Source: Elusimicrobiota bacterium
GTDB lineage: Bacteria > Elusimicrobiota > Elusimicrobia > UBA1565 > UBA9628
NCBI GenBank assembly: GCA_016218545.1
Contig: JACRDQ010000020.1
Coordinates: 34,455-98,454 of the forward strand
Direction of reading: 5' to 3'
Length of the DNA stretch: 64,000 bases
The notes beneath the pieces were generated by a model. The model searched no databases and was not told the DNA's origin. It saw nothing but the letters and a program-made list of their open reading frames with translations. Shown piece after piece: positions 1 through 64,000 of the stretch; position 1 is the first letter of the stretch; each line of letters opens with the position of its first letter. The position numbers and the translations under genes were made by a program.

Positions 1-1
1 C

Positions 2-2269
2 CTGTCCGAGCCCGAGTTCCGGGGCCTGGTGCGGGCCGCCAAGGAGCTCCGGGCAGGAGCCGCCTTCTTCACGCACCCGCTGTTCCGCAGGCAGCGCCTC
101 CTCCTGGCCGGGAAGGTGCCGGGCCTGGAGACCGCGGTCTGGACCGGCGGCCTGCTCCTGGCCCGGGACCTCATGGCCAGGCTGGGCCTGCCGCTCGGCC
201 CGGAGGGCTTCCATCACGAGGACGTGCTCACGGACCCGGAGGCTGCGGCGGACTACCGGTGGGAGCCGGGCAACGCGGCAGCCTCGGCCCCGGGACACGA
301 CGTGGTCTATCTCTACACCGGCTCGGACTGCGCCTACCGGCGGCCGGTGGCAGGCAACCCCTGCTACGCCGGAGTATCGCTGCCTCCCTCGGCCCACGCC
401 TTCGGCTGCGCCTTCTGCGGGGACCGCCAGGACCGGCCGGCGCCGGGGCCGACCGTGTCCGCCGCGTGGATCGAGAAGCAGATCCGGGACCTCACCGCGG
501 GCCGCAGGCCGGGCCAGCGGCCCGCCGCCCTGGTCCTGCCCGACGTAGGAGACGCGGAGCTCCTGGCCAAGACCATGGCCAGCATGCGCCGCCGCGGCAT
601 GGGCAAGACCCCCCTGCTCATGGGCGTGCGTCTCGACCGCCTGCTCCGGGTCAGGCCGGCGCTCGAGGATCTCCTGGCCGGCATGAGCAAGGGCGAGTCC
701 ATCCACTGCGTCACGGTCGGAGCGGAGAACTTCGCGGCGGACGAACTCCGGCGCTTCAACAAGGGCTTCGAGCCCTTGACCGTGGTCCGCGGGATCAACC
801 TCCTCAAGGAGCTGGAGGCCTCGCAAGGCGGCAGGTTCCTCTATTCCGGGTACAAGCCCCTAGCCGTCATCCTGCTGACCCCTTGGACGCGGCCCTGCGA
901 CCTGGCCTACAACCTCCGCCTCATCCGGCACTTCAAGCTCGAGGACGAGGCAGGCAACCTCTTCAGCTCGCGCCTCCGCCTGCACCCGGAGCTGCCCATC
1001 ACCTCCCTGGCCGCCAAGGACGGTCTCCTGGGCAGGACGCCGGACCGCGCCCTGGCCATGGCCAGGCGCAGGCTGGAGCGTTCCGAGCGCGGCTGGCGCT
1101 TCAAGGACCCGCGCATGGAGCCGGTCAACAGCCTGGCCGGCCGGCTCGAGCGCAGTCCCTCCCTGGCCGGAGACCGCCTCTACGAGGATATCCAGAAAGG
1201 CCTGGCCTGGACCGAACGCGACAAGGGCCAACTGACGGACATCCTCTTGGCCTCGGCCAGGCTCGCTGACTCCTCCCCAAAGCCCATCCCCGCAGAGAAG
1301 CTCTTCGAGTCCAGCCTGGCGGCCTGGCGCGCCGGGCCGGCACCCCTGCTCCCCGGCAAGCGCCTGGGCCTCGAGCTCCTGGGACCTGCGGAGTACGTGG
1401 AGCGCTGCCTGGCCCTGGTCCATCAGGGACCCAGAGCCGCCTTGTCCCTGGAAGGCCTGCCTCCGGCCGCCGAGCTCAAGGGCCTGGCAAGGACCGGCCC
1501 TGGCCTACACGCCAAGGTGGTGGAGCGAGGCCCGGCCTCCACGCTCTACGCGGCCCGCGACGCCAAGACCTTGGAGCGCCTCATCCGCCTGGAGAGCGGG
1601 CCCAAGGCCAAGCAGGCTCGAGCCTCGACCATCAGCGAGCTCGGGAAGCTCTACGGCTACCCCTCATGCTGCGTCCGGGCCTGGCTGAAGAACCCCTGGC
1701 GCCAAGGAGGCTTCAGCGAATGGCTGGCGCTCCTGACCCGCGCAGCTTCTCCGGGCCCGTGCCCTGGCCTGCACCTGCCCCTCCTGGTCTCGGACTTGGC
1801 TTTCATCCCCTGCTCCGCCCAGTGCCGGGCCGCTGAGGCTGCCTGCCGGTCCTGGTTCAAGGCCCTGGGAGGCTCCCTGACCGCGAAGGCCCTGTCCGAC
1901 AGGGTCTTCGTGCACTCCCTGCTGGACCGGGCGGACGGCGCCTCCTTCATCCCCGGGTCGAGGCAAGGAAGGGTCATCCGCTACGACCCCTCGAGCGTCA
2001 CCGGCACTGAGGGCGGTGTGGCCGCGTGGCTCAGGAAAGGGGACCGGCTCGAGCAAGACTGCGGCCAGGTCTCGGTCTTCAGGGGCGAGAAGGCCCTGCG
2101 GCGCTGGGTCGCGGAAGCCGCGGTCTGGGACAGACAGGCCATGGCGGACCCTGAGTTCTGGGTCGAGCTCGCAGCCGCGGCCCTGAGACGCTCAGGGCCG
2201 GCCGGCGTCCGCCAACCGCGCCTCAAGCATGCTCACCAGGCCGGTCAGCAGCTTCTTCTCAGCCTCTGA
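2..2269 (+). CDS. Large uncharacterized protein with C-x10-C-x13/14-C-x2-C-G motif, possibly a non-canonical Fe-S or radical-SAM-like enzyme. 5' end is outside the window. Paralogue of the convergent gene at 2192-4240.
   Basis: Frame is open from the window edge and reads as a real protein. Carries motif SDCAYRRPVAGNPCYAGVSLPPSAHAFGCAFCG and a shared TPWT motif. Clear paralogy with the next gene. Overlaps the convergent gene end by about 78 bp. Confidence 0.5.
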   Translation: MSEPEFRGLVRAAKELRAGAAFFTHPLFRRQRLLLAGKVPGLETAVWTGGLLLARDLMARLGLPLGPEGFHHEDVLTDPEAAADYRWEPGNAAASAPGHDVVYLYTGSDCAYRRPVAGNPCYAGVSLPPSAHAFGCAFCGDRQDRPAPGPTVSAAWIEKQIRDLTAGRRPGQRPAALVLPDVGDAELLAKTMASMRRRGMGKTPLLMGVRLDRLLRVRPALEDLLAGMSKGESIHCVTVGAENFAADELRRFNKGFEPLTVVRGINLLKELEASQGGRFLYSGYKPLAVILLTPWTRPCDLAYNLRLIRHFKLEDEAGNLFSSRLRLHPELPITSLAAKDGLLGRTPDRALAMARRRLERSERGWRFKDPRMEPVNSLAGRLERSPSLAGDRLYEDIQKGLAWTERDKGQLTDILLASARLADSSPKPIPAEKLFESSLAAWRAGPAPLLPGKRLGLELLGPAEYVERCLALVHQGPRAALSLEGLPPAAELKGLARTGPGLHAKVVERGPASTLYAARDAKTLERLIRLESGPKAKQARASTISELGKLYGYPSCCVRAWLKNPWRQGGFSEWLALLTRAASPGPCPGLHLPLLVSDLAFIPCSAQCRAAEAACRSWFKALGGSLTAKALSDRVFVHSLLDRADGASFIPGSRQGRVIRYDPSSVTGTEGGVAAWLRKGDRLEQDCGQVSVFRGEKALRRWVAEAAVWDRQAMADPEFWVELAAAALRRSGPAGVRQPRLKHAHQAGQQLLLSL

Positions 2270-4240
2270 CCACACCGGGGTCTGGGCCAGGTACACGGCC
2301 TTGAACCTCCGCGTCTCGAAGAAGCAGGGCCCCTGGCTCTGCCGCTCCTTGAGGTCGAGCACGATCCTCCTGTCGTCCAGCAGGACGTTCAGGCGGAATG
2401 CGCGGCCAGGACACCCGCGGAAGGACGCGGCTGACACCGACTCGAGCTCGAGCTTGGCCGCGACCTTCAGCTCTTTGCGGACCTGCGCCACTGCGCGCTG
2501 TTCAGCGGAGGACGGCTTGGAGAGGACCGGAGGATTGTCCTCCCCTGCCAAGGGCTCGGGAGCGCCGGCATGCGCTCTTTTGACCCGCGCCACAGCCTCG
2601 GCCAGGAGGCCCGTCCTCGACCACGTCTCCTGAGCGCGCTCGAAGAGCTCCAGGAGCTCCAGAGCCGCCTCGAGGATGCTCCACGGAGGCCTGGTCGTGC
2701 GGCCTGAGCACGCTTCATCCCGGAACACGCTCGACAAGAGGTCGTATTCCGGGTCTCCGCGGAACAGGGTTCGCGCCTCGGGACACTCCATGGCGACATA
2801 GAGCCGGACGAGGATGCGGAAGAAGTCCGCGACCTTGCGGTCCTTGAACCGCCAGGGCATGGAGCTCCACAGCACCTGGAGACCGAAGCATGGATAGAAG
2901 AGGAGCCCCGGGTCCTCGTACTCGGGGAGGATGACGCCGCCCTCGTGCTCCGCCAGAGCGGCCAGGGCGGTCCCTTTACGGAGCATCAGGCTCGTGCAGA
3001 GCCACAGCCCGTTGCCGTCGAACCCGCGGCGGCCGGCCTCCCGGAGGTTCACGCGGAGTTCCGCGAGCGTGGTCCACGGGGTGAACAGGAGCATCAGCCA
3101 GTTCCTGCCGTCCCCCCGCGCCTGGAAAGCCTTCGGCCAGCGCCGGCTCCAGCCCGCCATGAGCCTGAAGACCTCGTCCACCTGGGCGATGGAGATGTCC
3201 TTGTTGTAGAGCCTCATGACCGCTGGAGAGAAGTTCTCGATGCCCATGACCTCGAAGCTCATCCGGTGCCCGGCTGCCGCGGCCTTGGGCAGGACCGCCG
3301 AAATGCGGCTCCGGGATGAGAGGACGTCGTCGATGCGCGGGCAGAAGACGAACCGGGCCGGCCTCAGGCCGATGCGCAGCACCATGTCGAAGAAGAGGTC
3401 GATGCGATGGAAGAGGCCGAGGTCGTAGACGATGTAGGCGCCCCGGCTCCTGGATTGCCGAGGCCCTCCCCGTGACGCGGCCTTGAGCTGGCGCTCAGCC
3501 AAGTCCAGGGAGCCGGCCTGGTGCCCGGCCAAGGGCCCGGTCTCGATGGAGCCCCCGCAGAAGCTGCACCCGGGAGGAAGGTCCGGCGCGCCCACCACTC
3601 CCCTGAAGCAGGGGTTCTTGGCGGGAGAGGGCCTGCCCCTGCAGCTGCGGCCTCCCAGGATGATCACCGGAGGGCCGTCCTCGGCCTTGGCCATGGCGCC
3701 CACGGGCGCGGCGCGGTAGTCGGGCTCCACCGCGTCGAGGACGGACCTGCCCTCCCCTGGATGCGGACCCGCTCCCAGCCACCTGGAGAACCAGCCGGGC
3801 TCATGGGTGAGTTCCCGCCCCTCGCCCTTGCCCCTGACCAGCCTGAGGTAGGGGTCGAGCTCCGGGTCGTGCTCGCCCCACCGGAGAGCCTCCATGTCGA
3901 ACTCGCAGGGAAGGACCATGAAGCGCCGCGCTCCAGAGGCGCGGACCGCGGACCGGACCCCCGGGACGAGGAGCTCGTTGGAGACCACGTGCGTGGGTCG
4001 GAAGGCCTTCAGCCTCCTCTTGAGGACCTCGAGGTCCCCCCTCTCCAGGCCGGCCCGGAGCACGCGGCCGAGCGGCCGCTCCCACGCGATGCCGGTCCTG
4101 GCCTTGAAGAAGAGCCACTGGGCCGGCACGCCGCAGTCCCGCGCCACCCCCTTGAAGAACGGATAGAACATGGAGGTCTCGCGCCGGTCATCCATGCTCG
4201 AGAGGAACTCCAACAGCAGCAAGCGGGGGTTCGGACTCAC
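2192..4240 (-). CDS. Large uncharacterized protein with C-x10-C-x13-C-x2-C-GG motif, paralogue of ORF 2-2269.
   Basis: 682-aa ORF. Motif RSCRGRPSPAKNPCFRGVVGAPDLPPGCSFCGG and an LLFTPWT motif are shared with gene 1. GTG start at 4240 lies 5 nt after the upstream stop, with an alternative ATG at 4195. Same-strand operon with the genes at 4246-7965. Confidence 0.55.
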   Translation of the reverse strand: MSPNPRLLLLEFLSSMDDRRETSMFYPFFKGVARDCGVPAQWLFFKARTGIAWERPLGRVLRAGLERGDLEVLKRRLKAFRPTHVVSNELLVPGVRSAVRASGARRFMVLPCEFDMEALRWGEHDPELDPYLRLVRGKGEGRELTHEPGWFSRWLGAGPHPGEGRSVLDAVEPDYRAAPVGAMAKAEDGPPVIILGGRSCRGRPSPAKNPCFRGVVGAPDLPPGCSFCGGSIETGPLAGHQAGSLDLAERQLKAASRGGPRQSRSRGAYIVYDLGLFHRIDLFFDMVLRIGLRPARFVFCPRIDDVLSSRSRISAVLPKAAAAGHRMSFEVMGIENFSPAVMRLYNKDISIAQVDEVFRLMAGWSRRWPKAFQARGDGRNWLMLLFTPWTTLAELRVNLREAGRRGFDGNGLWLCTSLMLRKGTALAALAEHEGGVILPEYEDPGLLFYPCFGLQVLWSSMPWRFKDRKVADFFRILVRLYVAMECPEARTLFRGDPEYDLLSSVFRDEACSGRTTRPPWSILEAALELLELFERAQETWSRTGLLAEAVARVKRAHAGAPEPLAGEDNPPVLSKPSSAEQRAVAQVRKELKVAAKLELESVSAASFRGCPGRAFRLNVLLDDRRIVLDLKERQSQGPCFFETRRFKAVYLAQTPVWSEAEKKLLTGLVSMLEARLADAGRP

Positions 4241-4245
4241 GGGCT

Positions 4246-6879
4246 TCAGTCCGGCATGGCCTCAGGGAAGAGGCCGGCCATGCGCGTGAAAAAGGCGGAG
4301 CAGAGCCTCCCCATCCTCATCTGGCTCTCGAAGATCGCGGCAGCCTCGGGCCTGCGGGACGCGGCTCTCCTCATGCTCTCGATGTGCGCGTCACGGTCGC
4401 GCCTGAGTTCCTCCAGACGCCCGATCGCGGCGATCTTCCCCACCCTGTTGACCTTCTTCATCTCGGGCAGGACCTTCTCCACGGGCAGGGTGCACCCGAT
4501 GTACACGGACCCGTCCGTGTCCACGGTCAGGCCGCGCGAGGCGAGGAGGGGCTCGTCTGCGGTGTTGGTGAGGTTGGCCAGGCCCATGCGCCGGCCCGAG
4601 GCCCGGAGCCTTCCCAGCAAACGATAGACCTCCTCGAGATAGCGGCGGCCGGCCTCCCCGGTCCAGAGCCCCCCGACCTCGTAGAGCAGGTCTAGCTCCC
4701 TTACCCCGAGCTCCGCGAGGTACATGCCGTTGTCGCTCAGGCGCCCCACGCCTGCGGGCCGCACGACCATGCTGGCCTGCACGTGCCAGCCCGATCTCAG
4801 GGCCCGCTGGAGGTTGGCGAGGAGCTTGCGGTAAGGATAGGACACGCCGGAGTCACGCAGGGGCCGATACTCGCCCTGGGTCAGGCGGTCGCCGTCGATG
4901 CTGAAGATGACGCGGACCTCATGCTTCCTGAGGAAGTCGAGGGTCTCGGCGTCCAGCAGGAGGCCGTTGGTGGCCACGGAGCAGAACGCCTGCCTGCCGA
5001 ATTCCAGGGCCCTGGCCCTCACCTGGTCCGCCGCCTCAGCCACGAGGTCGCGGCGGAGCAGGGGCTCCCCGCCGAAGAGCTGGATGTCCACGCTCGGGCC
5101 CGGCCCGTCGATCATGAGGTCGATGGCGCGGCGCAGGACCTCCCGGGACATGTCCGGACCCCGCCGGACGAGCTGGCAGTAGCGGCACCCCATCTGGCAG
5201 CGCCGGGTGAGCATGGGCATGAGACTGCGCAGGGAAGGGAACGCCCCGGCCGCGCCCGCGTGCCTGGACTCGGGCGAGCGCAGGGTCCCTCCCTGGCTCT
5301 GCGGCCGAAGGTCGCGGCAGAAGCGGTCCTCCGAAGCTCCCTTCGCGCCCTTCCCGAAGAAGACCCCGTAGCGCTCGCAGGGGAGGCAGGCCTTGTGCAG
5401 GGTCCGGAACGAGGGCCGCCGCCCCTCGCGCAGGTCCGCGGCCATATCGAGGAGGAACGGCGAAGGCGGCCGCACGCACGCGTTCTCCGCCCGGCCCAGC
5501 TTCATGAGCGCCTCGATCTCCGGCCCGGAGAGGTGCTTCGAGGAGGTCACCACCGGGGCGCCGGCCCGGTGGCTCCGGCAGTAGTCCCGGAAGGACCGGA
5601 CGGGGCTCTTGATGCCCAGGGACTTGCCCTGCAGGTGCCAGGCCGAACCCGGATCCAGGGGAATGCGCTCCATGCCGAAGTCCGCGCCGGGGAAGCGGTC
5701 CGCCAGCGAGCGGACGAGGTAGAGGGTCTTGGCCGCGTGGACCGCGGTCTCGCCCGGCAGGCCGGCCGTGAAGTTGATCTGCGGCTTGATCCCGCGGTCC
5801 ACCATCAGCCGGACCGCGGCCACGAGCGCCGCGTTGGTGAAGGATGCTCCCTTGTTGCGGCGCCGGACCTCCTCGGACCCGCACTCGGGAGCGACCGCCA
5901 GGGTCCCCCTTCCCGGGAAGGTCCTGCTGAACTCGGCGATGAACTCCTCCGTGGGCAGGCCGAAGCACTCGAAGGCGGAGGTGAGGCTCAGCTTCCTGCG
6001 GCGCATGGCCCGGAAGAGCTCCGGGTAGAACCGCCCCCCGGGCGCGGGATCGAAGTTGAAGTGGACCGTGCCGATGCCGTGGTCCGCCAGGGCCTCCAGG
6101 TCCGCGAGCACCGAATCCCGGGACGCGAAGAGCACGCCGTTCCTCTTGAAGAGCATGCGCTGTTGGGCCGCGCCGCCTCCGCAGTAGGTGCAGTCCTGGA
6201 CGCAGCCCCGGCCAGGCACGCAGAAATAGACCGGAGCCCGCTCCGCGCCGGGGTCGAAATCCGTGGACACCAGGGACAGGTAGCGCTCGTGATGCCGGAT
6301 GAGGCGGAAGTTGGTGAACCTGAGCCGGTCGAAGAGACCCTGCGTCACCGTGTAGGACTGCGGGTTGTGGACGACCTCTCCGCGCCTGCGCCAGCTGAGG
6401 TTGGACACGTACCCGAGGTCCGCTCCGGGCCGGTCCAGGGCAGCCAGGAGCACGGCCAGGGGGAGCTCGGGGTCTCCGCGCACGATGAAGTCCACCTCCG
6501 GGAAGGAGCGCATGATCTCGTCCGCGAAGAAGGTGGCGGTGAACCCGCCGAGGACCGTCCGGCAGCGCGGCGCCGCCTTCTTGACGCCGCGGGCCGCTTC
6601 GATCACGTCGTGGCTCTGGGGGTGCCAGTACAGGTCGAAAAGGGCGGCCGAGTAGCCCCCGTCAGCCACGAACGACGGCAAGTCGAAGCCCGGGTCCAGG
6701 GTCTTCTCGAGCCCGGCATGCACCACGGACACGTCCCGGCCCGTCCTGACCAGGAAGTCCGCGATGGCGGGCAGGCCCACCGGGAGGAGCTTGGTCGGTC
6801 CCTCGATGCCTCCGCCCTTGGGGACGTGGATGAAGACCGCTCTGCCTGCTCCCGCTCGCGGTCCGGCCGACTCTCTCAT
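4246..6879 (-). CDS. Didomain radical-SAM protein. N-terminal half is a B12-binding-type radical SAM (CVQDCTYC, GLPGET). C-terminal half is a second radical-SAM domain of anSME/SPASM type (CQMGCRYC, FGGEPLL).
   Basis: 877-aa ORF with two separate CX3CX2C motifs about 420 residues apart. N-terminal Rossmann-like B12 region (FIHVPKGGG...) and a C-terminal GGEPLL glycine-rich SAM-binding motif. Confidence 0.7.
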   Translation of the reverse strand: MRESAGPRAGAGRAVFIHVPKGGGIEGPTKLLPVGLPAIADFLVRTGRDVSVVHAGLEKTLDPGFDLPSFVADGGYSAALFDLYWHPQSHDVIEAARGVKKAAPRCRTVLGGFTATFFADEIMRSFPEVDFIVRGDPELPLAVLLAALDRPGADLGYVSNLSWRRRGEVVHNPQSYTVTQGLFDRLRFTNFRLIRHHERYLSLVSTDFDPGAERAPVYFCVPGRGCVQDCTYCGGGAAQQRMLFKRNGVLFASRDSVLADLEALADHGIGTVHFNFDPAPGGRFYPELFRAMRRRKLSLTSAFECFGLPTEEFIAEFSRTFPGRGTLAVAPECGSEEVRRRNKGASFTNAALVAAVRLMVDRGIKPQINFTAGLPGETAVHAAKTLYLVRSLADRFPGADFGMERIPLDPGSAWHLQGKSLGIKSPVRSFRDYCRSHRAGAPVVTSSKHLSGPEIEALMKLGRAENACVRPPSPFLLDMAADLREGRRPSFRTLHKACLPCERYGVFFGKGAKGASEDRFCRDLRPQSQGGTLRSPESRHAGAAGAFPSLRSLMPMLTRRCQMGCRYCQLVRRGPDMSREVLRRAIDLMIDGPGPSVDIQLFGGEPLLRRDLVAEAADQVRARALEFGRQAFCSVATNGLLLDAETLDFLRKHEVRVIFSIDGDRLTQGEYRPLRDSGVSYPYRKLLANLQRALRSGWHVQASMVVRPAGVGRLSDNGMYLAELGVRELDLLYEVGGLWTGEAGRRYLEEVYRLLGRLRASGRRMGLANLTNTADEPLLASRGLTVDTDGSVYIGCTLPVEKVLPEMKKVNRVGKIAAIGRLEELRRDRDAHIESMRRAASRRPEAAAIFESQMRMGRLCSAFFTRMAGLFPEAMPD

Positions 6880-6885
6880 AGGGTC

Positions 6886-7965
6886 TCAGGAGGACCCCGG
6901 CGCGGCCCGGACGCATCGCTTGGCCACGGACGCGCAGTAGTCGCAGGATTCGCAGCGCCCCTTGCAGCGCATGACCCGCGAGACGAAGCCCTTCGGGATG
7001 AGGCGGTTGTCGCACGACACCAAGCCCTTGGCGTAGACCTCCTCGTCGCTGAACAGGGTGAAGAGATTCCCGTCGAACCTGCGGTCGAAGTAGGCCGTGA
7101 GGACGCCCTTGAGCCGCTCCGAGGAGTCCTCCCTGTAAGCGACCTTGAAGACGTCGGCCAGGCCGTGCCGCTCGTAGTAGCCGAGGTCCTCGGGCCGGAT
7201 GAAGGGACGCCGGATCTCGTCAGCTCCGCGGTCGCTCTCGAAGAGGCACCGGTCATGGTCGAGCCGGCCGCCCAGAGTCTCACGCCAGCCGCGGGGAGAC
7301 CACGCCTCGAGGACCCCCCTCAGGACCCCCCAATCCGCGTGCCTCCAGGCGTAGGGGCAGCCCTGGTAGCAGCGGAGCACGCCCAGGAGCTTGACCCTCA
7401 AGCGCGGGAACGCGGCCTTGAGCCCGGCGATGTCCTTGAGCGCGGCGAAGTCCCGGTTGATCTCCGGGTCCACGCACAGGCTGGTCACCCCCAGACGCGC
7501 CGCGGCCCGAGCCTTGACCAGGGAGTTGACGCCCATGTAGATGGAGGATTGGACCGCGATCGCCGGGAACTCCTTGCGCAGGAGCGGGACCAGGGCCGGG
7601 TCCGAGACCGTGACGCAGGTCAGGCCCGCGTCCCGAGAGAGCCGCCGGACGCCTTCGAAAATGCGCCTTATGTCGTCGAAGAACAGGGGGTTCTTGTTGA
7701 GGAGGAGGTTGGTCCCGATGCCCTGGCCGCGGCAGAAGCGCGCCAGAGCCGCGACCTCCGCGTAGCGCAGGGGCTCGAGCCCGACGTAGGCAGAGGAGAA
7801 GTCGCAGCCCTGCCAGCCGCCGAAATAGACCTCGCAGACCTGCCCGGACAGGGAGGCCCAACGGACCAAGCCCAGGTCGCCGTTATAGGGGATGGAGAAG
7901 AGGATGCGGCCGTGGCCCTGCACAGGTAGAGGATAGGTTCTCCCCACCCCCCCGTCAAGGCGCAT
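6886..7965 (-). CDS. U32-peptidase-like TIM-barrel protein with C-terminal Cys cluster, a putative Fe-S enzyme.
   Basis: The ILFSIPYNGDLGL...EVYFGG stretch resembles the U32 ELLAPAG...AVYLGG core. LRCYQGC and C-terminal CKGRCESCDYC...C Cys-rich motifs are present. First gene of the minus-strand operon. Start lies only 14 bp from the divergent gene, so it may be internal. Confidence 0.4.
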   Translation of the reverse strand: MRLDGGVGRTYPLPVQGHGRILFSIPYNGDLGLVRWASLSGQVCEVYFGGWQGCDFSSAYVGLEPLRYAEVAALARFCRGQGIGTNLLLNKNPLFFDDIRRIFEGVRRLSRDAGLTCVTVSDPALVPLLRKEFPAIAVQSSIYMGVNSLVKARAAARLGVTSLCVDPEINRDFAALKDIAGLKAAFPRLRVKLLGVLRCYQGCPYAWRHADWGVLRGVLEAWSPRGWRETLGGRLDHDRCLFESDRGADEIRRPFIRPEDLGYYERHGLADVFKVAYREDSSERLKGVLTAYFDRRFDGNLFTLFSDEEVYAKGLVSCDNRLIPKGFVSRVMRCKGRCESCDYCASVAKRCVRAAPGSS

Positions 7966-7979
7966 GCTATCATATCGCC

Positions 7980-9179
7980 ATGGACCGGCAAGGCCCAGCC
8001 GAGGACCCGCTCGACAACACCTGCAACCTGACCCTCATCCTGACCCGCGCCTGCCAGCTGGCCTGCGCCTACTGCCGCATGAATCGCGACCCAGGGGCGG
8101 TCATGGAGGAGCCCGTGCTCCGCAGGGCCGTGGACCTGCTCATGGCCGGCCCCAGCCCGCAGGTCGCCCTGGATTTCTCGGGTGGAGAGCCCCTGCTGAG
8201 ATTCGACCTCCTCCGCCGGGGGCTCCTCTACGCCGAGGAAGCGGCCAAGGCCAAGGCCAAGAGACTGCGCTTGGACCTCAGCACCAACAGCCTGCTCCTC
8301 GACGAGCGCAAGGCCGGGTTCCTCATCGAGCACGGGGCGCGCATCCATGTCAGCTCCGACGGGAGCCTGGCCACCCACCGCCGCAACAGGCCCCCTGTCT
8401 CAGGGCCCTCCTCCGCCGCGGCCAGCCGATGCCGCCAGAGCATGCGCCTCCTGGCCAGGCTCGGGGTCCAGTTCGACGCGACCATGGTCGTCTTCCCCAA
8501 GGACGTCCGTTCCATGGTCGGCAACGCAGGAGCCCTCATGGACGCGGGCGCCAGCGTGGTCCAGATGGACTGCGCCCTGGGCATGCTCTGGAGCAGGGAG
8601 GAAGCCTCGGGTTTCGCGGAAGGCCTGGCCGCGGCCGCGCTCGAAGCCAGGCGCCGCCGCGCCAAGGGGGCGCGGGTCGCGGTCGAGAGCTCGTGCTTCG
8701 GCAACCCGGACATCAACAGCGTGCTCATGGCCATCGAGACCGACGGGACCATCCTCATGGGGTGCACCCCGACCATCGAGAGGGAGTGCCCGGGGCTTGC
8801 GAAGCTCCTGAGGTTCGGTTCCGTCAGGGCCCGCAAGAGCCTCGAAGGGCTGCGGCGGACCCCGTCCGAGCTGGCGCGGTTCATCCTGGACCGCATGGGA
8901 CCGGGGCGCGAGCGGGCCCTCTACGTCAACAACATGGTGGTGGGGCTCTCGACGCGCAAAGCCCTGGCGCACCGCGGCCTGGCCCCGCTCCCCGGTAGGG
9001 CCGCGACAGGGACGGCCTCAGGACCGGCCCGTCCCAGCCGGCCAGGACCTTGGGCGGGCAAGAACGCCGAGCGCTGGATCCTCGCCGAGCTCGCATGCCT
9101 CGAGGCGCAGGCCGGGGACATGCCGGGCCGCGGAGCATGGGACGGCTCGGGCGAGGAGGAGAAGGCCGGTCTCAGGTAG
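7980..9179 (+). CDS. Radical-SAM protein of anSME/SPASM-like subfamily.
   Basis: N-terminal CQLACAYC (CX3CX2C) at residues 25-32 and an FSGGEPLL motif. Extra Cys residues near the C-terminus (SSCFGNP...GCTPTIERECPG) suggest an auxiliary cluster domain. Confidence 0.7.
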   Translation: MDRQGPAEDPLDNTCNLTLILTRACQLACAYCRMNRDPGAVMEEPVLRRAVDLLMAGPSPQVALDFSGGEPLLRFDLLRRGLLYAEEAAKAKAKRLRLDLSTNSLLLDERKAGFLIEHGARIHVSSDGSLATHRRNRPPVSGPSSAAASRCRQSMRLLARLGVQFDATMVVFPKDVRSMVGNAGALMDAGASVVQMDCALGMLWSREEASGFAEGLAAAALEARRRRAKGARVAVESSCFGNPDINSVLMAIETDGTILMGCTPTIERECPGLAKLLRFGSVRARKSLEGLRRTPSELARFILDRMGPGRERALYVNNMVVGLSTRKALAHRGLAPLPGRAATGTASGPARPSRPGPWAGKNAERWILAELACLEAQAGDMPGRGAWDGSGEEEKAGLR

Positions 9180-10302
9180 CCGGGAGGTGCAGGTCTCCCT
9201 TGCGGTCGAGCCTGCCCTGGAGCCCTGTCCGGCGCCATCGTCGTCGAGGATCGAGGCGGACAGAGCCTCCGGTAGGGACTCGGCCCGTCATGACCGCCTT
9301 GCTCCGGACCGCGACCTCGCCTGAGCGTCCGGGAGGCTTGGCCCGGCCCCTGGAGTCGAGGATGCGGACGTCGCACCCATGCAAGGGCCTGCCCACGCAG
9401 CCGGGAGGCCGCGCTCCCAAGCGGGCTTGAGTGGAGGAGACGGGTCCGGACTCCGCTGCGCTCAAGAGCGCTACCACCGGGACCCCCGAAGAGGACTCGA
9501 ACGCCCTGGCCTCCCGCTCAGGGAACGGCCCGCCGGAACATCGGACCCAGCGGACCCCCTCAGGGAAGGCCGGGCTCCCGGAGCCCATGGTCTTGCGGAG
9601 GAGGAGGGTCAGCATGCTCGCCGGCAGGTCCAGGGCCCTGACCCGGAGCCTCTCGAGCGCGGGCCCGGCCGAGGTCTTGAGGAGGGACGCTCCCCCGAGC
9701 ACGAGGCTCCCTCCCCTCAGCAGGGCGCAGACAGCGTCCAGGAGCGCCGGGTATGCGCGGCCTGGCCAGAGGCACCACTCAGCCCCGGCGCCGAGAGGCT
9801 TGAAGCGTTCTGCCAAGGCTTCGGCTCCCGCCAGGAGCGAGCTCTGCGTGTGCACGGCGCTCCTGCCTTCGCCCAGGAAGGAGACCAGGGGGTCCTCGGC
9901 CCGCGCCGGCGCAGTCGGGCCGGGAGAGCGTGTGCCTGGGACCCGCAGCATGGCCCGGACGTCCCGACTCCTCACGACCAGCCTGGGCCTAAAGACCTTG
10001 AGACCGGCCGAGACCCGCGGCTCCGGCAGGCCCGGGTCGAGGAAGGAAGCGCAGGCTCCGAGCCTGGCGCAAGCCAGAAGGCTCACGACGACCTGCAGGT
10101 CATCCTCGAGGACGAAGGCCACGCGGGCCCCGCGCCCCGCGCCCTGCGCCTCGAGCCCGGCGGCGGCGCGCTCAGCCGCGGCGCAGGCCTCCTGGTAGGT
10201 GCAGACCGAGCCTGTCGAAGCGTGGATCAGGTAGGGCTGGGAACCCTTGCTCCGTGCCCCGCGGAGCAGGAGGCCCGACAAGGTGTCCTGCCTCTTACCC
10301 AC
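9172..10302 (-). CDS. Adenylate-forming (AMP-binding) enzyme-like protein. Short, with a degenerate phosphate-binding loop and no C-terminal subdomain.
   Basis: N-terminal region matches the AMP-binding fold (TYQEACAAAERAAAGL...RVAFVLED...LACARLGA). A8-like GEVAVRSKAVMTG and W-x-x-TGL motifs are present, but the ORF stops soon after. Start overlaps the upstream radical-SAM stop by 8 nt, which indicates coupling. Confidence 0.5.
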   Translation of the reverse strand: MGKRQDTLSGLLLRGARSKGSQPYLIHASTGSVCTYQEACAAAERAAAGLEAQGAGRGARVAFVLEDDLQVVVSLLACARLGACASFLDPGLPEPRVSAGLKVFRPRLVVRSRDVRAMLRVPGTRSPGPTAPARAEDPLVSFLGEGRSAVHTQSSLLAGAEALAERFKPLGAGAEWCLWPGRAYPALLDAVCALLRGGSLVLGGASLLKTSAGPALERLRVRALDLPASMLTLLLRKTMGSGSPAFPEGVRWVRCSGGPFPEREARAFESSSGVPVVALLSAAESGPVSSTQARLGARPPGCVGRPLHGCDVRILDSRGRAKPPGRSGEVAVRSKAVMTGRVPTGGSVRLDPRRRWRRTGLQGRLDRKGDLHLPAT

Positions 10303-11851
10303 GGCTTCCTTGTCCGACAGGCAGACCCAGAGCCGGCCGCACGCCGCGGAACAGCCGCTCGCTCTCCCCTGGCTTGAGGAGGTCCGCCGCGTCCAGGGTG
10401 AGGAAATGGCGGTCCCGCGGAGGACGCGCCCGGAAGCGGAGCCAGGCGAGGTCCAGCGCCTTGGAGGCTCCCGGGTCGAGCCGGGACACGAGGTCCGAGA
10501 AGACGGAGGTCACGGACCCGCGGCCTTGAGCGGCGAGCTCCCGCATCCTGGCCCCGGTCTCTCCGTGGTTGACGAGCAGGTAGACCTGCAGGGTCAGGCG
10601 CTGGAGAGCTTCGAGCTCCCTGCCGGGCAGGGTGCTCGTGGCCAGGACGAAATAGGGGGGCCGGGCCATCTTCTCCGTCACCTCGGGCTGTCCCGCCAGG
10701 CGAGAGCCCGGCAGGGCCTGGCAGGCGAACACGAGCAAGCGGACACTGGGCACGGCCAGCACCGCGTCGAGGCCCTTCAGATAGCTCTGCCGGGTCTCGC
10801 CCGGAAGCCCGCAGATGAGGTTCAGGAGGATTTCGGCCTTGGGCCGCCTGCCTGCCAGGCCGGCCAAGGCGGCATCAAGGGCTTTGCGGACAGGGCCGCG
10901 GCCCGCCAGGCGCAAGGCCCGGGAAGACAGGGATTCCACGCCCACGGTCAGCTCGAAGCAGGGGTGGTCGAAGACGTCTAGCACCGCAGGGGTCAGGCGG
11001 CGCAAGCCCGCCTCGAGGACCCACCTGGGCCCGCCTTCGACCCGACAAGAGCGCATGAAGCGGCCCAAGCGCAAGGCCCTGGGAGTGTCCAGGAAGAAGT
11101 CCGAATCGGCAAGGAAGACCCGCTCCAAGGACATGCGGGAAGCCAGCCTGATCTCGCGCCTGACCCTCGTCTCCGGGAACCAGCTCACCTGCCTGCGGCT
11201 GGCCCACGCGCAGTAGCTGCACTTCATGGGACAGCCTCGCGCGTTCTCGATGGCCGCCGACGTGCCCGGCTCAGGGACCCCCTGGAACACGGCCTCGCTC
11301 CAGGCTGAGGGAAGGCTCCCGAGGCGTTCGACGAAGACCCCCGCGGGCCCCTGGCAGGGCCTGCCGTCCCGGAGCGTCACCGTGCCCGGCGTGCCGGCCC
11401 AAGCCTCGCCCGTGAGGCTGCGGCCCAGGAGTTCGACCCAGGCTGACTCGCCCTCGCCGAAGACCAGGGCATCGGCCCCCGCGCGCAGGAAGAGGTCCTC
11501 CCTGCCCGCTGCGACCTCAGGTCCGCCCACCGCGACCCGGACCGAGGCCAGGCGCTTCTTGAGGCCGGCGACCAGGGCCAGGACCGGCTCGGTGTTCCAG
11601 ACATAGCAGGACAGGCCCACGACCCGCGGCCCGTAGGCCGCGACCTCCTTGAGCACGCGGCCGGGGAAGCCCTCGGAGGTCCCGGGCTGGCAGCGGAAGG
11701 TCCGGCACTCGAGCCTGCGGCCGAAGGTCCGGCTGGTCAAGGCCTGCAAGCCTCCCACGGCAAGAGGAAGGTAGCGGCCCTCCGCGGTCGCGTCGGAAAC
11801 GCTGATCAAGGCCGCCCTGGGAGGGCGCGCTCGGCTCATCGGAGCTATCAT
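10295..11851 (-). CDS. B12-binding-domain radical-SAM protein.
   Basis: N-terminal B12-binding-like region (VGLSCYVWNTEPV...VAVGGPEV), canonical GCPMKCSYC motif and a downstream GLPGET motif. 518 aa. Confidence 0.7.
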   Translation of the reverse strand: MIAPMSRARPPRAALISVSDATAEGRYLPLAVGGLQALTSRTFGRRLECRTFRCQPGTSEGFPGRVLKEVAAYGPRVVGLSCYVWNTEPVLALVAGLKKRLASVRVAVGGPEVAAGREDLFLRAGADALVFGEGESAWVELLGRSLTGEAWAGTPGTVTLRDGRPCQGPAGVFVERLGSLPSAWSEAVFQGVPEPGTSAAIENARGCPMKCSYCAWASRRQVSWFPETRVRREIRLASRMSLERVFLADSDFFLDTPRALRLGRFMRSCRVEGGPRWVLEAGLRRLTPAVLDVFDHPCFELTVGVESLSSRALRLAGRGPVRKALDAALAGLAGRRPKAEILLNLICGLPGETRQSYLKGLDAVLAVPSVRLLVFACQALPGSRLAGQPEVTEKMARPPYFVLATSTLPGRELEALQRLTLQVYLLVNHGETGARMRELAAQGRGSVTSVFSDLVSRLDPGASKALDLAWLRFRARPPRDRHFLTLDAADLLKPGESERLFRGVRPALGLPVGQGSRG

Positions 11852-11868
11852 ACAATAAGGACGCGTCC

Positions 11869-11897
11869 TTGACGCCCCTGGGACAAAGACTTATACT
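11869..11897 (+). promoter_or_regulatory. Sigma70-like promoter (TTGACG-17 nt-TATACT) for the B12 radical-SAM gene at 11909. Near-leaderless.
   Basis: Hexamers at 11869-11874 and 11892-11897 with a 17-nt spacer. The ATG lies about 5 nt after the predicted TSS. A GGACGCGTCC palindrome abuts the -35. Confidence 0.4.
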
Positions 11898-11908
11898 GGG
11901 CGCATTCC

Positions 11909-13516
11909 ATGCGGCGCCTCGACTGCGTCCTGTTCTTCCCCCCTCCAGGCGCCCAGTTCCAGGTCCCTGAGATCGGCCTCCCCCAGCTGACCTCATTCCT
12001 AAGAACGCAGGGAGCCGCGTGCGAAGCCGTGGACCTCAATCGGACCTTCATGGAGGACTACCTCTTCGGCCGGCAGGACCAGGTCCGGGAGCGCGTGGCC
12101 CGCAGGCTCGGCCGGGCCAAGGGCCGCCCGCTCCTGAAGGTCCTCGACGCCGAGGATTTCCTCTCCCTGGATTTCTCCAAGACGGCCAACCACTCCTACA
12201 GCTTCATCGCCGACGACGCGGCCGAGCTCTGGAACGAGCTCCTGGCGGTCAACGCGGACCGCTACGACATCGCGGACGTCGTCCGGAGCGCGAAGCGCGG
12301 CGACGCCCTTTTCGACCCTTTCTACCGGGAGCATGTCCGGCCTTGGGCCCGGCGGACCGGGCTCGTGGGGTTCTCGGTCGAGACCAGCCACCAGCTCGCC
12401 TCGGCCCTCCACTTCTCCAAGAGGATCAAGGCGGACCGGCCCGGGACCAAGGTCGTGCTCGGCGGGACCTGGTTCATCTGCACGCGCCCTTTCCTGAAGC
12501 CCTTCAGCGCCGTCTTCGACTTCGCGGACTTCGTGGTGCCGGTCGAGGGCGAGCGGCCCCTGCTGGACCTCATCAGGCTCCTGCGCAAGACGCCCTCCCC
12601 CGCAGACGCGGAGCTGCGGCGGGTGGCCGGGCTCGTCCTGCGCTCAGGAGACCGGCTCGTAGACACCGGCGACCCGAAGCCCGTGCCCATGGCCAGCCTG
12701 TCCGCGGGGGATTTCGCGCACTTCAAGCCCGGCCGCTTCATCGGGAGCCAATACCCCGTGCTCAGCACCAAGGGCTGCTACTGGAACCGCTGCCGGTTCT
12801 GCTTCCACTCCTACGCCGGCGTGGAGACGCGCTCCAAGACGGCCGGGCAAGTCCTCAGGGAGATGAAGCAGGTCGTGTCCCGCTACCGGCCCAAGGAGAT
12901 CGAGCTCGCGGACTCCGCTGTCCCGCTCTCCCTGCTCAAGAGCCTCCCCGCAGGGATGCGGCGGCAGGGACTGAAGGTGCCTTGGACGGCTCTCGTGCGC
13001 GCGGACGAAGGCCTCACCCGGCAGGACCTTGGACGCCTCAAGGCCTCGGGCTGCCTGAACCTGGGCATCGGGCTGGAGTCCGCGGACCCCGCGGTCCTGC
13101 GCCGCTCCGACAAGGGCATCCGCTTGGAGGTCCTGGACCGGCTCCTCGACGAGGCCTCCCAGGTCGGGCTGAGGGTTTCCCTCTTCCTGATCTACTTCCC
13201 CTTCGAGGATCGGCGCTCCTACGAACGCAGCTGGCGGTACGTGCTGGACCGGCGGGACAAGATCGCGGATGTCTCGGCCCAATACCTTTTCCTGGGCAGG
13301 AACAGCCGCCTCTTCGCTGAGCCGGGCCGGTGGGGCTTGAGGCTCGCCAAGGGCTTCGAGCAGGACACCCGCTCGTTCTGGCTCCCCTACTCCTGCCGCG
13401 GAGCCCTGTCCAAGGCCGAGTTCTACGCCTTGACCTCCGAGAAGTTCCGCCTGTTCTACGAGCGGTCTGAGCGCGGGCTCGCGCTCAGCTCGGCTCCCGC
13501 CGCAGCTTGTCCTTGA
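11909..13516 (+). CDS. B12-binding-domain radical-SAM protein with variant CX4CX2C motif.
   Basis: 535-aa ORF. Motif KGCYWNRCRFC. N-terminal Rossmann-like region (KVVLGGTWF). Diverges from the previous radical-SAM gene across a 57-bp spacer carrying a sigma70-like promoter. Confidence 0.65.
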   Translation: MRRLDCVLFFPPPGAQFQVPEIGLPQLTSFLRTQGAACEAVDLNRTFMEDYLFGRQDQVRERVARRLGRAKGRPLLKVLDAEDFLSLDFSKTANHSYSFIADDAAELWNELLAVNADRYDIADVVRSAKRGDALFDPFYREHVRPWARRTGLVGFSVETSHQLASALHFSKRIKADRPGTKVVLGGTWFICTRPFLKPFSAVFDFADFVVPVEGERPLLDLIRLLRKTPSPADAELRRVAGLVLRSGDRLVDTGDPKPVPMASLSAGDFAHFKPGRFIGSQYPVLSTKGCYWNRCRFCFHSYAGVETRSKTAGQVLREMKQVVSRYRPKEIELADSAVPLSLLKSLPAGMRRQGLKVPWTALVRADEGLTRQDLGRLKASGCLNLGIGLESADPAVLRRSDKGIRLEVLDRLLDEASQVGLRVSLFLIYFPFEDRRSYERSWRYVLDRRDKIADVSAQYLFLGRNSRLFAEPGRWGLRLAKGFEQDTRSFWLPYSCRGALSKAEFYALTSEKFRLFYERSERGLALSSAPAAACP

Positions 13517-14705
13517 GGACTTCCAGGTCCACGCCGTCGGAAAGCTCCGGATGGCTCAGCGCCCATCGATGGAACGACGCCGTGCCATCGGCCTTCTCAG
13601 GGCTATGGGACCAGCGGTCGAGGAGCGCCTGCTCTTCCTTGGTGATGGCCCACCATGCCGCGGGCCGCAGGCCCTCGGTCGGCCAGGCAGCAGGAGGCGG
13701 CACGGGCGGCAGGTCCCAGACCTCCTCTCCCTCCACGCGGGGCAGCGGCTCGACCGGAGAGCCCGGAGCGGGACGCGCGATCAGGGGAAGAGACGAGCCC
13801 TTGCCCGGGATGGCGGACGCGCTGAAAGACGGGGCGCCGTGCTGGGGCGTGGCCTTGAAAAGGGAGGAACGGGGCTCCGGTATCTGCCGCTCCGGCTGGC
13901 TGATGACCACTGCCTTGTCCTGGTCCAGGCTGGGGACCTCGACGCTGGACTCGGGAGGCCCGCCGGACAAGGAGCGGCGCCTGGACGCGATCCCGAAACC
14001 CAGAGCGACAGCAAAGCCCGTGGCAGCGAAGGCCAGCACGAAGAAGCCGGCATCAGGGCCCTGGCCGCTCTCCAGCGGCCCGCCGGCAGGCCGGTCAGCC
14101 AGGCTGGGAGTGGAGGCCTGCCCAGGCGAGAGCCGGCCCGGCTTGGCGAGCTGCGTGCCGAAGTCTCCGCCGCGGCCTTTTCCTTGGCCGACGCCTGAGC
14201 CCAGACGCAGGGCCAGTTCAGCGGGCAGGGATTGCGAGCCCTCCACGAAACGCTTGAACTCGTCCGGAGAGGCCGCGGCCCGCGACACGTCCTGGATGCC
14301 CGACATCCTGGGGTCGAGCTCGATGCGCGAGCCCAGGAGCCGCACCAGGGCTTCCCGGTCGGCAGAGGACTGCTCGAGCGCTGCCGTGCCGGGACCGCCG
14401 AGCCCGCCGTCCTGGAGCTGTTTGGACAGGGACCCTCCTTGGCGGATGCGCTCCAGACGCTCGTCAGCGGACAGGAGCGACCAGCTGGCCTCGGTCTCGA
14501 ACTTGGTCCCGAGGTCGGCGGGGACTCGGCCTTCAGCGCTCAGCCTGGCCAGCCAGCGCTGGAGGTCGAAATAGTCCCGGTGCTGGGGATTGTCCCACCG
14601 CATGGGGTCCGGGGCCGACAACGCCTCAGGGGCAGCGGAAACGGGGAGCGCCGCTGTCAGCGACGACAGCGCGGCCGCCAGGAGCATCGGGAATAGGGGA
14701 CCCAT
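13485..14705 (-). CDS. Hypothetical secreted or membrane protein with signal peptide and one internal TM helix.
   Basis: N-terminal MGPLFPMLLAAALSSLTAALPVSA signal-like segment and an internal hydrophobic helix AGFFVLAFAATGFAVALGFGIA. Competing plus-strand ORFs are Ser/Arg-rich artefacts. Confidence 0.45.
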   Translation of the reverse strand: MGPLFPMLLAAALSSLTAALPVSAAPEALSAPDPMRWDNPQHRDYFDLQRWLARLSAEGRVPADLGTKFETEASWSLLSADERLERIRQGGSLSKQLQDGGLGGPGTAALEQSSADREALVRLLGSRIELDPRMSGIQDVSRAAASPDEFKRFVEGSQSLPAELALRLGSGVGQGKGRGGDFGTQLAKPGRLSPGQASTPSLADRPAGGPLESGQGPDAGFFVLAFAATGFAVALGFGIASRRRSLSGGPPESSVEVPSLDQDKAVVISQPERQIPEPRSSLFKATPQHGAPSFSASAIPGKGSSLPLIARPAPGSPVEPLPRVEGEEVWDLPPVPPPAAWPTEGLRPAAWWAITKEEQALLDRWSHSPEKADGTASFHRWALSHPELSDGVDLEVLKDKLRREPS

Positions 14706-14783
14706 GGCAACGGCCTTCGTTCATCTGAAGTGTAGACCCGGAACCGGTCATTGTCAAGTCTTTTATATAATAACTCCATCAAG

Positions 14784-16163
14784 ATGAAACCCATCTCGAT
14801 CTCTACCGAGCCCGCGACCTTCCGGAGCCTCCGGACCCTGGCCCCGAGCGCGCGCTCAAGCCTCATCCGCAGGATCGAGGACGCGGCCACGAAACGCGCG
14901 TTCCATTACAAGGGCAGGCACGCGCATCCCATGGGCTTGGCGCCCATGGTCTCCACCAAGGGCCTGGTCCGGACCATCACGGCCCTGGTCCGCATCCTCC
15001 ATCGTTTCCAGACAAGGGCTCCGGACCTGCGGCTGGGGGACGTCCAGGGCTTCAGGGAGCTCATCCGTCTCGAGAAAGGCACCCGCCGGTGGTTCGACGC
15101 CACGGCCAGGCTCGTGCCCAAGCCCTGGCCCCTGCTCATGAGGCCGGACTTCTGCCTGGGGGAGCGGGCCGGGGTCCTGCGGCCCGTGCTCTTCGAGCTC
15201 AACTCCCTCATGCTGGGCGGGCTCTACATCCAGTCCGTGGCGCGCAGTCTCATGACCAAGGAGGTCCTGCCCGCGGTCGCGGGCAGCCGGCCCAAGCCGG
15301 GCTTCAAGCCCACCACGGACCTCATCGCCTACTTCATGCGCTGGATGCGGGACTGCCGCGCCAGGCACGGCCGCGGGCCCGGCGGGCTCGCCCTGCTGGA
15401 GAGCCTGCCCCCGGGCGGAGGCTTCAGCGAGCTGCCCCGAATCGCCCACGACATGGCGGCCGAGGGCTGGCGGGTGGAGCATGGGGACCCCAAGGAGCTC
15501 GAGCTCCGCAAGGGCCGGGTCCGGCTCCACGGCATGCCCGTGGCCTATGCCTACCGCGACTTCTCCTTCGAGGACGTGAGCGGCCCGGCGAGCCCGAGCA
15601 TGGCGGGCTTCGCCGCCCTTTGGGCCGCGGGCAGGGTGGCTCCGGGATTCGCGGCCGACTTCGACCAGAAAGGCATCCTGGAGTGCTTCACCTCGGAGGA
15701 CTTCGCCCCGCTCTTCACCGCGCAGGAGCGCCGCTTGCTGGCCCGGCACGTGCCGTGGACCAGGGTGCTGACCGAGCGCAGGACCCTCTCGCCGGAGGGC
15801 CGGAGCGTGGATCTGCCGGCGTACGTGCTGCGGCGCCAGGCTGAGCTGGTCCTCAAGCCTTCCTGGGGCGCCGGAGGCGAGGGCATCCTCATCGGCCGGC
15901 ACACCCCGGCGTCCGAGTGGCGCTCGGCCGTGTCCCGAGCCCTCAAGGACCCCGGCTCCTTCGCGGTCCAGGCCTATGTTGACAATCCCCCGATCGCGTG
16001 CGCCTTCCTCAGGGACGGCAGGATGCGGTTCGAGGAGTGCCGCCAGACCCTCGGGACCTTCTTCGACGGCTCCAGGTTCGGCTTCCATCTCCGGGTAAGC
16101 CCCGGCCACATCGTCAATGTCGCGCAGGGAGGGGCACTGGCCCCCCTCTACATCCCCAGATGA
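14784..16163 (+). CDS. ATP-grasp superfamily protein, glutathionylspermidine-synthase or circularly-permuted ATP-grasp-like.
   Basis: VLKPSWGAGGEGILIG motif, typical of the ATP-grasp nucleotide-binding loop. ATG at 14784 follows an AT-rich TATAAT-containing region. The track's TTG start at 14751 is probably an artefact. Confidence 0.5.
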   Translation: MKPISISTEPATFRSLRTLAPSARSSLIRRIEDAATKRAFHYKGRHAHPMGLAPMVSTKGLVRTITALVRILHRFQTRAPDLRLGDVQGFRELIRLEKGTRRWFDATARLVPKPWPLLMRPDFCLGERAGVLRPVLFELNSLMLGGLYIQSVARSLMTKEVLPAVAGSRPKPGFKPTTDLIAYFMRWMRDCRARHGRGPGGLALLESLPPGGGFSELPRIAHDMAAEGWRVEHGDPKELELRKGRVRLHGMPVAYAYRDFSFEDVSGPASPSMAGFAALWAAGRVAPGFAADFDQKGILECFTSEDFAPLFTAQERRLLARHVPWTRVLTERRTLSPEGRSVDLPAYVLRRQAELVLKPSWGAGGEGILIGRHTPASEWRSAVSRALKDPGSFAVQAYVDNPPIACAFLRDGRMRFEECRQTLGTFFDGSRFGFHLRVSPGHIVNVAQGGALAPLYIPR

Positions 16164-17803
16164 CCAGCGGAGGCAGCATGCCCGAAGGCCCGAGACTCGA
16201 AGTCGCCAACCTCTGGGGGTCCCCCCGCGAGCGCGGCCGACAGATGGGAGAGCTCTTCGGACACCGCGTGCGCGAGAGCGGCATCGTGGACTTCTACCAC
16301 GACTACTGCAGCCGGCACATGCCCCGGCACCCGGTCGTGGCCGGGCTGGGCACCAGGCTCATGCTCTCCCTGGTCGCTCTGCGCTTCTCAGCCAGCGCCA
16401 AGGCCCTCATCCAGGGCTTCTGCGAGACCTCCGGCCTCGACCCGGGACGGGTCAGCCGCGGCTTCGTCATGCCCGACGTCCTCAACTTCCTCGTGGGCTT
16501 CTCCGGCCGGCTCGCCGGCCTGCCGACTTTGGGCTGCACCTCTGCCGCGGCCTGGGGCGACTACACCCGGGGCGGGAAGTACCTCTTCGCCCGCAACCTC
16601 GATTTCCCGGGCATGGGCTACTTCGACCGCTTCCCGGTGGTCTGCCGCCACAAGCCGGACCACGGCATCCCCTACGTGTCCGTGGGCACGGCCGGCCTCG
16701 TGGTGGACGGCATCACGGGCGTCAATGCCGAGGGCCTCATCGTGGCCCTGCACCAGCACATCTCGCGGGACGTCTCCATCCTGACCGGAGGCCGGCCCAT
16801 CCTCGACCTCGGCCGCCAGGTCCTGGAGGGCTGCGGGAACCTCCGCGATGCGGTGGACATGGTCTCGCGCTGGCGCACCACCAGCTGTTGGACCGTGATC
16901 CTCGGCAGCAGCAAGGAGCGCAAGGCCTGCGCGGTGGAGCGCTCCCCCGGCGCCTGCTGCCCGGTCTGGTCCGACACGGGCAAGCTCGGCCGGGCCAACG
17001 ACTTCGTCACCCCGCGCCTCCACGCCGGCGAGATCGACTACCGCCCCTGGCGCGAGTCCAGCCGCCTGCGGATCGGGCGGGTCGACGACCTGCTGGAGTC
17101 CCGAAAGGGGAGCCTTGAGCCCGCGTTCATGGCGTCGCTCCTCTCCGACCGCTACGACTCCGAGCGGGGCACCTTCAGGTCCTTCGCCCAGTCCATCGGC
17201 CAGGTCCACAACATGACCAGCGTGGTCTTCGAGCCCGACGAGGGCCGCCTCTGGGTCTCCGAGAGCCGCGCTCCGGCGCACCAGGGCCCCTACCGCCGTC
17301 TCAACCTCTGGGACGAGAGCCCGCTGGGAGAGCCGCTCGCCGGCGTGGTCGAAGGCCTGCCCCAGCCGAGGCGCGCGTCGCTGGCGACCTACGTGCGGTC
17401 CATCATGGATTGGCAGGCTCGCCGCAGCCCCTCCGAGATGCTTGAGGACCTCCACGAGGCCATGGAGGGGGACCCCGAGGAGCCCGTGTACCGCTACCTC
17501 CACGGCTTCTTCGCCATGAAGGCCGGCCTCTACGAGACCGCGGTGGAGGATTTCGCGGCCGGGTCGGCCATGAAGGACATCCCCCAGCGCCAGTCCGCCC
17601 AGAAGCTCTGGCACGCCAGGGCCCTGGACCTCCTCGAGCGCAGGCCCGAGGCCGTCGAGCGCTACAGCGAGCTCTGCAGGGCCTCGGACCTCTGGCCCGT
17701 GCTGCGCCGCGCCGCGCTCCACGGGGTCTCGCGCTCCTTCACCAAGCGCAGCCTGGCCCGCTGCTCGCCCGACTTCTTCTACGGCGACGTCTTCCCGTAC
17801 TGA
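16160..17803 (+). CDS. Peptidase C45 family Ntn-hydrolase, acyl-CoA:6-aminopenicillanic-acid acyltransferase-like.
   Basis: PTLGCTSAAAWGDYTRGGKYLFARNLDFP matches the C45 Gly-Cys autoproteolytic site and oxyanion region. The ATG at 16160 overlaps the upstream TGA as ATGA, which indicates translational coupling. Confidence 0.55.
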   Translation: MTSGGSMPEGPRLEVANLWGSPRERGRQMGELFGHRVRESGIVDFYHDYCSRHMPRHPVVAGLGTRLMLSLVALRFSASAKALIQGFCETSGLDPGRVSRGFVMPDVLNFLVGFSGRLAGLPTLGCTSAAAWGDYTRGGKYLFARNLDFPGMGYFDRFPVVCRHKPDHGIPYVSVGTAGLVVDGITGVNAEGLIVALHQHISRDVSILTGGRPILDLGRQVLEGCGNLRDAVDMVSRWRTTSCWTVILGSSKERKACAVERSPGACCPVWSDTGKLGRANDFVTPRLHAGEIDYRPWRESSRLRIGRVDDLLESRKGSLEPAFMASLLSDRYDSERGTFRSFAQSIGQVHNMTSVVFEPDEGRLWVSESRAPAHQGPYRRLNLWDESPLGEPLAGVVEGLPQPRRASLATYVRSIMDWQARRSPSEMLEDLHEAMEGDPEEPVYRYLHGFFAMKAGLYETAVEDFAAGSAMKDIPQRQSAQKLWHARALDLLERRPEAVERYSELCRASDLWPVLRRAALHGVSRSFTKRSLARCSPDFFYGDVFPY

Positions 17804-17807
17804 AATT

Positions 17808-17817
17808 GCTATAATCT
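17808..17817 (+). promoter_or_regulatory. -10 box TATAAT (TGCTATAATCTCC) for ahcY.
   Basis: AT-rich box in the 46-bp spacer. The same TATAATCTCC string recurs upstream of the gene at 56455. Confidence 0.4.
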
Positions 17818-17848
17818 CCGTCTGAGAAGGAACCTCGGAGGTATAAGG

Positions 17849-19183
17849 ATGAGCACGACGACCATGGACAAGACCGCCGCCAAGAAGGACTACAAGGTCA
17901 AGGACCTGAGCCTCGCGGAGTGGGGCCGCAAGGAGATCGAGATCGCGGAGAAGGAGATGCCCGGTCTCATGACCCTGCGCAAGGAATACGCGGGCAAGAA
18001 GCCCCTGGCCGGCGCCCGCATCGCGGGCTGCCTCCACATGACCACCGAGACCGCGGTCCTCATCGAGACGCTGACCGCCCTCGGCGCGGAGGTCCGCTGG
18101 TCCTCCTGCAACATCTATTCGACCCAGAACGAGGCCGCCGCGGCCATCGCGGCCGCGGGCGTCCCGGTCTTCGCCTGGAAGGGCGAGACCCTCGAGGAGT
18201 ACGACTGGTGCATCGAGCAGACTTTGCGCTGGCCGGACGGCAAGCCCTTGAACCTCATCCTCGACGACGGCGGGGACCTCACCAACATCGTCCATGACAA
18301 GTACCCCGAGCTCTTGAAGGGCATCGCGGGCCTGAGCGAGGAGACCACCACGGGCGTGCACCGGCTCTACCAGCGCCAGCAGAAGGGCACCCTGGGCGTG
18401 CCGGCCATCAACGTCAACGACTCCTGCACCAAGTCCAAGTTCGACAACCTCTACGGCTGCCGCGAGTCCCTGCTCGACGGCATCAAGCGCGCGACCGGCG
18501 TCATGGTCGCGGGCAAGGTCGCGGTGGTAGCCGGCTACGGCGACGTGGGCAAGGGCTGCGCGCAGTCCCTGCGCGGCCAGGGCGCCCGGGTCCTCGTGAC
18601 CGAGATCGACCCCATCATCGCGCTCCAGGCCACCATGGAAGGCTACCAGGTGGTCACCATGGAGGAGGCCGCCCCCATGGGCGACATCTTCGTCACGGCC
18701 ACGGGATGCAAGGACGTGGTCACGCGCAAGCACATGGACGCCATGAAGGACACGGCCATCCTGTGCAACATCGGCCACTTCGACCTCGAGATCGACGTCG
18801 CGTCCATCATGAACGACAAGAAGATCAAGAGGACCACGGTCAAGCCCCTCGTGGACCAGTTCACCTGGCCCAACGGCAAGACCATCACCCTCCTGGCCGA
18901 GGGACGGCTCGTCAACCTCGGCTGCGCCACGGGGCATCCCAGCTTCGTGATGAGCATCTCGTTCACGAACCAGACGCTCGCGCAGCTCGACCTGTGGACC
19001 AGCAAGGACAAGAAGAAATACGAGAAGAAGGTCTACACCCTGCCCAAGACCCTCGACGAGCGAGTGGCGCGCCTGCACCTGCCCAAGCTCGGAGCCAAGC
19101 TCACGACCCTCACCAAGACCCAGGCCGACTACCTGGGCATCCCGGTGGACGGGCCGTACAAGATGGACAGCTACCGGTACTGA
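17849..19183 (+). CDS. ahcY: Adenosylhomocysteinase (S-adenosyl-L-homocysteine hydrolase).
   Basis: Full-length match to the AhcY family, including the NAD-binding [10 protein letters not shown] motif and HFDxEID. GGAGG RBS 7 nt upstream. TATAAT box at about 17811-17816. Confidence 0.95.
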
Positions 19184-19255
19184 ACGTCCTGTTCCGGGGA
19201 AGACGCGAGCATGGGCCGGCGACGGCCCATGCTCTTTTTCCCCCGCCGAGACGGG

Positions 19256-21361
19256 TCAGGCGCGCGCCGGGATGGTGAAGTAGAAGGTCGAGCCCTTCCC
19301 GGGCCGGGACTCGACCCAGATCCGGCCTCCCTGCGCCTCCACGGCCTGCTTGCAGATGGCCAGGCCGAGCCCGTTGCCAGGGAACTCCCCCTTGGGGTGG
19401 AGGCGATGGAAGATGCGGAAGATGCTCTCGAAGTGCCGTGGCTCGATGCCGATGCCGTTGTCCCGCACCGAGAAGACCCAGTCGTCCCCCGTCCTGCGCG
19501 CCGAGACGTGGACGATGGGGGGCCGCTCGCCGCGGAACTTGAGCGCGTTGGCGACCAGATTCTGCAGCACCTGCTGGAGACGGCAGGCGTCAGCCTGGAC
19601 CACGGGCAGCGGGTCATGGGCCACGCGGCCGCGCGATTCGTCGACCTGCGCCTTGAGCCCGGACAGGGCCTCGCTGAGGACTCGCTCGCAGTCGACGGCC
19701 GCGATGCTCCTTTCGAGCGCGCGGGCCCTCGAGAAGGACAGCAGGTCGTCGATGTGCCTCTGCATGGTGGCCGCGCCCTCCACCGTGAACCCGATGAACT
19801 CGTCCGCCTCGGCGTCGAGCCTGCCTCCATAGCGGCGCGCCAGAAGCTGGCTGAAGCTCGTGATCGTCCGCAGCGGCTCCTTGAGATGATGCGATGCGAC
19901 GTAGGCGAACTGCTCGAGTTCCGCGTTGGAGCGCGCCAGCTCCTTGAGCGTCGCGGCGCGTTCCGAGCGCGCGCGCAGGGAGGCGATGCCGAAGGCGAGG
20001 TTCTCGGAGAGCTCCCGCAGCATGGCCACCTCGCCCTCATCGAAGGCGTCGGTCCCGCCCGAGTAGATCGTCAGCGCTCCCAGGACCCTGCCCTCGGCGC
20101 ACAGGGGCAGAGCGACGGCCGAGGCATAGCCGCAGCGCGCGGCCCGCGACCGCCACGGGGCCATGCGCGGGTCGCGGACGAGGTCGCGGCAGAGGTCCAC
20201 CGCCTTCGTCCGGATCGCCGTCCCCTCCGGGCCGCGGCCGCGCTCATCATCGGCCCAGGTGATATCCGCCTCCTTCAGGAAGCCGTCGTCGCAGCCGGCG
20301 CTGGAGACGGGGCGCACGGTCTTGCGCTCGTCGTCGACGGGGTAGCCGACCCAGGCCAGGCGGTGGCCGGCGACGGAGACGATGGTGCCGCAGACGCTCT
20401 CGAGCAGGGCCGGCTCGTCGATGGCGCGCACGACCGCCTCGTTGCATCGTCCCAAGGCCTCGAGCGCCCGTGAGGACCTCTTGAGCGCGGCGGTGCGCTG
20501 CGCGACCTCTCGCCGCAGGAGCACCAGCCAGAGGCCGGCGAGGAGGACGACCGCGAGCGCGAGCCCCGCGGCGGGAAGGAGGTGCTTCTCGAGCTTGCGC
20601 CAGGGATCGTCGAAGCTCAGCCATCGGCCGTAGATGCGGTCGTACTCGCCGTTCGTATTGACGATGAGGAGACCCTCGTTGAGTCTCTCGAGCAGGTCCC
20701 TTCTCCCCTTCTTGACGCCGAAGGCGAAGACGCGCTCATACTCCCTGATAGGCGGTCCGGGCTTGAGGCCCCTGAGGCCGTGCGTCTTGATCGCCATGAC
20801 CCCGATGAGCTTGGAGCCGAGGAAAGCGTCATGCTTGCCGGCCGCGACGAGCGCCAGTCCCTCCGGGATCGTGGCCACGGGCACCAAGCGGCCCCGGAAC
20901 CCGCGCTCCAGAAGCGCGTGATGCGCGGCATCGGAGCGCATGACCACGATCTCGAGGTTCTCGGCTTCCTGGAGGCTGTGGATGGGGGGACGTCCCTTGG
21001 CCACGAAGAAGGCATCGAAGGTCCTGGTATGAGGGACGCTGAATTCCACCAGACTCCGGCGCTCCGGCAGGATGGCGACGATGGGCAGGACGTCGAGCCT
21101 TCCCGCCACGAGCGCGTCCCATTGAGCGTCCCAGGTCCCGGTCGACGACTCGATGTCGAGCCCCATGGTCTCGGCCACCGCCTCGATGAGGTCGATGGAG
21201 TAGCCGACCAGCTTCCCGTCCCGCATGAACGCATAGGGAGGGAACTCGACTTCGCTTCCGACGCGCACCGCCGGCCTGCCGGCAGCGTCAGCCGGCACGC
21301 ATGGCACGACCGAGGCCATCAAGAGCGCCGCCCCCAGGAAGACCGCCCCCCGCCGGACCAT
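19256..21361 (-). CDS. Sensor histidine kinase with periplasmic solute-binding (SBP_bac_3-like) domain, TM helix, GAF domain, HisKA and HATPase_c domains.
   Basis: N-terminal signal peptide and SBP3-like region (YSIDLIEAVAETMGL). TM helix AAGLALAVVLLAGLWLVLL. H-box ASHHLKEPLRTI. C-terminal N, G1 and G2 boxes (NALKF, DNGIGI, GNGLGLAI). Confidence 0.85.
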   Translation of the reverse strand: MVRRGAVFLGAALLMASVVPCVPADAAGRPAVRVGSEVEFPPYAFMRDGKLVGYSIDLIEAVAETMGLDIESSTGTWDAQWDALVAGRLDVLPIVAILPERRSLVEFSVPHTRTFDAFFVAKGRPPIHSLQEAENLEIVVMRSDAAHHALLERGFRGRLVPVATIPEGLALVAAGKHDAFLGSKLIGVMAIKTHGLRGLKPGPPIREYERVFAFGVKKGRRDLLERLNEGLLIVNTNGEYDRIYGRWLSFDDPWRKLEKHLLPAAGLALAVVLLAGLWLVLLRREVAQRTAALKRSSRALEALGRCNEAVVRAIDEPALLESVCGTIVSVAGHRLAWVGYPVDDERKTVRPVSSAGCDDGFLKEADITWADDERGRGPEGTAIRTKAVDLCRDLVRDPRMAPWRSRAARCGYASAVALPLCAEGRVLGALTIYSGGTDAFDEGEVAMLRELSENLAFGIASLRARSERAATLKELARSNAELEQFAYVASHHLKEPLRTITSFSQLLARRYGGRLDAEADEFIGFTVEGAATMQRHIDDLLSFSRARALERSIAAVDCERVLSEALSGLKAQVDESRGRVAHDPLPVVQADACRLQQVLQNLVANALKFRGERPPIVHVSARRTGDDWVFSVRDNGIGIEPRHFESIFRIFHRLHPKGEFPGNGLGLAICKQAVEAQGGRIWVESRPGKGSTFYFTIPARA

Positions 21362-21368
21362 AGCCTAT

Positions 21369-21377
21369 GATATCATG
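21369..21377. promoter_or_regulatory. Palindromic ATGATATCAT box between the divergent histidine kinase and HemN-like genes. Can serve as a -10 on either strand.
   Basis: The motif is its own reverse complement. On the minus strand it sits 8 nt from the kinase ATG. Confidence 0.35.
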
Positions 21378-21445
21378 AGCCGACGGCCCTCAGGGGGCCG
21401 GCGGATAACGCTCCGCCTCCTTTTTTATACCATAGCCACTCGACC

Positions 21446-23767
21446 ATGCCCTCGGACCTCAAGAAGCGCTGGCTGGGAAGCCTGACCCTCGACCGGAGGC
21501 TCGCCGAGGCCGAGCCCGGCTGGGCGCCCCAGGAGAACTTCTTCTACCTCCTCGAGTCCGAGGCCTTGAGCGCCCGGCGGATCGCCGCCTCCTGGCGCCA
21601 GGCCCTAGGGCGGCCGCGCCAGCCCGAGACCTTGAGCCTCTACGTCCATATCCCGTTCTGCGTGCGCAAATGCCGCTATTGCGTCTACTACTCCAAGGGC
21701 GCGGCCTCAACCGCCGAGGTCAAGGCCTATCTCAGGCGCTTCCACGCCGAGATCGACCACTACGCCCCGGTGTTCCGCGGCAGGACCTTCGACGCCTGGT
21801 CCATCGGCGGAGGGACCCCGACCCTGTTGGCGCCCCGCGACCTCTCCAAGGTCCTGACCCGGCTCAAGGCCGCCTTCGTGCCCACGCAGGGTGCGAGCCT
21901 CGAGTTCGAGACCAGCCCCTACACGGCCACGGAGGAGAAGATCGGGGTCTTCAAGGAGCACGGCTTCACCCGCGTCAGCTTCGGAGTGCAGACCTTCGCT
22001 CCGGAGACGCTCCGGGCAGTGCGGCGCGGCTACCAGAAACCGGGACACGTGGAGCGCTGCGTGCGTCTCCTCCAGGCCTCGGGACTGCGCATCAACATGG
22101 ACCTGCTCTACGACCTGCCCGGGTGCGGGCCGGAGCAGACCCTCCAGGACCTCAGGACCGCCATGGCCCTGGGCCCGCACAGCGTCATGATCTACCCGCT
22201 CTCCTCCTCCACCCCCGAGCTCCCCAGCCTCCCGGGCAAGGAAGCGGTTCCCCCGTTCGCCAGGTTCGCCGCTCTCGTGGCCGAGGAAGCCCGCAAAGCC
22301 GGGTACAAGGCCTCCTCGGACTGGTTCAGCATCAGGGTGGACGCCGAAGGCCTCCGGGGCCTTCCCCCTGCCGCGGCCTCAGGCCTGGCTTACGACGACG
22401 TGAGTCCCAGGCCGAGCCACCTCCTGGGCCTTGGTCCGAGCAGCCGCTGCCACATCAGCGGCAGCATGGCCTATTCCCACGACCCCTATCCTCTGGCCGC
22501 GCCCTTCGACCCCTCGGCCCCCATCGCTCGCGGCTGGCGCCTGACCCCTGACCAGGAGATGAGGCTCTACGCGGTCAGGACCCTGTCCCGGACCGGAGAG
22601 CTCAAGACCGCCGGGCTCGAGACTCATTTCGGCCGCGGGTTCATGAAGGGCGTGGGCCGGGAACTCGAGTCCCTGGCCCGGCTCGGAGGCCTGGAACGAC
22701 GCTCGAAGGGTCTCTACCTACGGAAGGAAGGCCGGGACACGCGCTTTGCGCCGGAGCTCTTCCTCCTCGGCGAGGACATCCGCAAGGCCCTGCACGCGGG
22801 TCTCGACCGCAGGAAAGCGCTCAGCCGCGGCCCCGGACTGCCGGACGCAGCCCCCATCCTCAGCCAAGGCATCCGAGCCCTCGCCGCAGGCAGGCGCAGG
22901 GACGCGCTCCGGCTCTTCCGCAAGGCAGCGCGGCTCGACAGCAGCAGGTCCCCGGACCTGGCACGGCTGGCCGCCGGGCTCTCGGAGACCTGGGACCCCG
23001 CGAAAGCCCTCAAGGCTTTTCCCGGCCTGGATGCCAGGCCCCTGACCCGGGCGCTCGACCGCGTCAGGAAGCTCAGAGCCCAAGGCATGGCCGCGCTCGT
23101 CAAAGGAGACCGCGCCAAGGCCCTGCGGCTCTTCCGCCAGGCAGCGGCCTTTGACCGGAAAGGCGCTTGCGACCTTGCCAAGGCAGCCGGCTCATCCCAG
23201 GACCTCTGGGGATTCCTGGCCAGCGTGCCCTGTTCGGCGTCAGGCTCCAGGCTCGACCTCGGACCCGTGAAAGCCGCTCTGGCCAGGTCCGTGCTCTACT
23301 CCAGAAAAGGGCTCTCCTGCCTACTGACCGGCGACCGCAAGGCTGCCAGGAGCCTGTTCGCCAAGGCAGCCGGCATGGACCCGGGCGGCATCGCCAAGAG
23401 GCTCCTCGAGGCCTCTTCCTCGGACTCCAGCCTGGCAGGGCTCTGGGACGCGCTCAAGACCCACCCCCGGGCCAGGCTCCTGGACCTCCAAGAGCTCCGG
23501 CAGGCCCTCTCCTCGGTCAAGCGCTGGAACGACGAAGGCATCCGGGCCTTCAACACGGGATGCCGGAAAGAGGCCCGGGACTTCTTTGCCAAGTCCCTGG
23601 CCATCGACCCCCGCGACCCCTCTGCGCTCATGAGCCTCGGAGCCCTGGCAGCCGCCGAGGGCCGGCGCAGCGAAGCCCTGGCCTACTATGACCGGATCGC
23701 GGTCCGCGACCTGAAAGGGAGACTGGCCGACGACGTGGCGCGAGCCAAGGCAGCCGTCACTCCCTGA
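21446..23767 (+). CDS. HemN/HemW-like radical-SAM protein with about 400-aa C-terminal degenerate repeat (TPR-like) extension.
   Basis: LYVHIPFCVRKCRYCVYYS matches the HemN-family motif. SIGGGTPT is present. The C-terminal half has at least four repeats of the form A-x-RLF-x-KAA-x-D. Confidence 0.7.
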   Translation: MPSDLKKRWLGSLTLDRRLAEAEPGWAPQENFFYLLESEALSARRIAASWRQALGRPRQPETLSLYVHIPFCVRKCRYCVYYSKGAASTAEVKAYLRRFHAEIDHYAPVFRGRTFDAWSIGGGTPTLLAPRDLSKVLTRLKAAFVPTQGASLEFETSPYTATEEKIGVFKEHGFTRVSFGVQTFAPETLRAVRRGYQKPGHVERCVRLLQASGLRINMDLLYDLPGCGPEQTLQDLRTAMALGPHSVMIYPLSSSTPELPSLPGKEAVPPFARFAALVAEEARKAGYKASSDWFSIRVDAEGLRGLPPAAASGLAYDDVSPRPSHLLGLGPSSRCHISGSMAYSHDPYPLAAPFDPSAPIARGWRLTPDQEMRLYAVRTLSRTGELKTAGLETHFGRGFMKGVGRELESLARLGGLERRSKGLYLRKEGRDTRFAPELFLLGEDIRKALHAGLDRRKALSRGPGLPDAAPILSQGIRALAAGRRRDALRLFRKAARLDSSRSPDLARLAAGLSETWDPAKALKAFPGLDARPLTRALDRVRKLRAQGMAALVKGDRAKALRLFRQAAAFDRKGACDLAKAAGSSQDLWGFLASVPCSASGSRLDLGPVKAALARSVLYSRKGLSCLLTGDRKAARSLFAKAAGMDPGGIAKRLLEASSSDSSLAGLWDALKTHPRARLLDLQELRQALSSVKRWNDEGIRAFNTGCRKEARDFFAKSLAIDPRDPSALMSLGALAAAEGRRSEALAYYDRIAVRDLKGRLADDVARAKAAVTP

Positions 23768-24578
23768 CCTTGCGGAGCAGGTCGTCGGGCAGGGTCCCCA
23801 GTCCCCGGACCAGCCTGGCCGCGTCCGCCTCCCCTTTCCTCTTGCTCGCGTGGACGCGGGGGTCCTCCCCCCAGATCCCGGCAGCGGACTTGCCTCGGTC
23901 CGTCACGAGCTCCTCCGCCTTGATCCGGTCCAGGGACACGAGCTCGGGCCTCAGGACCATCATGAGGGAGGTCTCGTACGCCGCCGCATGGTCCGACCAG
24001 GGTTCCCCGGGAAGGAACTCGTAGGTCGCGACACCGTAGGTCAGGCCTTCCACGGTCACGGCCTTGGCCGCCTTCTCCAGGGGAGCCAGTTGCTCCGGCA
24101 CGTCGTGCCCCGCCACGCCCACGATGACCTTGAAGCCCAAGGACGCCAGCCACCGGAAGACGCCGGTGAAGAGCTCCTCCACGGCCCCCTCCGGAGCCCC
24201 GTGATACGTGCCGGTCAGGCTGGCCCCTCCCCTCTGCCAATAGGTGACCGGCAGGACGACTCCGCCGTACTTCCGGGCCGCGGCTTCGCACAGGAGGTGC
24301 GCCTTGAGGCCGTCGACCCCGTAGGGAAGGTGGCGGCCGTGCCATTCCAGGGAGCCGTAGGGCACGTAGGCGACCGGCCTCTCCTTGATGGCCGCCGCAA
24401 GCTCATGCGGCAGGAGCTCCTCGTAGCGGACCTTGCGCTCTCCCCCCTCGGCTCCGGGACAGAGGACCGCCAGCCACAGTCCCAGGATCAAGCTCGTCAT
24501 GGCCATGCCTCCCAGCGGCTCGGGCGCCGCGGCCTTATGATACCAAAGGAGGCCCCGATGCGAAGGGCGCCCAGGCAT
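23757..24578 (-). CDS. Creatininase (creatinine amidohydrolase) family protein.
   Basis: YGSLEWHGRHLPYGVD, AGHD and DHAAAYETS motifs match the creatininase fold metal ligands. Start is uncertain (M1, M25 or M27). The N-terminal segment is hydrophobic. Confidence 0.7.
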   Translation of the reverse strand: MPGRPSHRGLLWYHKAAAPEPLGGMAMTSLILGLWLAVLCPGAEGGERKVRYEELLPHELAAAIKERPVAYVPYGSLEWHGRHLPYGVDGLKAHLLCEAAARKYGGVVLPVTYWQRGGASLTGTYHGAPEGAVEELFTGVFRWLASLGFKVIVGVAGHDVPEQLAPLEKAAKAVTVEGLTYGVATYEFLPGEPWSDHAAAYETSLMMVLRPELVSLDRIKAEELVTDRGKSAAGIWGEDPRVHASKRKGEADAARLVRGLGTLPDDLLRKVRE

Positions 24579-24612
24579 GACCTGGGCGCCCGTGGACCGC
24601 TGGCAGGAGCGT

Positions 24613-27600
24613 CTACCGGATCACTCTGACGCTCTGAGCGGCCGCGCTGGAGAACTCGTCGAGCCGGGCCGCGGCCTTGCGCAGGATCTCGCTGTAGGCC
24701 ACGCCCGTCAGGAGCTCGATGCCCTCGCTGACGTGCTTGACCGAGTAGATCTTGAATTTGCCCTCGGCCACGGCCTTCACCACGGCCTCGTCGAGCTGCA
24801 GGTCCTTGACGTTCGTCGCGGGCACGAGCACGGCGTTGAGGCCGTCGCGGTAGGCCTTGTTGACCATGCCGCTGGCCACGGCGTAGAAGCCCTCGATCTT
24901 GTGGTTGGCCCCGCCGATGGCCTGCACGTTGCCGAACTGGTCGGCCGAGCCGGTCACCGCGAAGCGCTGCTGGATCGGCACGCCCGAGAGGCTCGACAGG
25001 ATCGCGTAGATCTCGGTCGAGGTCGCGGAGTCGCCGTCGATGCCGCCGTAGTTCTGCTCGAAGGAGAGCCGCAGGTGCGCGGACACGGGCTTCTTCTGGC
25101 CGAAGGTGTGCTCGAGGTACCCCTGGATGACGCCCAGCGCCTTGTTGAAGCTCGGACCCGTCTGACCCGCGTCCCGGTCCACGGAGACGATGCCGGGCTG
25201 GCCGGGGGAGCTGACCACCGTGATCCTGGCCGGCACGCCGAAGTCGCCCATGACGGCCAGGCCGTTGATCTGGCCCACGGCCGAGCCCTGGACGTCGACC
25301 CGGAACACGCCCTTCTTGTAGATCTCCTGGATCCGCTCCCGGGAGCCGCCCTGACGGTCGAGCCGGGTGGCCAGCGCGGTCCGGACGTCCTCGCGCGTGA
25401 CGACCTCGTGGCCGGCTTCCTTGGCCCAGAAGGAGGCCTCCCGCATGATGCCGAGCAGGGCCCCGAACTGGGCGGAGAGCCGCTCATTGGAGTCCGCCAG
25501 CCGCGCGGAGTATTCCATGACCGCGCTGATGGCGTCCTTGGTCATGTCGAGCACCTGGCCCGCGCTCATGACGACCATCCTCTTGATGAAGCCGAGCACG
25601 CCCGCCACGGTGTCCTTGGTGATGGCGAGCGCCGACTGGAACTCCACCTTCGAGTTGAAGTTGGTGCTGAAGCTCTCGTCGTTGGACTCGAGCATCATCC
25701 GGATCATGGGCGAGCCGATGACCACGACCTTGACCTTGGCGGGGGTCATGTAGGCCTCGGTGACGCCGCCTTCCGCCGGATTGCCGTCCATGATCATGGC
25801 CTGGCCGCTCGAGAGCGCCCGCTGGAGCATCTGCCACGCGCCCGGAGCCCGCAGGACGTCGAGGGCATGGACCACGAGGAAGCCCCCGTTGGCCTTCTGG
25901 AAGGCGCCGGAGACCAGCGTGGGCCCTCCAGGGCTCTTCTTCTTGACCGCGCCGACGCCGGGGACGATCATGGTCCGGGTCTCGACGCCGCCGAAGAGGC
26001 CCTGGAAGCTGCCGCTCTTGGCGAAGACCACCGGCGCGCCCGAGCCGGGCTCGTTGGTGGAGATGACGTTCACCTTATAACTGTCAGCCGGGTCGGCGGT
26101 CTCCTGGGCGCCGCCGCCGAGCATGGCCATGACTCCGCCGGCCTGGGCCTTGGGCAGGAAGTCCTCGTAGCGCGCCGCGACGTGCCCGATGAGCCTCTCG
26201 ACGTAGTTGAGGGCGCCGATGTCCTCGGGGCCGGCGGGAGCCGCGGGCTTGGAGGCCGCCTCGAGCTCCTTGTTGAGCATCTGGACGAGGATCTTCATCT
26301 TCTCGACGTAGGGCATGACCGTCTTCTTGAGCTCGCCCTGCGCGGCCTTGACCTCGTCCATGGAGATGCCCTTGGCCTCGAGGAGCTCCGGGGTGACCGG
26401 CTGGCCGTCGAGGGTGAGTCCGATCCCGATCTTCATGCTGCCGTCGCCCGCGGGGACGAGCTGCAGCATCACGCCGAACGGGCCGACCTTGACGGTGGCG
26501 ATCTCCTCCTGGAGCTTCGCCTGGGCAGCCTCGAACCGGGCCTTGATCTCAGCCACGGCCTTCTGGTCGATCATCCCTCCGCCCACGACGGCCTGGCGGA
26601 CGGGCTCGCCGAGCTGGTCCGCGACCTGGGCCGCGGCCTTCCCGAGCAGCCGCGCGAGCACGGCCTGCGCCTGCTCCGCGTCGGAGTTGTTCTCCGTCAT
26701 CATCTGCTGGAACTTCTCGACGAACGGGGCGGCCGCCTCCTCGAGCTGGGACTGGACCTCGTCCCACTCCGCCTGGGTGACCTGGCCGGAGGCGATCTTC
26801 TCCTGCATCGACTCCTCGCTCATGGGCTTGCCGTCGAGCGTCGGCGCCACCATGAGGGAGACTCCCTGCTCCGTCTCTTTGAGGCCCATGTAGACGCCGA
26901 ACTTGCCGAGCTTGACCTTGGAGACCTCGGCGTCGAGGGCGGCCTTGCGCTCCGCGACGGCCGCCTTGAGCTTGGCCTCGATCATCTTCTTGGCCTGGGC
27001 AAGCTGGTCGGACTGCGCGAGGCCCGGGAGGACTTCCTTGAACTGCTCGATGAACGAGGCGACCGCGGCCTTGAAGCCGGGGGCCGCCCCGGCCGTGAGC
27101 TTGAGCAGCGCGGGCGCGTCCGGGTTCTGGAGGTTGGTGACGGCCACCAGGTCCCGGGGGGTGGGCATGGTGGGGGCGAGCTTCTCGAGCGCGGACCGGA
27201 CGGCGGTCTCGCGGCCCGAGCCCTCGAGGCCCGAGACGTAGACGTTGTACTTGTCGCCAGGAATCCTCAGGCCGAAGGAGAGGGCCTTGAGCGCCCGATC
27301 CTGGCCCACGATGGCCGCTTCGCCGGCCTTCATGTCCTTGGTGCTCTCGGGCAGCGCTTCTGCGTCAGGGGCCCACCGGAGCTGATCGACCGGGACCTCG
27401 AACTTGGAGGGATCCTGGGGCTGGGCCTTGACCCGGCCCATCTCGGCCTTCTCCGCGAAGCTCTTGCGAAGGGAGTTGGGAAAGAGCCGGACCTTCGAGA
27501 GGGTGCTCCAGATGCCGCCGGACTCGGCTGCGACCGGGACGGACTGGCCCTGGGAGGAGGAGTTCTCGTAGGCCTTGTCGAGGCCGGCTCCGACGTCGCC

Positions 27601-28074
27601 CTTGGGAGCGGCGAGGGCCTTGGCGAAGACCACGAGCTCGTCCCGGGTCTTGCCGGCGGGCAGGGACTCCGCGGCCGCCATGATCTTGGCCGCGTCCGCC
27701 TGGGTGCCGCCCGTGACGTCCACGCCGGAGGCCTGGAGTCTGTTGATCACGTCCACGACAGGGTCGGCCCCCAGAGCGGGAACGACGGCCGGCAGGGCCA
27801 CGTCAGGGGCCGAGACCGAGACCGCCGCGGGGTCGACCGAAGGGGTCAAGGACGCGGACGGGGAGTTGAGGGCGCCGCCCTGCAGGGAAAGGTTGGGGAG
27901 CTCGACGTGGTAGAGGCGGGCCCCGGCCAGGGAGGCCGACCCGGTCACGGGCATGGCTGAGATGCGGGCCGCCGCGATGTTCTGAGCGCTGAGAGGCGCC
28001 CCGCACGCGAGGACCGTGGCCACCGTGATGGCGATGATTCTTGAGGCGATGCCGGCTGCCTTGTTGTTGGACAT
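24613..28074 (-). CDS. LonC-like (Lon family S16) protease with N-terminal signal peptide, degenerate AAA-like domain containing a long coiled-coil insertion, and C-terminal Ser-Lys protease domain.
   Basis: C-terminal region matches the Lon proteolytic domain (GIDGDSATSTEIYAILSSL...ANHKIEGF). IVGQDRALKAL and a VSGLEGSGRETAV degenerate Walker A are present. ATG at 28074 is preceded by a GGGAG RBS. The track's start at 28119 is probably an extension. Confidence 0.7.
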   Translation of the reverse strand: MSNNKAAGIASRIIAITVATVLACGAPLSAQNIAAARISAMPVTGSASLAGARLYHVELPNLSLQGGALNSPSASLTPSVDPAAVSVSAPDVALPAVVPALGADPVVDVINRLQASGVDVTGGTQADAAKIMAAAESLPAGKTRDELVVFAKALAAPKGDVGAGLDKAYENSSSQGQSVPVAAESGGIWSTLSKVRLFPNSLRKSFAEKAEMGRVKAQPQDPSKFEVPVDQLRWAPDAEALPESTKDMKAGEAAIVGQDRALKALSFGLRIPGDKYNVYVSGLEGSGRETAVRSALEKLAPTMPTPRDLVAVTNLQNPDAPALLKLTAGAAPGFKAAVASFIEQFKEVLPGLAQSDQLAQAKKMIEAKLKAAVAERKAALDAEVSKVKLGKFGVYMGLKETEQGVSLMVAPTLDGKPMSEESMQEKIASGQVTQAEWDEVQSQLEEAAAPFVEKFQQMMTENNSDAEQAQAVLARLLGKAAAQVADQLGEPVRQAVVGGGMIDQKAVAEIKARFEAAQAKLQEEIATVKVGPFGVMLQLVPAGDGSMKIGIGLTLDGQPVTPELLEAKGISMDEVKAAQGELKKTVMPYVEKMKILVQMLNKELEAASKPAAPAGPEDIGALNYVERLIGHVAARYEDFLPKAQAGGVMAMLGGGAQETADPADSYKVNVISTNEPGSGAPVVFAKSGSFQGLFGGVETRTMIVPGVGAVKKKSPGGPTLVSGAFQKANGGFLVVHALDVLRAPGAWQMLQRALSSGQAMIMDGNPAEGGVTEAYMTPAKVKVVVIGSPMIRMMLESNDESFSTNFNSKVEFQSALAITKDTVAGVLGFIKRMVVMSAGQVLDMTKDAISAVMEYSARLADSNERLSAQFGALLGIMREASFWAKEAGHEVVTREDVRTALATRLDRQGGSRERIQEIYKKGVFRVDVQGSAVGQINGLAVMGDFGVPARITVVSSPGQPGIVSVDRDAGQTGPSFNKALGVIQGYLEHTFGQKKPVSAHLRLSFEQNYGGIDGDSATSTEIYAILSSLSGVPIQQRFAVTGSADQFGNVQAIGGANHKIEGFYAVASGMVNKAYRDGLNAVLVPATNVKDLQLDEAVVKAVAEGKFKIYSVKHVSEGIELLTGVAYSEILRKAAARLDEFSSAAAQSVRVIR

Positions 28075-28225
28075 TTCCAACTCCCTATACATGATGATGT
28101 GCTTCCCCAATGCATACATTATAGGAGGGTCGGCCGGATTTTTGATGGGCCGAAGGGGATGCCGAGCCGCTGAAAAATGGCCTACCAGTTGAGGGCCCTA
28201 TGGCCTACCATGCGCCCAAATCCAG

Positions 28226-28270
28226 GAAATGCAACATGGCTGGTGTCAGACACCAGCCATGTTGCATTTC
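28226..28270. repeat. 45-bp perfect palindrome, copy 1 of a dispersed palindromic repeat family.
   Basis: GAAATGCAACATGGCTGGTGTC-A-GACACCAGCCATGTTGCATTTC. Intergenic, between two minus-strand genes. Confidence 0.6.
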
Positions 28271-28279
28271 TCCGGAGGA

Positions 28280-28873
28280 CTAGTTGCTGTGGAAGATGAC
28301 GGAGGGATTCGAGGGGGAATGCTCGGCCGAGGCGTAGGCCCCCAGCTCGCCGGTCGCGGACTCCTCGGTCGGCAGGATATAGAGCCCCCGCTGGGCTCCC
28401 AGCCGCACGACCCCGTCCTGGACCACGGCCTGGAACACGATGTTGGGGATGCCCACATCCAGGGGGTCCAGGTCCACGGCCTTGGCGAACGCAGCCTCCG
28501 GGATGCGGCACTCGGCGACCACGGACACGGCTTTGCCCGGGATTTCGTTGATGTTGGCGGTCAGACCGTCGCGGCCCTTGGACCGGCAGGAGTACTCCCA
28601 GGTCTCCCCGTCGCGCATGAAGACCTGCAGGGTGAGCTTGGAGTCCTTGGTCAGACCGCGACCGCCGCTGTCGAGGCCGAACTCGAAGCGCACCCGGTAC
28701 CCGCGCCAGCCGTAGCGGTCGTGGAATTCCACGGGCCTTCCCGCGGGATAGAAACCGCCTTCGTCCTGGAGCGTGAACGGGGCTGCCTCAGCCGCTGACG
28801 CGGCCGCCACCAGCAGGACGGATAGGACCGCCTTCCCGAAAAGACCCCTGGCCAGGGAGCTCGGCGCTTCCAT
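28280..28873 (-). CDS. Hypothetical secreted protein.
   Basis: Signal-peptide-like N-terminus (AVLSVLLVAAASAAEAAP) and plausible protein composition. The antisense ORF is an artefact. Confidence 0.4.
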   Translation of the reverse strand: MEAPSSLARGLFGKAVLSVLLVAAASAAEAAPFTLQDEGGFYPAGRPVEFHDRYGWRGYRVRFEFGLDSGGRGLTKDSKLTLQVFMRDGETWEYSCRSKGRDGLTANINEIPGKAVSVVAECRIPEAAFAKAVDLDPLDVGIPNIVFQAVVQDGVVRLGAQRGLYILPTEESATGELGAYASAEHSPSNPSVIFHSN

Positions 28874-28944
28874 ACGGATAGTCTACCCCCTCTTCGTGAA
28901 TAAGTGGTTTCAGCCGTGTTACGGAGTCGGCCCGGACCCTGGCC

Positions 28945-30213
28945 CTACCGGCTCCGGCGGCGGGTCACGGGCTTGTAGTCCGGAGGCGGGAGGAAGTCCT
29001 CGGCCGGGATCTCCTCGACGGAACTGAAGGCGTCGAGCTCCGTGTTGATCTGGTAGAACGGCACGGGGATGTGCTTGGAGACCTTGGCGGTCTTGGTCGC
29101 CGCGGTGTCGACCGCGCCCGTGACCTTCCTGCGCAGCTCCTCCTGGAACACGGCGTACTCGGGGTAGCGCCGCGTGCGCGGCAGGCGCTGGGAACGGGCG
29201 CGGGAGAGCAGGCCCCCGCGTTCCCCTGAGCCGTCGGAGCCTGCCATGCCGTCGATGATCCTCCAGTCGCCGCTGAAGTCGATGGGCCGGAAGTGCGCGC
29301 GGACCGCGTAGATGGGCGCCACGGGCACGAGCCGGCTGGGCCGGCCGGGCTCGCTGGGCCAGGGTGACCGCTGGATCTTCCCGGGCTTGCCCGGCTTGCC
29401 GGCCGGGACCTGGGGCTCGGCCGCGATGGGCTCGGCGTCCTTCCACCACGAGATGGAGCTGGCCAGGGGATAGCCCGGCACGTCCGGGAAAGCCTCCCGG
29501 ACCTGGGTCAGGAGCTCCTGGACCTCCCCCTCCGGGACCTTCAGGTAGGAGGCCACCTCGCGCATCTGGTAGGTCCAGTAGTCCAGCGGGGAGAACCTGC
29601 CACCCGTGGCCTTGCGATATTCGTTCTCGAAGGCGGCCAGGTCCAGGAGACCCTCCTGGAGTTCCCCGGTCAGCGGGGCCAGCCAAAGGTCCTGCTCCAT
29701 GCGGGCCATGCGCTCAAGCCCCATGCCTTCGTCGAGACGCACCTTGACGCCGATCCGGTAGTGCCCCCACCGGAGGTCCCCCACGTCGCGGTCGAGCCTC
29801 CCGCGCTCGACTTCGATCTGGCTGGAGACGATGTGCGCCTGGGGGGCCTGCGCCGCCGCGCCGGCCGAGCCCTCGTAGCGGATGTCGGTCAGGGGCGCGG
29901 TCTCGACGGTCCGGGCCTTGGGGTCCACGTGGAGGGATACGCCCCGGTCGAGGTCTACGATCTCGATGACCCGCACCGGGTCCTTGACGGCCTTGCGCCC
30001 CACCCTCAGCTTGCGCGCGTGGCCCGAGACCAGGCGCATCTTGCGGCCCGAGACCTGGATCCACGTCTTGCCGAAGAGGCCGTTCTCGCCGCCGCTGGTC
30101 TGGGACTGGACGATCTGCACGAGCGAGAGGTCGGCCAGGGCCGGGGAGGCCAGGGCCAGCAGGAGCGTCAGGAGGGCGTTCATCGCCAAAAAAGACAGCG
30201 CCCGGGCGTCCAT
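28945..30213 (-). CDS. Hypothetical secreted protein.
   Basis: N-terminal signal peptide (MNALLTLLLALASPALA), 422 aa, non-repetitive sequence. Confidence 0.45.
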   Translation of the reverse strand: MDARALSFLAMNALLTLLLALASPALADLSLVQIVQSQTSGGENGLFGKTWIQVSGRKMRLVSGHARKLRVGRKAVKDPVRVIEIVDLDRGVSLHVDPKARTVETAPLTDIRYEGSAGAAAQAPQAHIVSSQIEVERGRLDRDVGDLRWGHYRIGVKVRLDEGMGLERMARMEQDLWLAPLTGELQEGLLDLAAFENEYRKATGGRFSPLDYWTYQMREVASYLKVPEGEVQELLTQVREAFPDVPGYPLASSISWWKDAEPIAAEPQVPAGKPGKPGKIQRSPWPSEPGRPSRLVPVAPIYAVRAHFRPIDFSGDWRIIDGMAGSDGSGERGGLLSRARSQRLPRTRRYPEYAVFQEELRRKVTGAVDTAATKTAKVSKHIPVPFYQINTELDAFSSVEEIPAEDFLPPPDYKPVTRRRSR

Positions 30214-30237
30214 GCCCGGGCGCTGCTCAGGGCACGG

Positions 30238-30852
30238 CTACCGGTCCCCGGTCTCCTTCTTGGCCTTGGGGGCCGGGGAGGAGTCGGCGGCCTCCGCATC
30301 AGGCTCATCGGACTTGACCTCCTCGGCCAAAGTCTCGATGTCGGAGGAATACTTGCTGATCTTGCCCTTCAGCTCGTCCTTGAGGGTAGCGTCCCCGCCG
30401 CCGCTGTACTTGGCGGCCTCGCGGTCGAGGTCGTCGAAGGCCTTCTCCGCCCGCTGGTAGACGTTCTCCTCGATCTCCGCCTTGAGCTCGACCGCCTTCT
30501 CGTAGAGGCCCTCGAGCTTCTCGTATCTCCGGTCGAACTCCGCGACGGACAGGTGGCTCTTGTTGTGCATGTCGCAGAGGACCTTGTACCTGCTGATGAG
30601 CTGCTGGCTCATGCCGTTCCACTGGACCCCGGTCTGCCTGCCCCAGGTGACCTCAGGGCCGACCTTGGCCGCGAACGCCACGCTCATCTTGAAGCCCAAC
30701 GACAGCGATTTCTTCTTGGTGTCGTGGATCCGGCAGTCCAGCTTCTCCCTCTTGATCTTCTTCGCGCAGGCGTCGTCCACGCACATCGTGACCTTCCCCG
30801 CCCAGGAAGGCGAGGCGTTGAGCGCCAGGGCCAGCATCGCGATCAGGTGCAT
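30238..30852 (-). CDS. Hypothetical secreted Lys/Glu-rich protein.
   Basis: Signal peptide MHLIAMLALALNASPSWA. Coiled-coil-like charged C-terminus. Local GC is slightly lower than the surroundings. Confidence 0.4.
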   Translation of the reverse strand: MHLIAMLALALNASPSWAGKVTMCVDDACAKKIKREKLDCRIHDTKKKSLSLGFKMSVAFAAKVGPEVTWGRQTGVQWNGMSQQLISRYKVLCDMHNKSHLSVAEFDRRYEKLEGLYEKAVELKAEIEENVYQRAEKAFDDLDREAAKYSGGGDATLKDELKGKISKYSSDIETLAEEVKSDEPDAEAADSSPAPKAKKETGDR

Positions 30853-30879
30853 AGCATCCTCCTCAATGATCCGGCCACG

Positions 30880-31914
30880 CTACTGCGGCTTGCCGCAGGA
30901 AGGGCAGAACTTGGCTCCAGGGGCGGTCTCCGCCTTGCAGTGCGGGCAGGCCGCGGGCCCCGCGGGTTTGCCGCAGGACGGACAGAAGCGCGCTCCTGCC
31001 GGCACCGCGGCCTTGCAGGACGCGCACGCGGCCCCCACGCCTCCGGCCGCGGCCTGGCCCAGGACCCCTCCGACGATCTGCCCCATGCCCGCGCCCGCGC
31101 CGACCCCCATCCCCAGGCCCATGCCCGCGCCCATGGCGCCGCCCTCGGCACCCGCCGCCTTCTCCATGGTGTCGAAGGTGCGCTTCGTCTTGTAGCCCTC
31201 GCCCAGGATGTCCATCTCGGCCTTGTCCGCCATCGCCTTCTTGAGGCGCATCACGCTCTCGTCCGTCTCGGGAGCGTCGATCGAGTTGACGAAGAAGTTC
31301 ACTATTTGGACACCGAACTTGGCGAAGTCGTTCTCCATCTTCTTCTGGAGGGCCTCGGAGATCTCCTCAAGGTAGGCGTTGATCTCCAGGATGGTCACCC
31401 CCTGCTTGATGACCGTCTCGGCCAGGTAGTCCTTGATGCGGGTCAGCAAGGCCCCGCGGAAGTGGCTGCTCAGGGCATCCACCGTGAACTCGTTCATGGT
31501 GCCGGAGAGCTGGACCACGAGCTTGCGCGAGTCCGCGACGCGCACGCCGAACTGGCCGTGGGCCCGGACCGGCAGGAGCACCTTGAACTTCGGGTCCTGG
31601 AGCTGGATCGGGGTCGTCGTGCCCCACTTGACGTCGAGGTTGACCGCCTTGTTGACGAAGTAGATCTCGGCCGCGAAGGGGGTCTTGTTGCCGAAGGGCA
31701 GCTTGATGAGGGCCCGGAGGAGCGGGATGTTGGAGGTCTCGAGCGTATGGGTGCCCGGGCCGAGGATATCGAGGAGCTGGCCGCCCTTGAAGAAGAGGGC
31801 CTCCTGGGACTGGTTGACGATGACCTGGGTGCCCCAGGTCAGGTCGTCGGGAGGGTGGCGCCAGATGAGGACGTTGCCCGGACCGTCGTATTTTACCCGA
31901 TCGATGATAGCCAT
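30880..31914 (-). CDS. SPFH/Band-7 family protein (YdjI-like) with tandem C-terminal zinc-ribbon motifs.
   Basis: N-terminus MAIIDRVKYDG...LIWRHP...QVIVNQSQEALFFKGGQ is typical of the YdjI-type SPFH family. C-terminus has two CxxC-x12-CPxCGKP ribbons. Confidence 0.75.
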   Translation of the reverse strand: MAIIDRVKYDGPGNVLIWRHPPDDLTWGTQVIVNQSQEALFFKGGQLLDILGPGTHTLETSNIPLLRALIKLPFGNKTPFAAEIYFVNKAVNLDVKWGTTTPIQLQDPKFKVLLPVRAHGQFGVRVADSRKLVVQLSGTMNEFTVDALSSHFRGALLTRIKDYLAETVIKQGVTILEINAYLEEISEALQKKMENDFAKFGVQIVNFFVNSIDAPETDESVMRLKKAMADKAEMDILGEGYKTKRTFDTMEKAAGAEGGAMGAGMGLGMGVGAGAGMGQIVGGVLGQAAAGGVGAACASCKAAVPAGARFCPSCGKPAGPAACPHCKAETAPGAKFCPSCGKPQ

Positions 31915-31921
31915 GGTGACC

Positions 31922-32719
31922 TTAGCCTAGCATATCCTCCCCGGCTTTTTCAGGCGACCCTGCCCGGGCGCGGAGCCGGACCAGGACCGTCTGAAAATCC
32001 TCGGGCGGCTCGCACCGCACGGTCCTCACGGCCCCGCCCGCGGACCGGAAAGAGACCGAAAGGCCGTGGAGCATGAGGCGCGGAGCCCCGCCCACGGGGC
32101 GCTCCTTGCCGTAGAGCCGGTCGCCCAGGATGGGGTGCCCGGCGGCATAGAGGTGGACCCTGAGCTGGTGTCGGCGGCCGGTCACGGGCGCGGCCTCGAG
32201 CAAGGAGGCGTCCCGGAAGCGCTCGAGCACGCGCCAGCGCGTGAGCGCGTCCTTGCCCCCTTGCGCCACGCCCATGCGTCCGGAGCCGAACTCCTTGATG
32301 GGGCGGTCCATGGAGCCGTCGCGCTCCACGACGCCCTGGACGGCCGCGAGATAGGTCTTGCCGGTCTGCCGCCGCTCGAACTGGAGGCACAACGCGCGGT
32401 GGGCCGCGGGGTCCTTGGCGAAGAGCACGACACCGCTCGCGTCCCGGTCGAGGCGGTGGACCACGAAGACCTTGCCGCGGGCCGCCTCGAGCTCCTCCCT
32501 GAGGCTGGGGGCCGCAGACGCCCCCCGCCCGGGGATGACGTCGACGCCGGAAGGCTTGGCCAGGGCGAGGACGCCCTCGTCCTCGTAGAGGACCGTCAGG
32601 CCTCGACCGAGTTGAGGAACCGTGCGCTCTCCTCCGGCAGGGAGGTGTTGATGAACATCCCGGACCCGAGTTCGAAGCCCGCGGTCTTGTTGAGCCGCAC
32701 CACGAGGCTCAGGTACCAA
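31922..32719 (-). CDS. RluA-family pseudouridine synthase.
   Basis: HRLDRDASGVVLFAK catalytic motif, YLAAVQG and LHLYAAGHPILGD motifs. The true start is probably internal, because the track start overlaps the galT 3' end. Confidence 0.7.
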   Translation of the reverse strand: MVPEPRGAAQQDRGLRTRVRDVHQHLPAGGERTVPQLGRGLTVLYEDEGVLALAKPSGVDVIPGRGASAAPSLREELEAARGKVFVVHRLDRDASGVVLFAKDPAAHRALCLQFERRQTGKTYLAAVQGVVERDGSMDRPIKEFGSGRMGVAQGGKDALTRWRVLERFRDASLLEAAPVTGRRHQLRVHLYAAGHPILGDRLYGKERPVGGAPRLMLHGLSVSFRSAGGAVRTVRCEPPEDFQTVLVRLRARAGSPEKAGEDMLG

Positions 32720-33588
32720 TGGAAAGCCTCGGTCGTGCCCCGGTCGAGCGGAGCGGACTGGATGACGTAGTTATAGGCCGGGTCGCCCAGGCCCTTGTCG
32801 ACCTTCCTGAGCACGCCCTGGAGGACCCCGGCCAGGTCTGTGATCTCCTGGTCCATGATGTCGCCGAAGCTCGCGGTGTGCCTCTTGGGCAGGATCCAGA
32901 TGTGGAACGGCGAGAGCGCGGCGAAGAGCACGAAGGCGGTGAAGTGCTCGGTGTCGGCCAGGATGCGCGCTCCCTGCTTGCGCTCCTCCTCGATCATCCG
33001 GCAGAAGACGCAGCGGGCGTTGCGCTGGTAATACTTCTCCGCCTCGTCCATGCGGTGCCTGATGCCCGAGGGCACGACGCTCGAGCCCACGAGCTGGCTG
33101 TGGGGGTGCTCCAGGGAGGTCCCGGCAGGCTCGCCGTGGTTCTTGAAGATGAGGGTCAGCGAGACCTTCTCCCGCTTGACGCATTCCTGGAAGCGGGCGC
33201 GGTAGACGGCCAGCAGGTCCTTCATCTCCTGGGTGGAGAGGTGCGCGGGATGCTTGGCGTGGGAGGGAGAATCGATGATGACCTCGTGGATGCCCTCGCT
33301 CGGGAGCATGTGATAGACGCCGGCCTGGGTCTTGGGGGCCGGCGCTTCCTCGACGAATGCAGGGAACTTGTTCTTGACGGCCCGGACCTTCCACCTCTTG
33401 GGTTCCCCGAGGGAGAAGACCGCCTCGGATCTATCCTCATTGCCCGGGCAGAACGGGCAGGCGGCGCTGTGCTCCGGGCCGGCGGGCCTGGGCTTGAGCT
33501 GGGATTTGAACTCCTCAGGCCTCAAGGCTCGCTCCGTGGCGACGATCACCCACTCCTTGGTGGCGAGGTTCTGTCTCAGTTCAGGCAT
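32596..33588 (-). CDS. galT: Galactose-1-phosphate uridylyltransferase (HIT-family GalT).
   Basis: CPFCPGNE zinc motif and HPHSQ active-site motif. ATG at 33588 has a GGGGGAG RBS. Confidence 0.85.
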   Translation of the reverse strand: MPELRQNLATKEWVIVATERALRPEEFKSQLKPRPAGPEHSAACPFCPGNEDRSEAVFSLGEPKRWKVRAVKNKFPAFVEEAPAPKTQAGVYHMLPSEGIHEVIIDSPSHAKHPAHLSTQEMKDLLAVYRARFQECVKREKVSLTLIFKNHGEPAGTSLEHPHSQLVGSSVVPSGIRHRMDEAEKYYQRNARCVFCRMIEEERKQGARILADTEHFTAFVLFAALSPFHIWILPKRHTASFGDIMDQEITDLAGVLQGVLRKVDKGLGDPAYNYVIQSAPLDRGTTEAFHWYLSLVVRLNKTAGFELGSGMFINTSLPEESARFLNSVEA

Positions 33589-33627
33589 GTCTCCCCCTGC
33601 CGGCACCGGCAACCGCATTCTACAATA

Positions 33628-34446
33628 TCAGGAGTCACGGACGAGCTTGGCCTCCTCCGGGCCTTCGACCGGCACCACGACCCCGACCGCGGAACCCACG
33701 GCCACGTCGCTGAAGAGGCGGTAGCCCACCCGGCGGCTGACCGAATGGTCCGCGCCCCCGTGGGAGAAGCGGACCGTGAGCTCGACCTCTCCCCACGGAC
33801 CCGAGGAGAGCTGCCGGACCGAGGTCACGATGCCGCGGAAGAGCCTGGCCTGAGCGCGGCGCCTGCCGCGCGCCCTGGCCCACAGGAAGAGCAGCAAGGC
33901 CGCGGGCAGGACCGCGAGGACGAAGAGCCCCACGTCCAGGAGCCGGATGGGGAGCTTGCGCATCGCTCCGAGCACGGCCCCGGCCGCGGCCGCGGCGGCG
34001 CCGCCCGAGGCGAGCACGAAGGCCAGAGCCGCCACCCCGTCGGACCCGAAGACCGTGGCGGTCTCCATCTCGGTCAGGGGCCGGCCCTCGGGCCCCGGCC
34101 CCCCTCGAGCAGGGGCTGGGGCGACGGCGGCCTGGAGCTTCTCCACCTCGCCCGCGTCGAACCAGGTCCCCCCGCACCCCGGACAGGCCTCGAGCACGAT
34201 GTCGGCCGACTCGAGCCTGGCGTGGAGCATCATCTTCTGGCACCGCGGGCAGGAGAAGTCGGAAGGGGAGACCGACCGGAACGCCGCGCCGAGCTCCTCG
34301 TAGAGGCGCTGGGGCTGGCGCACGAAACGGTAGATCTCGGATTTGTCGAGCCAGGCTCCGGAGCAGGCCCGGCAGAGGTCCACGGCCAAGCCGGGGCCGG
34401 CCTGGACCTCGGTGAGCTGGGCGTCGCGGCACTTGGGGCACTTCAT
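33628..34446 (-). CDS. Zinc-ribbon (zf-TFIIB-like, two copies) membrane protein.
   Basis: MKCPKCRDAQL...CRACSGAWLD and CPRCQKMMLH...CPGCGGTWFD motifs, followed by two hydrophobic helices. Start at the ATG of MKCPKC with an upstream GGAG. Confidence 0.5.
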   Translation of the reverse strand: MKCPKCRDAQLTEVQAGPGLAVDLCRACSGAWLDKSEIYRFVRQPQRLYEELGAAFRSVSPSDFSCPRCQKMMLHARLESADIVLEACPGCGGTWFDAGEVEKLQAAVAPAPARGGPGPEGRPLTEMETATVFGSDGVAALAFVLASGGAAAAAAGAVLGAMRKLPIRLLDVGLFVLAVLPAALLLFLWARARGRRRAQARLFRGIVTSVRQLSSGPWGEVELTVRFSHGGADHSVSRRVGYRLFSDVAVGSAVGVVVPVEGPEEAKLVRDS

Positions 34447-34477
34447 GGCGCTCCGATTATAATATATCGTATCCCCC

Positions 34478-35236
34478 ATGAGCGCGGTCCCTGCACTGCC
34501 CGGCGGAAGGAAGTCCCCGGCCCGCGTGGGCTGCTGCGGGTTCCCGGTGGCGCAGTCCACGTACTACGGGACCTTCGACGTGGTGGAGCTCGACTCGAGC
34601 TTCTACCAGCCCCCGAAGCCCGCCACGGCGGAGCGCTGGCGCGCCGAGGCTCCCGAGGGCTTCCAGTTCATCGTCAAGGCCTGGCAGCTCATCACCCACC
34701 TTCCCACGAGCCCGACCTACCGCAAGCTCGGAGCCGACCACCCGGCCAGGATCGAGCGCTGCGGCCACTTCCGGTCCAGCCCCGAGGTGCGGCTGGCCTG
34801 GGAGCGGACCCTGTCGCTGGCCAGGAGCCTCAAGGCCTGCATGGTCCTCTTCCAGACGCCGCCGAACTTCCGGCCCGACCCGGACAAGCTGCGGGACCTC
34901 TACGCCTTCTTCGAGAGGATCGAGCGCGGGAACTTCCTCGTCGCGTGGGAGCCCCGCGGACCGGGCTGGAACGAGCGCCTGGTCGGCCGCATCCTCTCCG
35001 ACCTCAAGCTCGTGCACGCCGGAGACCCCCTGGCGGCCCCTCTCCAGGGCCGCATCGGCTACTTCCGCATGCACGGCGCCTACGAAGAGGGCCGCATCGT
35101 CTACCGCCACCGCTACTCGGACGCCGAGCTCGCCAAGGTCGCGAGCCTCGCCCGGGCCCAGCCCACCTACGTCCTCTTCAACAACTCGGAGATGTTCCGG
35201 GACGCGGGACGCTTCTCCCTGCTCCTCCGGCGGTGA
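34478..35236 (+). CDS. DUF72 family protein.
   Basis: RVGCCGF...FDVVELDSSFY...W...GFQFIVKAWQ matches the conserved DUF72 N-terminal signature. Diverges from the previous gene across a 31-bp AT-rich spacer (ATTATAATATAT). Confidence 0.7.
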   Translation: MSAVPALPGGRKSPARVGCCGFPVAQSTYYGTFDVVELDSSFYQPPKPATAERWRAEAPEGFQFIVKAWQLITHLPTSPTYRKLGADHPARIERCGHFRSSPEVRLAWERTLSLARSLKACMVLFQTPPNFRPDPDKLRDLYAFFERIERGNFLVAWEPRGPGWNERLVGRILSDLKLVHAGDPLAAPLQGRIGYFRMHGAYEEGRIVYRHRYSDAELAKVASLARAQPTYVLFNNSEMFRDAGRFSLLLRR

Positions 35237-35259
35237 CCTCCCTCCGACCGCGACCAGCC

Positions 35260-35970
35260 ATGCCGCCGACCCCGCTGCCGCAGAGGCTCGCAGACCTGCT
35301 CGCCCGGGACGATATCCATGGGGCGGTCCGCGAGTACCACGAGCTCCTCAGGACGGAGCCGGACCGAGACCGGCTCCGCGTGACGTTCGCCGAGCTCCTG
35401 GCCGCGCACGGCTGGGCGGAGGAGGCCTTCCAGCAGGTCCGCCGCTCCCTGCCGCGAGCCGAAGGCGAGGAGGGCCTCCTGGAACGGTGTCTCGCGGTCC
35501 TGGACTCGCTCGAGCTCCCCGCGGCCAGGGAGCTCGCAGCCTCATGCAGGACCGGCCTCGCGGACCGTCGGAAGCGGGCGCGCCGGCTGCTCCTCGCCGG
35601 GACGGGGCTCGGGCTCGTCTTGACCCTGGCAGCAGTCCTCCACGGGCTCGGCCGCGACGCGAAGCCGGGGCCTGAGCTCATCTGCCGCGAGTTCCCCAAG
35701 GGAGCTCCGGTCAACGGCCTTCCCGAGCGGGCCTCCCAGCTCGAGCTCTACCGTCTGGTGCTCGAGACGCTTGACGGAAGGACCGTCCTGGACAAGCCCA
35801 TGGCGGCGCTCACCCCTCAGGACCTGGCGGCGCTCCAGGAGCGTCTGACCGGGCTCGAGGGCCGGGCGGTCCTCACCAACCCTCCTTCCATCTCGGTCAA
35901 CCGGTGGTGCGTGGTGGAGTTCGCCGGAGGGCGGGTCGTCAAGTCGGAGTCGCTCAGCCACGCCCCGTGA
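35260..35970 (+). CDS. Hypothetical membrane-anchored protein.
   Basis: In-frame ATG inside a longer artefactual ORF. One TM helix LLLAGTGLGLVLTLAAVL. Fills an otherwise gene-free gap. Antisense ORFs are Ser/Arg/Pro-rich. Confidence 0.35.
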   Translation: MPPTPLPQRLADLLARDDIHGAVREYHELLRTEPDRDRLRVTFAELLAAHGWAEEAFQQVRRSLPRAEGEEGLLERCLAVLDSLELPAARELAASCRTGLADRRKRARRLLLAGTGLGLVLTLAAVLHGLGRDAKPGPELICREFPKGAPVNGLPERASQLELYRLVLETLDGRTVLDKPMAALTPQDLAALQERLTGLEGRAVLTNPPSISVNRWCVVEFAGGRVVKSESLSHAP

Positions 35971-35980
35971 CCGCCGCAGC

Positions 35981-38900
35981 CTAGGGGAGCCAGAAGTCCC
36001 GCGGATAGAGCCGCACGAGGCGCTCGCCTTCGCCGTTGGCCTTGAGGAAGGCCTCGTAGTCGTCGAGAAGCGGGGCCGGCCCGATGGCGAAAGCCGAGGC
36101 CCCGGGAGCGTCTGCGACCTTCGGCCCCAGCCCGACCAGCACGCGGCCGAGCACCGGCGCCAGGCGGCGGCGCACCTCTGCGAGGGTGCCGGGACGACGG
36201 GCCTTGGCCACGAGGCCGGACTTGAAGGCCCGCACGGTCTCGGAGGAGACCCCGTCGGCGAGGTTGGCGGCCATGGCGTAGCCGCGCGTGGCGAAGTCCT
36301 CGCTGCCGCGGTAGTCCCCGAAGGAGTTGGCCAGGGCGTACTCTAGGAAGAAGGGCGCGTCCACGGCCGCGGACGAGGCGACTGCGACCGCAAAGCCCAT
36401 GGTGGCGGCCAGGCTCGGGCAGCGCTCGGCGTAGTAGCCGAGCCTCCCGTTCAAGGGGCTTGCTCCCACCCCGTTGCCGTAGGCCAGGCCCTCGGCCCAG
36501 GTCCTCATGAAGAGGCTGTGCCCGGCCGAGCCGGCCAGGACGTTGGCGGCCAGGAAATCCACGAGGTCGGACTCCCCCAGGTCCCGGTAGGACGGCCCCT
36601 TGGCCGACATGACGAGGACCCCGGACTTGGTCCCGTTGTTGACCAGGGCCACGTGCACCGGCCTGCGGCCGTCGCGAGCCGACGGCTCGCGTCCGGCGAG
36701 CCTCGTGAGGACCACGGGTTGCGAAGGCTCCGCCGGGCCCGGGTCTCCTGCCGGGGCCAGGCGCTGCGCCGCGGCTTTGAGCCTGCGGAGGGCCTCGTCC
36801 ATGGCCGCGTCCCCGCCGGTCAGGCTGACACGGACGCGGCCTTTTCTCAGCACGAGCGCCCGGAGCTCCACGAGCTTGGCGATGGCCGCCCCGGAGCCCA
36901 CGCCCAGGTCCGCGGAGAGGGTCCGGGCCAGGCCGCCTAAGTCCTCGCGCCAGGTCTCCTCAGGCAGGGACGCGAGGTCCCACCTGAGGCCCTCGGCCAT
37001 CTCCGGGGGCAGCCCCCCGATGACGGCCAGAGCCTCCTTGCGGCCCTTGGCCGAGGCCGTTGCCGCGACCTCGGCCAGGACGGAGCGCAGACGCCCGAGC
37101 TCCCCGGGAGCCGGGTCTTCGAGCATCCAGCGCAGGCGGTCGAGGTGGCGGAGCTTGGTGAAGGGGCTGCGGATGCTCATCCACGCGGGCTGGTCCTGAT
37201 AGAGGTAGGCCATGGCCGGCTCGCGCACCCAGTACTCCTCCCGCTGCTGGGTCATGGTGCGCAGGGCCTGGACGCGCTCGCGCGTCATGTCCAGGAGCCG
37301 GTCCCGCGACCCGGACCCGAGCCCGCCGCGGAAGAGGCAGGACTCCATCCACTCCACGGCCTTGGCGACCTCGGCCCGGCTGGAGGAGGCCGCGGTCAGG
37401 GAGAGTTCGAGCCTCCCCGTGGCCGGGTTGGCCGCCACGTCGCTGGAGAGCTCGTAGATCTCCCGGCGGTAGCGCTCGATGGCGGCGCTGTAGTCCAAAG
37501 ACTCGCCCCCCGGCGTGGTGACGCCCGTGCCCGTGAGCGTGTCCGCGAGCAGGGGAAGATAGAGGTGGTACTCGGCCGGCACCCGCGAGAGGTCGAAGAA
37601 GAGGCCCATCTCCGTGAACGGCGAGTCGCCGACGCGGCTCAAGACCGCGGCTCCGATCCCCGGGAGCTCCCTCTGCCTGACCGCGAGCTCCGAATCGAGC
37701 GTGAGCGGCGGGTCCTGGACGAAGGAGGCCTTCTCCACCTTCTTGTCCCTCTCCTCGAGCTCCAGGGCCGCGAGGTCGCTGACCCTCTTCACGGCGGCCA
37801 GGGCGGCCTGGAGGTCGCGGCCTCCGGAGGAGGCCAGGGCCGCGGCCTCGAGAGCCTTGACGCGTCCGGCCTTCTCGCTCTTCTGCCTCTCCAGGAGTTC
37901 GTGGTCGGGCTTCAAGGAAGCGGCATAAGGCCGCGCCAGGAGGCCGGCCTTGGAGGCGGCTTCTGCCCAGACATTCTCTCCGGCGGCGATGCGGGCCGAG
38001 AGGCGCTCCACGGCCTGGGTCTGCGGCACGGACTTGCGGAAGCTCCGCGAGGAGGCGTTGAGCCGCTCGAGGTACTTGTGCCACGCCACGCCCCCGGAGC
38101 GCATGCCGAAGCGCGGAGGATTGTCCATGAACTTGAGGAGCTGCCTGCGCCGGGCGCTGATGAGGGACGCGGCCTTGGCCGCCACGGAGGCCAGCTCCGG
38201 GCTGCCCGGCTTCAAGCCTGCCAGCCAGGCCACGCGGTCATGCACGGCGCGGGCCAGGAGCGCGAGCCCCTCCCGTTCGACCCGGTCCGCAGGGAGGCCC
38301 GAGAAGCCCACGACCGGCAGGTTGGAGGGCGGGTCGTCGAGGTAGGCGCCCACGGAGGCGACCCCGAAATCGGCCTTCCTGGTCCGCCGGTCCACGGTGT
38401 CCTTGTGCAGGTAGGAGGTCTCCCCCCCCGCGAGCAGGTCCAAGAGCACGCCCAGGGCCAGGGAGTCCTCGGCGGACAACGACGGCAGGGGCCGCCAGGC
38501 CAGGCGCACGTCCTGCGGGGCCTCGGCGTCGGCCGAGGGATAACGGCCGATGCCCATGCTCCCCTCCTCCGCGGGCTGGAACGGGGGCAGGACCGCCGGC
38601 CCTCCTCCTCCGGCCCCCGTCTTGGAGAGGATGGCGCCAAAGCGCATGAGGAACGAGAATGGGTCCTCGTCCGCGGGCAGGGCGATCACCGCGTTCATGC
38701 CCGGACCGAGGCGGTAGTGCCGTGCGTGGAAGGCGCGCGCCTCTGCCGCGTTCACGGTCCGCATGGCGTCCGGCGCGCCCGCGAAATTGCGGCCCAGCGG
38801 GTGCCCGGGGCCGAACGCCAGGCGGCTGAGCTCGAACCAGCCGGCCAGGTCGGTCTTCTCCATGCCCGAGACCATCTCGTTGTAGACCGTCCCCTTCTCC

Positions 38901-39481
38901 TCGATGGAGAGCTTCCCCCCGGCCCCGGAGGCCTGGACCTCGGGGTTGTAGATCTCGCGCCTGACCTCCTCGTCCGTGAAATCCGGGTGCAGGAGCGTGT
39001 CGAGGCAGGCCTCGAGGAGCCGGTAGAAATCCTCCATCCCGGCCGCGGTGTTGAGCATGTAGCCCGTCAGGTCCGCGTAGGTCCCGGCCGTGTACTCGCC
39101 AAGGCCCATGCTGACCAGCATGTTGAAGCGCTTGCCCTTGGCGCCCTTGCCGAGCACGAGGTGCTCGAGGGCGTGCGGGAGGCCCTTGTCGTCCTCAGCG
39201 AGGGTCTTGAAGGTGATGGAGACCTGGGGGACCGAGGCGAAGAAGAGCAGGTCCGTCTCGAGCCCCGTGGGCCGGTGCAGGAAGCGTCCGCCCATGGCCT
39301 TGCCGAGATGGTTGACGTAGAGGCTGACGCTCGTGAAATCACCGACCCGCCGGCCCTCAGCCAGGCCCTCCAGGGCTCGAGCTCCCTTGGGAGCGGTCCT
39401 GGTCCGGACCGAAGCGGCCCACGCCGGGAGCACGGCGAACGCGCCCAAGACGACCGCGATGAGGAGGAAGAGGGGTTTCAT
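35981..39481 (-). CDS. Large secreted M16-family zinc metallopeptidase (inverzincin, HxxEH).
   Basis: Signal peptide. HALEHLVLGKG inverted zinc motif. 1166 aa with duplicated M16 halves. Confidence 0.8.
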   Translation of the reverse strand: MKPLFLLIAVVLGAFAVLPAWAASVRTRTAPKGARALEGLAEGRRVGDFTSVSLYVNHLGKAMGGRFLHRPTGLETDLLFFASVPQVSITFKTLAEDDKGLPHALEHLVLGKGAKGKRFNMLVSMGLGEYTAGTYADLTGYMLNTAAGMEDFYRLLEACLDTLLHPDFTDEEVRREIYNPEVQASGAGGKLSIEEKGTVYNEMVSGMEKTDLAGWFELSRLAFGPGHPLGRNFAGAPDAMRTVNAAEARAFHARHYRLGPGMNAVIALPADEDPFSFLMRFGAILSKTGAGGGGPAVLPPFQPAEEGSMGIGRYPSADAEAPQDVRLAWRPLPSLSAEDSLALGVLLDLLAGGETSYLHKDTVDRRTRKADFGVASVGAYLDDPPSNLPVVGFSGLPADRVEREGLALLARAVHDRVAWLAGLKPGSPELASVAAKAASLISARRRQLLKFMDNPPRFGMRSGGVAWHKYLERLNASSRSFRKSVPQTQAVERLSARIAAGENVWAEAASKAGLLARPYAASLKPDHELLERQKSEKAGRVKALEAAALASSGGRDLQAALAAVKRVSDLAALELEERDKKVEKASFVQDPPLTLDSELAVRQRELPGIGAAVLSRVGDSPFTEMGLFFDLSRVPAEYHLYLPLLADTLTGTGVTTPGGESLDYSAAIERYRREIYELSSDVAANPATGRLELSLTAASSSRAEVAKAVEWMESCLFRGGLGSGSRDRLLDMTRERVQALRTMTQQREEYWVREPAMAYLYQDQPAWMSIRSPFTKLRHLDRLRWMLEDPAPGELGRLRSVLAEVAATASAKGRKEALAVIGGLPPEMAEGLRWDLASLPEETWREDLGGLARTLSADLGVGSGAAIAKLVELRALVLRKGRVRVSLTGGDAAMDEALRRLKAAAQRLAPAGDPGPAEPSQPVVLTRLAGREPSARDGRRPVHVALVNNGTKSGVLVMSAKGPSYRDLGESDLVDFLAANVLAGSAGHSLFMRTWAEGLAYGNGVGASPLNGRLGYYAERCPSLAATMGFAVAVASSAAVDAPFFLEYALANSFGDYRGSEDFATRGYAMAANLADGVSSETVRAFKSGLVAKARRPGTLAEVRRRLAPVLGRVLVGLGPKVADAPGASAFAIGPAPLLDDYEAFLKANGEGERLVRLYPRDFWLP

Positions 39482-39508
39482 GGCTGGGGACGATTATAGG
39501 ACAAAAGC

Positions 39509-40486
39509 CTACGCGAGCGAACCGCGGATCGAGCGGTAGCTGGCGTACCGGGGCAGGCCCGTCAGGCGGCAGGAGGGCTCCCCGTCGTGCCCGCAGCCCC
39601 GCCCGCACTTGGCCGCAGCGGCAGCCAGGTCAGGGAAATGCCCCAGAAGCTCGGACCTCTTCACGCCCACGAGCCCGAAGTTCATGACCCCAGGAGTGTC
39701 GACGAGGCTCGAGCCCTCCGGGCCCGCCAGCAGGACGGCGCCGGACGTGGTGTGCCGGCCCTTCCCGCTCTTCTCGTTGACCGCGCCGGTCCTGCCGTAC
39801 CCGGCGTCTCCCAGGAGCCGGCGCAGCAAGGAGGTCTTCCCCGCCCCGGACTGGCCGCAGAATACCGCGGTCCTGCCCCGCACCAGGGCCAGGAGGCGCT
39901 CCACGCCCAGGCCTTCGAGGGCGCTGGTCTCGACGACCGCGGCCCCGGCGGAAACGTAGTGCGACCAGGGGCGCTCCGCCGCCGGCCCGACCAGGTCGGC
40001 CTTGTTGACGCAGAGGATCCGCTCGATGCCCTGGACCGAGGCCGCGACCAGAAAGCGGTCCACGAGCCCGGGGTTGAACCCGGGCTCGGCCGCGGAGGTC
40101 ACGACCACCATGCAGTCCATGTTGGCGGCCAGGACATGGAACACCGGGTCGCGGGCGTTCGGAGCCGGCCGGATGAGCCGGTTGCGGCGCTCGCAGCGGC
40201 CCACGATGGCCCCGGCTTCCACGCGCACGCGGTCTCCCGCGCAGACCGGGGAGCGCTCGCGCACCGCCGCGCCGAAGACCAGGGTGGACATCCGGTAGCC
40301 GCACAAGCGCGTCCGGGCCTCGCCGTCGGCCCGCACCGCGGCTTGGTTCGGGAAAATCTCGGTCACGATGCCGTTGCCGTCCTCCGGTTTGAGGATCTCA
40401 GCCTTCTTGCGGACGGGCTTCTTGCCGGACTTGCGGCGGGAAGGCTCCTCGTCGAACTGGTCTTCGTCGACGAAGCGGGGACCCAT
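39509..40486 (-). CDS. rsgA: Ribosome small-subunit-dependent GTPase A.
   Basis: OB-fold, GTPase motifs VNKADL and GQSGAGKTSLL, and C-terminal zinc finger CGRGCGHDGEPSC. ATG at 40486 lies 6 nt after the MarC stop. The track's start at 40657 is probably an extension. Confidence 0.8.
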   Translation of the reverse strand: MGPRFVDEDQFDEEPSRRKSGKKPVRKKAEILKPEDGNGIVTEIFPNQAAVRADGEARTRLCGYRMSTLVFGAAVRERSPVCAGDRVRVEAGAIVGRCERRNRLIRPAPNARDPVFHVLAANMDCMVVVTSAAEPGFNPGLVDRFLVAASVQGIERILCVNKADLVGPAAERPWSHYVSAGAAVVETSALEGLGVERLLALVRGRTAVFCGQSGAGKTSLLRRLLGDAGYGRTGAVNEKSGKGRHTTSGAVLLAGPEGSSLVDTPGVMNFGLVGVKRSELLGHFPDLAAAAAKCGRGCGHDGEPSCRLTGLPRYASYRSIRGSLA

Positions 40487-40491
40487 CCCCG

Positions 40492-41103
40492 TCAGCCGAG
40501 CTTGAGGCCCACGAGGATGAACTGCACGCCGAGGGCGGCCAGCAGGATCCCCATGAGCCTCTCCATGATGTTCATGAAGGTGGGGCTCAGGCGCTTGGCG
40601 CCCGCGGCCGAGACGTAGAGGATGGCGTAGCTCAACGCCATGACCACGGCCAGGCACGCGAAGAAGACGGCCCCGCGCAGGTGCGTACCTGCCTTCTGGT
40701 GGAGCACCATCGCGGTCGTGATGGCGCCTGGTCCGGAGAGCATCGGGATGCCCAGGGGGGTCACCGCCACGTTGTCCTTGGCCTCTCCTTCGGCCTTCTC
40801 CTCGACCGTCTCCTTGAGCGGGCTGCGCTGGGCGCGCAGCATGTCCAGGGCGGCCAGAAGCAGGATGAGCCCTCCCGCGATCTGGAGCGCGGGCAGGGTG
40901 ATGCCGAAGACCTTGAAAATGATGTTGCCCAGGCCCGCGAACGCGGCCATCACGAACCCGGCCACGAGGCAGGCGGTCCGGGCCATGCGCTGGCGCTCGG
41001 CCGCGGAGTTCTGCGGGGTCATGGCGAGGAACGCGGGGATCGCGCCCAGGGGGTCGACCATGGCGAAGAGAGCGCCGAACGTCAGGACCGCGTATTCCAG
41101 CAT
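40492..41103 (-). CDS. MarC family (UPF0056) integral membrane protein.
   Basis: Six-TM 203-aa protein with the MarC-type N-terminus (FGALFAMVDPLGAIPAFLAMT). Confidence 0.85.
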   Translation of the reverse strand: MLEYAVLTFGALFAMVDPLGAIPAFLAMTPQNSAAERQRMARTACLVAGFVMAAFAGLGNIIFKVFGITLPALQIAGGLILLLAALDMLRAQRSPLKETVEEKAEGEAKDNVAVTPLGIPMLSGPGAITTAMVLHQKAGTHLRGAVFFACLAVVMALSYAILYVSAAGAKRLSPTFMNIMERLMGILLAALGVQFILVGLKLG

Positions 41104-41128
41104 GCGGCCTTATTATACCAACACCAAC

Positions 41129-41198
41129 ACGGTGCCTGGCATTGTATTAATTGTATTTTTCTCCAGAAAAATACAATTAATACAATGCCAGGCACCGT
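41129..41198. promoter_or_regulatory. 70-bp perfect AT-rich palindrome in the divergent MarC/MFS promoter region, a candidate operator.
   Basis: ACGGTGCCTGGCATTGTATTAATTGTATTTTTCT-CC-AGAAAAATACAATTAATACAATGCCAGGCACCGT. The arms are exact reverse complements. Confidence 0.6.
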
Positions 41199-41217
41199 TA
41201 TTGTACTATTGACGCGG

Positions 41218-42411
41218 ATGAACGCGAACCCCTACTACGTCCTGGCCGTGCTCTTCCTCGTCAATCTCCTCAACTACATCGACCGCCAGGTTCTCTACGC
41301 CGTGTTCCCCCTCATCAAGCCGGACCTCATGCTCTCCGACACCCAGCTGGGAGCCCTGGCCTCATCCTTCATGGTCGTCTACATGTGCGCGGCGCCCTTC
41401 GCAGGCTGGTTCGGGGACCGCTCGAACAGAAGCCGCTGGCTGGCCGGAGGCGTAGGGATCTGGAGCCTGGCCACGGTCTTCTCCGGGCTGTCCAAGACCT
41501 ACGCCCAGCTCCTGGGAGCGCGCTCCCTGGTCGGCATCGGCGAGGCCTGCTACGGAAGCATCTCCCCCTCCTTCATCGCCGAGCGCTTCAAGCTCGACAC
41601 CCGCGCCCGGGTCCTGGGCTTCTTCTCCATGGCCATCCCGGTGGGCAGCGCCCTGGGGTACGTGCTCGGAGGGCAGCTCGGCGAGCGCTACGGCTGGCGC
41701 ACCGCGTTCTTCATGGTAGGAGTCCCGGGCCTGGCCGCGGCCTTCCTCTGCTCTTTGCTCAAGGACCCCAGGAGCGACGCTGCCGGCCGCAAGCCCGCGC
41801 CGCCGGGCTGGTCCGCCTACGCGGGCCTGCTCAAGAACCGCATCTTCGTGGCCGACACCCTGGCCGGGGCGGCCATGACCTTCGCCGTGGGGGGCCTGGC
41901 GGCGTGGATGCCCTCCTACTTCGTGCGCACCTGGAACGTGTCCGTGGGCCAGGCCGGCCTCTGGTTCGGGGGCGTCACCGTGGCCGCAGGCGCGCTCGGG
42001 AGCCTGACCGGCGGCTGGGTCGGCGACTGGGCGCTCCGCTACACGAAGAAGTCCTATTTCCTCGTCACGGGCGTGGGCTTTTTGGCCTGCATCCCCTTCG
42101 GCGCCGCGACCCTCTGGGCCCCGGACTGCCGCACCGCGCTGCTCTTCCTCTTCTGCGCCGAGTTCCTCATCTTCATGAACAACGGCCCCTTGAACGCGCT
42201 CCTGGTGGACTGCACGCCCGTGGCCATCCGCTCCATGGCCTTCGCCGTGAACATCTTCTTCATCCACGCCCTCGGAGACGCGCTCTCGCCGACCCTCATC
42301 GGCTGGGTGTCCGACAAGACCGACCTCAGGACCGGCATCGCCCTGGCCCTGGGAGCGATGTTCCTGGCCTCCCTCTTCTGCCTGTGGGGGACCCGGTATA
42401 TGGAAGACTAG
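41218..42411 (+). CDS. MFS transporter.
   Basis: Twelve predicted TM segments and the MFS motif GWFGDRSNRSRWL (G-x-x-x-D-R-x-G-R-R). The ATG follows the palindromic intergenic region. Confidence 0.8.
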   Translation: MNANPYYVLAVLFLVNLLNYIDRQVLYAVFPLIKPDLMLSDTQLGALASSFMVVYMCAAPFAGWFGDRSNRSRWLAGGVGIWSLATVFSGLSKTYAQLLGARSLVGIGEACYGSISPSFIAERFKLDTRARVLGFFSMAIPVGSALGYVLGGQLGERYGWRTAFFMVGVPGLAAAFLCSLLKDPRSDAAGRKPAPPGWSAYAGLLKNRIFVADTLAGAAMTFAVGGLAAWMPSYFVRTWNVSVGQAGLWFGGVTVAAGALGSLTGGWVGDWALRYTKKSYFLVTGVGFLACIPFGAATLWAPDCRTALLFLFCAEFLIFMNNGPLNALLVDCTPVAIRSMAFAVNIFFIHALGDALSPTLIGWVSDKTDLRTGIALALGAMFLASLFCLWGTRYMED

Positions 42412-43832
42412 AAGCCGGTCGCCAGCGCGCCCCAGAGGAAGAGCACGTTGAGGACGAAGAACACCACCTGCATCCAGAACACCCACTTGACCCAGGTCCA
42501 CCAGTCGAGCCTGGCCAGGGCCAGGCAGCCGATGAGGGTGTTGTTGGTAGGCATGAGCTGGTCCGTGAACCCGTTGCCGAACTGGAAGATGAGCACCGTG
42601 GTCTGCCGGGAGATGCCCAGGAGGTCCCCCAACGGCGCCATGATGGGCACGGTGAGCGCTGCCTGGCCCGAGCCCGAGCTCACGAAGATGTTGATGACGT
42701 GCTGGACGCAGAGCATCACCACCACGCTCGCGTAGCGTGAAAGGTCGGCCAAGGGCGCGGACATGGAGTTCAGCAGGGTGTCGATGATCTTCCCCTCGGT
42801 CGCCAGGACCACCATGCCCTGGGAGAAGCCCACCACGATGGCCGCGCCCACGAGGCTGGCCGCGCCCTCCTGGAAGGCCTCGGCCATGTCATTGACCTTC
42901 ATCCTGCAGGCCAAGCCGGTCAAAACGCCCATCGCCATGAAGACCCCGGTGATCTCGGCCATGTACCACTTGAGCTTGACCACTCCCAGCACGATGACCG
43001 CCAGGCTTGCGGCCAGCATGAGCAAGCCCGCGACATGCCCCGCCGTCATGGTCTTCTCGTGCCGGGCCGCCTCGGCCATGTGCTTCCTCGTCTCGTGGTC
43101 GCGCTCGTAGACCGGGCTTGCGGACGGGTCCTTCTTGACCTTGGCGGCGTGGCGCATGACGAACCAGATGGCCAGGCCCGTGAACGCGAACCAGCACAAG
43201 GTGCGGTAGCCGACGCCCGAGAACAGAGGCACACCCGCGATGCCCTGCGCCACCCCGACCGTGAAGGGGTTGAGCATGGCGGCCGAGAACCCGATGGAGG
43301 AGGCCACGAAGGGGATGGCGAAGCCCGTGATCGAGTCGTAGCCGCAGGCGAGCGCGATGGGCACGAAGATGCTGATGAAGGGGATCGTCTCCTCGCTCAT
43401 GCCGAAGACCGCGCCGCAGAGCGAGAAGAAGGTCATGAAGATGGGGATGATCCAGAGCTCCTTGCCGCGGAAGGCCTTCAAGACCTTGAAGATGCCGGCG
43501 TCGATGGTGCCGCTCTTCTGCACGATGCCGAAGACCCCGCCCACGATGATGAGGAAGGCGATGATGGTCGCCCCCTTCTCAAGGCCGCGCAGCGGCGCGG
43601 TCAGAAGGTCCATGAACCCCGCGGCCCGCGCCGCCACCGGGCGGTAGGTCCCCGCGACCACGACCTTGCGCCCTTCCCGCTCGACCGTGTCGAACTCGCC
43701 CGCGGGCACGACGTGGGTGGCCAGGCCGGCCAGGACCAGGAGCCCTGCGATGACGACCAGCACGTGCGGCATCTGCAACCGATCGAGCCACGACTTCATC
43801 GCGGAAATCATACCATAGGACCTCGGTCCCAA
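42408..43832 (-). CDS. YfcC/DcuC-like anion transporter family membrane protein.
   Basis: Polytopic membrane protein with YfcC-family-like architecture. Start may be at an internal Met (MISAMKSW). Confidence 0.75.
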   Translation of the reverse strand: MGPRSYGMISAMKSWLDRLQMPHVLVVIAGLLVLAGLATHVVPAGEFDTVEREGRKVVVAGTYRPVAARAAGFMDLLTAPLRGLEKGATIIAFLIIVGGVFGIVQKSGTIDAGIFKVLKAFRGKELWIIPIFMTFFSLCGAVFGMSEETIPFISIFVPIALACGYDSITGFAIPFVASSIGFSAAMLNPFTVGVAQGIAGVPLFSGVGYRTLCWFAFTGLAIWFVMRHAAKVKKDPSASPVYERDHETRKHMAEAARHEKTMTAGHVAGLLMLAASLAVIVLGVVKLKWYMAEITGVFMAMGVLTGLACRMKVNDMAEAFQEGAASLVGAAIVVGFSQGMVVLATEGKIIDTLLNSMSAPLADLSRYASVVVMLCVQHVINIFVSSGSGQAALTVPIMAPLGDLLGISRQTTVLIFQFGNGFTDQLMPTNNTLIGCLALARLDWWTWVKWVFWMQVVFFVLNVLFLWGALATGF

Positions 43833-43898
43833 TCAGGCGTGGGCCCAACGGCCCTTCCGCGTAGGTCCAAAGGCTGATACGCTCCAAAAGCGCCAGCC

Positions 43899-45896
43899 AT
43901 GAAGATACCGACGTTGTCCGCAGCCGTGCTCCTGGCCGTGCCCTGGCCGGCGCTGGCCTCGCCCGCCGACCTGGCCTCCTCGAAGGCTTCCCTGTCCGGG
44001 ACCCGGGGGCTCCAGGAAGCGGATGCGGCGCTCCGAGCCCTCTTCGACGGCACCCTGGGAGCACGGGCCCCGGCCCGAGGAGCCTCCACCCGCTCAGCCT
44101 CCTACGAGCGCGTCCGCGAGCTCCGAGAGGTCTTAGGGATCGGCGGCGGGGGCGGCATCCTGCCCTTCACCTTCCGGCCCGCGGGAGGCGGCGCGGTCAC
44201 GGCACAGAACGCGGGCCTGGAGGGCTTCGTCTACGCCGAGGAACGACTCTCCGCGGCCCAGGGACAGGCGAGCCTCCGCCACCACACGACCGATTACGCG
44301 AGGTACCTCGAGGCCCTGCTCTCTCCGGTCTCCTGGGCAGGTCCTGCCAGACAGCGGGTCCGGGACATCATGGCTTCGGACGCAAGGGAGGACGAGAGAT
44401 ACGAGAGGCTCGTGGCCTTCACCCGGGACTATACGGAGGGCCTGCGCAGCCAGCTCGCTTCCTTGGACAAGTCCGGCTGGGTCAAGGAAGCCCGCGTCTA
44501 CGAGATCTTCCCGCGCGCCTTCAACCTCGCCGGCAAGAGGCAGGCCTCGGGCTCGCCTCCCGGGCCTGGCGGGCCCTTCTTCGCGGATCTCCAGTCCTCC
44601 GACCTGGCCGACATCAAGGCCCAGGGCTTCGACACGGTATGGGTGATGGGCATCTTCCCCATCGGAGAGAGGAGCCGCTCAGGCACCGGGGGAGGCTCGC
44701 CCTACTCCATCAAGGACCACGAAGCCGTCCACCCAGACCTCGGGACCGAGGAGGATTTCCGCGGGTTCGTGAGGCGCGCCCATGGCCAGGGCCTGAAGGT
44801 CATCATCGACTTCGTGCCCAACCACACCTCCATGGATTCCAAGCTCCTCATGGCCAGGCCGGACTTCTTCATCCACCGCCGGGGCGCAAGCCAGCCCAGG
44901 GGTTATTTCGACCACGCCGACCCGGCGACCGGGGAGAAGTACTGGATCGCGCACGGGGGCTACGAGTCCTTCGGGAGCATCGATTTCTGGATCGACACCG
45001 CCCAGGTGAACTACGCCTCCGAGGGCCTGCGCGCGGAGATGACGCGCATCGTGCTGGGCTGGGTCCGGCGCTTCGGCGTGGACGGCTTCCGCGTGGACAT
45101 GGCCTACCTTGACCTCAACGCCGCCTTCTCCAGGGCCTGGCGGGTCTCCACCCCTCGGCGCGAGTTCATGGAGCAGCTCATCACGAGCGTCAAGTCCGCC
45201 TACCCCGGCACGGGCTTCATCGCCGAGGCCTACGACGGCTGGGACACGCTCTCCTGGTGCGGCTTCGACCTCATCTACAGCAAGAACAACATGTCCCGGG
45301 CCGGGGAGCACCACGGCTGGTACGACGCGGCGCAGAGCCGCGACCCTGGCTGGATCCGCGAGGCCCTCAAGAGAGCCGAGTTCCTCCAGTGGCAGACCGG
45401 CGGCTCCGCGGGCCTGGACTTCATCGGCAACCACGACGAGGCCTCCCCCCGCCGCTCCTTCGGCGCCTGGGAGCGGGGAGCCGCGGCCCTGACCCTCATG
45501 ATGCCCGGGAGTCTCCTCTTCTACGGCTCCCAGGAGATCGGGTTCGACAAACCCATCCCCTCGGAGCCGAAGTCCCTGCCATTCGGCGTTCCCGTGAGCG
45601 TGGATTGGCGCGGAGGAGATCAGGCCCTGGCCGCCTTCTACCGCGACGCGTTCCGCAAGGCCCAGCGCCTGCGCCAGCGCCTCCCTTCAGCCTCCATGAG
45701 GACCCTGGGCCCAGGCCCTGACCCGGGCTGGGTGGGCTATGCCCTGGTGTCCAAGGGAGCCAGGAAAGCAGGCGCGCTGGTTCTGGCCAATCCCACGGGC
45801 CGCTGGGTGAACTGCCAGGTCAAGGACCCGCGTCTCGGCGTGGACTGGAGCGGGAACCTTGAGCCGGGCGGCTGGACCGTCGTCGAGCTGGAATAG
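43899..45896 (+). CDS. Secreted GH13 alpha-amylase-family glycoside hydrolase.
   Basis: Signal peptide. VYEIFPRAF, GFDTVWVMGIF, DFVPNH and GFRVDMA catalytic-region motifs. Confidence 0.8.
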   Translation: MKIPTLSAAVLLAVPWPALASPADLASSKASLSGTRGLQEADAALRALFDGTLGARAPARGASTRSASYERVRELREVLGIGGGGGILPFTFRPAGGGAVTAQNAGLEGFVYAEERLSAAQGQASLRHHTTDYARYLEALLSPVSWAGPARQRVRDIMASDAREDERYERLVAFTRDYTEGLRSQLASLDKSGWVKEARVYEIFPRAFNLAGKRQASGSPPGPGGPFFADLQSSDLADIKAQGFDTVWVMGIFPIGERSRSGTGGGSPYSIKDHEAVHPDLGTEEDFRGFVRRAHGQGLKVIIDFVPNHTSMDSKLLMARPDFFIHRRGASQPRGYFDHADPATGEKYWIAHGGYESFGSIDFWIDTAQVNYASEGLRAEMTRIVLGWVRRFGVDGFRVDMAYLDLNAAFSRAWRVSTPRREFMEQLITSVKSAYPGTGFIAEAYDGWDTLSWCGFDLIYSKNNMSRAGEHHGWYDAAQSRDPGWIREALKRAEFLQWQTGGSAGLDFIGNHDEASPRRSFGAWERGAAALTLMMPGSLLFYGSQEIGFDKPIPSEPKSLPFGVPVSVDWRGGDQALAAFYRDAFRKAQRLRQRLPSASMRTLGPGPDPGWVGYALVSKGARKAGALVLANPTGRWVNCQVKDPRLGVDWSGNLEPGGWTVVELE

Positions 45897-45927
45897 GCCT
45901 GGGCACAACCACCAGGAAGGTGGGAGG

Positions 45928-46971
45928 TCAGAACAAGGGGTGGGACTTGCCGTCGAGCTCGAAGACGGTCTCGCGCAGCCCCCAAGGCCCGGCCTCCACC
46001 CCGAGGAAGTGGGTGGTCTTGCGCTTGGGGTAGCCGGGCGGCAGGGGGTAGAGGGGCGAGCCCCCGCCGGCGGTCAGGACGTAGCGCACGCCGTCGACCT
46101 GGGCGGTCCCCAGGGCGTGGATGTGGCCGAAGTAGACCCTGGCCACCTTGGCCGCGGACACGAGCTTGCGGAACTCGGCGCTGCCCTCGTCGAAGTAGCC
46201 GCTCATGTTGTAGCCCTTCTCGGTCATGGGCGAGACCAGGAGCCCGCGCAGATAGCCGGGGGGCACGTGCGTGAAGACCAGCACCGGGAGCCGGGTCTCG
46301 AGCAGGCCCGCCAGCCAGGAGAGCTGCTCCGGGAGGAGCCTGCGGTCCGCCGAGTCCAGGACGATGAAGCGCCAGCCGTTGTAGTCGAAGGTGTAGTCGG
46401 TCTTCACGAACACGGCCTTGAACAGGTTCTTGTCCGCCTCGCCGTTGGGCTGGGAACGGTCGTGGTTGCCCGGCACGACCAGGAAGGGCAGGCGCACCTC
46501 CGCGTTGAGGAACTCCACGAGCTTGACGTAGTTGCCCTCCACGCCCTTGGACACGATGTCCCCGAGCTGGATCATGAAGTCGGCGTTCTTCCCCTGGATG
46601 CGGCGGATGTGCTTGCGAAAGGCGTCCGAGGGCGCGAAGATGCGCTGCCACGGGAAGCGGCCGGGCTCGGCGTCGCCGATGACGGCGAATTGAAAGCTGG
46701 CCTTGGGCTCGGGATGGGAGGCCAGGAGCTTGGCGATCTGGACGTCATTGCCCCAGACCTTGCCCGCCTCTGCCAAGTCCACCCGAGGCGCGGCCGGGGC
46801 AGGCTTTCCCTGGATGGAGGAGAGCAGTCGCAGGGGCACGCGTTCGAGGATGTCGAATCCCATGGTATCGGCGCCGTCGAAGGGGACCGAGACCCCCGCG
46901 TCGGCGGCGAAAGCGCGGGGGACGCATGCGCACAGGGCCAGGAGGGCGCTGAGCCACAGAAGGCGGCGCAT
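45928..46971 (-). CDS. Secreted calcineurin-like metallophosphoesterase.
   Basis: Signal peptide MRRLLWLSALLALCA. FAVIGDAEPG and GNHD motifs. Start chosen at an internal Met of the track ORF. Confidence 0.7.
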   Translation of the reverse strand: MRRLLWLSALLALCACVPRAFAADAGVSVPFDGADTMGFDILERVPLRLLSSIQGKPAPAAPRVDLAEAGKVWGNDVQIAKLLASHPEPKASFQFAVIGDAEPGRFPWQRIFAPSDAFRKHIRRIQGKNADFMIQLGDIVSKGVEGNYVKLVEFLNAEVRLPFLVVPGNHDRSQPNGEADKNLFKAVFVKTDYTFDYNGWRFIVLDSADRRLLPEQLSWLAGLLETRLPVLVFTHVPPGYLRGLLVSPMTEKGYNMSGYFDEGSAEFRKLVSAAKVARVYFGHIHALGTAQVDGVRYVLTAGGGSPLYPLPPGYPKRKTTHFLGVEAGPWGLRETVFELDGKSHPLF

Positions 46972-47090
46972 CACCATTATATTATAGCACATGGGACCAT
47001 GGGACCTGCCTGGCCTGGGTCCCTCGCCTGCAGGGGTCCTGGGCCCATGGACACCTGACGCGGAGGCTTCCAGCCGGCATACTCTTAGGG

Positions 47091-47426
47091 ATGACCCGCA
47101 CATGGGCTCTCCTGGCCTCGGCAGGCCTCGCCTGCGCCTCCTTCCTGGCCTTCGCCGCGACCCGCGACAGCGCGCCCAGGGACCAGCCCCAGGTCGTGAC
47201 GGACGGATTCAGCGTGGATCAGCCCCCGGCCGTGATGCGGGACGCCGTGGCATCCGGCGGCCCCCTCATGCTGGGAGCGCGCTTCGTGCCTCCGCCCCCG
47301 GCCCTGTCAGCGGCGTTCGGCCCAGGCATGCCGGCCGGACCCAAACCAGCGGCAGCGGCGGGCCCCAAGAAGCCCGGCCTCATCAAGACCCTCCTGTCCC
47401 GCCTCAGGCGGGCCTGGCGGCGCTGA
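47091..47426 (+). CDS. Small hypothetical secreted Pro/Ala-rich protein.
   Basis: Signal-peptide-like N-terminus. Weak call. Confidence 0.3.
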   Translation: MTRTWALLASAGLACASFLAFAATRDSAPRDQPQVVTDGFSVDQPPAVMRDAVASGGPLMLGARFVPPPPALSAAFGPGMPAGPKPAAAAGPKKPGLIKTLLSRLRRAWRR

Positions 47427-47452
47427 TCCCGCTTCCCACCCCCTGGGCCATT

Positions 47453-47461
47453 TGATATCAT
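47453..47461 (+). promoter_or_regulatory. Extended -10 box TGATATCAT, predicted TSS at or next to the start codon (leaderless).
   Basis: TTTGATATCAT ends 7 nt before the ATG at 47468. The same motif occurs at 58891-58899 and 21369-21377. Confidence 0.4.
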
Positions 47462-47467
47462 GCGGCC

Positions 47468-47872
47468 ATGGGACTCATCTCCATGGCAGCGGTCGAGGAG
47501 CTCACGGACTCCAGGCTCTACGAGCATGAGGCGCGGCTCTTCCGCAGGAAGGTGGTGGACGGCGACCGCGTCGCCGCCATCTTCGAGCGCTTCGCGACGG
47601 AGGAGCGGCTCCACCACGAGATCCTCCGGGGCATGGCGACCATCGACGAGTTGGGCGCGGCGGCGACGAGCAAGCCCCCGTTCTCCGACTCCCTGCGCGA
47701 GTCCCTGAGGACCCACGTGGAGCGCGAGCTGCGCTCGATCCACGCCCTCGAGGAGCTCCTCAAGGACCGCGAGGACCCTCGCCAGCGGATCACGATCAAG
47801 GGCATCAGGGCCGACGAGAAGGAGCACCTGGAGACGGCGCTCCGCTACCTGAAAGCCCTGCAGTCCCGCTAG
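47468..47872 (+). CDS. Ferritin-like / rubrerythrin-like small protein.
   Basis: Two ExxH motifs (EERLHHE and EKEHLE) at the spacing typical of di-iron four-helix-bundle proteins. TGATATCAT box sits 7 nt upstream. Confidence 0.5.
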   Translation: MGLISMAAVEELTDSRLYEHEARLFRRKVVDGDRVAAIFERFATEERLHHEILRGMATIDELGAAATSKPPFSDSLRESLRTHVERELRSIHALEELLKDREDPRQRITIKGIRADEKEHLETALRYLKALQSR

Positions 47873-47884
47873 GCCGCGGCTCGC

Positions 47885-49165
47885 TCAGCGGGCCGCGGCC
47901 CTGAGGTCCGCGGCAGCTCCGATGAGGTAGAGGGCGGCGGCCGTGTTCTTCTTGACCGCGGGTCCGATGGCCGCGGCCCCGGGGTAGAAGGAGCCTCCCT
48001 CAAGCTCGAAGGTGAACCCGAAGATGCCGCGAGCCGAGTACATCCAGTCGTCGGTGTCTCCGCTCGAGGCGTAGAGCTCGCTCGACTGCTCCGCGACGTA
48101 GCCGGTCAGGGCCGCCATCTTCCCGGCCACGACCTTGAAGACCTTGAGATCCTCCTGGTTCGGGATGGGGTCGTAGGAGTAGCTCCAGGGCCAGAAGATG
48201 AGGCCGCCGTAGGAGTGATAGGACACGCTGGTCTTGATGTTCGCGCGGGACTCGACGAACTTCTTGATGGCCTGGGTCTCGGGCTCGGAGAAGGCCGAGG
48301 GGCCGTGATAGGTGTCGCTGTAAGGCTGGTCCGAGGCGCCGGCCCCGCCCCACTGGTAGCCGTAGTTGCGGTTCAAGTCCACCCCGATCTCCCCGCCCGG
48401 GTTGACCCGCATGTTCTTCCTCTGCCAGCGGTACTGGCTGGTCTCCACGTCGTACTCCACGCCGTCGGGGTTGACCATGGGCATGATGTAGATGTCCCGG
48501 GTCTCGAGCAGGGCCTTGATCTCGGGCTTGGCCCTGTTCTCCGCCAGGTGCACGGCCAGCATGAGCGGGACCTCGGTGCTCAGGTGCTCACGAGCGTGAT
48601 GCGCGCCCATGAAGAGTACGCCGGGCTTGGAGCTCGGCCCGGCGCCCGAGGCCGAGGAGTTGAAGCGCAGGACCCATAGCTCGCGGCCCTGCCAGGCCTT
48701 GCCCGCGGAGAACATGGAGACCAGGCCGGGGTTCTTCGCGGCCAGGCCCTTCATCACGGCCGTCATCTCGGCGTAGTCGTGGAACGCCTCGTCCTTGGCC
48801 GGGAAGCCCTTCTCAGCCAGGTCGCCGAGGGAGACCATCTCGTCGACGGTGAAGCCCTTGGCCTTGATGAGCGCGATGTCTTTGGCGTGCGCGGTGCCGG
48901 AGACCCGGTCGCCCTGGACCTCCTCGATGGACAATCCCATGGAAGCGAGGAGCGTGCGCTGCTCCTTGGTGGAGGCGTGCACCACGATCCAGTAGCGGTG
49001 GTCGTACTCGGGACCGGCCTTCCAACGCTTGGCGGAGCGCTTCCGCACGGGCTCGACCGAGCGCACGGCCTGGCGCACGGTCTCCTCGGAGAAGGAGGGC
49101 TCGGCAGCGGAGGACGAGAGAGGGATGAGAAGGGCGAGACAAAGACCGGTCAACGAGCTTCGCAT
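47885..49165 (-). CDS. Secreted M14 zinc carboxypeptidase.
   Basis: Signal peptide. HAREH zinc motif. NPDG and GVDLNRNY motifs. Confidence 0.85.
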   Translation of the reverse strand: MRSSLTGLCLALLIPLSSSAAEPSFSEETVRQAVRSVEPVRKRSAKRWKAGPEYDHRYWIVVHASTKEQRTLLASMGLSIEEVQGDRVSGTAHAKDIALIKAKGFTVDEMVSLGDLAEKGFPAKDEAFHDYAEMTAVMKGLAAKNPGLVSMFSAGKAWQGRELWVLRFNSSASGAGPSSKPGVLFMGAHHAREHLSTEVPLMLAVHLAENRAKPEIKALLETRDIYIMPMVNPDGVEYDVETSQYRWQRKNMRVNPGGEIGVDLNRNYGYQWGGAGASDQPYSDTYHGPSAFSEPETQAIKKFVESRANIKTSVSYHSYGGLIFWPWSYSYDPIPNQEDLKVFKVVAGKMAALTGYVAEQSSELYASSGDTDDWMYSARGIFGFTFELEGGSFYPGAAAIGPAVKKNTAAALYLIGAAADLRAAAR

Positions 49166-49234
49166 AGGGGACCTCCAGGCACGCCGGATACGTCCCCATT
49201 ATAGCATGGGGAAATTCATATAATCCCTCTCCTG

Positions 49235-50083
49235 ATGCCCGCGATCTTCGACTGCCGCTCAGTGGCGGCCCGGTACATGGACTGGACCGCCGGAGCCCTC
49301 AAGCAGCTCTCATCCACCCCGAAGCTGGCCACCCTGCTCGACGTCTCGCGCGGCGACCCCGGGAACCTGCAGTACCGGGACTACATCGACAAGGACAGCC
49401 GTCGGCTCGGCGTACCCTGCATCCATCGCGAGGTCCGCATGCCGGGCGAGGTGCCCACGGCCCTGGCCAGCCTCAACGAGGACCCCGACGTCACCGGCAT
49501 CATGGTGCTCTATCCCGTGGGCGCGCCCATGCGCGACGAGGAGGTCATGGACCTGGTCTCCCCCGCCAAGGACGTGGAGGGCCTGCACTCCACGAACCTC
49601 GGGTACCTCGTCAAGTACCGCCGCCTCCTCGACCAGGCCCGCGGGGTCAAGTGCGTGGTCCCGGCCACGGCCAAGGCCGTGGTGAAGACCCTCCTGAGCT
49701 ACCCCCAGGTCAAGGTCGAGGGAGCCTTCGCCGTGCTCATCAACAACTCCATGCGCGTGGGCAAGCCCCTGGGCCTCATGCTGGAGAACCTCGGGGCCAC
49801 GGTGGTCAAGTGCTACGACAAGACGCCCCGGTCCCTGATCGAGGACTGCGTGCGGCGCGCGGACATCCTGGTCACGGCCGTCCCTGACCCGGGGTTCAGG
49901 ATCGACCCCGGGTGGATCAAACCCGGCTCAGCCATGGTCGACGTCTCCTTCGAGGGCAACGTGGACTTCGAGGCCCTCAGCCGCGGCCCGGCAGGCATCG
50001 TCACCGCCCCGGACAACCGCATCGGCAGGGTCACGCGCGCCATGACCTTCGTGAACCTCGTCTATTGCGCCCAAGCCCGCTGA
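49235..50083 (+). CDS. folD: Bifunctional methylenetetrahydrofolate dehydrogenase/cyclohydrolase.
   Basis: VPATAKAV, NNSMRVGKPL and ADILVTAV motifs, and overall FolD architecture. Confidence 0.85.
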   Translation: MPAIFDCRSVAARYMDWTAGALKQLSSTPKLATLLDVSRGDPGNLQYRDYIDKDSRRLGVPCIHREVRMPGEVPTALASLNEDPDVTGIMVLYPVGAPMRDEEVMDLVSPAKDVEGLHSTNLGYLVKYRRLLDQARGVKCVVPATAKAVVKTLLSYPQVKVEGAFAVLINNSMRVGKPLGLMLENLGATVVKCYDKTPRSLIEDCVRRADILVTAVPDPGFRIDPGWIKPGSAMVDVSFEGNVDFEALSRGPAGIVTAPDNRIGRVTRAMTFVNLVYCAQAR

Positions 50084-50140
50084 CCCTGCCGGAATGCAAC
50101 ACGGCTGGTGTCTGACACCAGTTGTTGCATTCCGGCAGGG
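50084..50140. repeat. 57-bp imperfect palindrome, copy 2 of the family. Lies between the convergent folD and HExxH genes and may act as a bidirectional terminator.
   Basis: CCCTGCCGGAATGCAACACGGCTGGTGTC-T-GACACCAGTTGTTGCATTCCGGCAGGG. Shares GAATGCAACA...CTGGTGTC.GACACCAG...TGTTGCATT with copy 1. Confidence 0.55.
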
Positions 50141-50848
50141 TCAACGGGCGGACATGAAGTCGGTGAGGGCCTTCTCGCCCGCCGGGGTGATGAAGAACAG
50201 GTAGGAGCGCACCGCGAAGCCCTGCGGGTCCATGTCGTGCAAGAGGAGCTGGATCTGGTCCGCGGACTCGAAGGCGGTCCTGCCCTCGGCCTTGAAGCGC
50301 CGGACGAGCTCCTTTCGCTGCGGCTCGGCCATGGTGGCCAATTGGAGGGCGTAGGAGATGAACTCCCCCTGCTCGCGCGGGATGAGCTTGGGCGCGGCGG
50401 CGTAGGCGCGAATGGAGATGTGATGCCCTGCCTCGTGCGCGATGTAGGAGGTCCAGAGCTCGCGGCTCGGAGCCACTCCAAGAGGGGTCGCATCCGGCGG
50501 CGTTTTGGCGAAGACCCGGAAGGTCTTGATGTAGACCTCGTCCGTGTCCGTGTCATAGAAGCCGTGCACGTTGTCGATGATGGGGCTGATCTTCCGGTAG
50601 CTCTCCGGGAAGCGGTCCAACACGTGGATGGTGAGCCGCGCCTTCATCGGGTAGCCGCGCTCGGCCATGAAGCGCTCGGCTCTGGAGAAGCCCTCGCAGG
50701 CCGCGGGCAAGCTCGAGGCCTCGTCTGAGACCACCGTGACCCAGGAGGAGCCGCAGTCGCTGCGGACCCCGGCCGGTTGGGAGGAAGCGGCGCGGGCGGA
50801 CGCCGGCAGGAGCAGGAGAAGAGCCAGCCCGAAAGCCGCGTTCCTCAT
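50141..50848 (-). CDS. Secreted protein with HEAGHH (HExxH) motif, a putative zinc-dependent hydrolase.
   Basis: Signal peptide, single HExxH motif, no other recognisable domain. Confidence 0.45.
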   Translation of the reverse strand: MRNAAFGLALLLLLPASARAASSQPAGVRSDCGSSWVTVVSDEASSLPAACEGFSRAERFMAERGYPMKARLTIHVLDRFPESYRKISPIIDNVHGFYDTDTDEVYIKTFRVFAKTPPDATPLGVAPSRELWTSYIAHEAGHHISIRAYAAAPKLIPREQGEFISYALQLATMAEPQRKELVRRFKAEGRTAFESADQIQLLLHDMDPQGFAVRSYLFFITPAGEKALTDFMSAR

Positions 50849-50912
50849 GCCCCTATGATAATGGGAACGGCGGAGTCGGGCCAGGGCCGAAGAGTGCCCC
50901 TCCGGGTGGGTC

Positions 50913-51545
50913 CTAAGGACCCTGGTATTTCAAGCGGTAAGCGGCCCTGGCGCCCGGCGGCACCGCGTCGATGGGCTCGAATGCGAAGCCCTTGCGCTTG
51001 CCGATGACGGTTCGGACCGAGTCCGTCACGAGGATCTCCCAGGCCTTGGCCGTGTCTTCCCCGAGCTTGCTGGCGGCGTTGACCTCTGAGCCGAACACGT
51101 CGTGGTCTCCGATCCGCAGCATCCGGCCGAACCCGATGCCGACGCACAAGAGGATGTGCTCCTCCGCCTGACGGCTCTCGTTGTAGCCCTTGGCCGCGGC
51201 CTGCATGGCGGTCGCGCACTCGAGGGCGCGGGCGGGGCTCCTGAAGATCACCATCATGCTGTCCCCCTCCGTCTTGAGGAGGATGCCGTCATAGTCGTCG
51301 ATGCAGGGCACGAAGATGCGGGAGGACTCGGAGATGATCTGGAGGAAGTGGATGATGCCGAACTCCGAGACCTTGCGCGAGAAGCCCGAGAGGTCCGTGT
51401 ACATGACCGCCCACTCCTCGCCGAAGAGGTCCCAGATCCGCCGGTCGATGGCCGTCTTGTCCGCGCCCGGCGAGAGACGCTCCGCGATGAGCTTCTCCAG
51501 GCGGTCCTGCGACGCGCCGGTCCCGATCTTGGTGATGAGCGACAT
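50913..51545 (-). CDS. Stand-alone class III nucleotidyl cyclase catalytic domain.
   Basis: Complete cyclase core with AVMYTDLSGFS (first metal Asp), KTEGDSMMVIF (second Asp) and GSEVNAASKL motifs, and no other domain. 210 aa. Confidence 0.7.
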   Translation of the reverse strand: MSLITKIGTGASQDRLEKLIAERLSPGADKTAIDRRIWDLFGEEWAVMYTDLSGFSRKVSEFGIIHFLQIISESSRIFVPCIDDYDGILLKTEGDSMMVIFRSPARALECATAMQAAAKGYNESRQAEEHILLCVGIGFGRMLRIGDHDVFGSEVNAASKLGEDTAKAWEILVTDSVRTVIGKRKGFAFEPIDAVPPGARAAYRLKYQGP

Positions 51546-51636
51546 GATCCCTCCCTAGCGCCTGGCGGCCGCCGCCAGGAGCGGCCAGGCGGACAAGCAC
51601 AGGTCGGAGTATAGACGCTTGCGAGGGGGATGTCAA

Positions 51637-52110
51637 TCAACGCCCGGGGTAGCGGACGGCCTTGACGATCGACGCGCCCCAGTCTTCGACCTCGACGCGG
51701 TCTCCGGGCCTCTTGCCCAGGAGCGCCAGGGCGAGGGACGAATCCCAGGCGAGCTTCCCCCCGCCCTCCTCAGCCTCGTCCTGGCCCACGATGGAGACGG
51801 TCCGGACCGAGCCGTCCGCTCCCTGCAGGTCCACCGCGGCGCCGAAGCGCGCCTCGTCCGTGGGCACGGCCTTGGGATCCACCGGGACCGCGCTCCCGAG
51901 CCTGCCCTCGTAGTAGCGCAGGTCGCGCTTGAGCTCGCGCGCCCTGCGGCTCTCGCGGTCCGCGGCATCGAGCTCCGAGCGCAGGGCTTCGGCCTTCCTC
52001 ATGAGAGCGGCGAGCCCCTCTTGCGTCACGTAATTGGGCGCGGTGCTCTGGTGGCGCTCAGGCAGGTCGTCCGGATCGCCCGCGTCCTCCTTGATGAAGG
52101 CCCTGCTCAC
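51637..52110 (-). CDS. GreA/GreB-family (Rnk-like) transcription elongation factor homologue.
   Basis: C-terminal FKBP-like Gre domain (ALALLGKRPGDRVEV) and N-terminal coiled coil. Confidence 0.65.
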   Translation of the reverse strand: MSRAFIKEDAGDPDDLPERHQSTAPNYVTQEGLAALMRKAEALRSELDAADRESRRARELKRDLRYYEGRLGSAVPVDPKAVPTDEARFGAAVDLQGADGSVRTVSIVGQDEAEEGGGKLAWDSSLALALLGKRPGDRVEVEDWGASIVKAVRYPGR

Positions 52111-52189
52111 GTGATGATTGTATCATGGAAACCGAGCGGGGCCGCCTTTCGGCGGCCCCGCGCTTTGCTCGGTCCTTCCGGACCTCGCC

Positions 52190-54979
52190 CTACTTCTTCT
52201 TTTCCTTGGCCGAGGCCTGGGCCGCGGCGTGGATGGCGATGGGCACCCGGAAGGGCGAGCAGGACACGTAGTTCAAGCCCGTGCGGTGGCAGAACTCCAC
52301 CGACGCGGGCTCGCCGCCGTGCTCGCCGCAGATGCCGATCTTGAGGTCCTTGCGGGTCTTGCGGCCGCGCTCGACCGAGATCCGGACCAGCTCGCCGACC
52401 GCTTCCTGGTCGATGGTCTGGAACGGGTCGGCCGCGAGGATCTTCTTATCCAGGTACGGGTTGAGGAACCCGCCCATGTCGTCGCGGGAGAACCCGAAGG
52501 TCATCTGGGTCAGGTCGTTGGTGCCGAAGGAGAAGAACTGCGCGTACTGCGCGATCTTCCCGGACACCAGGGCGGCCCTCGGGATCTCGATCATCGTGCC
52601 CACGAGGTGGGGGATGTTCTTGACGCCCTTGCTCTTGAGAACCTCCTTGTAGACCTTCTCCACGAGCGCGTACTGGTCGGTCAGCTCCGCCTCGTTGCAC
52701 ACGACCGGGATCATGATCTCGGGGAAGGCCTTGACGCCCTCCTTCTGGAGCTCGGCCGCGGCCTCGAGGATGGCGCGGACCTGCATCTCCGTGATCTCGG
52801 GGTAGGTGACGCCGAGGCGCACCCCGCGGTGGCCCATCATGGGGTTGCTCTCGCGCAGGCCCTGGGCCCGCTTCTCGAGCTCCTCCATGCTGATGCCGAG
52901 GCTCTTGCCCAGCTCGCGCAGGCCCGCCTCCTGGTGCGGGACGAACTCGTGCAGGGGCGGGTCGAGGGTCCGGATGGTGACCGGCAGGTCGTGCATGGCC
53001 TTCATGGTGGCCTTGACGTCGGCCTTGACGAAGGGGAAGAGCTCCTCGAGCACCTTCCTGCGCTCGACCTCGGTCTTGGACATGATCATCTTGCGCAGGA
53101 TGAAGAGCGGCTTCTCCGAGCCCTTGCCGTAGAACATGTGCTCGGTGCGGAAAAGACCGATGCCCTCGGCGCCGAAGCGCCGGGCCCGGCCCGCGTCCTC
53201 GGGGGTGTCCGCGTTGGCGCGCACGCCCAGGCGCCGCACCGCGTTGCAGACCTTGGTGAAGTCCTCGAGGTCCTTGTTGCTCTCGCCGGCCTCCTTCATG
53301 GGCATCTCGCCCTGGTAGACGGTGCCCTTGGAGCCGTTGAGGGTGACCCAGTCGCCCTCGCGGAGGATGACGCCGTCGACCTCGACGGTCTTGTTGTGGA
53401 GCGAGATCTCGAGAGCCCCGCAGCCGACCACGCAGCACTTGCCCCAGCCGCGGGCCACGAGGGCCGCGTGCGAGGTCATGCCGCCGCGGGCCGTGAGGAT
53501 GGCCTGCGCCGCGCGCATGCCCTCCACGTCCTCGGGGTTGGTCTCCTCGCGCACGAGGATGACCTTCTTGCCCGAGGTGTTCCACGCGACGGCGTCCGCG
53601 GCCGTGAAGACGACCATGCCCTTGGCTCCGCCGGGTCCCGCGGGCAGGCCCTTGGCGATGGGCTTGGTCACGGCCTCGGCCTTGGGGTCCACGATGGGGT
53701 GGAGCAGCTCGTCGAGCTGGTCCGGGGTCACGCGCAGGACCGCCTCGTCCTTCGTGATGACCTTCTCCTTGAGCATGTCGAGCGCGATCCTGACCGCGGC
53801 CGGGCCGTTCCTCTTGCCCACGCGGCACTGGAGCATGTAGAGCCTGCCGTGCTCGATCGTGAACTCGATGTCGAGCATGTCGCGATAGTGCTCCTCGAGC
53901 CGGTTGCGGATGTCGTAGAGCTCCTTGTAGACCTTGGGCATGGCCTGCTCGAGGCTCCGGGCGTCCTTGGACTGCTCGCTGCGGCTCTGCTCGTTGATGG
54001 GCGACGGGGTGCGGATGCCGGCCACCACGTCCTCTCCCTGGGCGTTGATGAGGAACTCGCCGTAGAAGATGTTCTCGCCGGTCCCGGGGTCGCGGGTGAA
54101 GCCCACGCCCGTCGCCGAGTCGTCGCCGAGGTTGCCGAAGACCATGGACTGGACGTTGACCGCGGTGCCCCACTCCTCGGGGATCTTCTCGATCCTCCGA
54201 TAGGAGACGGCCCGCCTGCCCATCCAGGAGGCGAAGACCGCTCCGATGGAGCCCCACAACTGGGCCATGGGGTCGTCCGGGAAGGGCTTGTTGAAGACGG
54301 CCTGGACGCGCTTCTTGAACTCGGCGCAGAGGACCTTGAGGTCGCCCACGGTGAGCTCCGTGTCGGTCTTGTAGCCCTTGCGGCGCTTCATGTCGTCCAT
54401 GATGCGCTCGAGCTGCTTGCGGATGCCCTGGTCGTCGGCGGGCTCGATGTTCTCCGCCTTCTCCATGACGACGTCGGAGTACATCATGATGAGCCGGCGG
54501 TAGGCGTCGTAGACGAAGCGCTCATCGCCGGTCTGGCGGGCGAGGCCCGGGATGGTCTCCGGAGTCAGGCCCACGTTGAGGATGGTCTCCATCATGCCAG
54601 GCATGGACTTGCGGGCGCCGGAGCGCACGGACACGAGCAGGGGGTTCTGCGTGTCGCCGAACTTCTTGCCCGTGAGCTTCTCGACGTGCGCGAGGTTCGC
54701 GGCCACGCCTTCCTTGAGGCCCTTGGGGTAGGTCCGCTTGTTGGCCCAGTAATAGGTGCAGACCTCGGTGGTGATGGTGAAACCCGGGGGCACGGGCAGG
54801 CGCAGGCTCGGGTGGCCCGCCATCTCGGCGAGATTGGCGCCCTTGCCGCCGAGGAGGTTCTTCATGGATTCGTCGCCGTCGGCGCGTCCTCCGCCGAAGA
54901 AATAGAGCGTCTTGCCCGATTTCTTGACCTTTGTCGAGCTCGGGCCGCTCGACTTCTTGTTCAACAGCGCTGATGGCAT
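52190..54979 (-). CDS. ppdK: Pyruvate phosphate dikinase.
   Basis: Full-length PPDK with LLGGKGANLAEM, catalytic His region GGMTSHAALVARG and PEP-utilising C-terminal domain. AAGGAGG RBS precedes the ATG at 54979. Confidence 0.95.
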   Translation of the reverse strand: MPSALLNKKSSGPSSTKVKKSGKTLYFFGGGRADGDESMKNLLGGKGANLAEMAGHPSLRLPVPPGFTITTEVCTYYWANKRTYPKGLKEGVAANLAHVEKLTGKKFGDTQNPLLVSVRSGARKSMPGMMETILNVGLTPETIPGLARQTGDERFVYDAYRRLIMMYSDVVMEKAENIEPADDQGIRKQLERIMDDMKRRKGYKTDTELTVGDLKVLCAEFKKRVQAVFNKPFPDDPMAQLWGSIGAVFASWMGRRAVSYRRIEKIPEEWGTAVNVQSMVFGNLGDDSATGVGFTRDPGTGENIFYGEFLINAQGEDVVAGIRTPSPINEQSRSEQSKDARSLEQAMPKVYKELYDIRNRLEEHYRDMLDIEFTIEHGRLYMLQCRVGKRNGPAAVRIALDMLKEKVITKDEAVLRVTPDQLDELLHPIVDPKAEAVTKPIAKGLPAGPGGAKGMVVFTAADAVAWNTSGKKVILVREETNPEDVEGMRAAQAILTARGGMTSHAALVARGWGKCCVVGCGALEISLHNKTVEVDGVILREGDWVTLNGSKGTVYQGEMPMKEAGESNKDLEDFTKVCNAVRRLGVRANADTPEDAGRARRFGAEGIGLFRTEHMFYGKGSEKPLFILRKMIMSKTEVERRKVLEELFPFVKADVKATMKAMHDLPVTIRTLDPPLHEFVPHQEAGLRELGKSLGISMEELEKRAQGLRESNPMMGHRGVRLGVTYPEITEMQVRAILEAAAELQKEGVKAFPEIMIPVVCNEAELTDQYALVEKVYKEVLKSKGVKNIPHLVGTMIEIPRAALVSGKIAQYAQFFSFGTNDLTQMTFGFSRDDMGGFLNPYLDKKILAADPFQTIDQEAVGELVRISVERGRKTRKDLKIGICGEHGGEPASVEFCHRTGLNYVSCSPFRVPIAIHAAAQASAKEKKK

Positions 54980-55008
54980 GGTTCGCCTCCTTAAGATTGG
55001 CACCACAC

Positions 55009-55065
55009 ACTGGTGTCAGACGTCAAGACGAGACGGCACCTCAGGGTCCGACGTCAGACACCAGT
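55009..55065. repeat. Inverted repeat ACTGGTGTCAGACGTC...GACGTCAGACACCAGT sharing the CTGGTGTCAGAC core of the family. Lies upstream of ppdK.
   Basis: 16-bp arms with one mismatch and a 25-bp spacer. Located between the hemC-like stop and the ppdK start. Confidence 0.45.
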
Positions 55066-55101
55066 ATATGAATATAGGCGGGGGCTTTCAAGGACCCGGA
55101 C

Positions 55102-55995
55102 TCAGCCGTCGCGGCCGATGGATTCCGCGAGCTCGCGGATGAAGCCCTCCCGCTCGGCGGGGCCGGCGCAGAAGCGCCGCAGGCGCAGGGGCCTGGAGCC
55201 GTCCGGCCGGGCGTGGAACACGGACATGCCGATGCCGTCCTCCCCGGACCTGGCCAAGGCGCCCAAGACCCAGGCATGGTCAGGGCCCAGGGCCCTGAGC
55301 AGGGCCCGCTCGAACTCGACCTCCAGCCGGCACAGGGGGTCGTCAAAGGCCCGGAGCATCTCCCGGACGTCCTTGCGGTCGAGCCGGGACACCAGGGCCA
55401 GGGCGCCCTGCCCCGGGCCGGGCACCACGTCCTCCACCGGGATGAACTCAGCCCGCTGGGGAGGAAGGCCCAGTCCGGCCCAATCGGCTCCGGCCAGGAC
55501 CAGGGCGTCGCAGAAGCCGCCTTCGAGCCGCCCGAGCCGGGAGGTCACTGCCCCCCGCAGGGGCACGGGCTCGACCCCGGGCCGCGCCCGCTTGATCTGG
55601 AGATGACGGCGCAAGGTGGACACCGCGACCTTGCCCGCGCCGAAACCCGCCCAGGGGATCCCGCTGCGCGCCACGAAGATGTCCCGCGGGTCCTCACGCT
55701 TGCAGTAGGCGGCGATGCAGAGCCCCTCGGCCAGGACGGCCGGCAGATCCTGCGCCCGGTGGATAGCGAAGTCGATGGTCCCGTTGAGGAGGGCGGCGTC
55801 GACCTCGCGGGTGAGCAGGTCGTCCGGGCCCGAGGCCAGGCCTTCCGGGGACTCAGCGGCCTGGCGCTCCCCGGTGGTCACGATGGGCGCGATCTCCACG
55901 TTGAGGTCCTCGTAGCGGATCTGCAGCGACTGGATGACCTGCCGCACCCACGGCAGGAGGGCTTCCACGCTGCTCGACCCCACCCAGAGCTTCAT
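55102..55995 (-). CDS. hemC: Hydroxymethylbilane synthase (HemC)-like protein, divergent.
   Basis: KREDPRDIFV, STLRR, LRGAVTSRLGRL and GQGALAL match HemC. N-terminal Arg and the K-D pair are substituted (WVGSSS, HRAQDLP). Confidence 0.6.
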   Translation of the reverse strand: MKLWVGSSSVEALLPWVRQVIQSLQIRYEDLNVEIAPIVTTGERQAAESPEGLASGPDDLLTREVDAALLNGTIDFAIHRAQDLPAVLAEGLCIAAYCKREDPRDIFVARSGIPWAGFGAGKVAVSTLRRHLQIKRARPGVEPVPLRGAVTSRLGRLEGGFCDALVLAGADWAGLGLPPQRAEFIPVEDVVPGPGQGALALVSRLDRKDVREMLRAFDDPLCRLEVEFERALLRALGPDHAWVLGALARSGEDGIGMSVFHARPDGSRPLRLRRFCAGPAEREGFIRELAESIGRDG

Positions 55996-56153
55996 CCTAG
56001 TATTGATTCTAGCGGGAAACGCAGGAGCCCGGTATCCGTATTCTCCGCACGACTGACTCGAAAAAGACCCGAATCCCCGACGCGAGCTGAAAGCTGATCC
56101 GGACCATGACCGCCGTCATGGCGGCTGTCCCTTTCCGGGTCTATACTCTTCCC

Positions 56154-56414
56154 ATGCGGCCGAAGTTCCCCGAGTTCACCGCGTTCGTCGTGCCCCCGGG
56201 GGAGCAGTTCATCCACTACGACGCCTGCGTGAGCGCCCGCAACCCGGACGCCAAGCTCTCCCTCCACGTCCGGGCCTGGGTCTCGGGCGAGGAGCCTCCG
56301 CGGGAGCCCGCCGAGGCGGAGCGGGTCGTCCCGGACGGCGAGTCCCTCTCGCACCCCATCACCCTGCAGAACCGCTCGGGCCGCAGCCTCGTGTTCCGCT
56401 GGACCCTGCTGTAG
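56154..56414 (+). CDS. Small hypothetical protein.
   Basis: Short ORF upstream of the radical-SAM gene. Weak. Confidence 0.2.
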   Translation: MRPKFPEFTAFVVPPGEQFIHYDACVSARNPDAKLSLHVRAWVSGEEPPREPAEAERVVPDGESLSHPITLQNRSGRSLVFRWTLL

Positions 56415-56454
56415 GCTCTCCGGCCCCGCGTCCAAACTGGTATAATCTCCTCCC

Positions 56455-57759
56455 ATGAAACTGCTTCTCGTCCTGCCCACCACCGTCGACAAAAACGGCG
56501 TGCCCACCCGCTCCAAGATGCGCTGGGTGCTCGGCCTTGCCATGCCCTACGTCGCGGCCCTGACGCCTCCCTGGGTGGACGTGAAGATCGTCGACGACCG
56601 CCTCAACGACATCGACTACGACGGAGGCTGGGACATGGTGGGCCTCAACACCACCATCGCCACCTGCACCCGGGCCTACCAGATCGCGGACGAATTCAGG
56701 AAGCGCGGGGTCGCGGTGGTCATGGGCGGCTTCCACGCCACCCTCTTGCCGGAGGAGTGCCTCCAGCACGCCGACGCGGTGGTCGAGGGCGAGGCCGAGC
56801 ACGTCTGGCCTCAGCTCCTCGAGGACTTCAAGGCCGGCAAGATGCGCCGGCGCTACCGCGCCGACAAGCTCCACGACCTCAAGGGCCTGCCCCTCCCCCG
56901 CTGGGACCTCATGGACCGGCGCAGGTACCTGGCGCCCTACATGCCGATCCAGACCACTCGGGGCTGCCCCTTCCACTGCAGCTATTGCGAGGTGCCGGTC
57001 TTCTACGGCGGCACCTACCGCCACCGGCCGGTCGGCGAGGTCCTTTCGGACATCAAGCACATCCCCACCCGCAAGGTCCAGATCGTCGACGACAACATCG
57101 TGGGCAACCGCGCCTACGCCAGGGAGCTCCTCACCGCGATGATCCCGCTGAACGTCCGGTTCAGCTGCCTGTGGACCATCAACACCTCTCGCGACCCGGA
57201 GATCCTCGACCTGGCCAAGAAGGCCGGCATCTACCACGTCAACATCGGCATCGAGTCCATCTCGCAGAAGTCCCTGCTCTCGGCCAACAAGAGGCAGAAC
57301 CAGGTCAAGGACTACATCGACATGCTCGGCGCGCTCGAGAAGCGCGGCATCTTCTACTCCCTCAACTTCATGTTCGGCCTCGACGAGGACACCCCGGAGA
57401 TCTTCGCGGAGACCATGGACTTCCTCAAGCAGATCAAGGCCCCTATGGTCTTCTTCAACACCGCCACCCCGCGGACCGGCACGGCCATGCGCGCCCAGCT
57501 CGAGAAGGAGGGCCGCATCCTCAACCCCGTGGCCGACCGCTACACCGGCATGGAGTGCCTCTACGTGCCCAAGAACATGACGCCGCGGCAGGTCGAGGAC
57601 GGGGTCTGGAAGTGCTTCCGGGATTTCTACTCGCCGCTCGCCATCGCCAAGCGCTTCCTCTGGCCCCCGCAGTGGGCGTACCTGGGCCAGGGCCTGCCCT
57701 CCAACATCATCTTCTCCTGGGCCGTGCGCAGGAAGAAGGACCCGGTCGACTTCTACTAG
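56455..57759 (+). CDS. B12-binding-domain radical-SAM protein.
   Basis: N-terminal B12-binding region (VAVVMGGFHATL), canonical RGCPFHCSYC motif. TGGTATAAT extended -10 about 10 nt upstream. Confidence 0.8.
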   Translation: MKLLLVLPTTVDKNGVPTRSKMRWVLGLAMPYVAALTPPWVDVKIVDDRLNDIDYDGGWDMVGLNTTIATCTRAYQIADEFRKRGVAVVMGGFHATLLPEECLQHADAVVEGEAEHVWPQLLEDFKAGKMRRRYRADKLHDLKGLPLPRWDLMDRRRYLAPYMPIQTTRGCPFHCSYCEVPVFYGGTYRHRPVGEVLSDIKHIPTRKVQIVDDNIVGNRAYARELLTAMIPLNVRFSCLWTINTSRDPEILDLAKKAGIYHVNIGIESISQKSLLSANKRQNQVKDYIDMLGALEKRGIFYSLNFMFGLDEDTPEIFAETMDFLKQIKAPMVFFNTATPRTGTAMRAQLEKEGRILNPVADRYTGMECLYVPKNMTPRQVEDGVWKCFRDFYSPLAIAKRFLWPPQWAYLGQGLPSNIIFSWAVRRKKDPVDFY

Positions 57760-57770
57760 ACCGGGCTAGG

Positions 57771-58856
57771 TCAGAGGCCGAACCACCCGCGCCGGAACAC
57801 CCGGAAGCCCGTCTTGACGACCCGGGCCAGCTCGTCGGGCGACAGGACCATGACTTCCTCCACGCCCAGCCGCGCCATGACGCCGTGCACCTCGGGGAGC
57901 TCCCAGAAGGCCCGCGCCGCGGCGAGACCCTCCCTGCCCGGGGCGTCGAACCCGACCGTCAACCTCGGGCCCCGTCCCGCGTCCGCCATGAAGAGCCAGC
58001 AGGACTTGAGCGCCGGATAACCGGCCGCGCTGCGCTTGATGGGAGCCAGGACCTCGTCCGACGGCGGCTCGGGCGCGGCGGAGAAGCGCTGGGTCTCGGC
58101 CGCGGCCGCGGCGGGAGCGGCCCTGCTGCGGCGGAAGACCTCGAGCGCCACGGGCTGGAGCTCCCGAATGATCGCCGGCCCGACGACCACGGCGTCCGAG
58201 ACCCCGCAGCGCACCAGGGCGCGCCGCACCGGGCCCAGGGCCATGAAGGCCTGGACGCATTCGCTGCCGTGGAGGCCGGAGACCTCGAAGCCGATGGTCC
58301 GGTGCGGCCTGCCGCCTTTCTCCACGCAGAAGAGCCAGCAGGAGTCGATGTCGGGCCTCGACGCCCCGGCTTCCTTGAGGGCGGAAAGGACGTCATCGCC
58401 CACCGGAGGCATGGGGAGGTAGCGGGGAGCGTCCGACTCGGCGCCCGGGGCCGGCGCTCCCGGGATGGCGCCCGCGGCCAGGGCCTGGAACGCCGAGCGC
58501 TCGAGCATGACCCCGGCGCCGTAAGGGTCGATCATGATGGAATCGATGCGCGGCTCGGCCGCGGAGGCCATCTGGAAGACCACCCGGGCGTCGAAGGCCA
58601 TGACCTCCATGCCCGGAGGCAGGGTCTTCTTCATTTCCTCGGGGTTCGTGAAGACCGGAAGGCCGGTGCGGCCGCCGGAGCGGGTGAACATGAGCCCGAC
58701 CGGCGCCCCCTGCTGGGGCAGCTGCACCGGGACGATGAGCCTGGCCCGGAGGAGCTCCTCGTAGACCTGCGGGGACGGACGCCCGGCCTCGCCCGGGCGG
58801 GGCCTGCCGAGACACGCCCTGAGCCGCTGGTTGTCGGGCAGGTCCATGGCTGACAT
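57771..58856 (-). CDS. SseB-family-like protein with duplicated domain.
   Basis: LIVPVQL...GLPVFTNPEEM resembles the SseB N-terminal domain. A second CWLF-containing repeat follows. Confidence 0.4.
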   Translation of the reverse strand: MSAMDLPDNQRLRACLGRPRPGEAGRPSPQVYEELLRARLIVPVQLPQQGAPVGLMFTRSGGRTGLPVFTNPEEMKKTLPPGMEVMAFDARVVFQMASAAEPRIDSIMIDPYGAGVMLERSAFQALAAGAIPGAPAPGAESDAPRYLPMPPVGDDVLSALKEAGASRPDIDSCWLFCVEKGGRPHRTIGFEVSGLHGSECVQAFMALGPVRRALVRCGVSDAVVVGPAIIRELQPVALEVFRRSRAAPAAAAAETQRFSAAPEPPSDEVLAPIKRSAAGYPALKSCWLFMADAGRGPRLTVGFDAPGREGLAAARAFWELPEVHGVMARLGVEEVMVLSPDELARVVKTGFRVFRRGWFGL

Positions 58857-58870
58857 TGTACCAGTTTCCC

Positions 58871-58891
58871 GGGGCGGCTCCCGCCCCTTTT
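58871..58891 (+). terminator. GC hairpin GGGGCGG-CTC-CCGCCCC followed by TTTT. Looks like an intrinsic terminator, but sits upstream of a promoter.
   Basis: Perfect 7-bp stem, 3-nt loop, T-tract 58888-58891. Confidence 0.35.
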
Positions 58892-58899
58892 GATATCAT
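58891..58899 (+). promoter_or_regulatory. Extended -10 box TGATATCAT for the gene at 58909 (near-leaderless).
   Basis: Same TTTGATATCATG motif as at 47451. Preceded by a GC hairpin plus T-tract. Confidence 0.4.
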
Positions 58900-58908
58900 G
58901 CATCCGGC

Positions 58909-61116
58909 ATGTCCCATCGCGACCTCCGTTGGCCGGCCTGGGCCGCGGCCGGCCTGGCCGCGGCCGCGCTCTGCGCCTGGCGCATGCACGAAAGCGCGGT
59001 CTTCGGAGCCGGCGAAGCCTTCCACGAGAGCCTGACCCACGGAGAGGCGCTCCTGCACTCCGTGGCCTCGGATCCGGGCGTGACCTACCGCATGCCGCTC
59101 TCCGGCATCGCCTTGTCCCTGTTCCGGAACCACCTCGGGGAAGGGGCTCGGCTGGCGACCGGCTTCGTCATCCTGCTGGCTCCGGCCCTCCTGGCCTTCC
59201 AGGCCGGGCTCCTCCTGGCAGGAGCGCGGGCAGGCTTGCTCGCGGCCCTGCTCTGCAGCCTGCCCCTGGGCTTCAACGCCGCAGCCGGGCACGAGGAGCA
59301 GCTCTACCGCATCATCCTCCTGTTGACCGCGTGCCTGGCAGCCCAGCGCGCGTCCCGGCCGGGACTGGCCGCGAGCGCGGGCCTGGGCCTGGCCTTGGGA
59401 GCCGGACTGCTCGTCCGGTCCCCCCTCTTCCTGTTCCCCTTGGTCCTGGCTGCCTGGGACCTCGTCAGACCCGGCCCTGCCAGGGACCGCGGCCCGGTCT
59501 GGAGCCTGCTGGTCCTGCTGTGCCTGCCGTTCCTGTTCCTCCTGCCATGGGCCGGCCTCAACAGCCGTCTGGGCCTGGGCCCCGTCCTCCTCGAGCACGG
59601 CAGGGCGGACGCGAACATCGTATCAGCCGCCCTGGGCCTGGTGCCCACCCAGGCCGGAGGCTCTCTCATGCCCTCAGGGCTCGAGGCTGGGGAGGGCGCC
59701 CTGTCCTGGGCCGTGTCCGAGGTCCTCCGCCATCCGGGCCGCTATGCCCTGGGAGTCCTGGCCAGGCTGTGGTTCGTGTTCCAGCTCCAGCCCCTGCTCA
59801 TCCTGGCCGCGGCCGCGGGGGCCTGGCTCAACCGCCGGAGAGCCGGGGTCCCGGAGACCGCCCTGCTCGCCGCATACTTCATCGCCGTCCACTGCCTCCT
59901 GTCCGTGGAAGGCCGGTACTTCGAGCCCCTCTGGCCCGTGCTGGCGGTCCTGGCCTCCTGCGTCCCGGCTGCCCGGGGGTCTGCCAAGCCCGCGGCCAGG
60001 CCCTGGCTGGCCTGGGGAGCAGGGGCCGGGGTCCTCGGCCTCGCGCTCGCCGCGGAATGGCGCGTCTGCGCCTACGCCAGGGGAGGCTCCGAGGAAGAGG
60101 CCTTCTCCCAAGCCCTTGCCAGGAACCCCGAAGACCCATGGCTGTGGTTCCTCTCCGGCCGCCGCCGCCTGCGCCTGGGAGAGCCTGAGCTCGCGCTCAG
60201 CGACCTTGCCAAGGCCGCGTCCCTGGAGCCCGGCCATTTCCCGTTCGAATCCTCCAAGGCCTGGGCCATGACGGCGGCGGGCCGCCTGGACGCCGACGGC
60301 CTCAAGGCCGCGGCCGCCGGGTGGAGGGGCGGCTTGGCCTGGGATTGGAGCCAGGAGGAGAAGGACTTCCTGGCCTCGGCCCTGGGTCTGCTGAGGGCTC
60401 TGGCCCTGCCGCCTCGGGCCCAGGCCTCGGCCGGAGTCCCCGGCCTCTGGCTGGAGGTCGAGTCCGCCTGGCGCGGCCGCTCTGGAGGCAGGTCCGCTCC
60501 CGCGGACGCAGCCCTCGAGCACCCAAGGCTTGCCATGGCCAGGCACCTGCAGGCGCTCGCCGCTGCCTGGCCCGCGGAACAGCGCCTCTCCATCATGCAG
60601 GCCCTGGCAGCCAAGACCCCGGAGACCGGGCTCGGACGCGAGACCGCGCTCCTGGCCGAGGACCTGGCCCGCGCCGACCTCAAGGCAGGACGTAAAGGGA
60701 GCGGGCTCAAGGTCATGGAAACCCTGGCGGCTGCGAACCGCGACCCGGAGCTCCTGGCCAGACTGGCGCTCCTCTACCAGGAAGCGGGACACCCGGGCCG
60801 GGCCCTGGAGACGCTCGACGCCGCCTCGCGTCTCAAGCCCGCAGACAGCCGCGTGGCCAACAGCCGCGGGGTCGCCCTCTCCCTGTTGGGCCGCAAGGCC
60901 GAGGCCCGCCGGGAGTTCGAGACGGCCATCCGTCTCGACCCCGGCCTGCTTGCGGCCTACCTCTCCCTCGGCGGCCTGCAGGCCGCCGAAGGCGATCGGG
61001 ATGCCGCGCTCAGGACCTTCGAAGCGGGAGCGGCAGCCTCCGGGAAGAAGAGCCGCGACCCCATCGCCCGGATGCTGAGGTCCGAGGCGGACCGCCTCAA
61101 CCTCATATCCCAGTGA
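58909..61116 (+). CDS. Polytopic membrane protein (GT-C-like N-terminal region) with C-terminal TPR repeats.
   Basis: About ten hydrophobic helices in the first 400 aa, then TPR-like repeats (ALETLDAASRLKPADSRVANSRGVAL...). TGATATCAT box 10 nt upstream. Confidence 0.6.
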   Translation: MSHRDLRWPAWAAAGLAAAALCAWRMHESAVFGAGEAFHESLTHGEALLHSVASDPGVTYRMPLSGIALSLFRNHLGEGARLATGFVILLAPALLAFQAGLLLAGARAGLLAALLCSLPLGFNAAAGHEEQLYRIILLLTACLAAQRASRPGLAASAGLGLALGAGLLVRSPLFLFPLVLAAWDLVRPGPARDRGPVWSLLVLLCLPFLFLLPWAGLNSRLGLGPVLLEHGRADANIVSAALGLVPTQAGGSLMPSGLEAGEGALSWAVSEVLRHPGRYALGVLARLWFVFQLQPLLILAAAAGAWLNRRRAGVPETALLAAYFIAVHCLLSVEGRYFEPLWPVLAVLASCVPAARGSAKPAARPWLAWGAGAGVLGLALAAEWRVCAYARGGSEEEAFSQALARNPEDPWLWFLSGRRRLRLGEPELALSDLAKAASLEPGHFPFESSKAWAMTAAGRLDADGLKAAAAGWRGGLAWDWSQEEKDFLASALGLLRALALPPRAQASAGVPGLWLEVESAWRGRSGGRSAPADAALEHPRLAMARHLQALAAAWPAEQRLSIMQALAAKTPETGLGRETALLAEDLARADLKAGRKGSGLKVMETLAAANRDPELLARLALLYQEAGHPGRALETLDAASRLKPADSRVANSRGVALSLLGRKAEARREFETAIRLDPGLLAAYLSLGGLQAAEGDRDAALRTFEAGAAASGKKSRDPIARMLRSEADRLNLISQ

Positions 61117-61167
61117 ATCCTCCCCCCATGGTTTGATACCATGGGCCTCACGGAAGGGGGAGGCACG

Positions 61168-62367
61168 ATGATCTTCACGAACGGGCGCATCGAGAAGTAC
61201 GCGGACTCGCTGCTGTGGGGCCTGACCACGGCCCGGCCGGGCTTCAAGAAGGGGGACGTCGTGCTCATCCGCGCCGGCCTGGCAGCCATGCCCCTGGCCG
61301 AGGCCCTGCAGGCGCGGATGCTCGACCGGGGTTGGAACCCGGTGCTCAGGACCGACCCGACCCCGGTCTGGGAGCGGAGCTTCTTCCAGCGCTCGGGCAA
61401 GGGCCAGCGCGCCTTCCTGCCTCCTGGAGAGGAAGCGTTCTACTCGGGCCTCCACGGGCTCGTGGCCCTGCGGGCTCCGGAGTCCATCACCCACCTGCGC
61501 GACGTGGACCCAAAGCGCATCAGCGAGACCGCCATGGCCCGCAAGCCCGTCAGGGAGATCATGAACCGGCGCGAGGAGAAGGGCCTCTTCGGCTGGACCC
61601 TCTGCCTCTACCCCACCCGCGAGCCCGCGGCCACGGCGAAGATGAGCTTCTCCGAGTACGCGCGCCAGATCGAGAAGGCATGCTTTCTCGACGAGATCGA
61701 CCCGGTGCGGCGCTGGAAGGAGATCCACCGCGAGGTGGCCGAGATCAAGAAGGGCTTGAACGGCCTGGGAGCCTGCACGGTCCGGCTCGAGAGCCGGAGC
61801 ATGGACCTCTCCGTCCGCGTGGGCGAGAGGCGCCGCTGGCTGGGCATCAGCGGCCGGAACATCCCCTCCTTCGAGGTCTTCACCTCGCCGGACTGGCGCG
61901 GGGCGCGTGGGGTCTACTACGCGGACCTGCCCTCCTACCGGAGCGGGAACTACATCTCGGGCCTGCGCGTCGAGTTCAAGGACGGCCGGGCCGTCAAGGT
62001 GACGGCCGGGCAGGGCGAGGAGTTCGCGCGCCGCATGACCTCCATGGACGCGGGAGCGGGCCGCATCGGGGAGCTCTCCCTCACGGACCGCCGCTTCTCC
62101 CGCATCGACCGGTTCATGGCCGAGACCCTCTTCGACGAGAACTTCGGCGGCCGCCATGGGAACTCCCACATCGCCATGGGCTCCTCCTACACCGACGCCT
62201 TCGACGGGGACCAGACCAAGCTGACCAAGGCTCGGCGCGAGGGCCTGGGGTTCAACGATTCTTGTCTCCACTGGGACATCATCAACACCGAGGACAAGCG
62301 CGTGACCGCGCGCCTGGCGGGCGGCAGGACCGTCACGGTCTACGAGGACGGGAAGTTCGTCGTCTAG
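61168..62367 (+). CDS. M29-family (aminopeptidase T/PepS-like) aminopeptidase.
   Basis: FDENFGGRHGNSHIAMG region is typical of M29. ATG at 61168 is preceded by a GAAGGGGGAGG RBS. Confidence 0.65.
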   Translation: MIFTNGRIEKYADSLLWGLTTARPGFKKGDVVLIRAGLAAMPLAEALQARMLDRGWNPVLRTDPTPVWERSFFQRSGKGQRAFLPPGEEAFYSGLHGLVALRAPESITHLRDVDPKRISETAMARKPVREIMNRREEKGLFGWTLCLYPTREPAATAKMSFSEYARQIEKACFLDEIDPVRRWKEIHREVAEIKKGLNGLGACTVRLESRSMDLSVRVGERRRWLGISGRNIPSFEVFTSPDWRGARGVYYADLPSYRSGNYISGLRVEFKDGRAVKVTAGQGEEFARRMTSMDAGAGRIGELSLTDRRFSRIDRFMAETLFDENFGGRHGNSHIAMGSSYTDAFDGDQTKLTKARREGLGFNDSCLHWDIINTEDKRVTARLAGGRTVTVYEDGKFVV

Positions 62368-62678
62368 GAGCCTGAGCAATTAGTGGCATGCCCCTGCGAA
62401 CCCCGAGCCTGAGCCGGATGCAAGGCGCGACGACCGAGCATGCCGAGGCATGTGAGGGAGAAGCAACGCAGCAGCCGGCCAGGGGAGGGTTTCCCCTCCC
62501 CATATCAGGAATTGCGCGGGCCTTGCCTGCGCAATTCCTCTTGGAAAGGGGCCGCTCGCCGTCGGGCTGCGCCTTCGTTGCTCGCCGCTCAGATAGCTAC
62601 GGCTATCCTCGCTTCTCGCGCCTCGGCTCGCTCCAGCGGCGAGCGGCGCAGGGGCATGCCACTAATTGCTCAGGCTCC
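62367..62678. repeat. 312-bp element bounded by perfect 32-bp terminal inverted repeats (GGAGCCTGAGCAATTAGTGGCATGCCCCTGCG) with nested internal hairpins. MITE-like or structured RNA.
   Basis: Left inverted repeat 62367-62398 and right inverted repeat 62647-62678 are exact reverse complements. Internal stems GGGGAGGG-TTT-CCCTCCCC and GGAATTGCGC...GCGCAATTCC. Non-coding. Confidence 0.55.
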
Positions 62679-62780
62679 TGGTAGGCACCTGGTCCCAGCC
62701 CCTGCTGGGCCCTCTGCCGTCCCCTCTTGGGGCCATCGGCCCTCCCTGAGGCCTCCTTGCGGGCCTAAACTCATGGGGCA

Positions 62781-64000
62781 TGATCCCTATCAAGAAAACC
62801 ATCGCCCTCTCCCTGGCCGTCATCCAATGCTCCTGGTCCTTCGGAGCCGCCGACGCCCTGGCCCAGAACATGGTGCAGTCCGCCCGGGTCTCGGGCGTCC
62901 AGCAGACAGGCGTGAGCGTCATCGCTCCCCTCAGCTATTCCCGGACCTCCGCCCTCGCCGGCGCCTCCGTCCTGGGAGGCTCGAACATCCAGGTCACCGG
63001 AGCCCTCCCCTCCCTCTACGCTCCAAGCGTCGGCGTGGAGGCCCAGGGCCCCGACGCCGCGCCGGAGACCATGGTCCCGGCCGGTCTCTCCCCCGAAGCC
63101 CTGACCTTCTCCATGGCCGAAGCCGGACCCCTCCCCGCGGTCCCGGGACGGCTGGCTCCCGCGACCGTCGAGGCCGCTTCCAGGCAGGTCGGGGAAGCCA
63201 TCAAGACCCTGGACCTCTCGCAGACCGCTCCGGCGGAGTCCTCGAAGGGCTCGGCCGAAGGCATCTTCGCCGCGCTGGTGGGAGAGAAGCTCATCAGCCC
63301 CTCAGGCACGGTCGACGCGGCCTCCCCCTCGCCGGTCCGCTCCGCGCTGAGGCGCGGCTTGGGCCTCTTCAAGGCCGCGCCCTCGACCGCCGAGAACGCC
63401 GAGCCCCAGGTCCCTGCTCCGGCCCCGGCGGCCCAGCCGAGCGCCAAGCCCTCGATCTTCCAGCACCCTGCCGCGCGCCGCATCGCGGCCCTGGCAGGCG
63501 CGGTCGCGGTCGCCGCCTTGGCTCCCCTGCTGACCGCCAACGTCGGGCTCGTGGCCGCGGCCGGAAGCATCACGCTCAGCGTCATCGGCATCCCGCAGAT
63601 CATCCACAATTTCCGGGCAGGCAAGGAGGGCGTCAAGGAGCTCGCCATCGCCAGCCCCCTCATCTGGTTCGCGGCCGCGACCCTGCTCACCGTGGTCTCC
63701 ATCGGCCAGGGCTCGAGCATGTGGTGGAACGCCGCCAACATCGCGGGCGTGCTCGAGAGCGCGGCCGTGCTCGGCCAGATCAACTGGTACAAGAGGGACG
63801 CGAAGGCCCTCAAAGCCACGCTCGCGACCGTGGGCGCGGTCCTGGCGCCCCTCCCCCTGATCGCCATGCAGGCCTTCATGCCGCTCACGGCCTGGGTGGA
63901 CCTGGCCTTCACCGCGGCCATGGGCCTGCTCTGGGTGCTCAACTGGCCCCAGATCAAGCAGAACTACAGGCTCTTCAAGGAAGAGGGACGGGCTCCCAAG
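62781..64000 (+). CDS. PQ-loop repeat membrane protein with long Ala/Pro-rich N-terminal extension. 3' end is outside the window.
   Basis: Open frame with strong GC3 bias from ATG 62781 to the window end. The track does not list it because no stop falls within the window. Two PQ-loop motifs (GIPQIIHNF, NWPQIKQNY). N-terminal signal peptide. Confidence 0.55.

Follow-up and report, generated by a model that had tools for sequence, protein, structure and literature searches.

A variable radical-SAM gene island in a groundwater Elusimicrobia genome and its putative link to the enzyme suites of Group VI nitrogenase-like genes

Bases 2-13516 of the 64-kb stretch of DNA analysed here (the window) form a variable gene island of 13.5 kb with eight genes, g1 to g8, six of which encode oxygen-sensitive radical-SAM (rSAM) enzymes. 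The explanation that we favour overall, with a probability of roughly 0.55, is that this island is of the same type as the rSAM suites found with Group VI nitrogenase-like (Nfl) genes, that it would serve the anaerobic tailoring of a non-peptide substrate, and that the genes which follow it are a separate chromosomal backbone. The original prediction had described the first 17.8 kb as one cluster, and this unit in fact joins two parts that have nothing to do with each other, the island g1-g8 and the backbone from g9 to ahcY. The dense set of anaerobic rSAM enzymes outside any named pathway that it had noticed is real, and the comparison with characterised pathways that it had proposed gave a consistent answer, as no protein reached an NCBIfam equivalog cut-off (e.g. 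MoaA, QueE, HpnR, BchE, PapB). The window comes from the metagenome-assembled genome (MAG) of an uncultured groundwater Elusimicrobia bacterium, and g2 has a 100% identical counterpart (locus tag HY924_06005, on a contig of 102 kb) in an NCBI MAG with the annotation Elusimicrobia bacterium.

Extent of the island and its neighbouring backbone

Genes were called by third-position GC in a region of 69-72% GC (0.90 at third positions in g1), and the calls match those in a second, independently assembled version of this contig (L001). The largest intergenic gap across the g1-g11 region is 57 bp, and accordingly no precursor-peptide ORF fits between the genes, as had been noted from the sequence. 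The genes had also been described as tightly coupled operons, and this is correct for the packing but not for the orientation, which switches strand six times from g1 to g11 and leaves no same-strand run longer than three genes (g4-g3-g2 and g10-g11-ahcY).

The core genes of the island are found together again in the closest related MAG (loci L010 and L168), where g1-g2-g3 and g4-g5-g6-g9-g10 are held at 49-81% identity, including a g3 orthologue 76% identical in L010 and a g5 orthologue 69% identical in L168. This is the co-localisation in related genomes that the original prediction had asked to be checked. Genes g7 and g8 are absent from the otherwise syntenic L168.

The genes g9, g10, g11 and ahcY are conserved chromosomal backbone beside the island and not members of it. 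The first gene of this backbone, g9 (13485-14705, reverse strand, 406 aa), encodes a protein with no cysteine, a signal-peptide-like N-terminus, one hydrophobic segment and no family match in Pfam or NCBIfam. From its sequence, g10 (14751-16163, forward strand, 470 aa) is a putative distant, circularly permuted ATP-grasp-like protein, and the ATP-grasp label given to it earlier holds at the level of sub-threshold matches only (CP_ATPgrasp_2, 17.4 bits versus a cut-off of 32). The other two identities had been predicted correctly: g11 (16160-17803, forward, 547 aa) is a C45 Ntn proenzyme with 'G|CTS' at Cys126 and a helical tail (C45_proenzyme, 146.7 bits versus a cut-off of 85), and ahcY (17849-19183, forward, 444 aa) is the housekeeping adenosylhomocysteinase gene (TIGR00936, 649.7 bits).

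In two other Elusimicrobia MAGs (L169 and L170) the order g9-g10-g11-ahcY-Lon is the same, with 40-94% identity; g10 and g11 are a conserved pair in these close relatives (orthologues 70% and 75-78% identical), ahcY is syntenic and 90-94% identical, and L170 keeps creatininase as well as Lon with the backbone. The island is seen in neither of them, and upstream of g9 in L169 there are unrelated genes and no rSAM genes. Two sets of loci, 79 anchored on g2 and 80 on g4, contained no homologue of g9, g10 or g11, and more distant g10 homologues have other neighbours and partners. The end of the cluster at ahcY is therefore not a meaningful boundary.

Proteins encoded by the island

Seven rSAM-fold domains are present in six island proteins (g1, g2, g3 with two, g5, g7 and g8), and four of them carry the canonical CX3CX2C motif (both g3 cores, g5 and g7). 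The motif itself occurs five times in four proteins, at 226 and 561 in g3, 334 in g4, 25 in g5 and 207 in g7, and the match in g4 falls in the C-terminal cysteine cluster of a U32 protein, outside any rSAM domain. The earlier count of at least seven canonical motifs in five proteins was thus too high, and seven is correct as a number of domains only if g8 and the non-canonical g1 and g2 are included. The Pfam Radical_SAM model passed its threshold in g5, g7 and g8, and in g3 it did so in two stretches.

Genes g1 (2-2269, forward, its 5' end cut by the window edge; 814 aa at full length in L001) and g2 (2192-4240, reverse, 682 aa) encode the two large paralogues that had been recognised by their non-canonical cysteine motif, and they belong to an unnamed rSAM-fold family. 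The motif is CX25CX2C in g1 (C110, C136 and C139 in the numbering of the window translation), which has every invariant column of the family alignment (A1) including C...GCxFC, and CX24CX2C in g2, with invariant residues C200, G224, C225, F227 and C228. In g2 an N-terminal Rossmann (B12-domain-like) fold precedes an rSAM-type barrel; g1 ends in a DUF483-like region with 'GYPSCC' (DUF483, 25.6 bits in Pfam). At E<=1e-3 the family takes in 947 cluster representatives out of 1.84 billion, and at E<=1e-30 it takes in 585; in some members a canonical rSAM or rSAM/SPASM core is part of the same protein. No NCBIfam model matches g1 or g2, and the only Pfam matches across the family are the DUF483 tail of g1 and a Radical_SAM domain in each of three distant relatives.

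The predicted fusion of a B12-type and a second rSAM protein was confirmed in g3 (4246-6879, reverse, 877 aa), in which an N-terminal B12-binding/rSAM unit (TIGR04190, Ta0216 type), with the motif at 226, is followed by an rSAM core of the SPASM lineage with the motif at 561. Its NCBIfam matches, TIGR04190 (E 9.7e-49) and PapB-type (3.3e-29), are both far under cut-off, and CteB (5wgg) is the closest solved structure to the C-terminal half (1.3e-11). The rSAM protein g5 (7980-9179, forward, 399 aa; Radical_SAM 41.6 bits in Pfam) also has a core of the SPASM lineage, with NCBIfam matches to PapB, HxsB, anSME, AhbD and NirJ types that are all far under cut-off. These two proteins had been called SPASM/anSME-like, which is right for the rSAM core but not for a SPASM domain: neither the C-terminal core of g3 nor g5 gives a PF13186 hit or contains CX2CX5CX3C, and their C-terminal cysteines are too few.

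Between g3 and g5 lies g4 (6886-7965, reverse, 359 aa, or 345 aa in the NCBI call), the U32-family TIM-barrel Fe-S protein that had been expected. Its PF01136 score is under cut-off (18.5 bits), most g4 homologues in the hit list carry PF01136, its profile matches 5d88 at 5.6e-6, and 5d88 is also the top Foldseek match (E 2.5e-9) of its AF2 model (pLDDT 86.8). C199, C203, H209, C240 and a C-terminal CX3CX2CX2C are invariant in the family (alignment A3). The characterised U32 proteins (UbiU/V, RlhA and TrhP) are prephenate-dependent anaerobic hydroxylases (PMC10990095, PMC6747719, PMC5727448, PMC6599085), and g4 resembles these O2-independent enzymes. In many metagenome loci g4-type genes directly adjoin rSAM genes like g5 and like the N-terminal half of g3; this trio recurs across unrelated metagenomes, and two of the g4-type loci (L106 and L111) have five or six rSAM genes each. 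Orthologues of g4 with 41-45% identity occur in housekeeping, RNA-modification-type neighbourhoods too.

The degenerate adenylate-forming enzyme of the original prediction is g6 (9172-10302, reverse, 376 aa), a truncated, motif-less member of the ANL superfamily, whose start overlaps the g7 stop by 8 bp. It matches PF00501 (118.8 bits) in two stretches, only the second being reported and ending at profile position 382 of 384; Pfam reports no AMP-binding C-terminal domain, and the P-loop, YGxTE and TGD motifs are all absent. The orthologue in L168 is equally short. Gene g6 probably encodes a pseudo-enzyme or binding module.

Gene g7 (10295-11851, reverse, 518 aa) encodes a class B (B12-binding) rSAM protein (PF04055, 41.1 bits) nearest to the C-methylases TokK (7kdx, 4.5e-24), CysS (3.3e-19) and KedN5 (its family at 2.3e-20), and g8 (11909-13516, forward, 535 aa) encodes a B12-rSAM-like protein (PF04055, 39.9 bits) with the variant CX4CX2C, at 290, that had been pointed out. 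The top NCBIfam matches of g8 are RiPP C-methyltransferases, the best being TIGR03975 at 102 bits versus a cut-off of 282. The B12-binding domains claimed for these proteins are thus of unequal standing: g7 passes the Pfam cut-off (PF02310, 48.4 bits), but g3 is slightly below it (30.2 bits) and g8 is weak (PF02310, 18.5 bits).

Relationship to Group VI nitrogenase-like genes

Comparable rSAM suites, adjoining Group VI nitrogenase paralogues in groundwater Elusimicrobia, were reported by Méheust et al. (2020). The island had been presented as an undescribed system, which for its type has to be qualified, and such suites are still uncharacterised in the 2026 literature. For the g1/g2 family, Nfl genes were found at a distance of up to 10 kb in 10 of 16 loci holding close homologues and in 11 of 27 holding intermediate ones. 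A family gene is within 300 bp of NflHDK in 13 loci, one protein (P0022) is a fusion of a g2-family member to NflD, and a g1 orthologue with 48.5% identity adjoins NflDK (L013). This link of the family to nitrogenase-like genes had been missed in the earlier reading.

The 64-kb window contains no homologue of NflH, NflD or NflK, and the approximately 180 bp recoverable upstream of g1 are the tail of an unrelated gene, so that the island is linked to Nfl only through the family to which g1 and g2 belong. Beyond the sister MAG, the nearest homologues of g2 (about 50% identity) have contexts that differ from this island, and g3, g5, g7 and g8 resemble the rSAM genes of Nfl loci at the level of paralogues (about 60-140 bits). 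In the explanation that we favour, the island belongs with the rSAM suites accompanying Group VI NflHDK reductases in Elusimicrobia and Myxococcota, as a copy lacking Nfl genes at least within 64 kb.

Proposed function and alternative explanations

As a whole the island could be a strictly anaerobic tailoring line of several enzymes that depends on SAM and probably on cobalamin. Its three class B units, namely g7, g8 and the N-terminal half of g3, would add methyl or alkyl groups to unactivated carbons, H-abstraction chemistry would fall to the two SPASM-lineage cores without auxiliary-cluster domains (g5 and the C-terminal half of g3), and g1 and g2 may act with their class-B-like architecture of Rossmann domain, rSAM barrel and CX24CX2C. 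The catalytically dead adenylase g6 would probably be a binding or scaffold subunit. We infer a small molecule of non-ribosomal origin as the most likely substrate; a tetrapyrrole-type cofactor is our leading guess, an idea that is itself a published conjecture, and we counted hemC in the window (55102-56115) as tetrapyrrole supply.

The maturation of a RiPP or proteusin-like peptide had been suggested earlier, and in this case the rSAM enzymes would introduce cross-links, epimerisations and C-methylations into a ribosomal precursor whose gene lies elsewhere in the genome. For g5 and the C-terminal half of g3 the top NCBIfam models describe peptide maturases (PapB, HxsB, nif11, SCIFF) and not AhbD or NirJ, and the best model of g8, the similarity to CteB, and a distant g10 homologue adjoining an MbnB/TglH-family gene (L174) point the same way. 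However, the peptide-maturase matches are all far under curated cut-offs, SPASM domains and motifs, like PqqD/RRE hits, are absent, and in g5 the cluster motif begins at residue 25, leaving no room for an N-terminal leader-recognition (RRE-sized) domain. A precursor is absent both from the gaps of the island and from the called genes of L010 and L168, and the island contains no protease or exporter, so we regard a peptide substrate as unlikely. Slightly less probable still is the tailoring of a lipid or isoprenoid quinone under anoxia, with g4 hydroxylating like UbiU/V (PMC6747719 and PMC10990095) and the B12 and HemN-like rSAM enzymes C-methylating or cross-linking alkyl chains or quinone rings. 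The fold of g4 (U32) and its conserved cysteines, weak matches of g7 and g8 to the HpnR, HpnJ and ladderane-type lipid B12-rSAM family, and a nearby HemN-like rSAM gene (g14) are consistent with it, but the lipid-type matches score under those to secondary-metabolism methylases, the island has no prenyltransferase, ACP, Fab, polyprenyl or UbiT-like carrier genes, and the Nfl association would be left unexplained.

NifN-B fusions occur naturally, and by analogy g1 and g2 might be NifB-like metallocluster synthases or maturases for NflDK, with the island building or inserting a metal cofactor instead of tailoring an organic substrate. We find this improbable, given that the best structural matches are class B and MTTase-type rSAMs and not NifB, that the window holds no NflDK to mature, and that cluster assembly gives no role to B12-rSAM methylases and a U32 protein. 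The contiguity of g1-g11, and the position of the g6 orthologue 11 bp after g9 on the same strand in L168, would suit a single pathway ending at ahcY that combines rSAM chemistry, ATP-grasp ligation and C45 acyl transfer; this is largely refuted by the synteny of the backbone in L169 and L170, its absence from the g2- and g4-anchored loci and the housekeeping nature of ahcY, and we give it little credence. Finally, the housekeeping contexts of some g4 orthologues, the dispensability of g7 and g8 in the sister genome and the alternating strands could be expected if housekeeping rSAM genes that are unrelated and share no pathway had come together by chance. This is very improbable, as no gene reached a housekeeping equivalog cut-off, g1-g6 are retained together in the sister MAG, the trio of g4, g5 and g3 types recurs in unrelated metagenomes, and fusions tie the g2 family to rSAM cores, g3 itself being a B12-rSAM protein with a second core.

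Another rSAM gene lies beyond the backbone genes. The protein g14 (21446-23767, forward, 773 aa) combines a HemN/HutW-like (class C) rSAM with TPR repeats in one chain (Radical_SAM 67.2 bits, plus TPR matches), with STM4012, HutW, HemZ and HemN types all under cut-off. Together with a histidine kinase (19256-21361) it lies in a second variable insertion, between ahcY and the creatininase-Lon pair; L170 has no g14 and L169 only a 48-aa remnant. Homologues of g14 recur in Nfl loci and in g4-type loci, and g14 may belong to this enzyme suite as a satellite.

The radical-SAM island and its neighbours

The GC content across the whole window is 66-73%, and because raw ORF lists from such high-GC DNA are rich in spurious frames, the coding frames were chosen by third-position GC. 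In bases 2-19183 this gave eleven genes (g1 to g11) plus ahcY, and independent gene calling on L001, a 15.9-kb Logan assembly of this DNA (run SRR12113407), yielded the same set. This assembly extends about 180 bp past g1 and provides the g1 N-terminus that is absent from the window; the complete g1 protein has 814 aa. The g2 protein has 100% identity to HY924_06005 of an NCBI Elusimicrobia MAG (102-kb contig). Related loci carry 'NC_groundwater' isolate names, which makes an uncultured Elusimicrobium from groundwater the very likely source. The genes are tightly packed, with convergent gene ends overlapping by 78 bp (2192-2269), 8 bp (9172-9179) and 32 bp (13485-13516), and with the divergent g4 and g5 separated by 14 bp (7966-7979), or by 56 bp if NCBI's later g4 start is used. 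Such spacing leaves hardly any space for promoters. A tRNA scan found no tRNA genes in the 64-kb window, no Rfam family reached its gathering threshold there, and neither a cobalamin nor a SAM riboswitch was present near the genes for B12-binding radical-SAM (B12-rSAM) proteins.

The original prediction had treated 17.8 kb as a single unit, which a survey anchored on g10 resolved as a composite. In two other groundwater Elusimicrobia MAGs (L169 and L170) the order g9-g10-g11-ahcY-Lon is syntenic with the window, and L170 retains the creatininase gene too. Identities to the window proteins are 40-48% for g9, 70% for g10, 75-78% for g11, 90-94% for ahcY and 70-75% for Lon. The genes upstream of g9 in L169 are unrelated ones, among them those for a cyclase and a methyltransferase, and none encodes a radical-SAM (rSAM) protein. 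The sister MAG has the gene order g10-g9-g6-g5-g4 at one locus (L168) and g3-g2-g1 at another (L010), at 49-81% identity, and L168 is without g7 and g8 between g6 and g9. The backbone synteny and the sister-MAG gene order together show that g1 to g8 (bases 2-13516) form a variable insertion beside a conserved backbone, and the absence of g7 and g8 from L168 makes these two a further variable pair. For the island boundary the g10-anchored synteny is decisive, and it places the predicted ATP-grasp, C45 and ahcY genes outside. The co-localisation expected in related genomes was found for g3-g2-g1 and g6-g5-g4, but did not extend to g7 and g8.

Of the adjoining genes, g9 encodes a protein with no Cys and no family match. 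The protein g10 had been taken for an ATP-grasp enzyme, but it scores only 17.4 bits with PF14403 against a cut-off of 32, a precomputed PF14403 annotation is carried by a minority of its homologues, and by sequence it is at best a distant relative of the circularly permuted ATP-grasp proteins. The assignment of g11 to the C45 Ntn proteins was correct. It scores 146.7 bits with NF040521 (cut-off 85) and has the Gly-Cys site LG-CTSAAAW, with the Cys at residue 126 of 547; it is a bona fide C45 proenzyme, judged to be located outside the island. We also considered g10-g11 as a widely conserved pair and rejected this, since distant g10 homologues are followed by FA_hydroxylase or MbnB/TglH genes and not by C45. 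At a Rokubacteria locus (L174, JACPYD010000087.1, 2054-5482) a g10 homologue (40% identity) is followed by an MbnB/TglH/ChrH (DUF692) gene and then by a 263-aa unknown gene; this context of g10 is RiPP-like, in contrast to the C45 partner in Elusimicrobia.

A second variable insertion (19256-23767) lies between ahcY and a creatininase-Lon pair. It contains a histidine kinase gene with SBP_bac_3 and GAF domains (19256-21361, minus strand) and g14 (21446-23767), which encodes a 773-aa HemN/HutW-like rSAM protein fused to TPR. Both genes are absent in L170, and L169 keeps a 48-aa ORF matching the last 54 residues of g14. The pair itself (23757-28197) encodes a 287-aa creatininase-family protein with a weak MftE-like match and a 1194-aa Lon-like protease with a long N-terminal extension; L170 keeps the pair and L169 keeps Lon. 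Further along the window, at 35981-39493, a 1170-aa ORF has no Pfam match at E<=1e-4 and a strong coding signal (GC3 0.93).

The g1/g2 family and the nitrogenase-like genes

The island proteins g1 and g2 have no Pfam Radical_SAM match and no NCBIfam match, g1 showing only a weak DUF483 tail; a literature search on 'DUF483' returned no paper clarifying this domain. Seen by fold, both have a class-B-like architecture, that is a B12-type Rossmann domain and an rSAM barrel, with the putative cluster motif CX24CX2C or CX25CX2C instead of CX3CX2C. In an alignment of 25-27 homologues the residues C200...G224-C225-x-F227-C228 (g2 numbering) are invariant, and G333-x-E335, N346-K347 and T387-P-W-T390 are conserved too. 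When the family alignment was compared with g7 and g8 by hhalign, only the GxE...NK motif was aligned, over a short stretch and without significance. The profile search covered 1.84 billion cluster representatives and gave 947 family members at E<=1e-3 (585 at E<=1e-30), and the majority of the matches span the full length. By these profile matches g1 and g2 represent a sizeable family without a name and, as it has no Pfam domain, a Pfam-based rSAM count probably misses it. Other family proteins occur as tandem duplicates or as fusions with canonical rSAM or rSAM/SPASM cores. The fusions to rSAM cores, together with the fusion in g3 itself of a B12-rSAM half (g3N) to a second rSAM core (g3C), argue that these enzyme types work on one substrate.

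The distribution of the family was followed in a survey anchored on g2, with 79 loci from GTDB species genomes and 10-kb flanks searched by tblastn with all window proteins and with the Group VI nitrogenase-like proteins NflH, NflD and NflK. Members occur in Elusimicrobia and Myxococcota. Close or intermediate g1/g2 homologues (at least 100 bits) from these two groups had Nfl genes within 10 kb in 21 of 43 loci, and in 13 loci an Nfl gene was found within 300 bp of a g1/g2-family gene. A single protein of 1114 aa joins a g2-family half (2-553) to an NflD half (552-1104). The island carries proteins of a family specifically linked to Nfl genes, the link being made by adjacency or fusion in dozens of loci elsewhere. 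Among the 79 loci the arrangement g1-g2-g3 is repeated only in L010, homologues of g6, g9, g10 and g11 are found in none, and a g4-like match, a weak one of 81 bits, occurs in L046 alone.

The fusion protein comes from an Elusimicrobia MAG (L003, JACPFR010000045.1) in which 23 kb hold, besides the fusion gene, five NflD/K-like pairs, three NifH-like genes and five rSAM genes, so that the Group VI system is extremely amplified there. Cultured Polyangium (P. fumosum DSM 14668, P. jinanense and other isolates; L064, L066, L069-L071) has distant g1/g2-family proteins, with about 27% identity across the rSAM core. There is no Nfl gene within 10 kb of the family members in these strains, which are possible experimental entry points to the family.

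Group VI nitrogenase paralogues were reported by Méheust et al. (2020, ISME J; bioRxiv 10.1101/765248) from groundwater Elusimicrobia lineages IV and V, Gracilibacteria and Myxococcales, and the taxonomic range of g1/g2 agrees with this report. The same authors proposed that a tetrapyrrole is reduced to form a new cofactor (bioRxiv 10.1101/765248). A July 2026 review (Chem Rev) lists Group VI under 'unknown cofactor synthesis', in genomes without NifB, and as one of the nitrogenase-superfamily branches without an assigned reaction. For this reaction the rSAM partners of Group VI are the main clue. We found no paper in the literature characterising the Group VI / rSAM system. The island is similar to the Nfl-associated rSAM suites in phylum and habitat and in its many rSAM proteins, some B12-binding and some HemN-like, but differs from them in that NflH, NflD and NflK (queries from L003) gave no tblastn match in its 64-kb window at E<=1e-5. 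Its U32 protein (g4), dead adenylase (g6) and B12-rSAM::rSAM fusion (g3) go unmentioned in the main text of Méheust et al. The system put forward as undescribed is real and uncharacterised, although its kind had already been noticed in 2020. What is new is the recognition of g1/g2 as an rSAM-fold family tied to NflD, and an rSAM suite in compact form without Nfl genes in the 64 kb.

Enzyme types and the candidate substrate

PF04055 was above its gathering threshold in g3 (two stretches), g5, g7 and g8. The fusion protein g3 (877 aa) has CX3CX2C at 226 and 561, g5 (399 aa, CX3CX2C at 25) is a stand-alone version of the g3C-type core, g7 (518 aa, CX3CX2C at 207) is a class B rSAM protein and g8 (535 aa) is a weaker B12-rSAM protein with CX4CX2C at 290. 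At least seven canonical motifs in five proteins had been counted, but CX3CX2C occurs five times, in four proteins, and one occurrence is inside the U32 protein. A total of seven rSAM-fold domains does stand once g1 and g2 are included, but the canonical motif is not present in all seven.

The B12-binding domain PF02310 scores 48.4 bits in g7 against a cut-off of 32.1, falls just short in g3 (30.2) and reaches only 18.5 in g8. The class B architecture is accordingly clear in g7, borderline in g3 and weak in g8, and cobalamin binding is a prediction for all of them. The nearest structures to g7 are TokK (E 4.5e-24) and CysS. Residues 31-435 of g3 match TIGR04190 (Ta0216 type, B12-binding/rSAM; E 1e-48) far under the family cut-off, and residues 550-760 match the rSAM cores of SPASM-lineage peptide maturases, also far under the family cut-offs, with CteB as the closest solved relative; a literature search on 'Ta0216' found no paper. 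When compared with class B enzymes (TokK, CysS, TsrM, OxsB, MgmA, KedN5, BchE/BchQ/BchR), g7 has the same N-terminal B12-binding Rossmann domain and rSAM barrel, a layout shared by g3N and g8 at weaker scores and by g1 and g2 by fold. Unlike these enzymes, no island protein reaches any curated family cut-off, and the motifs CX24/25CX2C of g1/g2 and CX4CX2C of g8 are different.

The g5 and g3C cores align best with SPASM/twitch rSAM enzymes (anSME, CteB, PapB, AhbC/AhbD, NirJ), and g5 weakly matches AhbD, AhbC and NirJ, but both are without the C-terminal SPASM or twitch auxiliary-cluster domain of these enzymes. Downstream of the rSAM core g3 and g5 have 3-6 scattered Cys, the NCBIfam maturase matches stop well before the C-terminal ends of the models, and neither protein matches PF13186 (SPASM). 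The CX2CX5CX3C motif is absent from every island gene, and the SPASM elements of the original prediction are unsupported.

The U32 protein g4 (359 aa) scores 18.5 bits with PF01136, under the cut-off of 22.4, and most of its homologues carry a precomputed PF01136. A profile built from 20 family members matches the U32 structure 5d88 (Mk0906) at 5.6e-6, and the AlphaFold model (pLDDT 86.8) has the same structure, a TIM barrel, as its best Foldseek match (E 2.5e-9, TMt 0.66). Within the family C199, C203 and C240 are invariant, H209 is kept, C78 is nearly invariant, and there is an additional invariant C-terminal CX3CX2CX2C; this Cys set is predicted to suit an Fe-S cluster. The U32 members UbiU/UbiV, RlhA and TrhP are described in four papers (PMC10990095, PMC6747719, PMC5727448, PMC6599085) as O2-independent hydroxylases. 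The TIM-barrel fold and conserved Cys ligands are common to g4, these hydroxylases and 5d88, whereas the Pfam score under the gathering threshold and the extra C-terminal Cys motif set g4 apart from the hydroxylases. The adenylase-like g6 (376 aa) scores 118.8 bits with PF00501 (AMP-binding), and the A3 P-loop, A5 YGxTE and A7 TGD are all absent from it. It stops right after the A7 region, before the C-terminal subdomain, and its orthologue in the sister genome is equally motif-less and short. It is an ANL homologue, very probably one without activity.

With these components the island would be an anaerobic tailoring line acting on a non-ribosomal substrate. The class B units (g3N, g7, g8 and perhaps g1 and g2) would transfer methyl or alkyl groups, or bring about rearrangements at unactivated carbons, the SPASM-less cores g3C and g5 would contribute radical H-abstraction chemistry, g4 might catalyse O2-free hydroxylation by analogy with UbiU/V, RlhA and TrhP, and the dead adenylase g6 may be a binding subunit. 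Precedents from the anaerobic tailoring of tetrapyrroles are known for all three rSAM classes present, namely the B12-type BchE/Q/R, the SPASM-lineage AhbC/D and NirJ, and the HemN-type HemN and HutW. Bearing on tetrapyrrole supply, a hemC gene (porphobilinogen deaminase; 55102-56115, minus strand) is found 40 kb from the island, close to a B12-binding rSAM gene with a Radical_SAM_N2 domain (56446-57759, plus strand). From these precedents, the weak matches of g5 to AhbD, AhbC and NirJ, the hemC gene and the Nfl link, a tetrapyrrole-type cofactor is our leading guess for the substrate. However, the best sub-threshold matches of the SPASM-lineage cores are peptide maturases, and the Nfl genes are absent from the window. 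Our most far-reaching reading, to which we give roughly three chances in ten, is that g1/g2 are an unrecognised rSAM family (about 600-950 clusters at 50% identity, class-B-like, CX24CX2C) partnering Group VI reductases and SPASM-lineage rSAM cores, as their recurrent fusions suggest, and that the island provides some of the steps by which groundwater bacteria would make, without oxygen, a new cofactor or pigment that is heavily alkylated, hydroxylated or reduced and is most likely a tetrapyrrole derivative.

Proteusin and other RiPP rSAM clusters, such as that of polytheonamide (Poy), combine several B12-rSAM C-methyltransferases with one rSAM epimerase, and the island likewise places several B12-rSAM and other rSAM genes side by side. 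Peptide maturation, one of the options in the original prediction, is nevertheless unsupported. All intergenic gaps are 57 bp or shorter, so the island itself has no precursor gene (one could lie elsewhere in the genome), and gene calling at the sister locus L168 gave no small gene. Among the island genes there is also no PqqD/RRE match, no SPASM domain, no nitrile-hydratase-like or Nif11 leader gene, no protease, and no exporter or other transporter. The island might also tailor lipids or quinones, and g1 and g2 might be NifB-like cluster maturases. The window yields a compact eight-gene suite, free of Nfl genes, that could be expressed alone. Identification of its product would give several hundred orphan proteins a chemistry, and probably the Group VI reductases as well. 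Should the island turn out to serve a RiPP or lipid pathway, its mix of enzyme types would be new all the same.

Genes that accompany g4 elsewhere

A second survey, anchored on g4, covered 80 metagenome loci. In these, g4-type U32 genes often directly adjoin g5-like rSAM and g3N-like B12-rSAM genes, and two loci of very different composition (L106, 35% GC; L111, 64% GC) have five or six rSAM genes each around the U32 gene. Some g4-type genes sit inside rSAM clusters and not in quinone or RNA-modification operons; other g4 orthologues are placed among housekeeping or RNA-modification genes. The 80 loci have no g1/g2 apart from one weak g1 match (57 bits, L106), no g9 to g11 and no Nfl genes, and g6 has only two weak matches of 49 bits (L130 and L131). 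These results describe a new recurrent set, consisting of a U32 Fe-S protein, a SPASM-less rSAM protein and a Ta0216-type B12-rSAM protein, which is found also in unrelated anaerobes.

At one 34% GC locus (L090, Ga0265596_1000364, 6005-17047) the g4-type U32 gene is placed between giant ORFs of 936, 733 and 1293 aa (standard code). By tblastn, the 936-aa ORF contains two g5-like rSAM cores and the 1293-aa ORF two or three, and these giant ORFs look like multi-rSAM fusion proteins.

Follow-up and report, generated by a model that had tools for sequence, protein, structure and literature searches.

ORF1 and ORF2, the two genes that converge at the start of the 64-kb stretch of DNA analysed here (the window), encode paralogous proteins that likely belong to an extensive family of radical SAM enzymes, class-B-like and so far without annotation, in which the motif for the iron–sulfur cluster is split as CX24-25CX2C; the assignment is made from sequence comparison and predicted structure. 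The features on which it draws are as follows.

2–2269, plus strand: ORF1 (tag HY924_06000, P0182), cut by the window edge.
329–418, plus strand: split cluster motif of ORF1, C-x25-C-x2-C (C169, C195 and C198 of the full-length protein).
716–733, plus strand: VGAENF of ORF1, corresponding to G-x-E-S (GIES-like), which B12 radical SAM enzymes have in strand 4.
875–889, plus strand: LTPWT of ORF1, counterpart of the G-x-P-G-E-T strand-5 motif.
1634–1836, plus strand: DUF483-like, Cys-rich insert specific to ORF1, with invariant GYPxCC and PCSxxC.
2192–2269, both strands: convergent overlap of 78 bp, the last 26 codons of ORF1 and of ORF2.
2192–4240, minus strand: ORF2 (tag HY924_06005, P0001), 682 aa, full-length and typical of its family.
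2936–3670, minus strand: predicted core of ORF2, about six beta/alpha units, residues 191–435 (AF2, hhalign, conservation).
3557–3643, minus strand: split cluster motif of ORF2, C200-x24-C225-x2-C228, holding an insert of about 21 residues with a conserved N-P-x-[FY].
3881–4240, minus strand: predicted N-terminal Rossmann-like (beta-alpha) domain of ORF2, residues 1–120 (AF2 secondary structure; CysS is the top fold match).

The paralogy of the two proteins, proposed in an earlier note on this DNA, is borne out by BLASTP (28% identity over 240 aa, E=7e-14), and the family HMM matches both of them (E=1e-96 for ORF1 and 8e-178 for ORF2). The positions of the stop codons, 2267–2269 in ORF1 and 2192–2194 in ORF2, likewise confirm that the genes converge with a 78-bp overlap of their 3' ends, and since the C-terminal tails encoded by the overlap both align with orthologues, it appears that neither reading frame is spurious in this part. 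As to the gene boundaries, both ORFs exist as had been described, but ORF1 runs past the window edge. The ORF caller entered it as 29–2269 (plus strand), the frame being open without a stop back to nt 2, and the full-length protein has 814 aa, of which the window carries residues 60–814; the 59 N-terminal residues that fall outside complete a domain equivalent to the N-terminal domain of ORF2. For the sequence upstream of ORF1, the only Logan match was a contig of 15.9 kb, at the end of which there is no more than a short piece of a gene. A third paralogue from the same MAG is P0016.

The homology to radical SAM enzymes emerged from profile–profile comparison. In hhalign, the family matched a set of 11 canonical B12 radical SAM enzymes with a probability of 96.2% (E=2.6e-9, 310 columns), which rose to 97.4% (E=1.1e-11) after the 21-residue insert had been deleted, whereas the probability was 0.3% for a SPASM radical SAM set and did not exceed 0.6% for shuffled and reversed controls. 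The alignment covers ORF2 from residue 70 onwards, and its residues 70–190 pair with the part of the template that holds the B12 domain. Against one lone B12 radical SAM sequence the probability was 3.8%, and the profile–profile comparison alone was informative. A remote-homology comparison with radical SAM enzymes had been suggested in the earlier note, and of its suspicion that these are divergent Fe-S or radical enzymes, what stands is that they are divergent proteins of the radical SAM type whose cluster motif is non-canonical.

Searches with existing models point the same way from closer to threshold. PF04055 scores 28.8 bits in P0030, just under its 29.5 cut-off, is similarly sub-threshold in P0038 and matches 5 of 72 further family members, PF02310 matches P0041 weakly (E=0.011), and the NCBIfam models with repeated matches in the family (9/72 and 5/72 members) are exclusively those of radical SAM families. 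The region shared by ORF1 and ORF2 has itself no match in Pfam, NCBIfam or the PDB sequences; with the family profile, PDB sequences gave marginal matches (9ccb, E=0.01; OxsB, E=0.39) that weaken when a 121-sequence profile is used. In the AF2 model (pLDDT 85, pTM 0.80) a Rossmann-like domain leads into some six beta/alpha units. The sole significant Foldseek match in the PDB was the cobalamin radical SAM methylase CysS (9n1c, E=1.2e-5). A model of the core domain only had no significant Foldseek match, its best TM-score being 0.40, to PylB.

Neither protein contains a canonical CX3CX2C, as had been noted and as inspection of the sequences confirmed. ORF1 reads C-x10-C-x14-C-x2-C-G and ORF2 reads C200-x10-C211-x13-C225-x2-C228-G. 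This four-Cys pattern is present in both ORFs as described earlier, but its conservation in orthologues is divided: C200, C225 and C228 (ORF2 numbering) are invariant in 121/121 relatives, whereas the second, "NPC" Cys (C211 in ORF2) occurs in only 12 of them. The family-wide spacing is therefore C-x23-35-C-x2-C, with x25 in 98/121 relatives. A conserved insert of about 21 residues (N-P-x-[FY]-x-G) would split the canonical CX3CX2C [4Fe-4S] loop between Cys1 and Cys2, and its removal in silico makes all three Cys line up with CX3CX2C in hhalign. A neighbour of ORF2 in the window, a canonical B12 radical SAM enzyme, reads GRGC-VQD-CTYCGG, to be compared with GRSC-[insert]-CSFCGG in ORF2. We infer that C200, C225 and C228 hold a [4Fe-4S] cluster. 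At x23-35, vs x14 in QueE, no longer insert between Cys1 and Cys2 seems to have been noted so far; a full-text literature search for CX24-26CX2C found no paper.

The domain order is that of the cobalamin radical SAM enzymes (CysS, OxsB, TsrM, BchE/BchQ/BchR), namely a predicted N-terminal Rossmann-like domain and then a partial beta/alpha barrel, and the N-terminal domain of ORF2 stands where class B radical SAM enzymes have their cobalamin-binding domain. Motifs that correspond to those of these enzymes are G-x-x-C...C-x-[FY]-C, an R-x-D that follows strand 3, G-x-E-[NS] in strand 4 and N-K, and the residues that are invariant in the ORF2 core are R302, D304, G333-x-E335, N346-K347 and T387-P388-W389. 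In contrast, the cluster motif is CX23-35CX2C and not CX3CX2C, strand 5 carries FTPWT in place of GxPGET, and the helical and beta C-terminal domains that complete the architecture are the family's own. The later [LF]TPWT motif that had been pointed out was found in both proteins (in ORF2 as FTPWT at residue 386); the G-x-E335 motif of strand 4 is invariant, and the TPW of strand 5 is specific to the family. In the Cys-rich insert of ORF1, GYPxCC and PCSxxC are invariant across seven aligned subfamily sequences, and a literature search for DUF483 gave unrelated prefix matches only. In the model that we favour, the residues invariant at the ends of strands 3–5 (R302/D304, E335 and T387-P388-W389) would form the pocket for SAM and substrate, and the family enzymes would cleave SAM and perform radical, possibly cobalamin-assisted, chemistry.

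Contrary to what had been supposed, the family extends well beyond this cluster. It is matched by 1112 cluster representatives, of which at least 624, at 50% identity, reach E<=1e-30. Its hosts are Elusimicrobia and Myxococcota, among them the cultured Polyangium fumosum DSM 14668 and Polyangium sp. 15x6. There is no dedicated Pfam or NCBIfam model for it, and as many as 4–6 paralogues occur per locus.

A pointer to function comes from the genomic linkage to nitrogenase-like (NFL) genes, probably those of Group VI, which Elusimicrobia and myxobacteria carry. Among 78 related genomic loci gathered with a 10-sequence family alignment, 26 have NifH/D/K-like genes within 10 kb of the family gene and 52 do not. 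The family gene lies directly upstream of a nifH-like gene in L084, L011, L027 and L065, orthologues of the ORF1 type are found inside NFL operons in L084 and L013, and one called gene, P0022, as well as stop-to-stop ORFs of L012, L017 and L030, combine the family with a NifD-like domain. Being embedded in NFL operons of related genomes, or fused to them, the family most likely modifies a substrate or cofactor in common with the Group VI NflHDK reductases. For the latter a tetrapyrrole-type cofactor has been proposed as the substrate, and the linkage is paralleled by BchE, BchQ and BchR, which in the synthesis of bacteriochlorophyll act beside two nitrogenase-like enzymes, DPOR and COR. An earlier account of these loci counted only the radical SAM genes recognisable by Pfam (bioRxiv 10.1101/765248), and a 2026 review regards the function of Group VI NFL as unknown and the gene context as of "little help" (PMC13474568). 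It is conceivable, though less likely than not, that Group VI NFL has in this family its missing radical SAM partner. The two would act in a complex that includes NflD, as might be gathered from the fused proteins, with the radical (perhaps cobalamin) chemistry of the family coupled directly to the ATP-driven NFL reduction of a cofactor-like substrate and with the conserved 21-residue insert as an adaptation to this partnership.

In the window itself, tblastn found no NFL genes. The pair forms the end of a cluster (4.2–24 kb) in which radical SAM genes are numerous and in the pathway of which it probably acts, and the other window neighbours are not recurrent partners. Rfam and tRNA scans of the window were empty, with no cobalamin riboswitch.

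The same linkage could also be read to mean that the family is an NflB-like partner of Group VI NFL, in the manner of NifB, MarB and IsrB, that builds or inserts the NflDK metallocofactor or complexes NflD, and so would be no tailoring enzyme working by itself; we consider this unlikely. The gene habit is indeed the same as that of NifB/MarB/IsrB (NflB), which adjoin nflH/D/K and often lie immediately upstream of nflH. The four family genes directly upstream of nifH-like genes occupy the position that nflB holds upstream of nflH in nflBHDK (PMC11423573), the joins to NifD-like domains would fit a partner of this kind, and genomes with Group VI NFL only have no NifB homologues according to the 2026 review (PMC13474568). 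However, homology to these proteins does not extend past the superfamily level, architecture and motif differ, and no NifB-type model is among the NCBIfam or Pfam matches of the family. Furthermore, unlike them, the family has many paralogues per locus, and the 4–6 found at some loci suit tailoring enzymes better than a maturase; 52/78 loci, and this window, are without a nearby NFL gene; and the class B architecture is that of enzymes that act on organic substrates.

Somewhat less probable still is that the radical SAM fold has been kept for a non-radical role, the split motif binding either a metal with a structural role or a cluster that is fully ligated, such that the proteins would be TsrM-like methylases, scaffolds or pseudo-enzymes. 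This would agree with the similarity to PF04055, which is only sub-threshold, with the GGE-type SAM motif after strand 2, no equivalent of which is conserved in the family alignments, and with the 21-residue insert, which sits in the very loop that normally holds the SAM-binding iron. A fourth Cys in this loop of ORF1, ORF2 and some relatives (43/121 have one Cys inside the loop) could also be taken in its favour. However, the fourth Cys is poorly kept (12/121), while the invariant Cys occupy exactly the three canonical ligand positions, and R302, E335, P388 and W389 are invariant at the barrel strand ends, a degree of conservation that argues for a working active site. Nor does the insert speak against radical chemistry, given that QueE has a long insert at the same position that permits it (PMC4389238).

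By far the least probable reading is that ORF1 and ORF2 are QueE-type enzymes (7-carboxy-7-deazaguanine synthase-like), for which the CX13-14CX2C spacing from the NPC Cys to the CxxC is the sole, superficial support, the Cys behind that spacing being missing in 109/121 relatives. We rejected QueE family membership, as no QueE model matches either ORF at E<=1 or any of 72 family members at E<=0.01, the spacing Cys is confined to 12/121 relatives, no queuosine genes were found near the pair, and the proteins have a multi-domain build of ~680–814 aa with an N-terminal Rossmann-like domain and an alignment with B12 radical SAM enzymes. QueE itself is a far smaller protein, not known to carry a Rossmann-like domain. 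What survives of the resemblance suggested earlier is the site of the insertion, since in QueE (CX14CX2C), too, it separates Cys1 from Cys2 in the cluster loop (PMC4389238), but the insert of the family is longer and has its own conserved NPx[FY] signature, and family and QueE share no detectable sequence relationship.

Taken together, we argue that a class-B-like radical SAM family with a split cluster motif has escaped dedicated Pfam and NCBIfam models, and yet ranks among the commonest, and occasionally fused, neighbours of Group VI NFL genes. With a family HMM, "hypothetical proteins" of Elusimicrobia and Myxococcota could be given a new annotation by the hundred, and the two cultured Polyangium strains are hosts that can be used for experiments. 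Naming the family adds a defined component to the puzzle of Group VI NFL.

Two long genes at the left end of the window, identified by exact protein match as HY924_06000 (ORF1) and HY924_06005 (ORF2), converge and share their 3' ends:

29..2269, + strand: ORF1
2192..4240, − strand: ORF2
2192..2269, convergent: 78-bp 3' overlap of ORF1 and ORF2, set by both stop codons

Their products align over 240 aa at 28% identity (BLASTP, E=7e-14), with C200-x10-C211-x13-C225-x2-C228-G and FTPWT in ORF2, C-x10-C-x14-C-x2-C-G and LTPWT in ORF1, and CX3CX2C absent from both sequences when checked. The ORFs, stop codons, BLASTP match and motifs thus bear out the earlier note, which had described a convergent, overlapping, paralogous pair with this Cys motif and [LF]TPWT but no CX3CX2C. 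No stop codon interrupts ORF1 as far back as nt 2 of the window, and a 15.9-kb Logan contig over the same locus gives a full protein of 814 aa, whose 59 residues beyond the window edge round out the same N-terminal domain as in ORF2. Since the C-terminal tails encoded in the overlap each align with orthologues, the overlap is to all appearances dual-coding and no missed-stop artefact. At locus L083, the ORF1-type orthologue P0183 (3935-6448, +) and a radical SAM gene (6422-7300, −) converge with a 27-bp 3' overlap; convergent overlapping ends therefore recur around the ORF1 subfamily. Outside the window, the last 60 (C-terminal) residues of the gene upstream of ORF1 (contig L001:14421-14603, −) stop 4 bp ahead of the ORF1 start, where the contig end is reached; from its sequence pattern only, this fragment may be part of an AAA-type ATPase.

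A word-indexed search returned 41 relatives of ORF2, and when 1.84 billion cluster representatives were searched exhaustively with an HMM, 1112 matched the family at E<=1e-3 (624 at E<=1e-30), the majority being 620-720 aa long and aligned end to end. Conservation was scored on 121 diverse aligned members: C200, C225, C228, R302, E335, P388 and W389 (ORF2 numbering) are invariant. The 'NPC' Cys, C211, which the earlier note had counted as the second Cys of the motif, is kept in only 12/121, such that the expected conservation of cysteines stands for the other three and fails for this one. For this reason, and because C200 and C225 are 25 residues apart in 98/121 (range 23-35), we take the true family signature to be G-x-x-C-x(~8)-N-P-x-[FY]-x(~12)-G-C-x-[FY]-C, drawn without C211.

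The region shared by ORF1 and ORF2 matches no Pfam or NCBIfam model, and neither protein has a significant match among PDB sequences. Among relatives, PF04055 (Radical_SAM) scores 28.8 bits against the family protein P0030 (cut-off 29.5), reaches E=5.8e-6 against P0038 and is matched by five of 72 further members, in which the only recurring NCBIfam models are radical SAM families (in 9/72 and 5/72). The radical SAM kinship suspected from the motif was upheld by hhalign against a profile of 11 canonical B12-binding-domain radical SAM enzymes drawn from the window and related loci (96.2% probability, E=2.6e-9, 310 columns; family residues 70-433 vs template 63-392), five column-shuffled templates and one reversed template giving <=0.6% and a SPASM-type radical SAM alignment 0.3%. 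With residues 201-221 removed in silico, the match became 97.4% (E=1.1e-11); C200, C225 and C228 then line up with the template C-x3-C-x2-C, and so do the two first strands with each other. The correspondence is visible by eye between ORF2, GGRSC[RGRPSPAKNPCFRGVVGAPDLPPG]CSFCGG, and the neighbouring B12 radical SAM domain (4246..6879), PGRGC[VQD]CTYCGG.

The AlphaFold2 model of ORF2 (pLDDT 85, pTM 0.80) predicts four parts:

residues 1-120: Rossmann-like beta-alpha domain
residues 191-435: ~six beta-alpha units; the Cys loop follows the first strand
then a helical domain, followed by a small C-terminal beta domain

Foldseek matches this model significantly to one PDB entry only, that of the cobalamin-dependent radical SAM methylase CysS (9n1c; E=1.2e-5, probability 1.00, TM-score only 0.32), and a core-only model (pLDDT 84.8) has no significant Foldseek match, its top TM-score, 0.40, being to the radical SAM enzyme PylB amid assorted TIM barrels. 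The modelled fold is supportive of radical SAM kinship but not strongly so, and our argument therefore rests on the profile evidence. Radical SAM active sites sit at the C-terminal ends of barrel strands, and because R302/D304, G333-x-E335 and T387-P388-W389 are placed at or just past the C-terminal ends of strands 3, 4 and 5, the model argues for family members being working enzymes. In our view ORF1 and ORF2 are probably radical SAM enzymes of a class-B-like type whose cluster motif is split; they would then bind an Fe-S cluster, cleave SAM and use cobalamin in acting on a substrate, all of which we infer.

ORF2 is a typical member, while the ORF1 subfamily is rarer (7 matches; orthologues 42-58% identical) and carries a DUF483-like insert (E=1.3e-5), with GYPxCC and PCSxxC invariant:

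1634-1836, + strand: DUF483-like module of ORF1 (full-protein residues 604-670), four invariant Cys

These cysteines suggest a putative second metal-binding site. ORF2 and most of the family lack the module, although the protein P0040 has it as well; ORF1 is without the C-terminal beta domain, which some of its orthologues retain. Two further members, both from cultured myxobacteria, combine a split motif, C-x24-C-x2-C, with a second, canonical CX3CX2C (CNQDCGMC), like the protein P0041, and have no nitrogenase-like (NFL) genes within 10 kb:

L078:9527-12382: Polyangium fumosum DSM 14668, 952 aa
L080:9428-12283: Polyangium sp. 15x6, 952 aa

The pair forms the end of a radical SAM-rich gene cluster:

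4246-6879, − strand: 877 aa, B12-binding radical SAM (TIGR04190-like, 31-435) fused to radical SAM/SPASM maturase-like (PapB-like, 550-759)
6886-7965, − strand: 359 aa, weak peptidase U32 match (E=1.3e-3), between radical SAM genes
15998-19183, + strand: AAT-like gene (acyl-CoA:6-APA acyltransferase family), then S-adenosylhomocysteine (SAH) hydrolase, at the cluster edge

The cluster also holds a SPASM radical SAM, an AMP-binding enzyme, a B12 radical SAM enzyme, a further radical SAM enzyme and a radical SAM-TPR protein. ORF2 is probably co-transcribed with the 877-aa fusion gene, since the latter starts 6 bp after the ORF2 start on the same strand, and SAH removal by the hydrolase would suit heavy SAM-dependent methylation. 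Of these cluster genes, only the radical SAM ones recur beside family members elsewhere, the AAT-like and SAH hydrolase genes do not, and one homologue of the U32-like protein adjoins a family member (locus L057). The remainder of the window encodes unrelated functions, and a scan of it for Rfam and tRNA features found none. Three long ORFs lie there:

24613-28119, − strand: LonB-like AAA protease (1168 aa)
32719-35970, + strand: ORF of >1000 aa
35981-39481, − strand: ORF of >1000 aa

The latter two, with no Pfam match at E<=1e-4, may be spurious or novel proteins, given the high G+C of the window (~70%).

Scanning a single genome of each species yielded 78 family loci. Elusimicrobia, or Myxococcota and allied groups, account for all of them, and the hosts include two in culture, Polyangium fumosum DSM 14668 and Polyangium sp. 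15x6. Probed with the NifH-, NifD- and NifK-like proteins of two loci, 26 of the 78 have NFL genes within 10 kb (13/22 Elusimicrobia, 13/56 others), and nifH-like or nifD-like genes often directly adjoin family genes. In L084, ORF1-type orthologues directly precede nifH-like and nifD-like genes; in L013 they lie downstream of nifHDK-like genes. The called gene P0022 joins a family member to a NifD-like domain (PF00148, residues 744-1013), and stop-to-stop ORFs hold further joins to NifD-like (Oxidored_nitro) domains:

L012:2471-5839, − strand
L017:2-3295, − strand
L030:9587-13528, + strand

Such joins are Rosetta-stone evidence of a functional or physical link. By description, the NFL-bearing loci match the published 'Group VI' clusters, nitrogenase paralogue clusters of groundwater Elusimicrobia, Myxococcales and Gracilibacteria that contain many radical SAM genes and for which tetrapyrrole reduction was proposed (bioRxiv 10.1101/765248); their function is still unknown and NifB is missing from such genomes according to a 2026 review (PMC13474568), and in other NFL systems a radical SAM gene lies immediately upstream of nflH (PMC11423573). 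Gene position and fusions would fit a NifB-like partner or maturase of Group VI NFL, a less likely reading, as the number of paralogues (up to 4-6 family ORF matches per locus, some of which may be pieces of one gene) and the many loci without NFL speak against it. The 64-kb window contains no NFL homologue anywhere, and the pathway link holds for the family and for ORF1 and ORF2 only by extension.

The insert in the motif, together with a GGE-type SAM motif that is not conserved, would suit non-radical or scaffold proteins, likewise a less likely reading, against which stand the precisely conserved three ligands and active-site residues. QueE membership we reject, the earlier note's analogy surviving as topology only, in that QueE and the family each carry an insertion separating Cys1 from Cys2 (PMC4389238).

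A full-text literature search found no mention of a CX24-26CX2C motif, Pfam and NCBIfam have no model for the family, and source records call its members 'hypothetical protein'. The family would be a defined, experimentally approachable new component of the unsolved Group VI NFL systems.

Follow-up and report, generated by a model that had tools for sequence, protein, structure and literature searches.

The fused gene and its neighbours

The window analysed here, a 64-kb stretch of Elusimicrobiota DNA, carries at positions 4246-6879 of its minus strand an open reading frame that begins with ATG and, from the ORF list and its translation, encodes 877 amino acids plus a stop codon. The strand was absent from an earlier note on this DNA, which had been made from the letters alone. 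The product is identical to a database protein (P0001) named by NCBI as 'MAG: radical SAM protein [Elusimicrobia bacterium]'. It contains two CX3CX2C motifs, GCVQDCTYC (residues 225-233, nt 6181-6207) and RRCQMGCRYC (residues 559-568, nt 5176-5205), the second followed by FGGEPLL (residues 602-608, nt 5056-5076). Two CX3CX2C motifs in an 877-aa ORF are far above chance expectation. The earlier note had reported both, at a spacing of about 420 residues; the distance from C226 to C561 is in fact 335. Pfam Radical_SAM (PF04055) matches two separate stretches of the protein (E 1.9e-26), the strongest covering residues 557-706.

The upstream operon partner (6886-7965, minus strand) encodes a 359-aa U32-like protein with a weak Pfam U32 match and a C-terminal CX4CX2CX2C motif, and its stop lies 6 nt ahead of the fused gene. 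It is 40% identical to the product of a Pfam-annotated U32 gene found immediately upstream of a homologue of the N-terminal half (N-type) in locus L012, and the gene is also present in L003 and L011. The downstream operon partner (2192-4240, minus strand) encodes a divergent radical-SAM-like protein of 682 aa (g682) with a CX13CX2C motif. It is a paralogue of the window gene at 1-2269, and its family (about 650-720 aa) is found in many Elusimicrobia MAGs, some members having Radical_SAM matches. On the plus strand, 7980-9179 encodes a free-standing, 399-aa paralogue of the C-terminal half (tblastn 31% identity, E 1.6e-30), which has the same HMM profile as that half and, like it, HxsB as second-best NCBIfam match. 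'Pseudo-SAM/SPASM' families are among the weak NCBIfam matches of this paralogue. An AMP-binding enzyme is encoded in the same locus, with an SAH hydrolase close by. PDB sequence searches with three uncharacterised neighbours returned nothing significant. A PADLOC scan of the window gave generic viperin-like similarity only, so a known defence system in the window is unsupported.

Domain annotation with Pfam and NCBIfam assigns the N-terminal half to B12-binding/radical-SAM proteins and the C-terminal half to PapB-type maturases. A full-length MAFFT alignment (A1) was dropped, C-half homologues having been set on the first CX3CX2C motif, and the two halves were therefore modelled separately.

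The N-terminal module

The module opens with a B12-binding-type Rossmann domain (residues 30-144, nt 6448-6792, minus strand), recognised by the model fold and by Pfam PF02310, whose 30.2 bits are slightly below the gathering score of 32.1. Radical-SAM core 1 follows (residues about 215-440, nt 5560-6237, minus strand), and its CX3CX2C cysteines C226, C230 and C233 (nt 6181-6204) are invariant in alignment A3. The motif, the Pfam stretch and the barrel model place the module in the radical SAM superfamily (PF04055). In the structure model a Rossmann domain is joined to a barrel, with a mean pLDDT of 84.8 (mostly 84-96 in core 1). Foldseek matches it to TsrM, MgmA, CysS, TokK, AprD4 and OxsB (E 6e-20 to 1e-14, TM 0.56-0.67) at sequence identities of just 11-16%; AprD4 is annotated there only as a diol dehydratase. 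The fold match extends across both domains, as in class B enzymes, with PF02310 itself borderline, and the B12-binding context that had been claimed for the first motif is borne out. By its fold the module would be a class B (cobalamin-type) enzyme, and cobalamin binding is predicted. The DxHxxG motif was sought in the module and is absent; its presence or absence is not decisive for cobalamin use in class B radical SAM enzymes.

The best NCBIfam model for residues 31-435 is TIGR04190 ('B12-binding domain/radical SAM domain protein', B12_SAM_Ta0216), with 166.4 bits against a curated equivalog cutoff of 500. Judged by this score, the module belongs to a related family and is not a member of TIGR04190. 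Its C-terminal tail (residues 441-510, nt 5350-5559, minus strand), delimited from alignment A3 and a regular-expression census, holds the subfamily cysteine motif C468...C498-x2-C501-x6-(F508), in which the last cysteine is a phenylalanine here and a cysteine in the orthologue P0002. The motif may form an auxiliary metal site. The idea that the N-type family corresponds to the archaeal GDGT ring synthases was set aside.

The C-terminal module

Radical-SAM core 2 (residues about 549-720, nt 4720-5235, minus strand) contains C561, C565 and C568 (nt 5176-5199) and FGGEPLL. These motifs and a barrel model with a pLDDT of 89.8 place it in the same superfamily (PF04055), and the second motif thus lies within a confidently modelled radical-SAM fold. 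The conserved positions of the C-half in alignment A2 (half numbering) are G67, G68, E69, P70, T101, N102, G103, S124, D126 and G127. NCBIfam aligns residues 550-759 to PapB-type maturases, and the top matches of the half are PapB, HxsB, nif11 and SCIFF maturases. Every NCBIfam score is far under its family cutoff, including those of the PapB family ranthipeptide maturase NF047865 (102.2 bits, cutoff 340) and HxsB TIGR03978 (81.4 bits, cutoff 370), and the module is a member of neither family. A phmmer comparison with CteB (5wgg) gives E 1.3e-11. The top Foldseek matches are CteB, anSME and ChlB (TM about 0.7 for CteB and anSME), followed by TigE, SkfB and SuiB; DesII, BlsE and viperin, which are without auxiliary clusters, are also among them. 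The closest sequence and fold likeness of the module is therefore to the SPASM-lineage core of anSME, CteB and PapB.

The C-terminal domain of this module (residues 721-877, nt 4249-4719, minus strand) was examined through the module alignment, a list of cysteines, the model and its fold matches. It consists of a beta-hairpin remnant of a SPASM/twitch domain (VDTDGSVYIGC, nt 4492-4524) followed by helices. SPASM/twitch domains are defined by about seven cysteines, including CX2CX5CX3C, that ligate one or two auxiliary [4Fe-4S] clusters. Compared with the SPASM-bearing homologues P0019, P0022 and P0017, the domain has lost the CX2CX5CX3C block. C796 and C860 are its only cysteines, with one hairpin cysteine left, and a Pfam scan of the fused protein gave no match to PF13186 (SPASM). 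Since this segment is deleted, the module cannot hold SPASM auxiliary clusters. The description of the second domain as SPASM-like is thus correct for its core and fails for the cysteine-rich part; FGGEPLL, which had been read as typical of anSME/SPASM enzymes, is the general GGE SAM-binding motif and no marker of SPASM. The CX3CX2C motif begins about 13 residues past the linker, there is no N-terminal RRE, and the fused protein has no RRE/PqqD match in Pfam.

Integrity of the fusion

The modules are joined by a linker rich in Gly, Ser, Arg and Ala (residues about 511-548, nt 5236-5349, minus strand), recognised by its low pLDDT (under 50 where the two half models would meet) and by a coding frame that is kept throughout. 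From residue 21 onwards, through the linker and up to the stop, third-position GC remains at 0.85-1.00 without a change of frame, and nothing in this unbroken signal points to a frameshift. The identical 877-aa protein also comes out of Logan, an independent read assembly. A second Elusimicrobiota MAG encodes a fused orthologue (P0002, 871 aa) that is 76% identical overall and 53% identical in the linker, which is without indels, at a nucleotide divergence of about 22%. Between the two, dN/dS is 0.22-0.39 in the domains, equally low in the radical-SAM cores (0.27 and 0.33), and 0.73 in the linker, and both CX3CX2C triads and the GGE, TNG and SxDG motifs are conserved, as they are across each family. 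A frameshift or stop near the junction, the event that would have undone the fusion, was sought in three assemblies and none was found. The profile HMMs, the two confident structure models, the fold searches and the conserved fused orthologue together establish, as the earlier note had proposed, one genuine polypeptide in which two radical-SAM domains are complete and the first of them has a B12-binding context.

Distribution of fused and split relatives

The exact pairing of this N-type with this C-type module is confined to a single cluster at 50% identity out of 1.84 billion representatives. Proteins matching at E <= 1e-30 number 488. Of the 150 best relatives, 21 carry two to four CX3CX2C motifs, and multi-radical-SAM relatives sit in arrays of 13-15 radical-SAM genes each. 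P0099 combines an N-type with a SPASM-type radical-SAM domain, P0216 has a B12-binding domain, a CX3CX2C motif and two C-type modules, P0085 and P0087 have four motifs each, and P0113 has four Radical_SAM stretches; P0093 is full-length in five assemblies or more. As judged from these sequences, fusions of two to four radical-SAM enzymes are frequent in related arrays and the exact pair is rare, so that the label 'uncommon' suits this pairing and not its sequence neighbourhood. Literature searches on double radical-SAM proteins and on TIGR04190/Ta0216 returned almost nothing beyond FbiC and Tes/MJ0619.

As to whether orthologues are split in other genomes, P0002 is fused, and a GTDB genome scan for further orthologues found nothing besides the known orthologue contig. 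A split version in the same order occurs in locus L004, where the N-type gene (10001-11563) is separated by a 34 nt gap from the C-type gene (11597-12637), the pair being only 30-37% identical to the fused protein, too low for an orthology call. A metagenome scan with the N-type alignment gave 80 loci, most of which share no partner gene of the window, and the commonest neighbours of the N-type homologues in them are unannotated genes. This scarcity of shared partners indicates that the broad N-type family is diverse in context, and the neighbours offered no lead on function.

Related loci

Relatives of both halves are associated with His-Xaa-Ser repeat peptides. An HxsA4-type (HGS)n peptide gene heads a 13-gene, C-type-rich operon in L005, and L001, the only examined nitrogenase-like (NFL) locus with an N-type gene, encodes HxsD and HxsA4 at 0.3-1.5 kb downstream of that gene. 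In the canonical system, HxsB and HxsC mature an HxS-repeat protein (PMC13128918). An HxsA repeat protein and HxsD share a locus in L001 and L005; in six-frame translation of the window neither an (H-x-S)n repeat nor an HxsD homologue was found. A search of the window for a precursor (HxS regular expressions, a 'GQW*' ending, tandem repeats, small high-GC3 ORFs in gaps) was likewise negative, and the combination of an RRE-bearing RiPP maturase with an adjacent precursor gene does not occur in it.

Other relatives are linked to nitrogenase-like genes. The g682-family member P0263 is fused to a NifD/K-like domain within a large NFL locus that also holds a C-type module and the window's rSAM-TPR family, and in L008 the g682 family comes directly after NifDKH-like genes. 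Searching the 64-kb window by tblastn with NFL proteins of L001, L008 and L010 revealed no NifH/D/K homologue, and the NifH-like and NifD/K-like genes of a Group VI NFL locus are accordingly absent from it. NFL loci of groundwater Elusimicrobia have up to 13 radical-SAM genes and a predicted role in tetrapyrrole reduction, and radical-SAM genes fused to B12-binding domains have been noted in them, according to a preprint (bioRxiv 10.1101/765248). In a 2026 listing, the function of Group VI NFL loci was not yet assigned (PMC13474568). In further contexts, a TP_methylase gene adjoins the C-type homologue P0045, and the U32-like/N-type gene pair of L012 lies amid glycosyltransferases, a DegT aminotransferase and APH, in a sugar-type cluster.

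Proposed function

The reading that we favour, and consider rather probable as a whole, is that selection maintains the fusion, in which both radical-SAM modules are catalytically competent and a flexible linker, about 40 residues long, connects them. The fusion would probably have originated when neighbouring genes of a multi-radical-SAM biosynthetic array were joined. The data above show the architecture, the folds, conserved motifs, purifying selection acting on the two halves, and the genomic associations; we infer the two chemistries, their order and the substrate as follows. With a [4Fe-4S] cluster and SAM of its own, each module would produce a separate 5'-deoxyadenosyl radical. For the N-module, the most likely chemistry would be methylation of an unactivated carbon or a related cobalamin-assisted reaction. 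The C-module, of the SPASM/twitch maturase lineage, has lost its auxiliary-cluster cysteines, which suggests a step that needs no auxiliary cluster for electron removal; most likely this would be initiated by H-abstraction, for example an epimerisation, a redox-neutral rearrangement or a reductive step. The tether would pass one substrate between the active sites, which would act in turn, in keeping with the two sequential radical reactions that the earlier note had reasonably suggested, and the enzyme would work in an operon with the U32-like and the divergent radical-SAM-like proteins.

For the substrate, a ribosomal peptide or protein is the leading guess, held tentatively and at not quite an even chance, by analogy with the related arrays that carry HxsA4 His-Xaa-Ser repeat peptides. 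Counting against it, the window has no HxS-repeat peptide, no HxsD or other obvious precursor and no RRE-like domain, and several contexts point away from peptides, namely the sugar-type cluster of L012, the nitrogenase-linked g682 family and the AMP-binding enzyme in the locus.

The main alternative retains the architecture and supplies it with a small molecule or cofactor precursor, which could be a sugar/nucleotide-type metabolite or else a tetrapyrrole-like product connected with the Group VI nitrogenase-like reductases. We regard this as a reasonable possibility, although not the one to be expected. It is favoured by the two nitrogenase-linked occurrences of the g682 family, by the C-type module and rSAM-TPR family inside the P0263 locus, by the tetrapyrrole reduction predicted for Elusimicrobia NFL loci in the preprint (bioRxiv 10.1101/765248) and the still unassigned function of Group VI NFL (PMC13474568), by the TP_methylase gene next to P0045, by the company of the L012 pair, and, in the window, by the lack of both precursor peptide and RRE and by the AMP-binding enzyme and SAH hydrolase close by. 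On the other side, NifH/D/K homologues are missing from the window, peptide or protein maturases account for all of the C-module's best relatives in sequence and fold, and L001 encodes HxsD and HxsA4, so that linkage to NFL is compatible with a peptide.

A protein in which a single half works as a radical enzyme and the other is a pseudo-enzyme for substrate docking or scaffolding seems improbable. The C-module, for example, would be inactive after the loss of its SPASM clusters, or the B12-like domain of the N-module would be purely structural. The absence of every SPASM cluster ligand from the C-module, the loss of one of four conserved cysteines from the N-module tail (F508), the sub-threshold B12-binding score and the 'pseudo-SAM/SPASM' matches of the 399-aa paralogue would fit such a protein. 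Both CX3CX2C triads and SAM-binding motifs are nonetheless intact and conserved in both orthologues and in each family, dN/dS is as low in one core as in the other, and the cluster-less SPASM-lineage relatives among the fold matches (DesII, BlsE and viperin) are solved enzymes. An artefactual joining of adjacent radical-SAM genes by frameshift, sequencing error or chimeric assembly is highly improbable and already largely refuted: such errors do occur in MAG assemblies, the syntenic contig L003 (coverage 0.86x) shows the 682-aa gene nearby as two parts of 315 aa and 370 aa that lie in different frames, and N-type and C-type genes are separate and adjacent in L004, but the frame-specific GC3 signal is unbroken through the junction, independent reads give the same product, the diverged P0002 is fused identically, and the linker evolves as coding sequence.

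Beyond the fusion of two competent modules favoured here, we also raise, as an unlikely and speculative extension, that the enzyme belongs to a class of 'radical-SAM assembly lines' not described before. Such lines would consist of arrays with as many as 13-15 radical-SAM genes, many of them joined into two- to four-domain polypeptides, in Elusimicrobiota, Omnitrophota and other uncultured bacteria. Their substrate might be a His-Gly-Ser repeat peptide (HxsA4-type) or a product derived from it, remodelled in repeated rounds, conceivably in some genomes together with Group VI nitrogenase-like reductases. If this were true, the cofactor predicted for Group VI NFL loci would be peptide-derived rather than a tetrapyrrole.

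The fused protein is not a new kind of enzyme, because both halves belong to well-known superfamilies and FbiC is a precedent for a double radical-SAM protein. It offers a clean, conserved case in which a SPASM-lineage module minus its auxiliary clusters is covalently tethered to a radical-SAM module of the cobalamin type, and an entry point to poorly described multi-radical-SAM polypeptides and gene arrays. It also connects, at the genomic level, such arrays with HxsA4 His-Xaa-Ser repeat peptides and with Group VI nitrogenase-like loci, the canonical His-Xaa-Ser system having recently been shown to be an antiphage defence. The gene itself sets partner identity and stoichiometry, which makes a fused two-module enzyme practical for biochemical work.

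Comparison with known systems

Two complete radical-SAM domains in one chain constitute an FbiC-type architecture, the analogy being one of architecture only. To our knowledge, FbiC has neither a B12-binding domain nor a SPASM-lineage module. The CofG, CofH and FbiC models are absent from the best 25 of the 63 NCBIfam families matched (E <= 1), so homology to CofG and CofH is not indicated among these 25. The CofG and CofH parts of FO synthase are fused as FbiC in many bacteria and encoded by two genes in archaea (PMC11917521), a situation like that seen here, with fused genes in the window and in L003 and split ones in L004. Tes / GDGT-MAS (MJ0619), a radical-SAM protein, also has two CxxxCxxC motifs, for which two active sites have been proposed (PMC8941075; PMC5943407). 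No homology between it and the fused protein was detected, and here the motifs belong to two separate complete radical-SAM folds, 335 residues apart.

The N-half resembles the class B enzymes TsrM, MgmA, CysS, TokK, OxsB and AprD4 over both the Rossmann domain and the barrel, and differs from them in its 11-16% identity, its additional C-terminal Cys-motif tail and the fused second radical-SAM module. The C-half shares with the SPASM/twitch maturases CteB, anSME, PapB, ChlB, SkfB and SuiB the core and part of the C-terminal domain, and differs in being without auxiliary-cluster cysteines, a PF13186 match or an N-terminal RRE.

The radical-SAM suite of Group VI NFL loci comes from the same phylum and habitat (groundwater Elusimicrobia), and in such loci the rSAM-TPR and g682 families occur, as do a C-type module and, in L001, an N-type homologue. 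It differs in that the 64-kb window is without a NifH/D/K homologue and that double radical-SAM polypeptides are not described in the available part of the preprint (bioRxiv 10.1101/765248). In the HXS antiphage system (HxsA, HxsB, HxsC, HxsD), a radical-SAM pair matures a His-Xaa-Ser repeat protein (PMC13128918), and relatives of both halves occur in loci encoding HxsA4 and HxsD. The window has neither HxsA nor HxsD, and the HxsB score is 81 bits against 370. The canonical system consists of four genes and is 99.7% Pseudomonadota, whereas the arrays related to the fused enzyme have up to 13-15 radical-SAM genes and come from Elusimicrobiota and unclassified metagenomic contigs.

Architecture of the fused protein

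The fused gene is a single 877-codon ORF that begins with ATG (4246..6879, minus strand). Its product naturally joins a class-B-type module to a SPASM-lineage module lacking auxiliary clusters; the fusion is conserved, a flexible linker separates the modules, and each has its catalytic motifs intact. Both CX3CX2C motifs quoted in the earlier note are present (motif 1, GCVQDCTYC, residues 225–233; motif 2, RRCQMGCRYC, residues 559–568), although their spacing is 335 residues instead of the approximately 420 claimed. Motif 2 is followed by FGGEPLL (residues 602–608), which is a general GGE SAM-binding motif. Pfam Radical_SAM matches two separate stretches (E 1.9e-26) and Fer4_12 spans motif 2, while the B12-binding match at residues 30–144 scores 30.2 bits, slightly below the gathering score of 32.1. 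Among NCBIfam models, residues 31–435 align with the ‘B12-binding domain/radical SAM domain’ family TIGR04190 (166 bits; cutoff 500) and residues 550–759 with PapB-type maturases (102 bits; cutoff 340), the next matches of the C-half being HxsB, nif11, SCIFF and further peptide maturases. No NCBIfam family cutoff is reached by either half. Judged from these profiles, both halves are members of known superfamilies and of no curated family.

The two halves were modelled separately (residues 1–520 with 12 sequences; residues 537–877 with 41 sequences), because a joint alignment put C-half homologues in the wrong place. In the PDB, the N-half model (pLDDT 84.8, pTM 0.86) best resembles cobalamin-type radical-SAM enzymes, namely TsrM, MgmA, CysS, TokK, AprD4 and OxsB (E 6e-20 to 1e-14). 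The C-half model (pLDDT 89.8, pTM 0.88) best resembles CteB, anSME, ChlB, TigE, SkfB and SuiB and, after these, DesII, BlsE and viperin; a sequence search finds CteB as well (E 1.3e-11). The confident match to CteB and anSME refutes the possibility that motif 2 lies outside a radical-SAM fold. Residues ~511–548 look like a flexible linker, since the low-confidence parts of both models are the ends adjoining the junction. The tail of the N-module carries a CxxCx6C[F/W/Y] motif (residues 498–508; window positions 5356–5388) that is conserved in the closest subfamily, but its last Cys is Phe here. The fused protein reads VFF and its orthologue VCF, a one-base difference, and the Phe is either a genuine ligand loss or an error.

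The description of the second domain as SPASM-like holds for its core, which is of SPASM lineage, but not for the SPASM cysteine block, which is gone; Pfam finds no SPASM domain in the fused protein. In the C-half alignment, the SPASM/twitch cysteines are kept in the distant homologues P0019, P0022 and P0017 and in the second domain of P0099. The CX2CX5CX3C block is wholly absent from the fused protein, its orthologue, the paralogue at 7980–9179 and all the closest modules, where the beta-hairpin (VDTDGSVYIGC) is all that remains and contains one Cys or none. The C-terminal domain of the fused protein has two Cys (C796 and C860), neither of them family-conserved. Given the missing block and these unconserved residues, the C-module is a SPASM-lineage core incapable of holding SPASM auxiliary clusters.

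Conservation of the fusion

A frameshift or sequencing error that fuses two genes is largely refuted by the continuous coding frame, an identical independent assembly and an indel-free linker in an orthologue. The window has a GC content of ~69%, and the local coding signature is a GC3 of 0.92 with a second-position GC of 0.50 in the fused ORF. In 40-codon windows, the GC3 of that frame lies at 0.85–1.00 everywhere from residue 21 onwards, residues 430–560 among them, and gives no sign that the frame shifts at the junction. An identical protein of 877 aa is on record for an Elusimicrobia MAG (102-kb contig), and run SRR12113407, assembled independently by Logan, also yields it. An 871-aa orthologue (P0002) is found in a syntenic locus of a second Elusimicrobiota MAG, SO_2017_GW1_178 (contig JBAZSR010000211.1), sharing 76% identity with zero indels past the extreme N-terminus; the individual domains are 73–78% identical, the linker 53%. 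Nei–Gojobori dN/dS between the two genes is 0.28 in the B12 domain, 0.27 in core 1, 0.39 in the tail, 0.33 in core 2, 0.22 in the C-terminal domain and 0.73 in the linker. Purifying selection acts on both halves while fused. With two Pfam stretches, confident models of both halves and a fused orthologue, the reading of two complete radical-SAM domains in one polypeptide stands.

On the syntenic contig (L003; coverage 0.86x), the orthologue of the downstream gene g682 (2711–4779) is called as two genes of 315 and 370 aa in different frames. All other g682 homologues are 650–720 aa, so a frameshift in the assembly most likely accounts for the two calls; the double radical-SAM gene there is intact.

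Genomic neighbourhood

The neighbourhood of the fused gene is dominated by radical-SAM enzymes. The gene is the middle member of a tight minus-strand operon. Upstream, a U32-like gene (6886–7965) ends 6 nt before it; the 359-aa product bears CX4CX2CX2C at its C-terminal end. Downstream, g682 (2192–4240; 682 aa) starts after 5 nt. A g682 paralogue on the plus strand (1–2269) runs off the window start and is 814 aa long in the Logan assembly locus L011. No Pfam family covers the core of either protein. Each contains a non-canonical CX13–14CX2C motif (NPC...GCSFCGGS in one, NPC...GCAFCGDR in the other), which is CX13CX2C in g682, and an ‘ENF..NK’ motif that recalls radical-SAM enzymes. On these motifs, both proteins are probably divergent members of the radical-SAM enzymes.

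Divergent from the operon is a free-standing C-half paralogue (7980–9179, plus strand; 31% identity). It is followed by a shortened AMP-binding (ANL) enzyme of 376 aa (9172–10302, minus strand) that overlaps each neighbour by 8 nt and matches acyl-CoA ligase profiles in its N-terminal and late-core parts, the middle and C-terminal subdomain being absent. Two more B12/radical-SAM genes lie beyond it. Within 24 kb of the fused gene are also an S-adenosylhomocysteine (SAH) hydrolase, an rSAM-TPR protein, a creatininase-family protein and a LonB-like protease. The SAH hydrolase (17804–19183, plus strand) is typical and has four SAM-consuming genes only a few kb away; it may reflect a heavy methyl-transfer load, or may be plain housekeeping. 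The 798-aa rSAM-TPR protein (21371–23767, plus strand) is a radical-SAM protein with C-terminal TPR repeats, and is a further component common to these arrays, since its radical-SAM part has homologues in three loci of relatives (L001, L004 and L010). The creatininase-family gene (23757–24620) adjoins the gene for the 1,194-aa LonB-like protease (24613–28197, minus strand), whose AAA and protease domains are confined to the C-terminal 480 residues, leaving a long N-terminal region unannotated. Further along, two stretches of ~1 kb each (39494–40491 and 41110–42053) are without a confident gene. High-GC3 plus-strand ORFs at 39609–39959 and 40002–40298 have odd Arg/Ser/Thr/Pro-rich translations, and may represent a disrupted gene or the antisense of something unrecognised.

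Rarity and multi-radical-SAM relatives

The earlier note called such fusions uncommon, which is true of the exact pair: when 1.84 billion cluster representatives were searched exhaustively with phmmer, the full-length architecture at >50% identity came up in one cluster only (P0002). It is not true of multi-motif polypeptides, as 21 of the 150 best matches have 2–4 CX3CX2C motifs. The N-half family comprises 488 representatives at E ≤ 1e-30, mainly free-standing proteins of 450–520 aa. Domain mapping and Pfam identify tandem C-type modules (two in P0088, three motifs in P0093, four in P0085 and P0087) and tandem B12/radical-SAM modules (three in P0092 and P0117; four Radical_SAM stretches in the 1,903-aa P0113). 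Mixed forms are P0099, an N-type module with a true SPASM-type radical-SAM domain, and P0216, a B12 domain and CX3CX2C motif with two C-type modules. At least five independent assemblies contain P0093 at full length, and several of them carry the annotation Candidatus Omnitrophota MAG. Radical-SAM module fusion is thus recurrent in these families, though the exact pair is rare. The metagenomic P0085, P0087, P0113, P0092, P0117 and P0139 contain 3–4 complete radical-SAM modules in up to 1,903 aa, P0113 with an additional MiaB-type UPF0004 domain; no description of these giants was found in the searchable literature.

The closest N-type and C-type homologues sit in radical-SAM arrays of 15 (L004) and 13 (L005) consecutive genes. 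A split counterpart of the fusion order does occur elsewhere: in L004, a C-type gene begins 34 nt behind an N-type gene. The U32-like/N-type pair is kept in L012, where the U32-like gene again lies immediately upstream and its product shares the Cys motif and 40% identity. Its surroundings (glycosyltransferases, a DegT-type aminotransferase, APH and a SPASM radical-SAM gene) resemble a small-molecule setting, a pointer away from a peptide substrate. More weakly, a U32-like gene also lies directly upstream of the N-type gene in L038, L048 and L072, and the two may be a functional couple. The window's partner genes are absent from most of 80 further metagenomic loci with N-type homologues.

Nitrogenase-like loci and His-Xaa-Ser repeat peptides

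In L001, NifD-like and NifH-like genes and a further six radical-SAM genes precede the N-type gene, a locus of the kind outlined for Group VI nitrogenase paralogues of groundwater Elusimicrobia (bioRxiv 10.1101/765248). The function of these paralogues was still unassigned in a 2026 review (PMC13474568). The g682 family is widespread in Elusimicrobia MAGs; one member (P0263) is fused to a NifD/K-like domain in a nitrogenase-like locus that also has a C-type module and the rSAM-TPR family, and elsewhere the family directly follows NifDKH-like genes. No NifH/D/K homologues were found in the 64-kb window.

Just downstream of the N-type gene, L001 encodes HxsD and HxsA4-type proteins (12341–12760 and 13008–13325). 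The HxsD scores 51.5 bits against a cutoff of 50 (TIGR03976). A 105-aa protein ending in ...HGSHGSHGSHGSHGSHGSHGQW exceeds the cutoff of the NCBIfam HxsA4 model (68.5 bits; cutoff 55). L005 begins with the C-terminal part of a comparable (HGS)n-HGQW peptide (2–130), which directly precedes 13 radical-SAM genes. HxsA4-type His-Gly-Ser repeat peptides ending in HGQW thus occur in or at the head of arrays of 7–13 radical-SAM genes, in L001 together with Group VI nitrogenase-like genes. Immediately before the L001 N-type gene, the intergenic gap contains a short ORF (9829–9855) for HFSHGSHDSYGQW, which may be another HxS-type peptide of minimal size. In its canonical four-gene form, the HXS system was recently shown to be an antiphage defence in which HxsB and HxsC mature an HxS-repeat effector, and is 99.7% confined to Pseudomonadota (PMC13128918). 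These arrays suggest an expanded HXS-like peptide-maturation system outside that phylum, and a peptide link is possible for the Group VI nitrogenase-like loci. The 64-kb window contains no HxS repeat, HxsD, tandem repeat or precursor-like small ORF.

Proposed function and precedents

The core reading of the earlier note is right; its mechanism is what we infer. Each half would produce its own 5′-dA radical, the N-module for cobalamin-dependent methylation or related chemistry and the C-module for a hydrogen-abstraction step that would not need an auxiliary cluster, with the two acting in turn on a single substrate. A peptide or protein is tentatively favoured as that substrate, a small molecule or cofactor is a lesser but real possibility, and something else is unlikely. 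The main value of the fusion is that it points to wider, largely undescribed multi-radical-SAM arrays, and to the ties that these arrays have to HxsA4 peptides and to Group VI nitrogenase-like loci. The nearest functional precedent is FbiC, a fusion of CofG and CofH that has two radical-SAM domains in one chain (PMC11917521). Tes/MJ0619 is a precedent solely for two CxxxCxxC motifs in one protein (PMC8941075, PMC5943407).
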